64,000 bases of DNA from Klebsormidium nitens (taxonomy: Eukaryota > Plantae > Klebsormidiophyceae), in contig DF237101.1 of assembly GCA_000708835.1 (NCBI GenBank), forward strand, positions 89,516 to 153,515, written 5' to 3'. The notes beneath the pieces were generated by a model. The model worked only from the letters and a program-made list of their open reading frames with translations, made no database searches and was not told where the DNA came from. A program made the translations under genes and the position numbers. Shown here piece by piece: positions 1-64,000 of the stretch (position 1 is the first letter of the stretch; each line of letters begins with the position of its first letter).

Positions 1-1346
1 CCTGCGGTTGGAAAGCGCCCCTTGTCAGGATGAGAACAAAGCTTAAAAAAATTTTAAGCTATTGACTAGACTTGTAAATCTCTCCGTGTTTCTGTTGAGG
101 GCTTACAAGCTTGTGTCCGTAAAAACTCATCTGAAGCGCTCAAGATCAAAACTTCACAATGCCAAAGGGCTTGTCTCTCACGAGTTGGCAGCTTCTCCTC
201 TACTTCGCGAACCCGAACTGGAAGACTAGTCCAATAGATCTAGAAACCTCAACTACACTCCTCCGCTTTCAAACATTCTGGGGTGTCTAGGTTCGAATTG
301 GAGCGGTCGGGTAAGAAGGGACCAACGAAGAGCTGCTGCGAACACGGAGGAGAACCACATCACCCAGGGCAGATTGCAAGGGTAGATACCGTGCAGAATG
401 TGCGGAACAACCATCGGCCTGACTCCAAACATCATGATAGCAACCTGTCGCAGCGTCAGAATGGTGCTTCTTGCGGCGCGTATACTTCCTTCAGCTGGCT
501 GGCCCCCACCTTTTGGCAGCAAACGCTAGGATTCTTTGGCGCGACTTCCCCTCCTGCTCGCCGGTTGCAATACTGTAAAGGACATCTCCTACGATGCTGT
601 TTGGTCCGGACGCAACTTGTCCAGGATCGTCCAGCTCGTCCGCGATGGGGTCCTTCTCTTCTGCGTCTGTAAAAGCAAACTGCTAACGTGAAGTGGTGGC
701 AACCTTAGCTCACTGACTTGCCCCACTATCTTACATTTTCAAAAGTATGGTGGTGCATTTAGTTGCAGAGAACTTTCTTAAAAAGTGGTCAAGTGAAAAG
801 CATAGCTCAGATCATGTTCCTGAAGGTGGGCAGTACCTCAGATACCTTCATGATCTATGGACGTCCTGAATCAGGGCGACAAAGAACCTGATTACATTGG
901 TTGCAATTTCAGCATATTTACTTGGATCCATCTGCCTTCATCGTCAAACCAATTCACATGCACCCTAAACGAGATTGCAGGAGATTAGGGTTTTGTACGT
1001 TGCACTGCTTACCTGGAACATTCTTCGCCTCATCATACTCCCTTTCCTCCTTCTCAGCCCCCTCGTCTCCTTCTTGCACATCTGCCAACTCTGCACTGAT
1101 CTCGCTGCTCTGTTGCACCTGCTGAACCACGCTTGGCTCTGAAAATGCATTCCAATCAGGCTTTTCCTCTTCTGACGCTGCATCTGTGATTGTAATTTCT
1201 TCCTTCAAGATGCTCGGCTCCTGTGGCCCATCCGCTGAGGGCTCGTCCAATGGAAGCCTGGACGCGAGAGCTGCGAACTCATCGGCCCCATTGACCACGT
1301 CAGGCTCGGTGCTGAACGGATCTTCCCTTGCGCCCTCCATTTTCAT
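1..1346 (-). CDS. HLB1: HLB1-like TPR protein, 5' exons only; the gene continues past position 1
   Basis: Exons 1346-1013 (acidic N-terminus) and 666-510, plus an acceptor ccgcag|G at position 1. Phases are consistent. The spliced peptide VGDVLYSIATGEQEGKSRQRILAFAAKR matches the SRQRILAFAA(K/R)RY motif I recall from plant HLB1. Confidence 0.75.
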
Positions 1347-1526
1347 GAACAATATCAATGACATTGACAATGTGGAGATGCATGGAATAAAGTTGGAAAA
1401 CACCACTGAATAATGATTAGCTCAACCGCTTATACTGTCCCCCGGGGCGAGATAGCTCAGACTGGATTCCCGGTGCAAGAACAGCTAGGGAACTAGGAAG
1501 GTCTTCCAAGTCACTAACACTCTCCA

Positions 1527-1950
1527 CAGTCAGTACGCACGCTCTTGGACCCGCCAGAAAAAGTTCGGAANNNNNNNNNNNNNNNNNNNNNNNNNNNNNN
1601 NNNNNNNNNNNNNNNNNNNNNNNNNNNNNNNNNNNNNNNNNNNNNNNNNNNNNNNNNNNNNNNNNNNNNNNNNNNNNNNNNNNNNNNNNNNNNNNNNNNN
1701 NNNNNNNNNNNNNNNNNNNNNNNNNNNNNNNNNNNNNNNNNNNNNNNNNNNNNNNNNNNNNNNNNNNNNNNNNNNNNNNNNNNNNNNNNNNNNNNNNNNN
1801 NNAATGCGGACCCTAAAGTTTGCTGGCGACGCCTCAGGTTCTTAGAGTGAGGCGTCGCCGCGTTTCCGAACTTTTGTCTTAACACAGCCTGCCAACTGGG
1901 CACAGAAAAGGACGGTGGTGTCAAAGCCCCAGAAGCGTGCGTACTGACTG
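1527..1950. mobile_element. MITE copy A with CAGTCAGTACGCACGCT terminal inverted repeats (contains the N gap)
   Basis: Perfect 17-bp terminal inverted repeats (TIRs). TCCA flanks both ends (1523-1526, 1951-1954). It is a near-identical inverted copy of 1978-2261. Confidence 0.85.
1571..1802. other. Assembly gap (232 N)
   Basis: Run of n characters. Confidence 1.
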
Positions 1951-1977
1951 TCCACCGGCCTGGAACATTATAAACAC

Positions 1978-2261
1978 CAGTCAGTACGCACGCTTCTGGG
2001 GCTTTGACATCACCGTCCTTTTCTGTGCCCAGTTGGCAGGCTGTGTTAAGACAAAAGTTCGGGAACGCGGCGACGCCCTCACTTTAATTACCTGAGGGCG
2101 TCGTCAGCAAACTTTAGGGTCCGCATTTGCGGTTGCCAAAGAGCATTTAATGCTAACCACATCGGACGATCCAAAGGGTCAAAGTTGGGGGCTGCCCCCA
2201 TCGATCGACGGTTCCGAACTTTTTCTGGCGGGTCCAATGGCAAGAGCGTGCGTACTGACTG
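1978..2261. mobile_element. MITE copy B with CAGTCAGTACGCACGCT TIRs, 284 bp
   Basis: Perfect 17-bp TIRs. ACAC flanks both ends (1974-1977, 2262-2265). It is inverted relative to copy A. Confidence 0.88.
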
Positions 2262-2374
2262 ACACCGGTCGCTCGCCAGCCTGCTTGGAGTGGCCGGTCC
2301 TACGAGTGAAATATAAGGCCATTTTGACATATAGTAAAACCACTGCATGCGGGACAGGTCAGCTCAGCCTCATG

Positions 2375-2573
2375 ACTGCGATAACTCTCGTGTGACCTAA
2401 GAGGCGTGTGACCTAAGATAGGCACCCGGGGGACGGGTGGGGTTGGTATGGTGGTTAGGGTGGGTTGGGGTGCGGAGCGGGTGATTATTTGTGTTAGGTT
2501 TTTAGTTTGAAGTGCCCGGGTAACTCGTATCTTAGGTCACACGCCCGTTAGGTCACACGAGAGTTACCGGTAT
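2375..2573 (+). mobile_element. Conserved-core, variable-TIR element, copy 1 (probable non-autonomous Mutator-like)
   Basis: About 39-bp TIR (TAACTCTCGTGTGACCTAA...AAGATA), shared G/T core containing GGGTGCGGAGC, perfect 9-bp TSD AGCCTCATG (2366-2374, 2574-2582). Confidence 0.85.
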
Positions 2574-2880
2574 AGCCTCATGCAGGTCAGCTGAGAAAGT
2601 GAGAGGTCGAGCAGAGCAGGTAGAGCTAGGCGTTTCCAATGCCCTTCAATTCAAGTTCACGAGCTCTTGAAGGCCCCACACAAGCGATCTCAGACTGGAG
2701 GATTGGCACAACAGTTTTGCCACATTGCAGCGCAGATTAACTCGTTCTCCGGTGAATTCAAGGAGCACCACCACCACCACCTTCAATTGACATCAGCGCC
2801 ACCACTTTCCTCATCTCTCCATATCAAGAAAGTTGCATCACAGCATTGGTGCATTCAATGTCAAATGCTGACACTTAGAA

Positions 2881-5800
2881 ATGGCGGAAGAAACGGAATT
2901 GGCTGTCAGCATTCCCTGTGCTTACACCATAGAAGCCCTCATCAAGCTCAAAGTGATCCGGGTGTTTGTGTACGCTAGGCTCGATTGCGTTCATGACCAC
3001 CCCCAGAACCAAAGAACCGAGTGCCAACTCGATAGCAATAAGGATAGCACTGAATGTCCCAGCTCAGTGGTTCCTTCTATGACTGGGGCTGAAGTTGCCC
3101 TGGTTGATAAGGGGGGAGCGACAGTCATCCAAGTTTCTATTGCGGACTCTCGAGCAGACTCTTGTAGAAAGCAACGTCGTATGATTTCTCTGCCGGAAGA
3201 AGTGGTGATTGACAGACAGTCTCTGAGTGTCATCGAGCGCCCCGACCACCTGGAGCTGAAGTTGCAGATTGTGGCATCGCTTGGTGAGGGCAACTGGGGA
3301 GCCGGGAGCAGCTCAAGCAACACCGAGATGAAGACGTTCCAGGAGAAAGGGTGCTTTGCATGTGGAGGGTGCGGACAGCCTGTAGTAGAACAAGGAATCA
3401 AGTGAGTGCTCAATCGATGACTACAAATGATGAGAGGCATGTCTCTCAGATTCTGACAAGTGTTTCATGCTAAGATCGATCAAGTGTCCCACACAAAGAT
3501 CTGTTGATGTTACTCACGAGCTTGTTAGCTAAAGTATGATTGACTTTTACATGCCTGTCAGCTAGTTGGTATTGAGCTGAAGCTATTAGTAAGAGGAGCT
3601 GAAGCTGTGTCATACCATGAAATTCGCAGACTACACATTTTGGAGAATCATTCCTTTTACTCGTCAGGATGTTGCGGCCGTCCCTGAAAGACCTCTCACC
3701 CAGCTAATGAACTATTCACCTGTTCCTTGGTGCGTAAATACTTCGATGGCTTTGGTGGACGAAATCGGTCTCACAGTGTCCCTGAGAGCTAGGCAGAGTT
3801 TCTGTTGCCAGGTTTCTAAGGCTTCGATCCTAGCACTGTGCTCCTCCAATATTGGATTATTTCGTATAGTGTCCACTTGCAGACTCCCTTGGCGGTTGTC
3901 AAAGACGCCTTGGACGCGTTCCAGCCACAGATCATTGTTGTCTCCTCCAATCTGTTCCATCTTGGGTTACATACAAGGACGGTATGAACAAGGACTTCCT
4001 GATCGAAGAAGCATAAAAGTTGCACTATCAACCCTGTCAATCAAGTACCTACCTCCTGAGAAGAGGCAATCTCTCGGCTCAACCGTCCAGCTTTCTCACC
4101 GCTTGAGTCCTGATTGCAGGCACTTCTTCCCGATGCCGTCTGAGAACTGGGAAGAGCTCGCAGACCACTGGTTCGATCTGCAATGTGGGTGCGGTGGGCC
4201 CGTCAAAGCTTCGAACCTGGCCCGGAAAGTGCAAGCGCGCTTGGTCCCAACTCGAGCCACGTGCCTCGTAGGCACCACGAGCTACTTGCTGCATGAAAGC
4301 GACCTTGTCGCAAGCGGTGGACAGAAGGAAAGGGAATGGGGCTCTCTGCCAAATGGCCTCCCGGTTGGAAACCAGCCTCTCAACACGGAGAGAGCAGTTA
4401 CGGAGTCGTTGGAAAGAAGCTCGAGCGATGGAGCTGGTTCTTCAGAGGGTGATGCCACGTCACGGGAGGTTTTGCAGCGGCGACGACAGAGTGTCATGCA
4501 TGTTACAGACGAGCAGTCGCTTTACAGTGCAGCAACAATGAGCCCTGCATTTGAGACGCCTGAGTCCGTTCCAATTCAACGAAACAACAGTCAGGATGAG
4601 GATTGTGAGCCGACCGCCTCCAAAAGCGAACCAAGCAACGAGTTCGACAGCAGTCGTTTGGACGAAGGAAGAGAAGAGGAGAGTGGTGTGGCTCCTGCTT
4701 CGTGCTGTGGACACGTGGAGTCGGCTGCTGACGTGGCAGTCGAGCTGGCGCCGGAACGCATTCAGGAGCTGGCAGAAGGGCCGATTGAGGTAACGAAAGT
4801 GAACACTGTGATTCCGAAGGTCTCTCACTTTTTCTCTTCCGGGCGAGGTTATTCATTGAGTGCTCTGTCCACTTATTCGAAGGTACTGCGCTTGTCTTTC
4901 AGGTGAATATTGCCTGTGCTTCGAGGAAGTTCTTCCCTATGCTTCGAGGAAGTTCTTCCGCCTCTATTCAATTTTTGGCTGCAGTCTTCTACGCATAGAT
5001 TCAAAAGCGTTTGTGATCCCAACGGTTATCGTCATTGTGACCTTCGCAGCATAGGGGCGAGCGTCTCAATCACTGCCGATCAGTATCCATGGGCTTCTTT
5101 GAACAGATTCTTGGACCTCCTCGAGGACCTTTACAACAACCACGTGACAAAGTGCCTATCTTTAGATCTTTCAGTTGCAAAGCATGAAAATCTGCAGTCA
5201 GTCGGTTGAAAGGGAACTTTCTCAAACGTGTCCAAAAGTGGGACTTCTCGTGAACCTCATCGAATCCTGATAAATCTCGTTAAGCCTCGTCGGCTTCCTA
5301 ATCGACTTGCAAACGGACGTGCAGCCGACCGAGCCCCTCACGGGCGCCCACAAGTGGATCCGCGTCCGTTGCCCCTGCTGCACGGAAACGCTAGGAGTGC
5401 GTCGAGCCACAGGTCAGGCTTCCTTCCGTTTCTTGCCCGTTCCGTTCCGTTGGTCGCCCAGGTCGGTTCATGCAGTGAAGCTGGACCTTGTACTTACACT
5501 GAGGATCCTCTTCGATCGGGGCTCCTTCTCTTGCCGCTCTCTGCAACCCCTTTCGAATTGAAAATCAACCTCACCAAGCCCAGGTTGGCTTGCCTTACCG
5601 ATGGTTGTATTCTTCTGATTCGTTGGGCCATTCCGCTCGTCCACTCCTCTGTCGGGACCACCGTTCCGTTCGCTTGATTCCCCATGCTGTCCCACGCTAG
5701 GCTCGCAGACGTGCGGACGAGCCAATCACCTGGAAGCAACACTTCCACTTTCTTCTCTGCGCCGCTTCCATGGAACTCGACACACCTTTGAAAGCTTGCG

Positions 5801-7237
5801 TTTCTTCCTACGTTGGAAGTTGCCCCGTGAACTGGAGCTAACGTCGGCATGACGTCATCCGTGTGCAGAGGACCAAACGACAGCCAGCCCAGGCGTGTAT
5901 CTTTTCAAGCACCGTGTGGTACTGTGCGGGGGAGCCTCGACTTCACCAAGTCGAAAGATCACGTGAGTCTGCATCTCGTCTGGCTTGTTGGGTAGAAATG
6001 AGTGCACGTGATCATAGTTGTTTTGCCGTCCTAATCTGCTAAAAGTGAAAAGCGCCAGCCTCTCGGGAATAACCGCTCTGCCCGTGTCACATCTGCCCGT
6101 GGTTTGATTCTGTAACCCCGCGTGTTAGAGGACTGTATTCGTGGTCCGCTCACTTCACCTTGGTCGTTGGACTTTTCAGCCAGAAGTTTTGCTTTCTCAG
6201 TGCTTCGTTCTGTTTTTGCATCGGTTACACCTGCATTGCCGGCGAACAGTTCAAATTCTGCCTCTTCAACGCTGTCCGTTCCTTCCCTAGGGCTTCATCC
6301 GTCTGCGGTTCTCACTGACTGTTCAAATCGCTCTGTTCAGAATCAGATACGGTTCGTTCGCTACTGCGACGAACAGAACCCCCCAGCCCGATTAGCAAAC
6401 GACAAATGAAACGTTGCTGTCTTCAGCTAATCCGCATCTCGTCTGCCAGGCGCGAGGCCCTGTTGGCACACTTCTCGGCACGGCTCCAGCAGGCCGCGGA
6501 GCAGAGCCTCTGCTCGCGCTTCCTTCTACAAGGCCTCCTCACCGGAAAGCCGTACTGCCACGTCACGGTCCTCAGCCGAGAGACGTTTGTCTGGAGCGGC
6601 CTTTTAAACGGGAGCGGCGACGGCAGCCAACGGTCGCAGGGTTTGAAGGTTCTTCTGACATACCCATCGGACGCCGTGGCGGGGTGAGTAAGAATCTGGA
6701 TTTGTATGTTGAGCAGACAATGCTCTTTTATTGATGGTGGAGAGAAACAGTGACCTACTCTCAGTTTTTCAGTCGTTAGGTCGACAATGCGTTTCGACCG
6801 GGTTGGTAAGGTACGGGAATCCAACTTTCGCAGGCGCGAGCGTACGAGTTTAGTTCACCAATCAGTGCCCCGAGTGTGAAGCGACCCATTTCGATTTGCC
6901 CAGGAGCGGAGTTGCCAAAAGCTGTCTGGTCATGGCACGGCTTCGTCTTCTTACATGAACATGGCTCAGATACGGTGTGCTGGAATTTAAGTGCTGTAGA
7001 CGCAGTTACAAATATTATTTGTCTCGTAGCAAAGAGCGGACTTCCTCGCTGGAAACACATACGGATTGCGCTTCCGCCTGCAGCACGCCCGCGGATCCGA
7101 AGCGGAGTAACCAGTTCGAGAGAGTCTTCCTTCTAGAGGACGACGCAGAGGAGCTGCTTCGCATCCTGGTCGCCAACAATGAGAAGTACCCGCTGTCGTG
7201 TCGAACCCTTAACCGTGCATCGCTGAGCTTCCTATAG
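2881..7237 (+). CDS. UBE3D: E3 ubiquitin ligase E3D-like protein (HECT_2 family), 6 exons, about 586 aa
   Basis: Exons 2881-3401, 4120-4789, 5325-5412, 5869-5962, 6450-6683, 7084-7237, all GT-AG and phase-consistent. Family motifs: CGGCGQPV, PMPSENWEELADHWF, VRCPCCTETLG, GVYLFKHRV, LKVLLTY and the C-terminal LRILVANNEKYPLSCR. Confidence 0.8.
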
Positions 7238-8897
7238 GGAGAGTACGAACCGTAGGCAGTTTACAAATCTTCGTAAGCTATCTTGGCAGCTTGACCTGGC
7301 AGCGGCGCTCAAGCTCCGAATATTGATCACCCGGAAGCAATGGGTCGACATACTATTTTCAGTCAATCGAAATATGACTCTATTGACCCGGATCCGGACT
7401 CCGACAAGGGGAAGGTCCTTGCTTCTCTGATTTACAGCCAGTCAGTTGTGTGTAACAAGATCTTGGTATCTAGCTCGACCAGGAGATTGACTCCCTGGCA
7501 CCAATCACTAGCGCACGGACACCCACTTTACATGCTCAACTACAATGTGCCGTTTAGTATTCAAGTCCGACTTCATGTTATTGCTTGGGAGGGGAAAAGC
7601 GGCGAGGCGCGACGGATGCCACGCCGCGGGCCATTCGCGCCTGGGCTGCGCGGCGGCCAATTGTAAGTAATGGAATTCTGTGCGTGCTGAACTGCATACC
7701 ACATGGCACTGTTCAATTAAGATTGGAGTCACGTACGTCAGCTACAGTCCGGAAAATTGATCGTCGGTATGATCTTTATGGTTAAGCTCACAGTGAGCTC
7801 AGAGTTTCATTGAGTTTCCGCTGGCCCATGCAGCGGTATTCGGGTATCAAGTTGTTACCGTCTCCAACATAACGCTTGCATGAAACGATATTGGCACTTT
7901 ACTTGGCATGGTACATAGGCACTTGAATGTGCGAGTTTTACGTGCGCGGGCCACAATCGATCACTGTAACACGTCCAAATGAAGCCGGACTCACCATGCT
8001 GCCATGAATTAGTATACATTCTTGTAAGTATGGCACGATTGCATGGCGGCTGCTTGGTGAGTAGGAGCCATGAGCCGGATTGAATGCTAGCTCGATTCAC
8101 TATCGACAGCCCTTGACTGATTCCTGTTCCTCATGAATGCTATTAGCAAGACGTCTCGATTTTCAGCAGCGCGCGGTATACATCGAAATTACATTCGATG
8201 CAGCCATGCAGTTGATCTGGAAATAGGTACTGTCGAGGCGTTATTCTTCAGGGCTTTGTAGTACGCGGCCGTGGTGAGTCCTGGACCAGTCTCATGGAAC
8301 CTCGCGATTTGCGCCAGGCATCCGAGATGTTCATCAGGCCTGGCAATTTCGATTGTAAGTCTACATTGTTAATTGTTTGACCAAATATCAGTCCTCTTTA
8401 GTACTTATCCGCACAGATTCGAAACTGAAACCTCGTTCATTGAACTGGTGACCTGAGCTCACATAACAATACGCGCTCTCGCTATTCCTGCTTGACTTTG
8501 AATTTTTTGACCCCGCAAGCAGCCCCCGCTGTGCAACTTGCGGCGCGCAGTGTGATCCAGTCTGTGCATGCAGCTATCCTCAGTACTGTCGCGCTCTTCG
8601 CTTTACCTCGCTTCACTTGCTTAACCTAATGACCGAGCTACTTGATTGATCTACGGTTCACATGGTACATTATGGACATACCGACAGATGCTTAAAGTTT
8701 GACTCTAATGCAAGCGCCCCTCATCCAAGCAAGACTGCTGTTTTGACGGATTTTGGTTGACGCGGGTTGGCACTTTTTCTACACCCAGCGGACATTTGGA
8801 CGCGCCTTCTCAGCAGCAGCCGTCGTCCGCAACAGAGAGCGACGCGTTGCCACTGGCGACCTAGTAACTGGAGTCCGACTTTGACGGTCCCCTCGCA

Positions 8898-9096
8898 ATA
8901 CCGGTAACGCCCATTTTACATGAGAGCCATTGCACTTAGGATCCAAGCTACCCGGGCGGACAAACTAAATTCCCTAACCAACAGCATCACCCGCTCCGCA
9001 CCCGAACCCATTCTAACCACCAAACTAACACTACCCGTCTCCCGGGCGCCAATCTTGAGTGAAATGGCTCTTAATCGAAATGGGAGTTACCAGAAT
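8898..9096 (-). mobile_element. Conserved-core, variable-TIR element, copy 2
   Basis: Reverse-orientation core; imperfect 40-bp TIR (GGTAACGCCCATTT.../...AAATGGGAGTTACC); same 199-bp length as copy 1; flanks CCCCTCGCA and TGCCTCGCA match at 7 of 9 positions. Confidence 0.8.
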
Positions 9097-9184
9097 TGCC
9101 TCGCAGACCAGGTAAAGGGGCGACCAAGGACTGCACTTGGAGGGGCAAAGCGTCGCCGAAGCCACGTGGGCGCCCACGCCCTCA

Positions 9185-12100
9185 TTACGTCAGCGCTCCT
9201 TGCTTGACGAAGCTCTTGATGGTGCTTACCAGCAACGGCATGTTGATCGGTTTCGTGAGGTACCTGGCATGAGGAAAGTAGCCAGGATGCTTGAAAGAGT
9301 CCCCGGAGCCTTCCATTATTTGCAGAAGAGAACCGACTCGCGTGCGTCGCAAATTGCGCAAAGGGAACGAACAAAGAAGGTGTCAAACGTGCCTGTTTTC
9401 AGAACGGGCAAAATTGGCCGGTCAACGATTCAAGGTCTCGTGATTCTGAAACGGGAACAAACTGCCCGTTTTTTTTGATATCGAAAGAGGGTGCCATCCG
9501 AGACGTCAGACTTTTTGTTAGAGCTTGAATCCACCCTGGCAGGACCGCTTTGCACAAGCAAGCATGGCGGCAGCATGGGTCTAGCGCGACTCCTTTTGTT
9601 TACTGACACACACTCGGCACCGCCGAAATGGATCAGAGCAGCCCAGAGTACGTCCCCAATTGTGATTAATCACCAGGGGTAGAGAAACATGCAAGTACAG
9701 AGGGGAAAAGACATTCTTCGTTGCTTAATACCTCACGTCTCAAGCCTCAAGCGGAAACTATTACAGCTTCTCCCGAGCAACCTGCCAGTTTTAGTGGGAA
9801 AATTGGTCTAAGTTAGTCAGTCTGCTGATGAGTGAAATTAGTCTAAGTTAGATGACACTAAAACTGGCAGGTTGCTCGGGAGAAGCTGTAATCACATAGA
9901 AACACGGCGCGCGTTTTCTCACCCGTCCATCCCGACCCCCAGGCACTTCTCTTTGTCAGTCGCCATTGCGTGCGCTGCACGAGAGCCACAGCGCAGATCA
10001 TAGAATCAGGTCGTCGCTTCCGGCAGGAAACTCAAGAAAGACAATAGTAAGCCGAGAGAATAGTAAGGTAACCGCACTGGGACGGGTAGGGTTGGTTTGG
10101 TGGTTAGTGTGGGTACGGGTGCGGAGCAGGTGTATTTTTGGGTTAGGGTTTTTAGTGTTAGTCGGAGCTTATCAGTATCTTGGCTTACTATTATCTTTCT
10201 TGAGAGTTATGCTTCCGGCGTTCTCGGACAGCCAAATGGTGGTCAATTCTCTTCTTACGTCTTTTTGCTGACAACCGGCGGAGGCGGTCACCCCACTCTA
10301 CTTACTAGTCTAGTAAATCCTGCTTGGTTGAGGGAAGAGCTTTCGTTGAAACGCGAGGTTAGATTCACGGAGCGAAAACCTCTACCAGCGAGTCAACTGT
10401 GATCCGTCACTGTTTCTTGTTTCTTCTTTGAAGAGACCAGCTAGTGATGCGAGGCTGCATCCCATTAATCGAAAGTTTCTTCGTTCTACAACGCGGGCTG
10501 CATCACAGGTGCTTGAAATAGAATAATGACGGGTAACACATTCAGTTACGAACCCTTCACTAAACAAGATAATGTACGGGATATTCAATCTGGGGTAAAC
10601 AAATAACGGGAGAATCGTTTAAGAGAAATCTTTGATGTTGGATATTTGCTGAATAACTCCTCCCCTTTCAGGAACCTCGCAAGACTTGGAACGTCGAAAG
10701 AAGGGACTTTCTGCTATGCTGACACTCCGTTCGAAGCCAACCATTGTTCTCGGGCCCACCGTGCCACAAAACAAACCGCAGAACAAATCCGGCACCAGAG
10801 GAGTTCCAAGGCCCAGAGTGGAAGCGAAAACTGCCAACGAGACTGATGCGCACGTGAATCCTCGATCCGCAAACGTTATGTTCTTTCCTGGAGCTCACCC
10901 GTTAAAGCTACGATGGGCACGTGCACTTTCTCCCCCTTCTCTAGTTCCCGGATCTCGGTCGTGGCGCCGTAGCCGTCCAGCACCGGCATCTGGCAGTCCA
11001 TGAGAACTAGATCGAAGCAGCCGGACGTCCGCAAGGCCTCGGCCAGGGCGTCCGCGGGGGGTCCAAATTCGGACAGCGAGGGAGGGGCTTTTTGGGCGTT
11101 CAGTTGGAGCTCCATCGCGGCCAAGATGGCGTTCACCGCCTGCGGAATACAAGAATTTCTGGAATAATTTTCTTGGGTCTATTCATCGGGAAACGGTGTG
11201 AAGAACTCGTCTAGTTCTTGGGATCCAGGAAATTGGGAGTTGGAAGTGCCGGGCTCTTCTCAACTTGAAGACTGCGAGATCAGAAGCGTTTTGGGGGCAG
11301 CTTGAGTCACCGTTGGCTCCGGCGCAGAGGAAAGAGATACTTTGACGTTGAGAGAGCATTTTCCAGGGAGCCAGACAGGGCTGTTATGTTGACTGGGGCT
11401 TCTTCGTTCAGCTTGCTCCAGATCTTACCCAATCTATTGCATAGACGGCCCTCCATCCCTGCCATCTGTGCCCGACGAAGCACAAAAAGCAAACCAGTAA
11501 AGATTCTCATTTTGGAACACATCCCAACAGTTTCTTGCCTATTGTGCACTGTCACGTAAACTGGAAGGGGCGGACAAGCGGACACCAACTCCGACTTTTT
11601 TCTTCTGAACACGACTCATCGCCAAATTCGCTCTTAAGCAAGCCTGTGTCATCTGTGGTGCTCCTCCACTCCGCAAAATCTTGGTCACCAGGAGCTTCTG
11701 AAAGAGGTATGACTCAAAACGCAGCTTTTCAAGCTATCCATAAAAGCTGTTTCCCGTCTAAGCAAATACACAGAGAGAAGAGAGCCAGCAATAAAACCTC
11801 TCTGGACATGCTTCCCATCCTATCTCCGTTTCAGAATTGGAAGCCCGAATGAAGTGATCGTGCTTGGCACTGCTTTGATCTCACCTGCCGCCCGTTCTCG
11901 ACCGCAAACACACGCGCCCCGACTCTGGTCAGAATCGTCGTCGCCAGCTTTCGCAGCAGTACCGTATCTTCCACGATCAAAATGTGCACACCCGCGAGCG
12001 GCAGGCCCTCTCCCCCGGGCTCCCCTCCAGGTTTGCCAGTCGCCTTGACCTTACCCGGTTGCTTCTCACCGGTCACCTCTTGACTGACGCTCGCTTCTGC

Positions 12101-15100
12101 CGGCGGTGGGTTTGCGGCCCGGGGCTCCCTTATGCTCATTGTAGCCAATCTAGTTGTCATCGTCCGGGTTTCAGAGCTTGCGGACGCGGTTCTTTCAGCA
12201 AAAAGGGAGGGTGTCCGCCAATCCGTTGGAGTTTCGGGCCCCTTCTCATCGACCGCACCGCGGGTCGCAGCGAACGCTATGCCCGATTGGATCATAAGCT
12301 CTTGCCTCTCGTCTTCCGTCATAACGACCGGTTTTCTAAACGGGCGGCCTTTCGGTAACCCGTTTTCGGACTCCACTGGGGGCGACGCCGGGACTGCAGT
12401 CCCCAGAAGGGCGTCCGGATTCCGGTTGTCGCTAAGCATGGCGGTTAGCAGGGACAGCAGCCGCGACGGGTGGAGCACGTCATACGCTATGATGCCGCAC
12501 CCGGAGGCCGCGCGCATCTCCTCGTACATCGCCCCGGGCAGCGCGAAGGAGACGAGCCACGCGACGGCGACACGTGGCGCGTTCGGGGCCGTCCGATCGT
12601 AGTCTCCCAGGAGGGAGCGTAGTGTGACGGATAACGCCTCGGGGCACGGGAACCCGGGCACAACTGACGTGTCGAGAATCAGGAGCAGGGACCCGGAGAA
12701 ATTGCCCCGGTTGCTTTGCTTGCTCGAACCGCTTTCTCGAGGAGGCTGCACAAAGAGTTGGGGGCCCGGCGGCGCTATCTCGCTTGGCGTCGCGTCGCTT
12801 TCGCTCGGCCACAACCGGGAGGGCTTCCGGATCTGGGTACTGTTGCTCGCACTACACTGCGGACGTCCGTCCCTGTCAGTCGAAAGGTCCGCATCTTCGT
12901 CCACAGTCTCGATACGGGCGCTGTGCTTGCTGCTGAGCAATTGGGTGAACGTCTCCCGCAGGCCGCCCCACCGCTCGGCCACGTGAACCCTCAAGCCCCG
13001 CCGCGTCATCCAGGCCGCGGCCGCGGCGCGCCCCGCGGGATCCCCCTTCAGGAGCAAGACGGTGGTCCCTTCGACACGAGACAGAATGGAACGTTCTCTG
13101 CGCGGAAAGTCGGACGCAGACGCGGTGGAGGACATCCGTCGGACTTCCGGCCGTCGAGGTTCCGCTGCGGACGGCAGCGCCGCGACTTGCGATGACTTTG
13201 CCCCGGTTGCTTGGTTCCCGAGCGCTTTGAACGCCGCTTCCGGTGTGCCGAAAAAGCTTCCGTTGCCGTCGGGGGAGTCTTCCGGCGGAAGCCCGAGCAC
13301 GATATGGAACCGGAAGAGACTCCCGGGCTCTGCTTTGTCCTCAATTCGAATGGCGCCCCCCATGAGGGAGACCAGGTTTTTCACCATTGCGAGGCCCAGA
13401 CCGTATCCGCCGCTGTGCCGGGACCCCTGGGTGAAGCTCCCGAGGACTTCCGTCCGCCGGCTGGGTGGAATCCCGACGCCTGTGGACGAAAACCCGGAGG
13501 AGCGGTCGAGACTATAAGCGGAACACGATACCTCAGGTAAACAGGGCCCTTCAGGCATGCGATGCTTTCCTTCCTAGTGTGGGACCGTTGTTCTTCTGGG
13601 TTTCAGGCGGTGCTCCTGATTCTACAAGCCAATCTCGTATTCAGACGAAATGTTGCACTACGGGAAGTGAAAGTGGACTGCAGGCTCCTTCGGGCAAGGG
13701 ACCGTGAGCAGAATATTCTGAATACTTTACGTTTGGATTAGAAGAATGAGAGGCAGCCTGAGTGGACGGGCGAATGCTCGAAGATCTTTGATGCCAGCCT
13801 TTGACACCTGAGATTCCTCCCTTGTGTTGTGGAAAGTGTGCAGCTTGATCACTCAAAGAGCAGGTTGATTCAAGTCAAAAGGAGAGGCAATAAAGGGCAA
13901 CGAGGTGGCCGTCTGGATAATAATCGTCCAGATTCCCAACAGGCTTCGATGCCCTCAGAATTTGCTATAGAGCCCAAGAAGCAATGATGCAGATCCAAAA
14001 AAATTACCTGGTCTTTGAAAGCTGCACGCTATCCGAAAATACAGGTTCACCTATGCAGCGCGGCCCCTTATGCATCCGAAGAATCATTCTTTGTCGCTGA
14101 CTATTCGACACTCTTGCCCCACTATGGGTGAAGTGAAAACTGGATGCAGTACTCGGTATAGGAGCAGAGAGCACAGGTTTATTGAAGAGAGAGCGCCGAA
14201 CTTTACTGCTCATGCTTCAATCAAAGTGAATCTAAAAGAAGACTTACCGGTGTCGTCCACTTCGAAGACGATCGTTGTCCTCCTCAAACTCTCAACTCTG
14301 CTGGACAGTTTCTTCGACGCGACTCGAATCAACGTTCGGAACACTTTGTGGATGGGCTTTGGCGTTGATGTGGTAGCGGGCGAATCGGGCAGAACCGAAG
14401 CTCGAACCACTATATGGCCCTCATTCGTGAACTGCGCAAAGGTTGGAGCACGGAGTCATTCTTTGCCAGAGTTTCATTCTTCTTGGGCTTACGGTGCTGG
14501 TGGATGAAGCGTCGAGGTCGAGACAGACTTTTCTTTGCGACCTACTGCCAAGTACTCAAAACCGACAGGCTTGTTCAGGAGTCCCAGAAAAATTCTCCAG
14601 AAGAGCTAATCTGCTGATTGGTGCTCGCAGCAGGAAGCTCTCCCGTCTTCATAACGCTCTTCGCCCCTACCCCAGTTTTCCTACTCGCGCTACCCCTCTA
14701 ACGAACAAGGAATCTCGCGTTTCATCATTTGCTAAGCGAGGGAGTAGGGCTTCCATTTAAAATCTAATACTTCTACTAAAATCAGAAATTTATCACTCTT
14801 CTCGAAACTCACCGTCACTGCATTGCCCACCAGGTTCGCCAGGATCTGCCGCACGCGCGCGCAGTCCCCGACGACTCTCCGCGGAACGCCGTCGTCCAGG
14901 TCGAGAACTAGTGCGACGCCCTTTTTGGCGGACTGCACCGCGAACATGTCCACCAGCGCCTCCAGCTCCTGGCCCAGGTCGAACGGGCCCGCCTCCAGGC
15001 TCAGCTTGCCGGACTCAACCTGGACGTCCGAAGCGCACGGAGGTCAGCGTCCGGAAAAATGGTCCTGACTTGCTGGACTCAACAAGTGGACTTCCGAAGC

Positions 15101-18100
15101 GCACGGAGGTCAGCGTCCGCAGGAATGGTCTCGACTTGCCGGACTCTACCTGGACGTCCGAAGCGCACGGTGTCAGCATCGGCAAGACGAGTCTCGACTC
15201 TCGCAAAAGAGAAAACTTCAGATGAGGGAAGAGTTATTTATGGCGGAGCGTCGTAAGAGTAAGACAAGTACGTGCTCCCATTCCTAGGCCAGGAGAAGGC
15301 ATAATGTATCCTGGAAGATGCCAATGACTTGACCAACTCCGTTCTTTAAAAGCAGACGTCGTAGACGCGGCAGAGGCTGTAGCTCAATGATTGCAACTGA
15401 TTCAAAGTAGACGACGCTTCAGAAGCTGTGGCTTCATGAATGCATTTGTTTCGAAGCAGAAAGTAGGACTCCTATCCGGAATAAAACCTCCAATCAGATC
15501 GAACTTTGAAATCCTTAGAAAGTGGTCACGTTAAGATATGCACTCCGTGTTCTGACGTTTGTCAAAGAAGTTGTGGACTACCTTGTGGAGGTCCAGGATG
15601 GACTTGAGGAGGTCTAGCAGCTGCAGCGCGCACAGGCGCACCTGCTTCAGGCTGCTGCGCTGCTCGCTGTGGAGCCGCCCGTCGCCTAGCAGCACCTCGA
15701 GGAGCCCTGCATCCGTTAGAAAGACGTTCCGTTGAAAAGTCCATTCCGTCGGAGAGATTATTCGGTTGGGAAAAAATGGTGGGAAACTGGTCCGTTCCAG
15801 AGAGCCTTAGTTGGACAAAGAGATTGTGGGGGAAGACTGTTCCGTTCCCCAAAGAGCCTTAAGCGGAGAGATCATTCATTCTCACTTTGGCACCTTAAAA
15901 ATCTAGTTTGCATCTTCTCGTCTTGTACAGATCTTCCGCATACATGTGAACTGATACGGGCGTAATGAGCGAGCGGGCAGACGAAAGCAAAAGCCTTCGC
16001 GTCAGGACAACCAAAAATCAGTTTAGTCGCTTCTAGCCAGTGCCTGCCTAGGAGTGTTCTTTGAGGCCTCACCGATGATGCAGCAGAGGGGCGTCCGCAC
16101 GTCGTGGCTCATGGCCGCCAGGAACTGGCTCTTGTAGTCGGACGCCTTTTCCGCCCGGTCCTTGAGCTGCAAACTGTGGATCAGCTCCGCCCTGAGGAGC
16201 ATTTCCCGGCTAACCCGGCAGGTTAGCAGCACGGTTAGCACGCAACCTAGCAATAGGACCCCGGCCGTAATTGAACTGATGATGATCAGCTCCCGCAAGG
16301 AGGTCTGGTCAATGTCGTCCCAGATGACCGACCTGGGAACGGCCATAACCGTAACCTGGAAAAGAAAGGAGAAAATCAGTTGATGAGGATGAAGATTTGA
16401 TGGCGTCTGCGAGACTGAGGTTTGAGGTTGCCTCGAAGAAAGGACTTTGAAGCTGAAAGTTTAGCACAGGCAAGACCACAAGCTCAAGATTTCCCTTTGA
16501 GTTGGCCAAAGGAAGTTCGTATCGGGCGAGCTTTGGTGGGGCAAACGTCTGAAACGGTTTCACTGGATCAAGCGAGGAGAGTGCTGGTAACAAGAAGGGC
16601 GGCTGAAGATTGATAAGATATAATGAGGGACGATGGACAACAAAGTTCTATGGATGAAATCCCACTTCTAGGCTGCGTTTTGAGTCGACAGAGAAGCTTC
16701 AATTGACTGACAATCGGCTATCACGCATCTGCATGTGGACCTGAGAGCTTGCAAGTCAAGCTTCCAACGGAACTGCAGTAGAAGGGAATCTCAATACCGT
16801 CGGAGTTTGGAAATCAAAAAACGGTCTGAAGAGCTTCTTTGTCACAGTGAAAAACTTCAAAGAGCGTTGGACGGGGCAGCGCTGCTGGATGGATGAGGGA
16901 CACGATGTCATTAGAAGACATCAAATCAGGTTATGACAAGGAGACACTGTCCTTGCAGTCTAGTAGCGTTATTCAGAAGGCTCGAGCCCTACTATACCAA
17001 TCATGTACCTCCTCCCTTGACAAGAAGTTGCAGCGCTAGCCAACCTACTTCGCAAGAACTCTTGCAATGGTTGGAAAGTCTTTGAGCTCGAGCGTTTTCA
17101 ACGGTACGTACCAAGATTCTGGATTCCACCTCCATAGTGGCACCGGAGATATAGTAGCCCTCCCCCGCCAATGGCACGCTGTGGAACTGCGCGATCCCCG
17201 TTGCAGGCCACTGTTGACGAGCCGCTGGGGTCGAGAGAAAGCGCGCGGACTCGCGCATGAGCCTGTTTGACGTGTTCAAGGCTTTCAGAGTCACGTCTAA
17301 CGATGCTGCAATGGAGAATGAGATTTCCTGGTGTCAGTGATTCCTGGTTCAGGGCAATCAGTCAGGAGGTTTCCCTCGTTGAAAAAGAACACGCAAAATC
17401 ATCCGATTTCTTTCTCAAATCAATAATAAACACTCATAAAAACGACTCCATACTTCCACCCTGCGCCATGAATACTCCGCATCAGCTACCAGTAAGCATC
17501 CTGAGCACTAGGGGGACTTCAATCGGACAAGAGGCTACCCGAATCACAGCATTCCTTCACCGATGAGGAGGATGAATAGGATATCGCTTCAATGTACAGT
17601 TCCTAGGACGCGATTCAGTGCTCAATCAGCTTCTCGGTAAATCTGGCATTTCCTTCGAAAGAGGCGCGCCGTTTGAAGGGAGGCGATGTGGACAAGCAAA
17701 AAGAGGTGCAACTAGTGCTCCACGCCTCCGCATTTTGCTTTACCTCAAGGCAGCTTAAGCTCGAACAAAGGTCAAATGACATCTTCCTAGTATCGACTTC
17801 CAAGGGTCATTCTTAGTCTCCGCACTTGATGGTAATGTCCAAACACACCGGATCACCAAGACTGCCCTGTTGTCCTATCAACTGAGCAGCTATTGGGAGT
17901 ATTCTCGCCAGTGGAACTTGCGTTCAGGTTTGACGTCCAAGTTCGACTGAGCTTGCTTCTATCCCCCCCGCCTCGTGTCCTTAACATAAATCCTACGCCC
18001 CTTCACCGTCTAGATCTCAGAAAGAAATGCTTTTCAAAAGGACGAACCAGATCATCCCAAGGACTGGGAGTCAAAAATCGAATGCGCCTTCACAATGTGA

Positions 18101-20719
18101 TGAGTCAAATCGTTCACGCACTCACTCATTAGCGCGGGATCGTAAGTTCCGGTCAAGTCCGAGCTGGCGATGACTTTCTCGGTGTACGCCTCAGAAACAT
18201 ACAGGAGCCCCGCATGCTCCGGCCGAATGCTCGCGAGCAGCTGTGTGAGCGTGTCGGCGGTCGAAGTCCCGAAGGCAACCCCCAGGGTTGCGTTGCTAAC
18301 CGGGTCCTTAACCACTTGCGCAGATAGGAAGACCAAGGTGGTGTTCATTGCCCACTGCACCGGGAAAGGCACTGGTCAGGAAGACTCTTCAATTCAGCAA
18401 TGGTAAGCTTCAGCAATAGCAAGATAACCAGCCTGAGACGGGTAGGGTTACTGTGGTGGTTAGGGTGGGTTCGGGTGCGGAGCGGGTGATTTTGTAGGTA
18501 AGGTTTTTTGTGTTAGTGTTGAAGCTCACTATTGCTAGAGCTTACTATTGCTAAATTGAAGAGTTATCTGGTCAGGTCAACTGAGCTCATCATTCGCGCG
18601 GTTCTGATCGCTTCCGGTGGTTGAAGAAGTTGTGCTTCTGGCTGGCGACTTATCTTGATTGGGCTTCGCAAGCTTCGTGCCATCCATTTGGGTTGCAACA
18701 CTCTTCTGAGACTTGCCTTTCCTAGACTCAACTACCAAGTTGCACAGAAACGTGACACGTTTCTGGGCCTTAGCATTCGAGAACGACAAGCCAGATACTC
18801 AAAGCCCGAGACCTGTCTCCGTTGGTTCAGCTTTGAAAGAAGCATCTCAGAAATTCCTGTCGAGCAAAGTAAAGGATTGGCGGCCAGGCGAATAACCCCT
18901 GAAAGCGAGAGGGCTTACGATGAGACCCCAAGCCATGGCGCCTGTAGTCATCGTCTCCCTGTAGGGCTCCGTGCACCTGAAATCCGTGGTCCCAATAATA
19001 GCAAAAGGCTTCGCAGTCGGGTTGCCAAACGGGTCCACACTTTGAAAGTACAAAGGCACTTTAGTGATTCCGCTGGGGTCCCTCGGTGGGGCGCTCGACT
19101 GGTTGGCAAAAATGTGCCGGATTCTGCCGTCGTCAAACCGGCGGTAGCCGGTGATGAGGCCGTCGTGGGTTTGAAAATGGCACCAGCTGACGTTGGGGGA
19201 GGACTCGAGCGTGGACAAGATGAGGGGGGCAATCTGTAGAGCAGAGAGTAGGAAAGTAAGTGCTTCGATGATAGTAACCTGTCTTTCTTCTACGGTGTGA
19301 AGCTTAGCTACGGATCATTGACCCAAAAACGGTTGGGTGATCGTCGGACCCGAATATATGAACTGGGAGCTCAGAAAGGGTTGGACGGAACTCATGGAAC
19401 GATTGTTTTTGACGGGGTGCCTCTCGGAGCTAAGGCGTTTATGAGGACGTTGGGAGGTGGTAATGTACGGATTGTGTGGATTAGCTAGGAGCGTTCGTAA
19501 CAGGGAACCACAGCGCTGAAGGAGAAAGTTCTTGAGGAGAATGAGAACTTTGACACGCGGCAAAGCCGAATGCGGGACAGCCAAGAGGAATTTAAGATCG
19601 TAAGGTGGTCGAATCACAGAAGCTGGCAAGCGGCAACCTGCCGAAATTCATCCGCCTTGAGGCTTCCCTAATGAGGAGGAGCTTTGACTCCTTATACACT
19701 GACTCCAATAAAATGGCTCAAGCTGATGCGATCAAAACGGTCTAAGGGAAATCTGCTGAGACATAGAGCCTTTGAAGATCTCAGTTTGAGAGAAAAGACG
19801 ACACTTCCGTAGTTCTGCCTTTCAAATCCTTACCTCTTTCTCGATCACGCTGAAGTCACTCAAGTCAGCCGTCCTCATGCGTGGCGTGAGGGCGATCGTC
19901 GTGGCAATCTGCCTGGACATTCGTGTCGTAGCGCTGAGATACTTTGAAAAAAACTTTGCACCGAAATCCAGTGAGTGCGCCTGATTCTCCTTAGTCAGCC
20001 GCTCAATGTTGCGACGGGCCACAAAATCCATCTGATACCAAGTCGAGTAGGCCATGGCTGCGATGAGCACACACATGAGTACCTATGCGCAGAACGGAAG
20101 CAAGTGGTGCGACGTCATTAGAAACACAGCATCTTAGCCGAGTACACAAGTCGCTCAAGTGTGAGAATGTATGAAGGATCTTCAACTCCCTCCATCTGAC
20201 ACATGGCAGCAATGAGTGCAAATGCTCACAATGCAGTTAAGTACACGGACTGGTGAAAATCGATCGGAACATAAGATGAGGTAGCTCACAATGTCTGCGC
20301 GACGTTTTTTTGGTCACGTGAAACAAGACTTTGAGCTAGCACAGAGCGTCGGAGATTTAGAAGTGAGATGAAGCTCTGAAGGCAAGCTTGGCTGCACACC
20401 TCTGTTGCCGTCGTTGTCTCATCAGCGGCCATTGGCTCTTGCAAAAGAGCCTTCCTCGCCACGTTTGCACTAATCTCAAGAGCATACCAACTCAGATGAG
20501 ATACATTTGCAAGAGAAATTGCAAGAACAAATGGAAGAGCGTCTACTGCAGACCCAAAGAACTCCTTACCATGATCCCCAGCCTAGTGATCAAGACCATA
20601 TGGTCAAACCCCCCGGTTTTGCGTCCCAGCGATACGGACGTTCGCATCTCCTTGGCCTGCACGACCACTTGGGTGACAGTAGTACTACCACTCCCTTCGG
20701 GGAGATCCTTCGAAGCCAT
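9185..20719 (-). CDS. Membrane-bound hybrid histidine kinase, AHK1/CKI1 type (TM, extracellular domain, TM, HisKA, HATPase_c, degenerate receiver, receiver), 13 exons, about 1273 aa
   Basis: Exons 20719-20570, 20082-19834, 19233-18919, 18354-18126, 17224-17112, 16355-16073, 15706-15582, 15019-14813, 14431-14248, 13479-11885, 11139-10899, 9974-9923, 9263-9185, all in phase. H-box MSHDVRTPL, N-box QILANLVGNAVTFT, G1 FEVDDTGVGIP, G2 GGYGLGL; receiver ILIVEDT...LMDCQMPVLDG...ALTAHAM...YLTKPI. The exon-5 donor could instead be at 17130. Confidence 0.93.
9764..9888. mobile_element. Tc1/mariner-type MITE, 125 bp, in the last intron of the histidine kinase
   Basis: Perfect inverted repeat 9760-9796 / 9856-9892. 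Ends read TA|CAGCTTCTCCC...GGGAGAAGCTG|TA (TA target duplication). Internal direct repeat GTCTAAGTTAG occurs twice. Confidence 0.85.
10025..10210 (+). mobile_element. Conserved-core, variable-TIR element, copy 3 (intronic)
   Basis: Core present; about 30-bp TIR (AACTCAAGAAAGACAATAGTAAGCCGAGA); perfect 9-bp TSD GCTTCCGGC (10016-10024, 10211-10219). Confidence 0.88.
15005..15197 (-). repeat. Three tandem units of about 64 bp spanning a splice acceptor of the histidine kinase
   Basis: The unit CCGTGCGCTTCGGACGTCCAG|GTTGAGTCCGGCAAG appears three times with small changes. Confidence 0.9.
18381..18567 (+). mobile_element. Conserved-core, variable-TIR element, copy 4 (intronic)
   Basis: Core present; about 40-bp TIR (ACTCTTCAATTCAGCAATGGTAAGCTTCAGCAATAG); perfect 9-bp TSD CTGGTCAGG (18372-18380, 18568-18576). 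Confidence 0.88.
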
Positions 20720-22096
20720 CACGTGACTCAGGCTTATCTAGGGCCACTACCTGCCAGGGTGGCGCTCAAAAGGCGCCAACGGGTTCTGTGAACTTCAACC
20801 AGCCACTTGATAACTTCAGAAGAGCCTATCATGCTACTGATGACAGGATGTCAGGCTTTTGATTCGCATGTCTATAGTGTGCACATCTGATTCTGCCTGC
20901 ACTTCATGAACCAGCTGATTCAGGTTGATTTATGCTACTCACTCAAGTATGGACCCCACTTTGAGTTTTGACAATACAGGCTTAATTTCTTGGAGCTGCT
21001 TCCCATTCTGAAGTTGCCGATGTCTTTCTTTGCTGATTCAAAGTGCCAGCTTGAAGAAGCACGTGCAATAGAAGATGGCTTTTCAGCAAAGACGTTGGCC
21101 TGCCAGCTACATGAATTACTGCTGGACAGCTTGCGGTCCGTTTGGCAGAAATATGGCCCTTAAAACCGAAGGTCACTGCAATTGTTCTTCCGCGGCCCAC
21201 GCTTTGCGTTATAGTATCTGGACCACAAGCTTCCAGCTCCTCATCCTTTTACCCTTCTAGCGGCCTTTTGTCCAGAGTCTTTTCATAAGAGCATTGACTC
21301 TGATCTCGAGCCGTCCTCCAATCAATTATGTATGTGAGCGGTCGGCAAGCCTCACAGCTCACGAATGTGAAATCTGAAGAAAACAGGCCAGCAAACTGGG
21401 GTGCTCTTAAAAGTGGACTGCTGAGACTGCTGGCTGCTAGCGGCTGTCTCAAGGCTGGGCTATCTAAGCATGCTAATGCAATGATCACTTGAACTGCGCT
21501 CAGACCCGAGGGCCGACCGGACGGTCAACCGCTGGAAGTGACCCGCAAGCCGGCGAGCGCGCGCGAGATACCTGCCATCAGGCATGGAGGCGGGGCAGAG
21601 CCTCGGAGCCCATGACGACATGCATCATTGATGTAGACTCGGACGGTTATAGACTGGGTGAGTTGGTCATGCAAAGCAGGCAAGGCCTCTGCCCATGAGC
21701 CCATCCAATCCCAGTTACCTGGGTAGTTTGCAGCGCAGCCAGGCCAGAGCCCGTTCATCAGAAAGAAATAGTGATGAACACACACACATTCATATCATGT
21801 ATGCCATAAGGAGCCTATGGCTTAGGTGACTACGGCGTGTAAAAGAGAACATCATCGATCGGCAGCTGTGACGCGCATTGCAGAGCACCGTGACATAATA
21901 GATGCCAGGCCTTTCAATGGCGATGTCTGAAATTGTAAGTCGCGTCGATCTGTTCACGATTGTTGGAGCAAGGCATAGCAGCGAGGAGTGTGGCCCGTGT
22001 GGGAGTGACATTGGAGGTGCTGTGGCACTCACATGCGACTTTGAGATGGCTTGGCCAACGACCATTGTACGTGCATTGTACTAACGTTGACATTGA

Positions 22097-22160
22097 TCTC
22101 ATATTGATATTGATATTGATATTATATCAATAACATTATTGAGTATTAATATATATTGCA
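22097..22160. repeat. Short AT-rich (ATATTG)n microsatellite-like tract
   Basis: catattgatattgatattgatattatatc in otherwise roughly balanced-GC DNA. Confidence 0.6.
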
Positions 22161-23075
22161 TCTTGCTTTGCGCGCAATCAATCATGAGGCGGCGCTACAT
22201 GTAAGTTCGTCTGTCTAGTTTGTTGTCGGATCATGGCGGCTTCGTCATGATAATCATGGCGCGTTTTGTCCGCATTGTAATCCATCAGAACCAGATATGT
22301 TGCATGCATTCCGCCTGACACGAGTATCTTAGCGCAAGGAAGTTCTGGGTGGCTACTCCATCGACATCTTTCTTTTTGCCTGTATTATCGTATCTTGCTT
22401 AGATCACAACGTACAAGTTACATGCTCCTCTTATGATGCCAAATACTTACAAAGTATTTTTAGCCGTAACCAGCTAAGAATTCGGGCCAGGTGCATGATA
22501 CATACATAATTTAAGGAAAGATTGAAGAACCCGGACTGACTACATGAGCCTAAGGTTGTTGATAGGGATAACATTCCTCTTTTGCATGAGGGTATAGGCG
22601 ATCAAGCCCCTTGGAACCAATGATTGTAGACGAGCATGTCGCTAACTCGTGTGGAACATGCTTGTGGAAACTCGTGTATTCCACAAGCCAAAACCAATCG
22701 GTCAGGATGGATCGATATTATATGGTCGCAACTAATGTTGGATACATGAAATCCAGCTAGTGATTTTGAAGGTTCAAGCGGGAACAACATCATGCCAGGA
22801 AAAATAACTCGTATGGCCACAGACAACCTGCCCTGAATGGAGGCAAGCGAGCCAAAGCTGCGAATGAAGATTGCTTCACTCGATCCCAAACTATTAGCCC
22901 TCGGATACTTGTATTGACTGCAAAAGCCCCCCTAACAAGCCTCTCTTGTCCAGCAAAAACTCTCGGTGCTTTCAGCTTGAAACATCTGATTATGTGACCA
23001 GCCTGTCACGTCTCAAGACTGGCCATGTTGATCATGCTCAATCGTTAGCAATGGTTTTGGTCGTGGGAGGGCCTG

Positions 23076-23872
23076 TCAACCCTTCCCAGTCATGGCATTT
23101 GCCACCTGGACGCACAAAGGATGCACATTCGGAAGAAGGTCAAAGGTTACTGCTCTGCACTGGAAGGCCTGTTACGGAGATGACATTTTTTATCTTGCAA
23201 AAAAGTTGCTGGAGACCAAAAGCACGTGTCCTACCTTCTAACCATACCCAACAGAATCGCAGTCACATTCCGATGCTCCCTTAAAAGACGCCTGCCACTT
23301 CCATCTGTCCAACGCCCTTTTAAAGATACCGCTGCTTACCTGTGCTGGCCTTGGCGGGGTCACTTTTTCAGCTCCTAGGGCATTCCGGATTGGTGGTACA
23401 ACAAGGGGAAGGGCGAGTCCTGTAAGGCAAACCTGAGCTGAGACTGCGAAGGATGTCAAGAACAGAGAATCCCTGTGGGGCCTTGTCCTTGAGCTTCAAA
23501 GGAAAGACTGGTGAAGAAGCTAGAAACATGACCGTAGAGCACGGCCTTTGAGAGCGACCAGTAGAGAGCATCAGAACACAGCAGTGCGACAAGCTTCGTC
23601 TCCTGCTCTTAACTTTTTAAACCAATTCATTGTTGATACAATGGTGGATGTCGTCAGAAGGAGATCAGCAAGGAGAAAGCATGTCAAAGAACAGCCAGAA
23701 GCAGATTGGTCCTTTACGTAACGTGGAATTGACAGGCAAAACCCTGAGAGGCTGTGATGTTAGAGCGTTGCGATCCACACTTCCACGCACCTACTAGTGA
23801 GATCCCGCACGACCATACCACCACCGGCTCTCTGATCAGCGCATGACGTAGCCAGCCCCCCAGGCTAGCCAT
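23076..23872 (-). CDS. NDUFA3: Mitochondrial complex I subunit B9 (NDUFA3/NI9M family), 3 exons, 63 aa
   Basis: Exons 23872-23791, 23419-23340, 23105-23076 give MASLGGWLRHALIREPVVVWSCGISLVGLALPLVVPPIRNALGAEKVTPPRPAQVANAMTGKG. The EPV..WSC...G...P.VVPPIR signature, single TM segment and size all fit. Confidence 0.8.
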
Positions 23873-25249
23873 GGCCCCCAGTCCCTTCAGCAACCGTCGC
23901 GCCCGCTTTTTGCGTTGGTTTTTGAGCGGGGGCAAGCGTCCAACCTGATTCGTGAAAAGTGGGAATATCAGACTTTGCACCGTTGCATGATTGGTGGTTC
24001 TGCAGCGCATGTGAGATGACCTACATTTTGACCAATCAACGACTTTGTGCGTGCGCACTCCGCCATTCTTTGGGCCCTGCATTCGTGTAAGCACTGGCGA
24101 GTACAGTGTCTCTGACTGAACCTGGCAAGGCTGCTCAAAATGATCACATTTCATAGCCTTACTCAATATGTTGAGTGCGTCTAAGGGCGCAACAGGTCAA
24201 CATCTATCTTAAATACCACTCAAGCAGTACTCGACTAACTACCAACCGATCAAGGCGCAGAAGGAAGATTCTCTGACCTCAATAAGGGGCACCTTGACGT
24301 CAAGACTGGAACGTTGAGGCAGCAGGGCGAAATCTGCCGCAGAACAGTCGGAACCTGCAGTGCTGCTTTCACCTGGACAAACAGCAATTCTGTAAGACTA
24401 AGAATCTGCTGAGCATCTGATCATCATCAACCTGAAACGTTTCTACGTACAGACATATCCGGCAGGAGGATAAGTAATCTAGTTTTAGAGAAGCAAAAAG
24501 GATCCTTCCTGCTGAAATGATCACTCAAAGCGGAGCCTCACCTGACCCTCACCGCCTCCCCAGCCACCTGGACAAGGGCGCCTCCTCGTAGATCCTATGC
24601 AATTTACTAGTCATGTAGCATTTCTGCTTGGAAGAGCAACGTTCGATCACAAATATAAAGTTAAACTGCTGAAAGGAGATTCCTTTGTAAGGAATTGACA
24701 CCAGGTTGACGAGCGTTGCCGTTTCAAAGAACGTCTCCATAGAGGCTAAAGGACTAAATATGGCCTTGATAAGCCATATACCGTTCTGACGGTTCTCAGA
24801 CAACCCCAGGCATCCCGTCGTCTTGTGCCAAACGAAGTTCGGCCCCTGGATTTTTGCAAAGTCTGTCCATCTTTACGTCTGCATTTGCAGCTTAACTAGC
24901 TAGGCGATGCCTCGCTGTGCATCGCACATGTCACCTTCTCTATGGCGCCCCCTCAGGTTCAACATCCCTGATAGATTCAGCAGCTTCTACATAGGGGGAA
25001 CGCCCCAGCAGATGGTTGCAGCCATTCTCCAGCATCCCCGCGCCTTCTCTGCAGCTGACACTTTGGCTTCAGCCAGCTTTGTTGAATTTCCGATCAGGAG
25101 CAACTAAAAGTTCAGGCAGGCACTGATTCAAGCACTCTTATGCCCCGAAAGCCCTTTGCGTGGGGCTTGCTCGGGAGCTCCCCATGATGAATGGGAGCAG
25201 TAGCGTTCGACGTAGCCCATTGATTGCCATTTCAGCTGAGACTATAGCA

Positions 25250-28200
25250 ATGGCAGTTGCCACCACTAGATTTCAACCTTGCTCCAGCACTAGTCACTTG
25301 GTCCTCATACAGAGCCTCGCAGCAAGCCACTGCTGGGAAGAGTCGTCGTTTACATCTAGAAAGATACAGTCAGGCTGGCTGCAGTTCTCCAGCTCCAGGA
25401 CCAACACCGACTGGTTCAGGTCAAAGTCCAAGCCCATTCGCGCCGCAAGAAAAGTAAAGGTGAATGCAGCAGCTGCGGGAGCTGATTGCAGCTCCAGACG
25501 AGAAGCGAGGGCGCCGGCTTTGGACTCACAAGGGGTGCCCGTGCAGACGAGGAGACTTTTGTGCCTCAGCAACGGGCATGGGGAGGACGCAATTGCAGTG
25601 GCTATCCTCAAGGCACTCAAGGTGGGCAAGCAAAGGTAGTGCCTCTGCGCAAGGCCCGCTGGAACTCTTGCGACAGGAGCTTGAAGTTTCTGTGCGGTTG
25701 TAGGTTGCATTGGCTGGGTTGAAGACCCCAGCGGGCTATTGGTCACAGCATCTGGGTCTGTGGTTAGAAAACTTCGAACATTGACCCCACTGCCTGAATC
25801 GTAATCAGTGGAGGATCGGTTGTCACAGTTGATCGCGGTTCGTTGCAGTCACCCACCTTCGTCCAGATTGTGCAGTCGAAAAGAACCACAGCGCAAACAC
25901 AAAGATATGATAATCACAATCTGTGACGGTGATGTCATCGTGCTTCTCCAGCACGCTTCAGCAAATCTTTACCTATCATGGAATTGCGATTCCCTCACGT
26001 CTATGTGCCCCTCATCCCTCACCTTTACATGCCTGGCATCTTAGTACAACGAGCATGCTTAACTTGATCTGTACGACCTTCAAGACCTCTGCTGTGCTTC
26101 TTTCTTCTCCTCTCAATCATTCACATTTTGCTTCCACCCCCCTCCTCGCCCCCCTTCTAGGCAAGTCATTCTGCCACCCCCTTCCGCAGGAGTTAGCAGA
26201 GGAGGAGGATCAGCCCCTGAGCATCGAAGCGCTTCCCTTGGTGGGTTTGGGAGGGGCGTACGTCAGGGCAGGGATCCGGACCATCGGGCCCGCTCAGATG
26301 ATGCCAAGTGGCGGCTTCTTGTACATGGATCGCAAGCAGATCGTGGGGGACCTCCAAGCTGGGCTTATGGCGCTCACATGGGAACAGGTACGTCACCTCC
26401 TGCGGGTGTTACGTTACATACGCTTTCCCCCTTCTTTCCTGAGTGCAGTGAGTCGTCACGAATGTGGGAAGAACGAGGTTCTGCTTACTTACTCTACAGG
26501 TAATGACAATCAATTACTCGCTGCCATATAGGAAGAGTCGTCATACCTTCAGGGTTTAGTCTTAGAAGAATGTAAATCTGAGACCCACTTGAGAAAGGTT
26601 CATGCAAGATACAACTCTTGAGAGGTCCCTTCAATGAAAGCCGGAAGACTCCGTCCTTGTCTGTCAGGTTCAAGGCCGTCGTCAATTGGCCCTGATTCGC
26701 TGAGCTTCCCATTCTGTTGAGCTCTCAGACTGTTGGGTCTTTTTGTTTTACTTCCAAACGGTCAGTCGAAAGATTCTTTTCAGAAGCTTCACGAGTAAAC
26801 AAATTGTGTGGTAGAATCTGAAGACCTGGTGTATCTTTGGACGCTTCTCGTGATCCACTTGGTACATGGATGGCGTCTCTTTGTTGGACAGGCCCTCTTG
26901 AAAGTCACCATTCCGCAAGGAACGTGGTTGCTTAACAATCCAATTTTCGCTGCCTGGTTGCGCCAATCCGTCACACCACATTGCCACCCTGTTTGCAGTT
27001 AACCACCCTGGTTAAGTGGACCCAAGCGGAAAGTACCGAGAGGGCGACCAGCGCATTGCTTGCCGTGGGAGACGTTCTGCCACTCGCAATGGCGTGGGTC
27101 GCCTCCAAATACGAGAAAACGAGGCGGGAAAAAGACAAAGGCGGGCGGCTGGTCCCGTACGCTTTTGTGGGCACCGCGAAAAGCGAGTTTTACGTCAAGG
27201 AATTAGATGGGAGGAAGCTTGTGCCAGAGAAAAGGGACGCAGGTGAGGTTGTGAAATGCGAGAACAGGGCTGTGAGGATGCAAGAGATAAAGATTGCTCA
27301 AATTTCCAAATTTCCAATCTTGAAATTCGATTCTATACCAGAGACCAAAATCAGCCCGAAAGTCAAGCATGCAATACCCTGCCGACATTTAGTTTTCCGG
27401 TTGTACATCAACTTCAGTGCGGAAGTTTCTTGATGGTTAAGGATTATCTGGTTCGTGTGCAAAAGTATTCGTTTGCAAGCTGATCTAGAAGCAAACCTCG
27501 AAACCCAAAAGCAAAACGGTTACGAGATTTCTTTCAAAATGCACCAGCTTTCATGTTCGGAGGGTCGAGAAGCTGCTCCATTCCGCCTGGGCTGTCCAGA
27601 AATCCTGAACGAACTCATGGACTCACTAACATTGGAATACGAAGTTCGTCACATGTTCCGTTCGAAGTCGGCAGCACTTCGAGATCTGGAAGTTCGTCCT
27701 GTATTTCATTCGAGTCGTAACACCCTGAAACCTGGAAATTCAGACTTCAAAAAGAGAGCTTACTATGACTCCCCTGCAGTCGAGAAGCTGCTCTCCCCTG
27801 CCTGCGTCCACCTGCCCTGGGAGCGCGCGCTGATGTCAGCGGACGAGTGCGCGTTCACAGCGCCGCGGGACGCACTCACGGGCGAAGTGTTGCGGACGCT
27901 CCTGCCGGACGGTGTGAAAAGGCGCGTCCTCGATTTGGGCAACCCAATGATGGACGATCTGGCGCCGACGGGCGCCTTGGACGGGGTTCTGGCAGGGTAT
28001 GAGGGGTTTAGGCGCGTGGCGATCATGCCGGGGTCGCGCCCTCCTGAGGTGGGTGAGATCGGCTGGCGAGGATGTAGAGGGTGTCGCGTGGTCCAACCAA
28101 GGGCATTGTGTCGAGCTTCTAAATAATGGAGAGCTTGTGTTCCTCAGGGAAGCAGCTGACAATCAAAGGCCAATGGAGAAGACGGACCGAGACTTGGGCG

Positions 28201-30533
28201 GCTGTTGTTCCTGGATTGCCGCTCGAAGGTCATCGACTGTGCATCAAGCGTCTTTGTGAATCGGATGTTTCGTGACTGTTAGGTACCTGCTTTGAACAGA
28301 AAGCGGAAGTCGAGAACCCGGTACCTTTGTCCTTGCATTTGCAGTGCAACCTTTGTATAAGCAACATGTAAGTCAGCTTCCGTTGAAAAGCTCTCTTTCA
28401 AGAGCTCCGGTTTCCACAATTGTAAACCCGTCAAATCTGCACGCATTTCTGTTTCTGAGCTTTGAAGGATCAAACCCTTGAGCTTATGAGGGTCTGGTGT
28501 TGAAGAGTGCGCCGTCATGTCCGCAGGTCCATAGAAACTTTGACACGCTCCTTTCCGCCGCGGATTCCGTCGCCCAAAGCTCGCCACACGAGCGCTTCCT
28601 CTTCCTGGCGCCTGTCGTTCCCTCGCTGGAAGTTCGGCCGTTTACAGACGCGCTCGCTCGCAACGGCTGGCAGCGAGCGGAGGAACCCCTAGAACTCCCC
28701 GAAATTAGCGGCGCTTGTGAGTCGCCAACGGAACCGCTTGTGGATGCGTCGGATGAGTCGCTCGAGCGAGGAAACGGCGGACCTTTGCAAGGGGGGTGGT
28801 CAGAGGACGGTACTTCGGAGAATGGTGTAAGAACGTCCGTAAGGTTTGAGAGTGCGTCGACTTTGAAAGAGAGTGAGCAGAAAAACGGAAATAAAGTTAG
28901 TGCTCGATTACGAGAGCAAGCAGAGCACGCGCAAAGTAGCACGCAACCAAGCGACGGTCCTAGTAGCACCTCGCAACGACCTGATGCCGTAGAATGTAGA
29001 GATCCAAAACCCACCGGATCCGTTAGTGGACCCTCTCTAACCCGAACGCAGAACGAACATCTGGACGACGTCGTTCCGGAGCCTTTTGCCGCAGACGGCG
29101 GCGGCTGGCCGGAGCCTTCGGAAGGCCCTGTTTCGAGCATACTCTTCCGAAAGCGCGGGGGCGACTCGGCGGTTCTGCTGGTTCGCGGGGCCTTTGCGGA
29201 CTGCGCGCAGCGGGCCGAGGCGGGCCTGGCGATGGCCGGGACAGCGACGGAGCAGATGGTAAGGGTTTACTGTTTGAATCTAGCGATTGTGGTATGGATT
29301 TGAGAGGTTTAGGGTTCGGGGTTTTGGGTTAACCGTTTCTACCGGCAGCAGCCACAAAACTTTCCGAGCGCTTTTCAAAGCTTGCTTCTGCAGTGTGTTG
29401 CGATGCGAGCAGATTTTGATTGTCCAAACATTGCCATCATTTTCTGCGTCACCATCAGCAGGTCGATGGCAAGGGAGCATCTCGCAGAGCATACATGCTG
29501 GACTTTGCAGAGGGCTCGGGTGACATTTCAAGTGCCCGGTTGCTGCAGGTCGAACTCGCTTAACATTTGATTGGCTCGGTTAACATTCGACGTGCTCGGT
29601 TAACATTCGAAGTGCCCGGTTCCTGCAGGTCGGGCTCGGAAAGCCGGTCTTCACCATGCCCGGGGGAGGGCCCCAGTTTACCTTCGCCTTTGCGGAGGCG
29701 CAGTCGCGGCTGCTGGGTCATTCGGTGAGTCTCGTTCGTTGAGCTCTCAGGGTCTCCTCAATATCCGAAAACATTTTATGTCTCGGGGTGCTTAGGTGAC
29801 GGTTCTGCGGACACATACGCTCGCCATCTGCATATTGATCCGATGGTGACTCGGATTCAGCTTTCGAAAGTCTACTGATGTCTGGATCACTCGGGCTTTA
29901 AGTTTCGTCACAGCATTCGCTCACCCCGATCTCATCGTTTTCTGTCCTTATTGACGGGCGGACATGTCTTACAAACGTTCCCTATTACCGGCCGTTACAA
30001 AGAATCAACCCACCACTAAAGATTGGAAATCCACAATAATTCTCAAATCTCGCCAGCCTCCTGCCTCGTCAAGCTTTCGTTTCTTGAAGTCTTTCTGACC
30101 CCCGTTTTCCCAGGACAACATTGATAGATGAAAGCACTCGTCTTGCGCTGCGTTTCTGCGGCTTGGCTGCAGCCATAATTCGATAGTCCCGTAAAGCAGA
30201 GCTGCAACGGACGAGAGTCTGCGGTCTAGAACGTTCCTTCGTTTGGTTGTCCTCAACTTTGGCGCTTGTATGGAGAAGATTTGACACATAGCCTGATTGC
30301 TGCTATACATATCCAACTCGCAGGTCATCCTCTGCAAATCACCATCTGAGGTGGGGCCTTGCTTTCGGGAAATCTTTTTTGACGAAAGGCGGCTTGCTGA
30401 GATTCGAGAGGATGGGCGACAGCGGATGGGACAGGCCGGCGCGTCCAAGCGCATCGCCCGAGCGATCTGGGATAGGCTGCTGGTCGAAAACTGCACGCCC
30501 GAACTTTCTGAGATAATGACGAGAAGACATTGA
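25250..30533 (+). CDS. Lipid-A-disaccharide-synthase-related protein (TIGR03492 family, GT-B-like) with a probable plastid transit peptide, 7 exons, about 706 aa
   Basis: Exons 25250-25621, 26190-26387, 26999-27242, 27780-28048, 28527-29258, 29629-29724, 30324-30533, in phase. Family motifs: LLCLSNGHGEDAIA, MPSGGF, YAFVGTAKSEFY, LPWERALM, GNPMMDDL, MPGSRPPE, AMAGTATEQMVGLGKPV, GPQFTFAFAEAQSRLLG, RMGQAGASKRIA. Confidence 0.9.
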
Positions 30534-31268
30534 CAAGGTTACAATCAAAGTAAGCACAGTCAAAGCGGACGTCAAATCGCAAGCTGTCGCCAAAGTATGT
30601 TTGAAAGAATATGGATAGGAGGATGCGCGTTTGCTATTTGCGGCATGTTACCTAATGTATCAGGTGGCCGACGGTTGCCAGCGATCTGATTGGATGCCTG
30701 TTAGGCCTTCTACGCTCATCGATCCACTAGGTTGCGATGATGTTGTGCAGCATTTACCATGATCAAGTGGTCATCAGTGCAATCAGGGATATATCATCGG
30801 CATCACTGATGCTAGACTGCGTAAGAGAATCTTCAACGCGTGCAGTGCAGTTTTGCAGGCTGCGGTATACACGTCTTTCATATTCTGGGTCATGATGCAA
30901 TTTACAACTCAAGTTACATGTGGTTTACTTGATAACTTCCTTAACAACTTGAACCGTTGTACAGCGGGGCCGGAGCTGGCCGTTGCCAACTTCTGCTTCG
31001 CATGATATGCCGCATTCAAGAGGCCGCAAGTCGTTTGTGACGCATCCGCTTGTGGTATGCGAGCTAGGTCATCATGGCAGGCATGCTATTCGGGCTATGC
31101 ATTTTTACATGGTCCAACCATACCAATCCGTATATATACGGTCATCCAAGAATGTGGTCGGCTGAAGTTAGCTTCTGCCCAGGCAAACATGGAACAATCA
31201 AAGCAGAGAATATGCAATCCGCGAGCTTCGAAACAACGAAACGCTCAGGATCTGTCTGTATCATAGTG

Positions 31269-33842
31269 CTACAGGAGCAGGTGCTTCAGCATGTCGAGGC
31301 CGGTATCGTACGCATCCAAGCAGCGAGCGACCTCGGCCAGCTGCTTCTGCCTCGACCCTAAGATGCTCCTAAACTCGAGCAACTGCGCGTCGTAGCTGGC
31401 CTGGATGCACGTCGAGACCTCTCGAAGCTGCTTCCCCTTGTTGCCCCTCATCTCAGAAAACTCCAGGGCCTGTCTGTTGTAAGCAGCAACCGCCTGAGGG
31501 AGGTTCTGGCTGTCTTGCTCGGAACTGCGTCTGTCGCTTTGGGATGTGGACACGCAGGCTGGCTTCTGCTCGCGATCGGGACGCGCCGAGAAGTTGAGCT
31601 CTACGCGGTCCTCTTTGGGAGGCAACGTTCTCGTCCTACATTGACGAGTCTTAGTCAGAAGTGGTCCAGAAACAAGGGGCGTTCCGCGCGTCCAATCCGG
31701 ACTCTCGATGTCCAATTCGTCCGGAATTATTCAGCCGGGCTTCAGCTGCCGTCAATCGAAAGCTTCGATCAGGAAATCTCTACAGCCGTGTTAAGATGTC
31801 AATGGTGTTCAGGAGATTAAAAGTAATCAATTGCGGAAGTGACAACTTGTCTAAACTTAATTCCTCCATGCCATTCAGAAAGCACTTCTGAACAGGGTTT
31901 ATGGATACGTACGTAACGAGCAAATAGACGGTCAACAAAAAAGAGCAAAGATATCGGGTTCTGGAAAGACATGGTAAAATGATGCTTCTTCGTGGTGTGG
32001 TATGCTTGAAGTTTCTGATGAATGCGCGAGGAAAAGGCTGATCGATTCACAACAATCCAGTCAAAAATGGTGCGTTTCGGCAAAGGTGTATCCAGGGAGC
32101 AGCCACACATTCGCAGCATGAGCGTAAAGGCCACAAGTAGGTCAGTGCTTTCCTCAAGCGGACAATTGATTTTTCGATGCAATGTTTCAAACTTCGTAGC
32201 TCCAGGTTCAGTGATTCCAGAGCAAACACATTGCAGTATGTTCTTGCAGACTCCCATCTTCGCCAGCTCACCTTTGGCCAGAAGTACTCTTTAGCGTGGC
32301 GGTCTTCTTGAAGGAACTCTCCAAGAGAGAAAGGAACGAGTTGCTGCTTGAGTTTCTGACAAGCCCTGTGATTCGGAGGATCTCTGGTAGTACACTCTTA
32401 CGGAATCTGGCCATCGTGGAACTAAGCACGAGGGGCTGGAGCTCTGACCACTCTAGCAGATGTTTTGGCTGCATGCAAGCTGCAAGAAGAGAAGCAGAGT
32501 AATTACGAAGGCTGCGGAAAGGATGTAAGAATTCGAAGGATACTGTTGACCTTCTGCTTCTCTTCAGGGGAGGGATGTGAACGGTTCGCTCTAAAGCGAA
32601 GATAACAGCTTTGCTTGAGCTACAGCTTTCAAAAGATGGAATAGAAGTTCGGTAACCTCGACACAATCTGCGCAGGAGCATGTGGAGCAAGCAAGCGGTA
32701 ACACTTGTCGAGATACGGGAAGGAACACGGTCTATGATCGTTTTCGCTTACCAGCCAGGACCTCGAGAAACCATTGAGCGCAGTCCTTGTCCGAACCGCG
32801 CAGGTCTGAAAGCGCTTGTGGAACGGGAAGCCTCTGAACCTGCGTAAGTATTTGCAGAGACGCCCGCTGCTTCGTTCTGGATCTTTGCATCCAGGCTTTG
32901 AAGCCTTCACAAAGTTTCATTCGATTGAATCGAATTTAATGAGCAGATGGAGGAACATTGCACGAAGTGCACAGCGTCTTCCAGAAGCGTTGTGCACGTT
33001 TCCTCATTTGTGATTACAAGATGTCGCTATCTGTTGGCTTACTTTGGCCTCGTAAACGATTCTCTGGTCTGTCTGAAACGTCGGACCAGCTTTTTTAGGC
33101 GGGAGTGGAGGACGACCCCCCGAGAACTGTCTCCGCTTGCCAGCACTCCCGAGAACGGATTGAACGTCAGCAGCCTCTTGCTGCAGAATGGAAAACGACT
33201 GAGTTCGTTCAATCAAAACTCTTTCAAAAATTCGAAAGTATTGGACATTTTTGAACAGCTTAAACTCCTTGACCTTCACAACGGAAGGAATCCATTACTA
33301 GATGGTACCCTTGCACATTTTCATTGTCCACCATGTCCAATGTTTGAATGATCGGAAGCGAAAAAAGAGAATGACGCGGTGTTTCTGCATAAGCCGCTCG
33401 TTCAGGTTATGAGGCCGGGCGAGGCTTTCTGCGAAGCAAGCTCGGAATCATTAAATGGACGCAGTTCTCGAGAGGTCAACCAGAGAATCGACTGCAAAAG
33501 TTGCTTTGGTATCTGTTGTTGGAAATCGGGAGATTAGTCACGCAGTAGCCAGACTTGACCTTCTGTAGCAAAATCCTCTCTTCCTCTTACTTCACGAATC
33601 CGCCTGCATCTGCCTGGAACGTAGTAGTTTTCACGTACACGAAGCCATTGCCTTCGAGGGTGAAGCATGCGTCATACCTGCTCTTTGGCTCTTCTTTCAT
33701 GGCTGTGTTGTAAGGCTTTGAAAGCATCATGATTCTCTACAGTCTTCTCTTCGCTGTAGCCTGTCTCCAAAGGCGAGAGTGTTCTTGCGAACGGACTGCT
33801 AAACTTTCTTTTCCTTTTCTGAGGCTCAGAGACATCCCCCAT
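31269..33842 (-). CDS. Tentative multi-exon gene of unknown function
   Basis: ATG at 33842. Candidate exons 33842-33678, 33180-33043, 32839-32752 have good gtatg/gtaag donors and compatible phases. Further open blocks lie near 32519-32275 and 31505-31269 (helical C-terminus). The middle exons could not be joined with confidence, and I recognise no family motif. Confidence 0.4.
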
Positions 33843-34392
33843 TCTCACCAGTCACCAACACATTTAGCACAAGCTCCCCACAAGCTCTAGTCAACAGTTG
33901 GATTGAAGCAGTTGACGAGACCCGGAGAACACTCATCGCGTCTTGCAAGCCTCTTGCCTTCGGTCATCTATCGTCTGCAGTCTCCTTGCAAATCCCCTTT
34001 CAAAACACGGCTTCAAAAGTAGCGGAAGCCAGTGGCATTGGAAGGAGCTCAGCTCCACAATCCTTCTTTCCTCTCAAGGCGGATTGTGCAGACATTCAGA
34101 CAGAGCTGTTGGTAAGTGTTCTGAATGCCGAAGTCATCGATCGACAATGAAAGCTTAGAGCAGGGCTTGGCTGGAAACTTGAAAGCTAGACGCGAGCTGA
34201 GCTGTGAGTCGAGCGTCTGAAGTATAGCCTATAAGATTACGTCAAGTGTAAGTTTGAATCTCGTCCAATCAGAAAATAACGTGTCGCCTTGCCGACCACG
34301 TTGACCACCTAACACTCAATGTCATTCGTGCCTCATCATCATGAGGCCTAGACCCTTCTGCAATTTGCAGCCATGCCAGGCCGGTGCCTCTG

Positions 34393-34583
34393 ATGACACG
34401 ACATTTGAGGAATAGTAAGCTTTTGGAATACCGTAGTAAGCTCAAACCAAACACTAAAATCCTAACCTATAAAAAGTACCTGCTCCGCACCCAAACCCAC
34501 CCTAACCCCCAAACTAACCCTATCCGTCCCAGGCTGGTGAGCTTTCTATTCCTAAAGCTTACTGTTCCTACATAAAGTGTCAT
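34393..34583 (-). mobile_element. Conserved-core, variable-TIR element, copy 5 (older, TSD not recognisable)
   Basis: Reverse-orientation core; degenerate TIR ATGACAC...GAGGAATAGTAAGCTTTTGGAATA / CTATTCCTAAAGCTTACTGTTCCTA...GTGTCAT. Confidence 0.75.
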
Positions 34584-34879
34584 GACTTCTGCCTCCGAGG
34601 CCGCTGAGTGAAGAACGCTCAATGCCGCTCATACAGCTACATGAGCTGTCACACTCCCGAGTGACATCAGCTCACAACATTGCGGAGGAGAGCTCAGAGG
34701 AGATGCACCCACATCTAGCTCGGGGCAAGGTCTGTTTTGCGGGAGTGCCATGGCTTGTGCTGCCGTGAGCTGCCATCTTTCCTAGCATCACTTCTTCTTG
34801 GTATGGTAGAACTGTATTTCCGCAAAGCCTGATGAACACTCAGAACATTTTCTTCAGGTGTAGTTGCTGAGCTCATCCC

Positions 34880-37800
34880 ATGGAGCGGAAGCACGCCTGG
34901 GCGTGGCTCCTGGGAGGAACGGTCGCCGCAGGTTTCGGTCGGGGGCTCCAGGCGATCCCGGTGGTGGCATGGCTCGAACCTGTCTTCTTCCTCCAGTTCT
35001 TCCACCATTCTAGAGTCCACGAAGTTTCCTGGCGCTCAAAGCTCGGCATTCTGGCAGCTGCGATATTCGCCCAAGCTGCGGGGCTCACTTTTGCGATGGC
35101 AGGGACTCTGAATGACCCATCGTTCACCCCCCTGGGAGTCGCCGTGGTCGCGATTGCAGCCACTCTCGGGAGCACGGCGCTAGTTCTCATTCCCTACTTT
35201 GGTGCCAGCGCGTACCGCCACCGCTATGAGGGGGCTGTAGCTGCTGGCGTGTTCTTCTTCCCTCTCGTGCTCACCGGGCTGTGGATCGCTTATGCCAGAG
35301 TGTCTCCTTTTGGGACAATGGGCCACAGCGCTTACAGTCAGTCGGACTCGAAGACCCTCGTGCTGACCGCCTCGTTTTGGGGCATGTCAGGAATCACATT
35401 TCTGATGTCTTGGGGGGCTGCCCTGCTGCATGAGGTCCTTCTGTGCCAGAACCCTGTTCCCCCCCCAAAACTTCCGAGCCCCCGCAACCCCCCCCTGCCC
35501 TACACTGGCGCGCCTTACCTCCACAGCCCCCTGCTGCTGCGCCGGTACAGCGTCGTTGAGCCCCACTTGCAGGGGGCGCTTCCCCAGGGGGTTACGTGGC
35601 ACGTGCGTGCTTTCTCAGCGGTGTTCCTCTTAGCGCTGCTCTACGGGGGTGCGCAGACGTCTCTCTTCGCGGGGCGCTTCTATCAGCGGGGAATTGAGGA
35701 GATGTATCATAAAACGTTCGCGGCGTCGTGCATTTTGGAAGACGAGGCCCGAGGGGGGAGCCTGGAACGCCTGTGGGCGGAGACGGAGGGGCGGGTCGCT
35801 GCGGGGGATGATGTTATCCTCTGGTCAGAAACAGGTGAGCAATTGTCACTGTGAGAAGTTGACTGCTGTCAGCTTTCACGGTAGGATAGAGAGGGGAAAA
35901 CGTTCCTGTTTATCTGGTGCTCCTTCTGATTTGCACCAATTTTGGACCGATTTGAATGGGGCGTGGAGCCAAGTTCTCTCTGCCCCTTCCTTTGGTTGGT
36001 AGATCGAGGTATAGATTAAGCGTTCGGAGGTTGCAATGAAGGGGCCCAAAGTGAACCTAAGATGTTGTTTGCAGCGGGCCTGGATGCTTGAGACGCTCTT
36101 TCCGTATTGGCCCCTGTATGACTAGCTGAACTGTCTTGCAGAAGCTGGCCGTGTAACTAGCTCTGTCTCTGTCCCCACCGTAAACAGCTCGTCCTCATCC
36201 TGTCTGTCTGTTTCACTGGAGGGTAGAGGAGCGAAGGAACAATCTCGATCCAATCTCCATCTCGTTCAAAGACTGACTGATCTTCAGCAGCCTCTCATCG
36301 GGATTCCAAGGAGCCTGATGCTCCCTGGCGATCTGGAAAGCCAGTTTAACAGCGTGAGAGATTCATTTACAGGCATACGACCCCTGCGCAACCTTGCCCT
36401 TCCGCCGGCCAGATGAGTTGTTCTGCTTTCGATTCTGCCGGCTTTTACTTCTCCAAACGAAGATCAAGGACTGACCCCACAGGATACATCTAGACCCCGA
36501 GACAAACATCTGCATGCCACCTAAGATGTTCCCATTTTCTGTCCTGTCCAGCGGCAATCGTCTTGGGCGACGCAGAGGAAGCCGCACTCATTGCAAGAGC
36601 AAGCGCCTTGGCTCAGCTAGGGGTGGCGGGCCGAGACACAAACAAGCCGGGGCCATACATCGGCCTGTCGTACTACAAAGTTCTGGATGGTCAAACTCCC
36701 CACAAAGCGCCGGACCAAACGCGGCACGTACAACAACATGAGGGCCCTGCTGGGAAGGCCCTGCAGAATGGACTGTCGCACTCTAGTTCGAACCATGGAC
36801 CCTCTTACGAAGCTCTGAGCGAGGTTCAAGAGTCGCACATCGGAACCAGTGCGCTTAGCGGAGCTTCCGAGGAAATTGGAAGCAAGGGGATCCCTCGGCC
36901 CTCCGTCTGGGGCACTGCTGCTGACGTCATCACCGCTGGTGTGGCGGTAATGTCAGATGGCACGAAGACTCTGGCGGCAAGGAACAGCTTCGTTTTGGTG
37001 GGTCCAAGCGGTGACCCGATTCTGAAGTACAACAAGACGCATACGGTTCCTCTTGAAGAGGACGAAGTTGTACAGGGGGATGGGAGGCTCATGATTGCGG
37101 AGACGGGCCTTGGGACGATGAGCGCGGCGATCTGCTTCGACTTCCGGTTTCCGGAGCTCATGCGGCAGGCGGGGCAGAAGAGGTGAGAAAACGTTTCAGG
37201 ATGTTCGGACTCGAGTTGTAATGTTCAGAAGGATCCAAAAATGACAGAAGAATGGCCGGAAGCATGGCCGACCATTAGGCAGAGAAGACATAACGTCTGG
37301 TACATAGGTGGATTCCTGCGGTTGCATTGAAGGAGGTGAGAGAGTACGGTTAGTACGTAAGGAGAAGCATTCTACGCGGATCAAGTCAAAGGCAGAAAAT
37401 TTGGTTGGAAAGGGCGGGATGGTCGCAAAGATGATCGTAGCCTTTCTGCGAAGGCGGTGCTGCCCCCTCGAAAATCAGGGCTATTTAAGATGCGGGTTTC
37501 CCTTCCCGCTACTGATTCGTGGAATCAGCCTCGAAACTAGTCAGGCTGCCCTTCGCTGCCTCGTTAAGCAAGGGCTTTCTACAACCTTTGGATTAATTTG
37601 CAGCCGGGGTGATATGGTCACCTTTCACATCCTGAAGAAGCTTCGCCTCATTCATGAAGCATATGAACGAGCGTCGGGCGTCTGCTGCGAAGTCCATCTC
37701 TGAGAGTGCACGCAGCTGCTTTTCGAAACGTTGAAACTTTCTCTCCAGGGCGCTCCGAAACCTTCCTCTTCTGTGACGCACCTACTCCCTTTTCAGCCCT

Positions 37801-39171
37801 TCTTAGGCGTCCGCTTCAACGTGCTCATACTGTTTTTGATCAGGCTTTCGAGGCGCATCTAAAAGGCGTAAAGGTTGCATTTACAGAAGAGCACCATAAG
37901 AGCTGGGCAGTCAACGAAGTATCATCAACGTACCTCAGTCCATATTCTCTCTTCCTGAGGTTGCGCACTTCTGTTCCTTTCAAATTCGAATCTCACGTCA
38001 CTGAAACACCTACTCGGGAAACGATCTCCGCCTCCCTCGACTACTCCTGAATTTTAGCAGCAAAAGGGTCCGTTTGCTGTATGCCGCTTGATCACAAGCA
38101 CGGCTCCGTACCCTTGACATCACGTGACAGCAGTGACGTCACAATGACGTGATTGTCAACCTTCTTCTGTGCAGCGTCGCGCTGATGCTCCAGCCCGCCT
38201 GGACGTGGGGCCCCGTCGGCCTGATCGAGCTCTACGCGGGCGCATTCCGGGCCGTCGAGAACGGATTTCACCTGTTCCGCTGCGGATCCTCGGGGTACTC
38301 GGCTGCGGTGTCGCCTTTGTACGATTTCGAGTTTGTGAGGTGAGCATGAGCTCCGTTCCCCGCTCCTGGACGAGCGTGTCGAGTACTAGATTTATGAGTC
38401 CTTTGCTCAAGCAGGTGTTGACATTGAATGTCATCTGTAAACGTCGTTATGATCTCTTCATGGGGATTGGATTTCAAGAGGGGGCGTCTTCTGACATTGC
38501 AGGTTGTCGTGGCTCTTTAAAATGTGGCTAATCTTGTCAGAGGTCACTCATGGTGTTTTATGCGTACGGTCTTTCTTCCCAGAGCACAGTTGTTTTTCGC
38601 TGGACCTCATGAGTCCTCTCGTTCACTATGTCAACGAGAAACACTTGCGAGAGCATGGCATTCAGAACTTAAACTTGCTTCCTGTAAGAGCACAGAGCTG
38701 GGACTTGAATCCACCGCGTTCGTTAACCTGATCGCCACTTTCTTCGGCGAAGCTTCAGACTTTCACGTTATCGGCATTGGTTTTCCCTCCCCTTGGCGGA
38801 CTCTGTCCTTGGATTTTGAGCTTCGCAGCACGTACATGAGGACATTGTATTGAAGATATCCTCAGCACTTTTGATCGCTTCGTCGCAGGGAGACGCTGAC
38901 GAACGGGACCATCACCGCGCAACTACCGATTTTGCCGCACGTGCCAACATTTTATGCTTCGTATGGTTTTGTTCTTGAGTACGTTTGTGTAATCTTAGGA
39001 GCGTTCGTTTACTTGCTAGCGGTTCTACCTAGGAGTGCCATCGGTAGAGTGTCAAAGTATTGGCCGGCTCAGCTAAGGGAGTCTTTGTTTGGGCCTGAGC
39101 TCGACTTCGATAATTCAGTGGAGAGTCGCGGCGCCTCAGAGGGAAGCTCGGCATACACCTCTTTACAATAA
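34880..39171 (+). CDS. Apolipoprotein N-acyltransferase-like protein (N-terminal multi-TM domain plus carbon-nitrogen hydrolase domain), 4 exons, about 677 aa
   Basis: Exons 34880-35834, 36552-37182, 38175-38339, 38889-39171, in phase. Hydrophobic N-half with AWLEPVFF and AYSQ...ASFWGMSGITFLM; catalytic triad E (ILWSETA), K (YNKTHTVP), C (AICFDFRFP); RAVENG motif; C-terminal TM after TFYASYG. Confidence 0.88.
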
Positions 39172-40384
39172 GCCGATATACTTCCGGATAAGCGCAACTC
39201 CGTTGCGCTCTCGCAAGTGAGCACATATTGCCACACGTTGAGTTGTGAGACAAGTATACGATGGCGGACACTGACCTGTGCCTACTAGATTACTGGTGCT
39301 GACCTTGATTGGGGAAAGGGAGCTGCGGTAAGTTCGTTCAGTACAGGCCTTCCTAGCAGCTCTGCATAAATGGGGTGCCTAGTGGCACCGTTTGCTTGCA
39401 ACTGGAAAGAACAAACACTCCTCGCTCCCTCAAGCCATGCCTCCACGTCGTGGGACGCTGCGTCCAAATCGGGCCCGAGCTAGGAAAAATCGCAGTACGC
39501 CTTGAGTCCCCGTAGCACAGCTAGCATGACAAATAACCCCTTTTTTCTTACACATGTGCAATTCACATATCTCGGGGGCTTCAAAGCCAGTTGATGATTG
39601 AGACCTCTGATGGCAGAATGGATTCAGATTATCAATGGCCTCGACTAAAATTAGAAAGAAAGCCCCTTGCATGGAATGGATTACATGCAGGCCGGGCCCG
39701 CGTATGGATGATCCGCGGCAATCATTGCCTTGAACTTTCCCAAATAGCCAGTGGCTCATAGGTAGTGGATGAAACTTGTCGGAAAGCACATGCAGACTGA
39801 GACCGAGCCGCCTATAGAAGTATTATTAACAACTAATGACGTTCTGGTACGTGAACCTGCACGAGTTGCACGCGCGCGAGCCAAGTGCAACCCACTGGTA
39901 CATGATCTAGCCCTATAAATGGACCCCGGAATCTGATGCACGAAAAATTGAGTGCTTCAAAAGTTGGGGGAGAGTCCAATATTTTGATTCACAATGGTCC
40001 GGGTCCCATGATCCTTACATCATAGATCGAGGTAGAGCGATCCAGCTTGAAAACATACGATCGATCGTGGAAGTGTAATACCAGCATATCATCAACAAGA
40101 AGCATGCATGTATGGTCACTTCTTTTTATACACGCTTAGGCACCTGGGCCCATGGCGCAGAAACAAGCAATTTCGGAGGTCGGGCTTCATCAAAAAATGT
40201 TTCTATAGCTAGTTACCAGCAGTTACTAATGGCAACAAAGCAACATGACTAACATGACATGCTACCTCATCATGGCGTAACTACTGGGTATAGAAGTCAC
40301 TTAGCAATACCCGGTAGCAATATCAATCGGAGGCAAAGGGTTTATCAGAAGTGTCTCTAAGTGAATGCTAGTTTCTACGGCAAG

Positions 40385-40975
40385 CTAGTAGTTTCCCTTC
40401 TTCTCCCCGCCCTTGTTGGCCTGCGGCAAGTTCTGGAGCAGCAGCTGGAGCGCCTGCATAATGGGAGCAGGCACTGCGGACGCCAAGGCTTGCGCCGCGG
40501 CTGCGCGCCCCCCATCTAGCGCCGCATGCCCCGTGGCGGCAGTAGCCGCCTGGACCGCCCGAGTTGCGGAGGCTCTAACCCCCACCCCAAATGTGTTCGC
40601 CCCAGCAGCGAATCCGCTCCCCCCGCCTCCCGCCGTGCGCTGAGCTGAACCTCTCGACAACAAGTCCAAGACGCGCCAGCTTCTCCGCGTAGTCCCCAAG
40701 AAAACGCTCCTCGGCGCAGAGGCTTCCCATGTCGGGGAAACACATGGCCCACGTTTTGAGCGGCAGACCAACGCGCGACATTGGCCGCCAGTGCTGCGTG
40801 AGCACTTCAAGGACGGCGCTCGCAACTTTGCCAGCCTCCATCATGACATCCTTGACGTCACGCTGGAGATCAGGGAGCGGGCGGCCGACCGGGGTGCTCT
40901 GGACAATCAGCATAAGCTCGGGGGGATGTATCTTCGAGCGTATGTATGTATCCATCAATATTTCAGGGCACGGCT
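40385..40975 (-). pseudogene. Frameshifted coding-like fragment of unknown family in relic-looking DNA
   Basis: Two GC-rich protein-like ORFs (40958-40575 and 40825-40385) appear to switch frame in a G-run near 40620 with no GT-AG intron. No further exons were found. Confidence 0.35.
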
Positions 40976-41662
40976 ATAGAGTTACAGGGCAAGGCTATAG
41001 AGATACGCGCGGATTGCATACTAAGCCGCCAGGCTTGCAGCTAGATTTCCGATTACTGTCATTTGCATATGCATTACGCGCCGGATGACGCGCCTCACCA
41101 CGCGCCCATGGCCTCACGTGCCAGCTGCAAATAAGGCCCGAAGCCTCATGCCTGCAGGCATTGAACCATGCCAGGTTGCCGGGTTGCTCAGGCTAGCATG
41201 GATATACTTCTAGCTTATTACGATGCCGTAGCATGATTTGGGCGGGGATATATGACGGAGTAATTCAATCTCCGCGGTGGTCCGACGATATATGCATAAG
41301 AGATTATCTGCCACTGTACATATGCATGCTGTGCATGCATATACATGAGGTCTGAACCATGTGAAGAAATCAATCAATAGATGGTTATTGAACTAAAGTA
41401 TCATGTGAATCATGTCATTTCGTCTAAGTTCGAAATGTGCGCAGCCCTAGCTGGGCCAGATCGATATACTGTCCAAACAGACCAGATCCGACCCGTATAG
41501 GTCAGGCAAATATTCAACCACGTCGTTGAGACAGATCAAATCGTGGGGCGTATGGCCATGGCCCACAACGATTGCAAGTCACCTCTTGGTCAACATTTGG
41601 CGTGAGTCCAGCCTGAATACAAAAGCACAAACTATACTTGATCAGCTGGCAAACCCAACTAT

Positions 41663-43054
41663 TTAGGAGTCCTCATTGAATGCCACTAGCTTTTTTGGAA
41701 GCTCAATGCTGACCCTGATCCTTGGATTTGCATATTGGAATCGAAGGATACGAGCTATCAGAGTCCCAGACAGTTCGAAGTCCTCAAACCCAGAGTCTGC
41801 AAAAATAATCATTCTATTCAACTTTTTGCTATTCTTAGCAAGAGCCTCCACAATCTCAAAGCAATCTGGTGATTCCTCATCTACATAGTACAAGATCTTC
41901 CAGAGGTTTACAAAAACTGTCTCCTCTAACATCTGCAAGATTTGCTGACCCGCGTCCTCCTCAGAATCAGTGCCAAAGCCACAGGCAGCCGCAAAACTAG
42001 CAGGGAAACTGAGTGTCTCAAGCTCCGAGATGTGCTTGAAGAAGTTTTCCGCAGTTGCTGGAGAGATATGCTCGTCATTGTCCAAAAGGGGTATCGTCAA
42101 ATTCCTCAAGGACTGTGGCCTGGTATGCTTGAGAAAGCCTGTGAATTCACTCCAGGGAAGCGTCCTCGCAATGTCAAAACTAGGGGGCCACTGATCAAGT
42201 TGCAAATGTAAGACTTCAATGTCAGCTTTGCTGCCTAGGTCTAGAAGCAGATCGGTCTTTGAATTTTCCAATCTAAGCTCTTTCAAAGGGGCATCCTTGA
42301 CAGTCAAGGAGTTTTGCAAATCGCCGATGCTCAACTCCTGTAGAGCAGGCGTTTCCAAGGAGATATCTGAGAAGCCTTCTGCTGGTTTGTCGACCCAGCT
42401 TGTGAAGACATTCAGTGAAACATTCTCGAGCGTACTGCTTTGGATCTGAACCTGTGTTACGCCAGTCAGTCCCTCGAGGTTGAGGTGCTTCAACGTCGGG
42501 CAAAGGCCTACTAGCTTTGTTACAGAGTCATTGGTCATTTTAACATTTTCTAGGTGGAGTTTCTCAAGTGCTTTGAAGCCTCCTCGACATCCCGCCAAGG
42601 CTTCTGCTCCAAGAGTATGCGTCTCTGGCCCTGTGAGATGCAAGTGCGACAAGTTCAGGCAGCGAGAAGCAGCCTTCAACCGCGGGCCCGCCTCTTTCAA
42701 CCCCTCACCATCCAAAATGACCAACTTTTTCACTGATTGACTTGCAGCAGCGATCCAGAAGAGCACGCTTGTCTCGTCAAAACACCAATCGCTCTTGGCA
42801 ACAAGCTTCAAAGACTTCAGCGCTCCTTTGGCGCCCCGAGCCAGCAGGAGTGCAATTTCTACATCGCGGCCTGATACATCAGGCAGAGCCGGAGTATTGT
42901 AATCAATTACGATGTCTTCCATCTGTAAGACTAGCGCCCTGAATCGTCGGCATGCTGCTGCTCCTCGAAGAAAGTCTGGAGCATCTGGAAGCTTAGAAAA
43001 GATCTTCACCAGGGCATCGTCGAGCCAATCAAAAACGTTGTCGCTCCTCATCAT
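41663..43054 (-). CDS. F-box/LRR (RNI-like) protein, intronless, 463 aa
   Basis: Single open frame. N-terminal F-box (FDWLDDALVKIFSKLP...AAACRRFRALV) followed by LxxLxL repeats (LEKLHLENV, CPTLKHLNLEGL, PALQELSI). Confidence 0.9.
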   Translation of the reverse strand: MMRSDNVFDWLDDALVKIFSKLPDAPDFLRGAAACRRFRALVLQMEDIVIDYNTPALPDVSGRDVEIALLLARGAKGALKSLKLVAKSDWCFDETSVLFWIAAASQSVKKLVILDGEGLKEAGPRLKAASRCLNLSHLHLTGPETHTLGAEALAGCRGGFKALEKLHLENVKMTNDSVTKLVGLCPTLKHLNLEGLTGVTQVQIQSSTLENVSLNVFTSWVDKPAEGFSDISLETPALQELSIGDLQNSLTVKDAPLKELRLENSKTDLLLDLGSKADIEVLHLQLDQWPPSFDIARTLPWSEFTGFLKHTRPQSLRNLTIPLLDNDEHISPATAENFFKHISELETLSFPASFAAACGFGTDSEEDAGQQILQMLEETVFVNLWKILYYVDEESPDCFEIVEALAKNSKKLNRMIIFADSGFEDFELSGTLIARILRFQYANPRIRVSIELPKKLVAFNEDS

Positions 43055-44255
43055 TGTCTAGCTTGGTGCGAGCGATTACATTCAAAGATTTCCTATCTCT
43101 GATCCAATCACCGTTGTGCGCAAAGCAACTCAGGAAACGCTCACTTGCAGAGCCTCAAACGAGGGACCGCTCCGAAGCAGTGGTGGCTAAAACTGTGCAT
43201 TGCATTGCACGGAACACTGAAGGGTTCTACCTAGGTACTTCGTAGATCTCAAACCGGTATGTAGGTAGCCGGTTCGACTTCACCGGGTAGAAGGAATTTG
43301 ACGTCCACAGAGAACCGGCACGAGGCGGGGGCTTCGATTCCGAGCGCCAGCTATACATACAGCTAGTGTCACACCAAAAACCGGTCCCGTTACAACTGCT
43401 GATAGAGCCTCCCGGCTGTACCCGGTTCAAATCGCATTAAGCATTAGCAATTGAAGGTCCTTCTCAGTCTGTTCCCATCCTACAACCTAGGTACCTCAAA
43501 CCAAAAATGTCAGGAAAGCGTTTGTGGATCCAGAAGACGCTGCAGCGACGATTGCAGTAGCCAGTACCACTCTTATGGGACCGCTTCGCATCATGTTGCT
43601 GATCCGCCACTAGTAGAACATTCTGAGCGCAAGTTGAGGAAGTCAGTTGGCTCAAGGCCGATGCATCATGTGGTGAAGTACAAGCTGGCACAGCAGACGG
43701 AGATGTACCTTCAGGAGTCCCCCGGGAGTTGAAGCAGTTGTCAGCTTTGAATAAGCCAAATCCAGCTGCCAAAGTGGGGCGCATCTTGCCTAATGATTCA
43801 CAGGCGTCATCATGTTGAGGGGAGCTTTCAAGCTGGGCCCAATGAGCTACAGCGCAGCTTTCAGATCCTCTTGGCCGAGCAACCACCCTGGTGCTAGGAT
43901 AGATGCGGTTGCAGGTCGTTCGGGGAACGCGGTGCTCGAACTCTCGCTTGCTGTATGGTGGCAGCTTTGCAAGCGATGGGAGACTCTTTCGCACTCACAT
44001 TCACAGCTGGTTTTGGCACGTCCCCTAGCGTCCGCAGCTCTCCCTCTTGACCACACCCTAACTGATCCACCTAACAACCCCACTCTCTCTAGTGAGGGCA
44101 ATGTCTCCACCTCTTCCAACACCTTTTCGATAGCAGCAATAAGCCCCTTCAGCGATCAAAAGTTTCTCGCGTCTCGTTCTTTGGGAAGCACAGCAGAGCG
44201 GTCGAGCTGGTGGCGCCCTCGCGAGCCCCCCCTTGAAGAAACTAGTGGGAAACCA

Positions 44256-47200
44256 ATGGAGCCACTGCCAGTGTGGACTGACGCGTCGTACTTTGGGAAT
44301 GATGGTCTTCCTCCTCCTCCAAAGCTGATGGCCAGCCAACTAGCGTGTATTCGTGGGGGCGAGGTGATCTTCAGAGACATCAATCTGAGCCTCCACAGCG
44401 GGAGTGCAGTAAATATGACGGGGCCAAATGGGAGCGGGAAGACTTCGATGCTGCGGGTGGTAAGTCTGCAGCATCGTCGATTGTATTTCGAAAGGCTGTG
44501 GAAAGGTGTGTCTTGTCTAGCTTTTTCTTAGCAGAGGCACCAGTCCATTGAATGGACTGCAGACTGTATACAGTGGCACCTTCCTTTACCATCTTCTATA
44601 GAGTAATCTGGCACGTCGTAGTCTATCTGTTCATCAAAAGCTACTTTTCCTAGTACTTTTAGAGCAACGTTCTTTACGACGCAAGCTCAGATGACTACCA
44701 CCGCTGCAAATCGCGAGTGTGTACTGACTCAGCAGAAAGACCCTTCACGTTTTGCAGCTAACTCCATGGACCGAAATTTCTTGTGCTTATTAACTTTGTA
44801 CGAGCCTTGCAAAACCCCTTGCCGTCTCTGCAGCTGGCAGGATTCATCCCACCAAGCGCAGGGAGACTGCTGTACGAGGGGGTGGATCTCAAGTCGGACA
44901 CTGTCATTGAATGTGAGTGAACTGCAGAGAAGCGTTGATTTGCTGCTTGAGTCGTTCCGGGGGTGTGCCTAGAAATCCATGATGTTTCGCTGCAAGACAG
45001 TATGTTTTTCAGCTCCGTTTCATTGATCTTATGTAGAGGGTACTGGGAGATTGTTCTGCACTCGTTGTGATCGATTAGCATCATGCTTTCGATGAACGCC
45101 TGATAGAAATGAGCCTGCCGTTTCCGATTTCAGAGGAACGGCTGTGCAGAGCGAACACATTGGTATCTACTTGTCCTGCCTGACTTCGAAGTCATTGTAA
45201 GCAATGGTAAGCTGTGGCTTAACGAGCCTGCTAAAGCGCTACAATAGCACACAGATTTGAGAGCCTTGTCCTCTGTGTTTTGTATTCTCTTTCCAACCAA
45301 GCATGTCGCCTTAAGCGACTCAGCTACTAGCTTTCTCTTTCAGCATCTCCCTACTTACTGTTTGATGAAGTTTGTTCAGTGGTATTTCGGATCGTGTACA
45401 CCTCAAACTTGGCATCAATTTGGCGATTTTCTCTTTTGGCAATTCGCACTTCGACTGCGAAAGCATGCCCCGACTTTGACTCCTTCTGTGTACAAGCTCC
45501 GACCGCAAACGCAAGCCTCAAGGTTGACACCACTCGTGCAGTGTGCGAATCCCAACTGCGAATGCAAAGCCCCAACAGTGACGCCATTCATGCCGAGTTC
45601 GAGCTCCGGCTGTGAACGCAAAAGCCTCAACAGTGACACCAGTCGTGCAGTGTACAAGCTCCTGCTGCGATTGCAAGCCTTGACGTTTGACACCATCCGT
45701 GCAGTGTACATGCGCGAGATCAACATCATGTTCGGCAAGGACGCCATCAAGCCGCGCTTGTCGGTCCACCAGAACGTCCACTTTTGGGCCACGTACGCGG
45801 GGCGCCCCGACCGCACCGACTGGGCGCTCGATAGAGTGGGGCTGGGACAGTGCGCACAGGACGTGGCTGCGATACTCTCCATGGGTCAGGTGAGAAGTTC
45901 GTTTTTTCTTCTTCGTACTTTTGCCTTCGTTAATGAACATCGTGAGGTAGTATTGAGTGAATTTGGCTGGGGTTTTTCGAAGGGCAACAGAGGTGCTTCA
46001 TCACCTTCTCTTCTTTTCACTGTGTCGACCCTTGTCGTTCAAAAGAACGTCAATCCTGACGTGCTACAGAAAAGGATCGTGGAGCGTAGAGCTTCATCGA
46101 CCGCCCGTGACATCTAAACGGAGCCTGTGTGGATCCTTGTGGTTTGGTTTTGTAGCACATCAGTAGGTCTCTGGTTCGTGTTCCCAGAATGACTTTCGTT
46201 AGGCTACTGTCGGTTTTCCTTACGCCCCTTTATTATTGCCCCCGGCGTCATCTCTTTATAGATTTTCCTGTCCACCAATGTCAGAGCTTGAATCTTTTGT
46301 CCTGGGTTTTCTCCGGAGTCATGCACAAAGATCTGGTCGCGGTGCTCCTAACGGGACGCACGAAGAAGCGTTCGTTTTTTTGGATCTGTCTCGAGGCGTG
46401 CTCAGAGATTGCCCTTCTGTCCCCTTCTTTGCTGCCTCTTTTCCGTCCTTTTCTTCTCGTGCCCATGTTTGTACTCGCTCCCTCTTTCAAGTCGCTCGGA
46501 CTACTCCTCTTCTCGACCAGACGCTCCTGTTGTAGTCTAGCTTCCTTCACCGAAATAAAATGCATGAAGTGCCACAGATTTCCCTTCACGAGGTCCTCAG
46601 GCGGTTGCTGCCAGTACTGTCACCTAGTCGGGTGTCACGTCGCTTTCCTGAGAGTTGACTTCAGGCAAACTTCAGTGATTCTTTATCAAGTGAATGGCAG
46701 CCCAGAGAACAGTAGGCTTTTTGGGTTCATGGGAAATCTGACCCAAAAGATGACGTGCTCCGCACCTGTACCCATCAAAACCTCCTAGCTAAACCAACCC
46801 GTCCTACTTACCCCTCACTGGGCTTACTATTCACTAAAATGAGTGGGATCAATCTTTGTGCGTTTGCAGCGGCGGCGGTTACAATTGGCGCGGCTGCTGA
46901 CTCTGCCCCGTCAGATCTGGTTGCTAGACGAACCGTCCGTTGGATTAGATACAGAGGTGAGAAGAACAAAGGCTCAGCAGCCCAAAACTTTCGTTGACAA
47001 ACTCGCTTTTCGGGTTCCTGTCGTGTTCCTGACAATCTGCATCCTCTTACTTTTCAGTGACGGGCGTCGAGTGTAGAAAGTAAAGCCTAAGATCAGTTGG
47101 CGTCGTTCTTTCCTCTCTTCATTGTGACTCTTGCAAGCGCTGAATGTGACACCGTAGGTTTGAAGATGTGTTCCCTTTGGTTCCATGGCGTCGTTCGAGT

Positions 47201-48952
47201 CACTTCATGAGCCCACCTCTAGAATTGTTGAATTGCTGAATTGCCGAGGCGTCGCTCAGTATCCTGCTCACTCCTGTACTACCTTTTCCAGAAAGGCTGC
47301 CTTTGCTCAAAGGCGTTTAGGCCAGGTTTCTTTTCTGGCGTTCGGAAGTTATTCTCAACCGATACTTAGAGGGCGTCTAAACTCGGTAGCTACGTGTGTT
47401 TTCAGGCTGAACAAACCGCAGTCCAAACAGTCAGCAAGATTTGCTTTCAGGCCGTCCAAAATTCGACTGATCACGTAGCAAAGTCTGCTTTCGGCTTCCA
47501 AATCTGCGACCCAATACCTCACAACATTTCCTTGAGGGCGTCCAACCACCGTCTGAATATCTAGGATGATTCTCTCTCAGAGCGTTCGAACCTCTGTCTG
47601 GTTACCCGTCCGCACTTCCGTCCGAAAACCTAGGTACCTACGCTTGCTTTCAGGCCGTCTGATTCTCTGTCTGAAATTCTAGCAACGTTCGCGTTGAGGA
47701 TGTCCGTCGGTTCGAACATCGGGCGACCCATGTTCTCAGGGCGGTGGACTTTGTTCCAACGCCGGGGTAGGAATGTTTGCTGTCCAAACGCCCGATCATC
47801 AAGCACCAATCGCTGTGAAGCCGAACCTCCGTCCAATCACCTAGCAACATTCGCATTCAGGCCGTCCGACTTGCCGTCCAAATGCTTCTTTTCAGGGCGT
47901 CCGAATCTTGGAGCAGCTGATCCACGAGCACCGGCTGCGGGGGGGCATCGTGTGCGTGGCAACGCACCTCCCAGTGCGCATGGAGAACGCTCTCCATCTG
48001 CGCTTCCCGGCCAGGTGAGCCCGCTGTAAAAGCGCGCGAAAAATGCCCTCCCAACTTTCGTTATCTTCAACGCCGAAATTTCTTTCTCATTGCGCATGGA
48101 GAACGCGCTCCACCTACGCTTCCCGGCCAGGTGAGCCGCTCCTAAGGTGCCCGTGAGATGTCCTCCCGATCTCATCAACATTTTTGCGGATCACCGCCGA
48201 GACTGCTCTCCTAGGGGAACGCGGAATATCTGCCCTTCCCGGCGTTATAAAACCTGCTACGGGATTGCCCTTCCGACCACGGTGCTCTGAGAAACGGCGT
48301 TCGAAAAAGCAGATCTGCCTGCGCTTCTCAGACAGGTGAGCCGCTGTAAAAGCGCCCGGGAGATGCCCTTCCAATCGTCATATTTCTTGGGCAGTCACCG
48401 GCGAATCGCTGTCCCTCGGCCAGGTGCGACTGCTGCACTGCCCGGGTATGATTCTCAAGACCTCTGGGCAGAGAGAGCACGATCGTGGGCCTATGGAGGT
48501 TCCTTCAGATCACGATGCGACCTTTCTCTGCGTGCTGTTTCAAAGATCGTTCGCCGGGATCTCCTTTCAGAACGCTGGACCCCATCCTTCGGGAAAGGGT
48601 TTTGTCCAAACACCCAACTTGTATGCAAGTCGTTGCCTTCTTCTCTACCCTGGTCTCAATCAATCGAACGGGACGCAAGCGCTGAGCTTCGTCCTTAAGC
48701 TTTGTCTATACCCGTTGATCCGCGAAAGCCTCGAGTTCTTCAGCTTTGTGCGTCGTGGGTCAAGGGCTCAGGACGAGGTTTGCGCTCAATGTTGAAGGAA
48801 CGTTTTTTTCGCGTCTTCTCGTTTGGCTCTATCATCTTTCAGGGGATTACTTTAGGCACGTTTCGCTGAAAAGGATTCTGTTGCCGACTAACACAGCACC
48901 TTGACTTTGTAGATCCGCGCGGCTAAAGAGCGTGACGTGGGACGACCTTTGA
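44256..48952 (+). CDS. ccmA: Cytochrome c maturation ABC ATPase CcmA (plant ABCI1 type), 6 exons, about 237 aa
   Basis: Exons 44256-44459, 44834-44912, 45705-45889, 46870-46956, 47896-48014, 48913-48952, in phase. Walker A GPNGSGKT, signature LSMGQRRR, Walker B/D-loop WLLDEPSVGLD, H-loop VATHLP. The start could lie further upstream, because the frame is open from 43812. Confidence 0.92.
45485..45712 (+). repeat. Four degenerate tandem units of about 55 bp ending at the ccmA exon 3 acceptor
   Basis: Recurring ...GCAA(A)GCC(T/C)...TGAC(A/G)CCA...CGTGCAG|TGTACA. Confidence 0.8.
47975..48450 (+). repeat. Tandem units of about 110-116 bp duplicating the ccmA exon 5 end and donor
   Basis: 47975-48021 is repeated at 48091-48137 with 44 of 47 bases identical; more degenerate CAG|GTGAGCCGCTG copies follow near 48333 and 48420. 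Confidence 0.85.
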
Positions 48953-50059
48953 TAAAAGCGACTGCAAAGCCTTCCGAAGGATCAAGAACGCGCTCGCTTC
49001 GATCATGGGAAAATGTGTTGTCGTAGCAAGTTCTCCCGACGTTCAGAGACTGAGTGGATTACGATTGTCTTAACATTGGTCAAACATTCAGTCAACAAGG
49101 GACACGATGCTAGAGCCACTGTGCCAGCGAGATTTGAATGAGCACAAGTGTCAATGCGCGGTTGGAGCCTGATGCAGTGCGCCCTCCATTCTGCATCCGC
49201 CTTAACATTCGGGCAACTTCAAATGTCAAAGTCGACTGAAAACAAGCCACAGCTGCGACGGTGGCGTATATAGACACCGCGTATTCGATTGCAACTATAT
49301 AGTTAGTTCATAGGGCATCATATGTTTTCACGATCCTGCAATAGTGGATCGATGCAAGTGACGGCGAAGTCAACATAGCTAGGCAGCATTGATCGTGAGA
49401 ATTGTACTGAACAGGTTATCCGAAAATCCTATATGCATATCTCACTGCAAAACCATTTTTCTACGGCCTTTTGGCAGCGAGACCACATGCGCGGCCGCCC
49501 GGGCAAAGCTAGTCATTTTAGCTAGCATGAGAAGTTAGATTGAGCCGCGCTGGCATACAAGCAGCACGCAGAATTTTGCAGGCGGCATCGCCAGAGCCTG
49601 GTGCGAGTGACTGTTTGAGTGCTGGTACGCATTAATGTATTAGAGCAACGGTGCAGTGCCTTCGTTGCAGCTAGCACATTGAATTGTCGCTTGCACTAGA
49701 TTATGTTCAGGGACAAAAGCCGACCACGGAACTTCCGACGGGCTGCCATGGCGCAAAAGTAACCGCACAGACGTTGCAAACACACCTGCTGCAAACACAG
49801 CTCCTTCAGTTGGTTTCTATCAGCTACGATTAGACTCGGGCTTCGATGGTTAGCCGCCGAATTTGTTGTACATGCGTTTGGCGCCTTTTAGCTTAGTCTA
49901 CACATGACATCGCAACCTGACTGGGCACCATCAGCGGCGCTAGACCTTGACCCTTGTACCTTCCCGCCCCCTAAAAATATCCCCATGACTTGTGTGCAGA
50001 GTGTTCCTCGACCTCTTTACAACAGACACGACCTCGAGACGAGGTTCCGCATCCCGTGC

Positions 50060-56038
<5,979 letters not shown>

Positions 56039-56638
56039 GCTTTGAGCTGTGCAACTCCTACTACCGGGTTGAGAATGCCAAGTACGCACTTGCTTGTGGA
56101 TTCCTGACCTGCAGAATCTCGTCAACTTTGAAAGTGGAATCTGATCGCTCTTCTGAAGGAGAATACCTTTGACTCCGACTGCAGAACGCCTTTCGTGCGG
56201 ACGCGCCTGGAAAGCTAGTGCCAGTGGCTGTTGGCAGTGTCAGTGTATGTTTCTGAGTATGAACCTGATCAGACCCGTGTCCTGGATCGCCTAGAGTCAG
56301 ATGTTTTACACCCCGCCTGTCGGAGTGCAGGTCATACAGAGTTCTGGTGCTGCTGTCGAATGGGGTAGGGAGAAAGCGGAAGTGCTTTCTTTTGAAATGT
56401 GCATTCCCTCCCGAGTCCCTTGATCCAAGTTCCAAGTTCCTGCCTCCTTCCTGCTTCCTGGGGCTTCATTGGCCTCACACTGCAGGTTGAGGCAGCTGAC
56501 CGGCGGCCATTCAAGCACCCGGATCGTTTAGGTATGGTCCTGTAAGAGTTGCTGCTCTATGCTGCTATGCTGAACAGCTTGCTTGCACCATCACTCTGCC
56601 TTGCTAACAAGAACCAGCCCCCTGGAACTGAGAACGCA

Positions 56639-58212
56639 ATGGCTGCATGCCTCAGTTGTATGGTCCGGCTGCCATTGAATGGTCGAGCATGTTTGCGGGA
56701 TTCGTCACGTGGTTCCGATGCTCTTCCAAGAGTACTGGCTTTCCGTGGACCGAGCGGCAGCTCCATTGCAGACAGCATTGGCATCCACTTTCAGCACAGA
56801 TTGCTGTCAGCAGAGCCTAGCGAAATGCAGCAACAAAATTGGGAACCACTGCCACCACCTCGATTAAGTGGGGCTACAAGTGCAGGCAATGACAACCGGC
56901 GAGAGTCACAATCGCAACAACTTCTCAGAATCGATTCAAGCGCACCTTGCACCAATACTGTGAGGGAACTCCCAACCACCGCTGGCGCTGATAGCTTGCA
57001 GGAAGGTAGCCAAAGGGGTAGTCAAAAGATCGATATGTTTGAGACAATTGAAGATGACAGCGGCGCCAGAGGAGACTGCTTGGCAGTTGGTATACCTGGC
57101 GTCCTCAAGATTCCGGTCAAGGATGGGGGGACTGCTCCTCCACAATCGGTTCGTTGGAATCCGTGGTCACTTTCTCCTGGCAAGCGAAGGCGCATTGTGA
57201 AGACTGAAGTAAGCGGCCCCCTGTAACCTCGATCCTAGACGATGTTGCCTGCTTGATTGCTGGGAGCTTGGCTGAGTTACCAGTCCCAGACGGAGAGGCT
57301 TTGTCAAGATTGCCAAGTTTCTCCGTTGTGCTGAAATAGTCAAGAAGCCTGCCAAACATAGTTGAGCTGAACACTGATTGGGTGGTATGCACCAGATGGA
57401 CCTCACCTGAAGGTCAGGACTTTCTGCATTGAACCTTTCAAAGTTCCGGGACGAGGATGGGTGGTAACTAAAGGCAAGAGCACGTCTGTAGTTACTCTTG
57501 GGTCATTAAACAATGCCTTTCTAAACAGGGCGCTTCATTGTGCAGTCAAATGTTCAACGGATGCGGAGAAAGCGGCCCCAACCAGAGTGCTCAATATGCG
57601 AAGGGAGCGGAAAAGTAGAGTGTGACAGGTGTTGTGGCCGAGGTTAGCAGCCGAACACGATGCCCTCTTGCCTTGTCAAGTCCATATGTATAAGGCTGAC
57701 CATGGTTTTGAGAATGGACTTAATCTGCACCAGGCCTTGTCGATTGTGACTCGCTTGGAGTTAAGAGCTATATCATGGGAGCTATATCATGGTCCTAGGT
57801 CAGCATCTTTTGTTGCTGGTTATCTGACCATTGAAATACTGCTAAATGCAGGGAGGCTAAACCATACGAACCTTGCTATGCTGCCAAAAGGAGAGTGGCC
57901 GCAATGGTGAGTTTGGTTACATCGCCGTCCTTGCTCTTGCAAATATATTTCCAGGTTGACGTGAACCTTGTGGAGGGCCGAGGCAGAATTATAGTCTGAG
58001 GTTCAGCGTTTCAATTTGTGTGCTGTTATGCTTTCTACCCAATGTGATTGCTCTGAGATCTGTTGAATGCCATCTTGGCATGCTTGTGTCTGTGCAGGTG
58101 TTGGTCTTGTCGTGGTAGTGGACTAGCTTTCTGCAATCGGTGCCTCGGGACAGGTGAAAGGAGGGGACTGATTGGGTTCCGGATGCCTGAACCTGGAGAT
58201 CCTGATTTCTAA
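56639..58212 (+). CDS. DnaJ-type cysteine-rich (CxxCxGxG) zinc-finger protein with a probable transit peptide, 4 exons, about 278 aa
   Basis: Exons 56639-57208, 57546-57642, 57852-57906, 58098-58212 splice in phase to CSICEGSGKVECDRCCGRGRLNHTNLAMLPKGEWPQWCWSCRGSGLAFCNRCLGTGERRGLIGF. This has four CxxCxGxG motifs and the MLPKGEWPxW linker of a plant DnaJ-like family. Confidence 0.85.
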
Positions 58213-59361
58213 AGTTCTGATCGAGGTCTAGACACTCTGTACATAAGTGACAGCCAAGCACTGTGCATTGTTCTTTAAACGATGTTTGGAGAGCCCCGAT
58301 TAATCCCAAGCGGGACTTGCAATCAATTGAAAGGCTTCTTCTGGTTTTTGACAGTGTTGTCTCTGTCAGATGTGTGATCGAAGGTGGCCAGCCCAAGGTC
58401 TGGTCGTCCATGCCTCAACCCCGCAAGCCTTTGTCACTTTTGCAGCTTCCCATACGGTCAACACCAGGTTAACGAAGTGTGGCATCCCTTGAAAGGCCGT
58501 GGTTTTGGGGCGGCCATCCGTTGTGACATGGGCATGTCTCTTGGCAAACCATTACTCGATCAGCATGTATATGTTGCGATCCATGAGCATGTGCACCGGA
58601 TTTGAACAGAATAAAACGGTAATCAAACCTTCATGCATCCCATCAAGGATTCCACAAACATCCATCTAATAGGCAGGCAATATTGAGCAACTGACTCGGA
58701 GAATGCATGCACAGCCATCTTGAGGCCATGCGCGCATCCTCTCAAGGGAATCTTGAATTGTCTATCGAGATTGATCTAGCACATGTGCAATAAGGTTGAA
58801 ACATGGGACCCGATCATGTGGGCGCTGGCCCACTGATGCACCCACATGCAAGGCTGGCCGCCCCATGCCAGAACTGGTGCTTTTGGTACTTCATTACATG
58901 CCCGGCCAGGCCATCATGGTTCCGACTGTAGCTTTACAGTGTAGCTTGAGGTGCTACAAGCACGAATAGCCTGAATTCAACAATACATGAGGACCCTTTC
59001 CGGCACGCGAAGCAACTGCGTTCGTATCTTGAGCGTTGTGTGGTGTCGAAGAGGACCAATCAATCAATAAACTGGAGCCAAACAACCTGCCAAACTCAAG
59101 CACTAGAAACTCGAATTGCAGTCATTATACACAAGTGTATATAGCAGATAATTGCGGCGCACTGTATCTTATTCCTAGGATTAGTGGGAACAGCCTAACG
59201 AGCTTACGAGAACTGCGCATGCAACTCGCTCCCTAAGGGCAGCCCGTGACCTTCCGCTGGATTCATATGTTCCACGAACCGAATCCATGTCTGCAAGCTA
59301 GCGTCTCGCTGACCATCTTCTCAGAAGGCTCTATGCATAACTTAGCTGAACGGCGAACAGT

Positions 59362-61785
59362 CTATACTTGCGACTTTGCATTTCCACTTTCCTTTGAGCC
59401 CTCTACCCCGTCCTTCTGCACAACCGCCTTGACGGCTGGCCTCTTGCTGATCTCCCCAAACTCGTCAAAGTCCGTCGCGAACCACAGGTTCCTCTCAAGG
59501 AAGCGCTGCTTCTTGACATCATGCCCAATCACCCAGTTGTTGTGGACCAGCTTGGAGAGCTGACCGTGGGCCTCCCGCCAGGTGTCATTCTTGAAAAAGA
59601 GAGGGCCGGGGGGGAACTCTTCCTGAGAGAGGATGCCAACCTGGACAAGACAAAGACATTGAGACTGTTAGAGAGACAATGACTGTGAAATGCTCAGAGA
59701 AAACTGTCACCGTTGAGGACACCTGCAGATAAGAGGTTCCCCAACTCACAGCGTTGTAGGGGCATTGCCGACAAAAAGCGGATAACTCTCAAGGAACAAC
59801 CAGAGAGGAGGAATCTGAAGCATACGGAGACTTGGCTAGCGGCTTTTGACCAAATAGAGATGCCTTACTTGAGCTAGGGTCTGAGCAAACGTTCCTGATA
59901 GCTGCTGTGCTTGCGTTCAGGCGGCGCTTCAGATGAAGCTTGTGCCTCTCTTAGAAGGAAGCTGTTTAGGTGCTTACTATCCCCAAATTCAAGCTATTCA
60001 ATACATTGCACTCGCTCTATGAAAACTGTAACCTTTTGACAGACAAGCAATCTCTACGTAACAGCACCATCCTGAATGACGGAGCGCCATTGAGAACTAA
60101 AAACCGTAGCCTCTGCGCATGGCACACTTCTCGAAATTGTAACCAAAACCTTTCTGCGTGGCACACCTCTCAGAACTACTGAGTGCAGCCTCTCTGCAAG
60201 GCGCTTGAAAGTGGCATGATGTGACGTGTCACATCACTGTCACATTTCTAGGATACAGCATCCCCTCTGCCGATGGGAAAAGCCAAGACAACGTTCTATC
60301 TCTCTGGACGCTTCACCTTAAAGCTCTCAATGTGCATGCCAGCACTGCTAAAACGAGCCCGTGCCAAAACGAGTAAGGCATTTCGTGGACTTTGGCTCTT
60401 TGCTTGCCTTCTAGAGCTTGTGCAATGGGCTTTGACATTACACGGAATAGTTCCTCAGCATTGCACTTTTCCTGTGGTCGAGTCATCATCTTGCCATCGA
60501 GACAGAGGACAGCACTATGCTTGAGCTGATGCTATTTATGTCCCTGAGCGCTGAGCAGACATTGCACAATTGACTGCATGCAGAAGAGGTGAAACTGTCC
60601 GAGGGTTGCTAATGACAACCGCAAGGTCAGACCTTTATTTAAGAACTACTCTGACAGAGAGCCTGGCGAATTTGAACCACAACACCGTTGGTGGAATTGC
60701 GTGAGACGGTTCTCGGACAGAGGATCGCCACCATGGAACAAAGTGGCATCTCGTGAATCTCCCTAACAAGATTCAATGCAAGGTCAGAGGAATCCGAGCA
60801 CTGAACAAACTAGAAGAGGGCGGTGGGTGCTCACCCTGGTATCTGTGAGGTTGTTCAGGGCTTTGTTGAAGAAGGGCTGGTCCTGGATGGGGGGCTTCCA
60901 GTCCTTGAGGCTCATGATGTCGGCCCAGAATTGCATCAGGTTGATGGACGCCTTGGTCGCCCGCAGATAGATCAGACAGCTGCAAATGTTCCTCCAGTAG
61001 CGGGATGGGAACACCGTGTCCCGCTTCATCTGTGTCGTGACCCCCCCGGTGATCCCATTCCAGTCCTCCCAGTCGTCCTGGACCCAGACATCATAGTCCC
61101 CGGACATGGAGGGAAAGGGGTCTGCCAGCCATACCATGTCCAGGTCGTTGTAAAAGACATTCACCCCCAGTTGGAGAATGGCTCGCAGGTAGTCTGGCCG
61201 CCGCTCAGTCATGAGGAAGAACCCCAGCGACCCAAAGTCGTGCGCACTCCCATTGGCCTTTGGGATGTAGCTCGAGTGGTACTTGACCACGTGGCCGGGC
61301 CATTTTGAGTTGAGCGCATTGTAGGCCTCGTCATCCTCGGCAAACAGGAGGATGCGGTCTGCAAACCCGACCTTCTCAATGCTCCGGATCCAGTTCTCGC
61401 AGAAGTCCAGATACCCCGAGTTGACTATCGAGACGATGACTGTGTTGTCTACCGCGACAGCCTGCACGGCCTCTGCTAGTGTTCTATCCTCCTCCTTGGG
61501 ATAGGTGACACTAGTGATTACGGTGGGGTGAATGCTGCCAATGGTCACTGTTGTCACAGCCCCCGTGCCGCCCCGAACAACTTGGACCTGAAGAGTTCTG
61601 AAGCACAGCCAGCAAAGCAGGATCCCTGCGGCAATATTGAGGAGCACTTGCGTGCGGAGAATTGAGAGGAAGGATCGGTGGATTTTGTGGGCCATGGTCC
61701 TGCCATTGCTTCCAGCATAGGTTGCTTTGCTGAACCCCGTCTCGCCAAGGGTCGGCAGATGGTCTGCCGAAGCGACTACCCTCAT
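59362..61785 (-). CDS. GT77 nucleotide-diphospho-sugar transferase, RGXT/MGP4-like, type II membrane protein, 2 exons, about 409 aa
   Basis: Exons 61785-60835 and 59640-59362 (alternative start at 61695). N-terminal TM; FYNDLDMVWLADPF (DxD), ICSCLIYLR, DQPFFNKALN, FPPGPLFFKN, VHNNWVIGHDVKKQRF. Confidence 0.9.
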
Positions 61786-62600
61786 TCTCGCTGCTTAGAG
61801 ATCCAGATCCGACCAGCCAGCCAAACAAACACAAGACACAGGCTGAATGCTGAGACCTGCGTGCTCATCCGTTGGGCCGTCCTCTGAACCACAAACCTCA
61901 CAGAATGTAATCACTCCAAAGGGCTTATTCGCAAAGGGGCGCTTCCAGAGGCATACAGATTCCCAAAACCTTTCAATGGCGGCCTCATTACCTCGTACTA
62001 TCATCTAGGTAGTATAGCCTTGTTGCATGGCGCCATTGGCATTTGAACGCCCCATTTCCAAATGGTTCAGTGTCCAAATACCTACGCGGTAGCATGAGGC
62101 CTGATGACGAAGGTGACGGTGAAGTCTGTGCACCGGTTTTGAATACCCACGGGCCACCTCTCTTCTTTTGCGCTCGGTGCAACAGTTTCGTCGTCGAAGT
62201 AAGTCGGAATGGCGTAAAGTTCGCATTGCAGTACCGGTCCTGAAACACCCTCTCAGTCACTTCGACGAGCATCGAACTTGCTGGGCAAGAACCACCTCAA
62301 TGGTCACAGCGATCGAGGAATGGTCTTGTGTGTCGTATCCCACTTGGGCCATCGGGGGGTACCGCTTTCTTCGATGCTCGACCGACGCGAACCAATTCGG
62401 TGCTCTATAGCGCCCTCTTGGCTGAGACAGCTGTCCAATTTAACATGATTGCATGGCTGCCGGCCCCGAGAGTTGCTCCAGTTGACTTGAAATTCAGCAC
62501 ATCTTCAGCCAAAGTTGACCGGGTCGAGCCGCGAGCGAACTTCCGGTTTGTGGTCAAGGACTCGAGTAGGTACCTAGCCGAGCTTGCCTACTTGCAGCTA

Positions 62601-62791
62601 CCGTACCTGTATTTGATTTCGGCACTTTCGACGCAAAATGGTTAATTATGAAACGTTTATACCTTTCAGCACGCTCGACGTTACCTGCTAAAATAACCAT
62701 TATCGAACCATTATCGCCCCAAGATAATTTCTGAAATTTTCAGCCGGCCAAATAATTATTTAAATTTCGCCGAAATCAAATACAGGTACGG
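62601..62791. mobile_element. Tc1/mariner-type MITE, 191 bp
   Basis: Perfect 25-bp inverted repeat TACCGTACCTGTATTTGATTTCGGC (62599-62623 / 62769-62793) including the flanking TA target duplication; AT-rich interior. Confidence 0.85.
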
Positions 62792-63173
62792 TATATAGAA
62801 GGTATAGCCTAGGCTCCAAGGTGCTGAGGTCCGTACCAACTGTTCCAGGTACCTACCTACCCACAGCACGCAAGCTTTACCGTCAATTAATAATTTAATA
62901 CCGATCGATGTAACCGCGCGGTCCAAGCCACCGGGACCAGTCTGGTCAATGGTATCACTCTCGACTATCAATTAACTTGACGGTTAACTAACTCAGCCGG
63001 CCGGTTAGCGTTGAGATTAAGCAGCTTCCGCGGACCGGGACCGGTGGCCCGTGGGGTTAGCTACATGGTAAACATAAATATAGGGTGGTGCGATTGAGCG
63101 TTGTGCCAGGGGCTTCTGCCCGTGGAGTCGGAGGGACGGTACCAGCCCTGACTCCTGAGCCCAGGCTACCTAC

Positions 63174-63945
63174 CAGGGGTTCTGGCGGGGCGCCAAACGG
63201 GGCGCAGAGCGCCCCGGGGCAAATTCTGGCGCCCCCGGGCGAAAGCGCGGGGCGCCAGAGCGCCCTGGGCCGCAGGCCCCGCCTGCTTTCGGAAAATCAG
63301 TTTAAATTTAGGTCAGAATCGGGCCGCCTCAACCGGGACCTCTGAACTCTGAATTGTTTTCAAAACAAAGTACAGAATATAAGACATTGGTTTGCACTTA
63401 TTAGGACCCAAGTAGTCCCCATAGCGTTTCAGAAGCTTGTAATAAGCACTAATTGCTGAACATAAATACGATACAAGCAGGGTGCCAGTCGAGCCCGTGG
63501 AAGACAGCCTTCTAAAGTGATATGGTCCTGTGAAACAATATAGTTGCGTGGCTTCGCATCATAAGAAGCGCTGTTCCTTTTTACCTCCTTTGGATATGGG
63601 GGCTCGGGTTCTTTGACCTCGTGCAGACTGCTTGTACCGTAGAAGCCTCAAGGACCGGTATGTTCAAAATCTTGTCGACCTCGAGCTTGATATCCCCCTC
63701 GGGGCTCCGCCCTCGGGGAGATATCAGCTCTCGTTCGACGCGAAACCATCGATATCGCCGAGCTCTCATGGTATAACTACTACACACGGTTTTGCGGTTT
63801 CGCCGAAACCCTGGGAGCCACTTGTACCGGGGGCCCGCGCCCGGGCCCCGGCTGGCTTGGGCGCCCCAGGGGAGCTGGCCGGCGCCCCGGGGCGAAGCCC
63901 AGGGGCGCCACAGCACCTCCGGGCAAAATCCTGCTAGAACCCCTG
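63174..63945. mobile_element. Non-autonomous hAT-type DNA transposon, 772 bp
   Basis: TIRs CAGGGGTTCT(G/A)GC(G/A)GG match at 14 of 16 positions; perfect 8-bp TSD CTACCTAC (63166-63173, 63946-63953); GC-rich subterminal GGGGCGCC arrays at both ends; no transposase ORF. Confidence 0.9.
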
Positions 63946-64000
63946 CTACCTACTACCCGGAGCAAACAATCGTAAATAGAAGGGAGTGTGAATAAGATAG

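Follow-up and report, generated by a model that had tools for sequence, protein, structure and literature searches.

In MITE theory, the information lies in the ends of an element while its middle is filler. The 64,000-nucleotide stretch of Klebsormidium nitens DNA analysed here (the window) raises the question of what a family of small inverted-repeat elements conserves, and why, when its interior is the best preserved part and its arms differ strongly from copy to copy and pair within each copy.

Copies in the window and evidence of mobility

The five elements of 186-199 bp named in the original prediction are all present where it had placed them. An HMM of the core, run on the window, detects these five at E 1e-14 to 5e-18 and adds a sixth, decayed copy at E 1e-7, which was absent from the earlier list and has its inner left arm deleted. 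The family in the window thus consists of six copies, five complete and one decayed, and everything said below at the family level about selection on the core and diversity of the arms is drawn from this small sample of six. The copies, with their arm class (A or B) and the repeated arm module described further on, are as follows.

c1, 2375-2573, plus strand: arm class A, 199 bp; core 2432-2506; TSD AGCCTCATG at 2366-2374 and 2574-2582; module CGTGTGACCTAAGA, four times
c2, 8898-9096, minus strand: arm class A, 199 bp; core 8964-9039; TSD matching at 7/9 positions (8889-8897 against 9097-9105); module CCATTTCAC.TAAGA, four times
c3, 10025-10210, plus strand: arm class B, 186 bp; core 10081-10156; TSD GCTTCCGGC at 10016-10024 and 10211-10219; module AAGA.AATAGTAAGC
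c4, 18381-18567, plus strand: arm class B, 187 bp; core 18437-18511; TSD CTGGTCAGG at 18372-18380 and 18568-18576; module T.AGCAATAGTAAGCT
c5, 34393-34583, minus strand: arm class B, 191 bp; core 34453-34528; module.AGGAATAGTAAGCT; ATGACAC at both termini
c6, 46690-46849 with the far end uncertain, minus strand: decayed class-B copy; core 46738-46803; module AGTGAATAGTAAGCC

As had been claimed, perfect 9-bp TSDs flank c1, c3 and c4, and the flanks of c2 agree at seven of nine positions; no TSD is recognisable at the given ends of c5, and none was seen at c6. In size, TIRs, TSDs, copy number and lack of coding capacity the elements correspond to MITEs, and they constitute a mobile, non-coding inverted-repeat family. 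None of them matches a tRNA or an Rfam family. The TSDs fall within the 8-11 bp (typically 9) that characterize Mutator/MULE elements, while the family-wide TIR conservation that also characterizes these is missing, only ATA(A)C and TAAG anchors being kept. Since no transposase occurs in the window and an autonomous partner, which in this superfamily would combine a MURA-type DDE transposase with matching termini, was not seen, the superfamily is read from TSD length, which makes a Mutator-like affiliation most likely. Mutator-like elements and Mutator-derived MITEs, Foldback (FB) elements among them, have the 9-bp TSD in common with the present family, and a location close to genes is a tendency of both. 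However, Mu families conserve their long TIRs and vary inside, the reverse of what is seen here.

A core conserved independently of the arms

The motif GGGTGCGGAGC, said to be invariant in the five listed elements, is found once in each of these five and nowhere else in the window; when up to one mismatch is allowed there are seven sites, where 1.25 are expected. By the present boundaries the conserved part measures 75-76 bp rather than about 85 bp. It is G/T-rich, with a pairwise identity between copies of 0.79-0.87 (mean 0.83), compared to about 0.5 for arms of different classes, so that the middle is indeed more conserved than the arms. When arms and core are compared separately, core identity is 0.83 for pairs with same-class and with different-class arms alike (r = 0.02), i.e. 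core divergence is independent of arm class. The core alone has no structure of its own (MFE 0 to -2 kcal/mol, z near 0). When a 21-nt pattern from the core was run against metagenome, prokaryote-genome and viral collections, it hit 146 loci, none of which was a homologue by nhmmer.

Core variants are mostly private to single copies, and core distances to the consensus (0.07-0.16) are about 1.2-2.8 times as large as the decay per arm estimated from mismatches between the arms (0.04-0.12), a comparison which presumes perfect arm pairing at insertion and in which local alignments understate arm decay. This distribution of variants, and the relation of core distance to arm decay, indicate that the cores were near-identical when the elements inserted. 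One explanation for a core that ignores arm class is that it represents a separate small insertion in the loops of different, already existing palindromic MITEs, or that functionless ectopic gene conversion has homogenised it among the dispersed copies. We regard this as very improbable, as the geometry is constant (left arms of 55-57 nt, with modules at equal positions in both classes), no TSD flanks the core itself, and the window holds no core-less element with the same arms or module geometry; the private variants moreover speak against ongoing conversion.

Modular architecture of the arms

The arms fall into two classes, class A comprising c1 and c2 (arm identity 0.67) and class B comprising c3, c4, c5 and c6 (0.60-0.73), the latter with AATAGTAAGC in common. 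Between classes, arm identity is 0.46-0.54, compared to 0.48 +/- 0.05 for random 56-mers, and such arms are, apart from short conserved features, no closer to each other than random DNA. The notion that arms are unrelated between copies therefore holds across classes but not within them. Pairing inside each copy is, on the other hand, well borne out: 77% of the outer 45 positions pair, against 36% when the arms of different copies are combined and 22-26% when the arms are slid by 1-3 nt. Two or more different paired bases are found among the copies at 34 of these 45 positions, which is the covariation anticipated earlier. Arm pairing ranges over 78-93% across the elements, the lowest value belonging to c2, which by this measure has decayed furthest among the complete copies, and DNA folding of whole elements gives hairpins at z = -10 (c1) and z = -6 (c4).

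A 16-bp modular plan of the arms is a new observation of the present analysis. Each arm starts with a 13-nt terminal part, beginning ATA(A)C (ATGACAC in c5) with A at arm position 1, and continues with two tandem 16-bp modules in which, whatever the class, TAAG occupies arm positions 24-27 and 40-43. In nine of ten arms the best-matching direct repeat recurs after exactly 16 nt and starts at arm position 14-16; in eight of these nine, 11-14 of 14 bases match, a 12/14 match being reached by 1.2% of random 56-mers. The module's initial ten or so bases are specific to the element and common to all or almost all of its four modules, giving a module identity of 0.79 within elements versus 0.34 between them, a difference attained in none of 5000 permutations. 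Even single-base differences follow this rule, c4 having AGC and c5 AGG at the module start in almost all of their modules. The TAACTC motif reported near one end of four copies is present in c1-c4, exactly or as a one-base variant.

The original prediction suggested that the arms act through structure only. In this form the suggestion is not supported, as the terminal motif, the 13+16+16 nt geometry and the invariant TAAG are all kept. There is, moreover, covariation between the tandem modules, and pairing of a hairpin in one register leaves this unexplained. FB elements likewise have tandem sub-repeats in their arms, comparable to the two 16-bp modules per arm here, but their arms are long and variable and their loop is little or not at all conserved, whereas here conservation is highest in the 75-76-nt loop. 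A second parallel is offered by IR-DR ends, as in Sleeping Beauty, where two direct transposase sites lie inside each inverted repeat. The two fixed-spacing direct repeats per inverted repeat are alike; however, IR-DR direct repeats are conserved family-wide while here the first ten or so bases vary by copy, and TSD and superfamily differ.

The modules may nevertheless be sequence-specific transposase sites of the IR-DR kind, with the arm classes belonging to different autonomous Mutator-like lineages and the core being spread between classes by recombination at the core followed by end regeneration, a course known from maize Mu heteromorphs and homomorphs, or with MITEs re-tooling their sites for other transposases. 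Two direct repeats per arm at a fixed spacing, each with a constant TAAG half and a class-specific half, do resemble bipartite protein sites, and in maize, recombination lets Mu elements swap their TIRs and interiors, with matched TIRs being regenerated (PMC10401008). Yet the six copies carry six module variants, some of them one base apart and recurring in almost all modules. With a variant in every copy, the specificities would be too numerous for each to have a protein of its own, and none of the copies is seen to be heteromorphic, with a left arm that does not match the right. We consider this explanation unlikely, if still one to be reckoned with.

Telomere-like and G-rich features of the core

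The telomere unit of Klebsormidium is TTTTAGGG (PMC3622300). The description of the core as telomere-like is correct insofar as its consensus holds three TAGGGT heptamers; these are isolated, and there is no array of telomere units. An interstitial telomeric repeat was accordingly rejected, as no tandem TTTTAGGG array accompanies the heptamers. The G-quadruplex (G4) suggestion is possible for the consensus core, in which a single motif is present whose loops measure 1, 3 and 8 nt; c1, c4 and c5 retain this motif, while c2 and c3 lack it. The G4Hunter maximum is 1.28-2.08.

These features raise the possibility that the core is kept for a host or RNA role, as a telobox-like site for a telomere-repeat-binding protein, a G4 regulator, or a splicing or small-RNA element, the copies near genes being those retained by host selection. 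Such a role would fit the three heptamers, eight G3 runs and single canonical G4 motif of the consensus, the open frames downstream of c1, c4 and c5, with starts at distances of 88 to about 300 bp, and the occurrence of CAGGT within 30 nt of four of five elements. The latter enrichment (5 sites near elements versus 0.46 expected) is, however, reduced to P ~0.05 once corrected over all 5-mers. The private core variants resemble neutral decay after insertion, and G4 motif and heptamers are already gone from c2 and c3. In addition, no copy can be spliced out with a reading frame restored, and the lack of an Rfam match extends to this reading. A host or RNA function thus appears improbable.

Mobilisation and comparison with coral MITEs

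The explanation that we favour, and hold to be probable by a modest measure, is that of a foldback-type, non-autonomous MITE family in which the invariant arm features and the core are needed, while the rest of the arms drifts and is homogenised. A DDE transposase encoded elsewhere, most likely Mutator/Foldback-like, would move the elements by cut-and-paste with 9-bp staggered cuts. Each element would act as a hairpin-forming unit, in which two arms surround a 75-76-nt core without Watson-Crick structure of its own. We infer that only the terminal bases, the spaced TAAG anchors, arm self-complementarity and the core are required by the machinery. The core would serve as a platform for binding or an enhancer of transposition, perhaps in the form of a single-stranded or G4-prone loop. 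The earlier idea that the core is the recognised cis-element is still viable. The remaining arm positions would be free to change, and copying within the element would equalise its four modules, for example by slippage, or by mismatch repair of the hairpin with its strands paired both in register and at a 16-nt offset. Lineage-specific arms would in this way arise by drift while selection for mobility holds the core. Modules X1 and X2 of c1 and c2 retain separate 3' ends (TAAGAG versus TAAGAT), which counts against a simple homogenisation of whole units, as this would erase the difference.

A stronger version gives the core the leading part: a transposase or host factor would recognise the single-stranded core, exposed as the loop when the hairpin extrudes, and cut at a set distance, with the arms irrelevant apart from their anchors and re-copied from one 16-nt module. 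This is rather doubtful, but if true it would be a eukaryotic case of cut-and-paste transposition that is guided by structure and recognised through the loop.

The suggestion in the original prediction of an undescribed mode of mobilisation is not supported. A conserved inside with variable TIRs, unusual as it is, has been described before for MITEs, namely in the CMITEs of Acropora corals (PMC2872659). In these, different families agree better in an interior of about 75 nt than in their TIRs (Wang et al. 2010), and the authors suggested that this interior aids, or is needed for, transposition (PMC2872659). Both groups are small non-coding TIR elements with a conserved interior which share only a short terminal motif. 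CMITEs, however, are about 100 bp long with 13-14-bp TIRs, a TTAA TSD (piggyBac) and the terminal motif CCYT, whereas the elements of the streptophyte alga Klebsormidium measure 186-199 bp and have varied 9-bp TSDs, ATA(A)C termini, arms of 45-55 bp with two co-changing tandem 16-bp modules, and a G/T-rich core. Having neither the TTAA TSD nor CCYT, they are an analogue of the CMITEs and not a member of them.

A second, independent inside-conserved family, in an alga and with a 9-bp TSD, would show that the interior of such elements can be their main constrained part. Four co-varying modules within a 190-bp element also provide a compact natural system for the study of concerted evolution, and can reveal which bases a transposase really reads. 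For repeat annotation the consequence is that clustering based on TIRs would break the family into many small ones.

Flanking sequences

Introner elements, the intron-creating DNA transposons known from other algae, are likewise short TIR elements with TSDs. The present elements differ from these in having no AGGT in any TSD and no frame-restoring splice-out, and as no long reading frame runs across any empty site an introner identity was rejected. The flanks, compared between copies, are not paralogous. Separately, a protein search found an F-box homologue, 69% identical.

Element copies and insertion sites

All five elements of the original prediction are present at the places claimed. Each contains one copy of the core word described as invariant, the 11-mer GGGTGCGGAGC, and the window has no others. 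A profile search of the window with the core, the G/T-rich middle common to all copies, matched these elements at E 1e-14 to 5e-18, together with a sixth, decayed copy (core 46738-46803, minus strand, E 1e-7) whose arm carries the motif AATAGTAAGC of arm class B. All family-level claims are drawn from these six copies in one window; no homologue of the core pattern was found in the three public collections scanned.

Copies in the window, with arm class and variable part of the arm module
2375-2573 (+), c1, complete, class A, CGTGTGACC
8898-9096 (-), c2, complete, class A, CATTTCAC
10025-10210 (+), c3, complete, class B, AGA.AATAG
18381-18567 (+), c4, complete, class B, AGCAATAG
34393-34583 (-), c5, complete, class B, AGGAATAG
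46690-46849 (-), c6, decayed, class B, AGTGAATAG

The target-site duplications (TSDs) are as had been claimed, with perfect 9-mers at c1, c3 and c4 and seven of nine bases matching at c2; c5 has no recognisable TSD. Measured with the G-rich strand as reference, left arms are 55-57 nt, cores 75-76 nt and right arms 54-67 nt long, and whole elements form DNA hairpins much better than shuffles do (z = -6 and -10). The elements match no tRNA or Rfam family. The copies in the window are not introners, as removal of the element plus one TSD copy restores no reading frame, and AGGT is found in none of the TSDs.

Arm classes and tandem modules

The strong difference between the arms of different copies noted earlier holds between two classes, whose identity of 0.46-0.54 is that of random 56-mers (0.48 +/- 0.05), but within each class the arms are related. 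Both class-A copies have ATACCGGTAACTC at the terminus and CCCGGG further in (arm identity 0.67), and the four class-B copies share AATAGTAAGC (0.60-0.73). Position 1 is A in all classes, the start being usually ATA(A)C, and TAAG stands at arm positions 24-27 and 40-43 throughout. In c1-c4 the ATA(A)C consensus is broken at the terminus lying 5' on the G-rich strand and kept at the other, and the two ends of the element may differ in function. The terminal motif appears a third time in the class-A elements, just inside the right arm and beside the inner CCCGGG (GGTAACTC at 2519-2526 in c1, GGTAGCTT at the matching place in c2).

The arms have a tandem-module anatomy that is new relative to the earlier description. 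In nine of the ten arms, the strongest direct repeat within the arm has a 16-nt period, without deviation, and begins at arm position 14-16, counted from the terminus. Eight of these nine match at 11-14 of 14 bases, where 12/14 is reached by 1.2% of random 56-mers. Each arm can therefore be divided into a 13-nt terminal part, two modules, X1 (14-29) and X2 (30-45), and an inner part. Mean module identity is 0.79 among the four modules of one element vs 0.34 between elements, a difference matched by 0 of 5000 permutations. The element-specific part of the module is its first ~10 bases; between c4 and c5 the modules differ by a single base, repeated in almost all modules of each. The 3' ends of X1 and X2 remain different in both class-A copies (TAAGAG vs TAAGAT), so that the tandem pair is ancestral and concerted change is limited to part of the module. 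Pairing of the arms within each copy was borne out, with strong left-right covariation, 77% of cells being paired vs 36% for arms of different copies; sliding the left and right arms lowers this to 22-26%, and at least two paired base types occur at 34 of 45 arm positions.

The core and its independence from the arms

G and T make up 84% of the consensus core, which contains eight G3 runs, three TAGGGT heptamers and a single canonical G4 motif whose loops are 1, 3 and 8 nt long. Parts of these motifs are gone from individual copies (G4Hunter maxima 1.28-2.08), and the canonical G4 motif is absent in c2 and c3. By itself the core has no Watson-Crick structure, and would thus be expected to form an open loop in a hairpin or cruciform. 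Its proposed telomere-like character applies to the heptamers, but these are isolated and form no telomeric array; the Klebsormidium telomere unit is TTTTAGGG (PMC3622300).

Core identity between copies is 0.79-0.87 and is unrelated to arm class among these copies (r = 0.02, Mantel fraction 0.52), being 0.830 for same-class vs 0.833 for different-class pairs. The majority of core variants are private to a single copy. Core distance from the consensus (0.07-0.16 per copy) exceeds the decay per arm estimated from arm mismatches (0.04-0.12) by a factor of ~1.2 to 2.8, which, assuming perfect arms at insertion and with five copies, suggests source elements with near-identical cores and already different arms. 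Nested insertion of a core module was rejected, because the geometry is constant throughout and the window holds no core-less element with the same arms or module spacing.

Mobilization and known elements

The evidence best fits a foldback-type family of MITEs mobilized by a DDE transposase, which would make 9-bp staggered cuts. The TSD length agrees with the Mutator membership proposed earlier, but no other support for it was found. Mobility would require the invariant features, namely the terminal bases, TAAG anchors at their constant spacing, the self-complementarity of the arms and the core; the core may be a needed cis-element as proposed, but termini, TAAG and pairing of the arms would be needed as well.

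In the main rival explanation, the modules are specific transposase sites, the arm classes derive from different autonomous lineages and the core has been shared by recombination. Such a history has a precedent in maize Mu elements, in which TIRs and internal parts are swapped and matching ends then formed anew (PMC10401008). The module variant is unique to each of the six copies, down to single-base differences that are repeated in nearly every module of the element; a separate cognate protein for every variant is implausible, and this uniqueness calls for a copying process within the element. For the foldback-type family, such copying could proceed by repair of a hairpin whose arms pair both in register and with a 16-nt slip, or by slippage; slipped pairing is observed in c1.

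The reversed conservation resembles that of coral CMITEs, in which a 75-nt internal region varies less between families than the TIRs do, only a terminal CCYT is kept, and a role in transposition was proposed for the internal region (PMC2872659). In contrast to the 9-bp TSDs seen here, CMITEs are piggyBac-type with TTAA TSDs (PMC2872659), so the Klebsormidium family does not belong to them but is an analogue from a different superfamily and kingdom.

Flanks and other features of the window

CAGGT, a word similar to a 5' splice site, occurs within 30 nt of four of the five complete elements (5 sites vs 0.46 expected), every time on the plus strand of the window regardless of element orientation; corrected over all 5-mers, P is about 0.05, and the enrichment is a lead only. 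The 13-mer CAGGTCARCTSAG has three exact occurrences in the window (2355-2367, 2583-2595 and 18573-18585), all within 20 nt of c1 and c4, where it encodes Q-V-S/N-stop, the end of an open frame reaching the insertion site. The flanks are otherwise unrelated.

Other features in the window
1511-1802, assembly gap (N run) preceding a large near-perfect palindrome (region 1511-2261)
1803-1833 and 2097-2127, outer palindrome arms
1851-1950 and 1978-2077, palindrome arms (98%)
1526-1548, 1929-1951, 1978-1994 and 2245-2261, further copies of a 17-23-nt word
9760-9892, 133-bp element between c2 and c3, perfect 37-bp inverted ends and 59-bp loop
41663-43054 (minus strand), intact F-box/LRR open frame, 463 aa
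62599-62793, 195-bp AT-rich element, perfect 25-bp inverted ends, apparently TA-flanked

The 133-bp element has no core homology and no clear TSD, and the AT-rich element is probably a Tc1/mariner-type MITE. The sole relative of the F-box/LRR frame in a collection of 5.8 billion proteins is 69% identical and stems from a Logan assembly.
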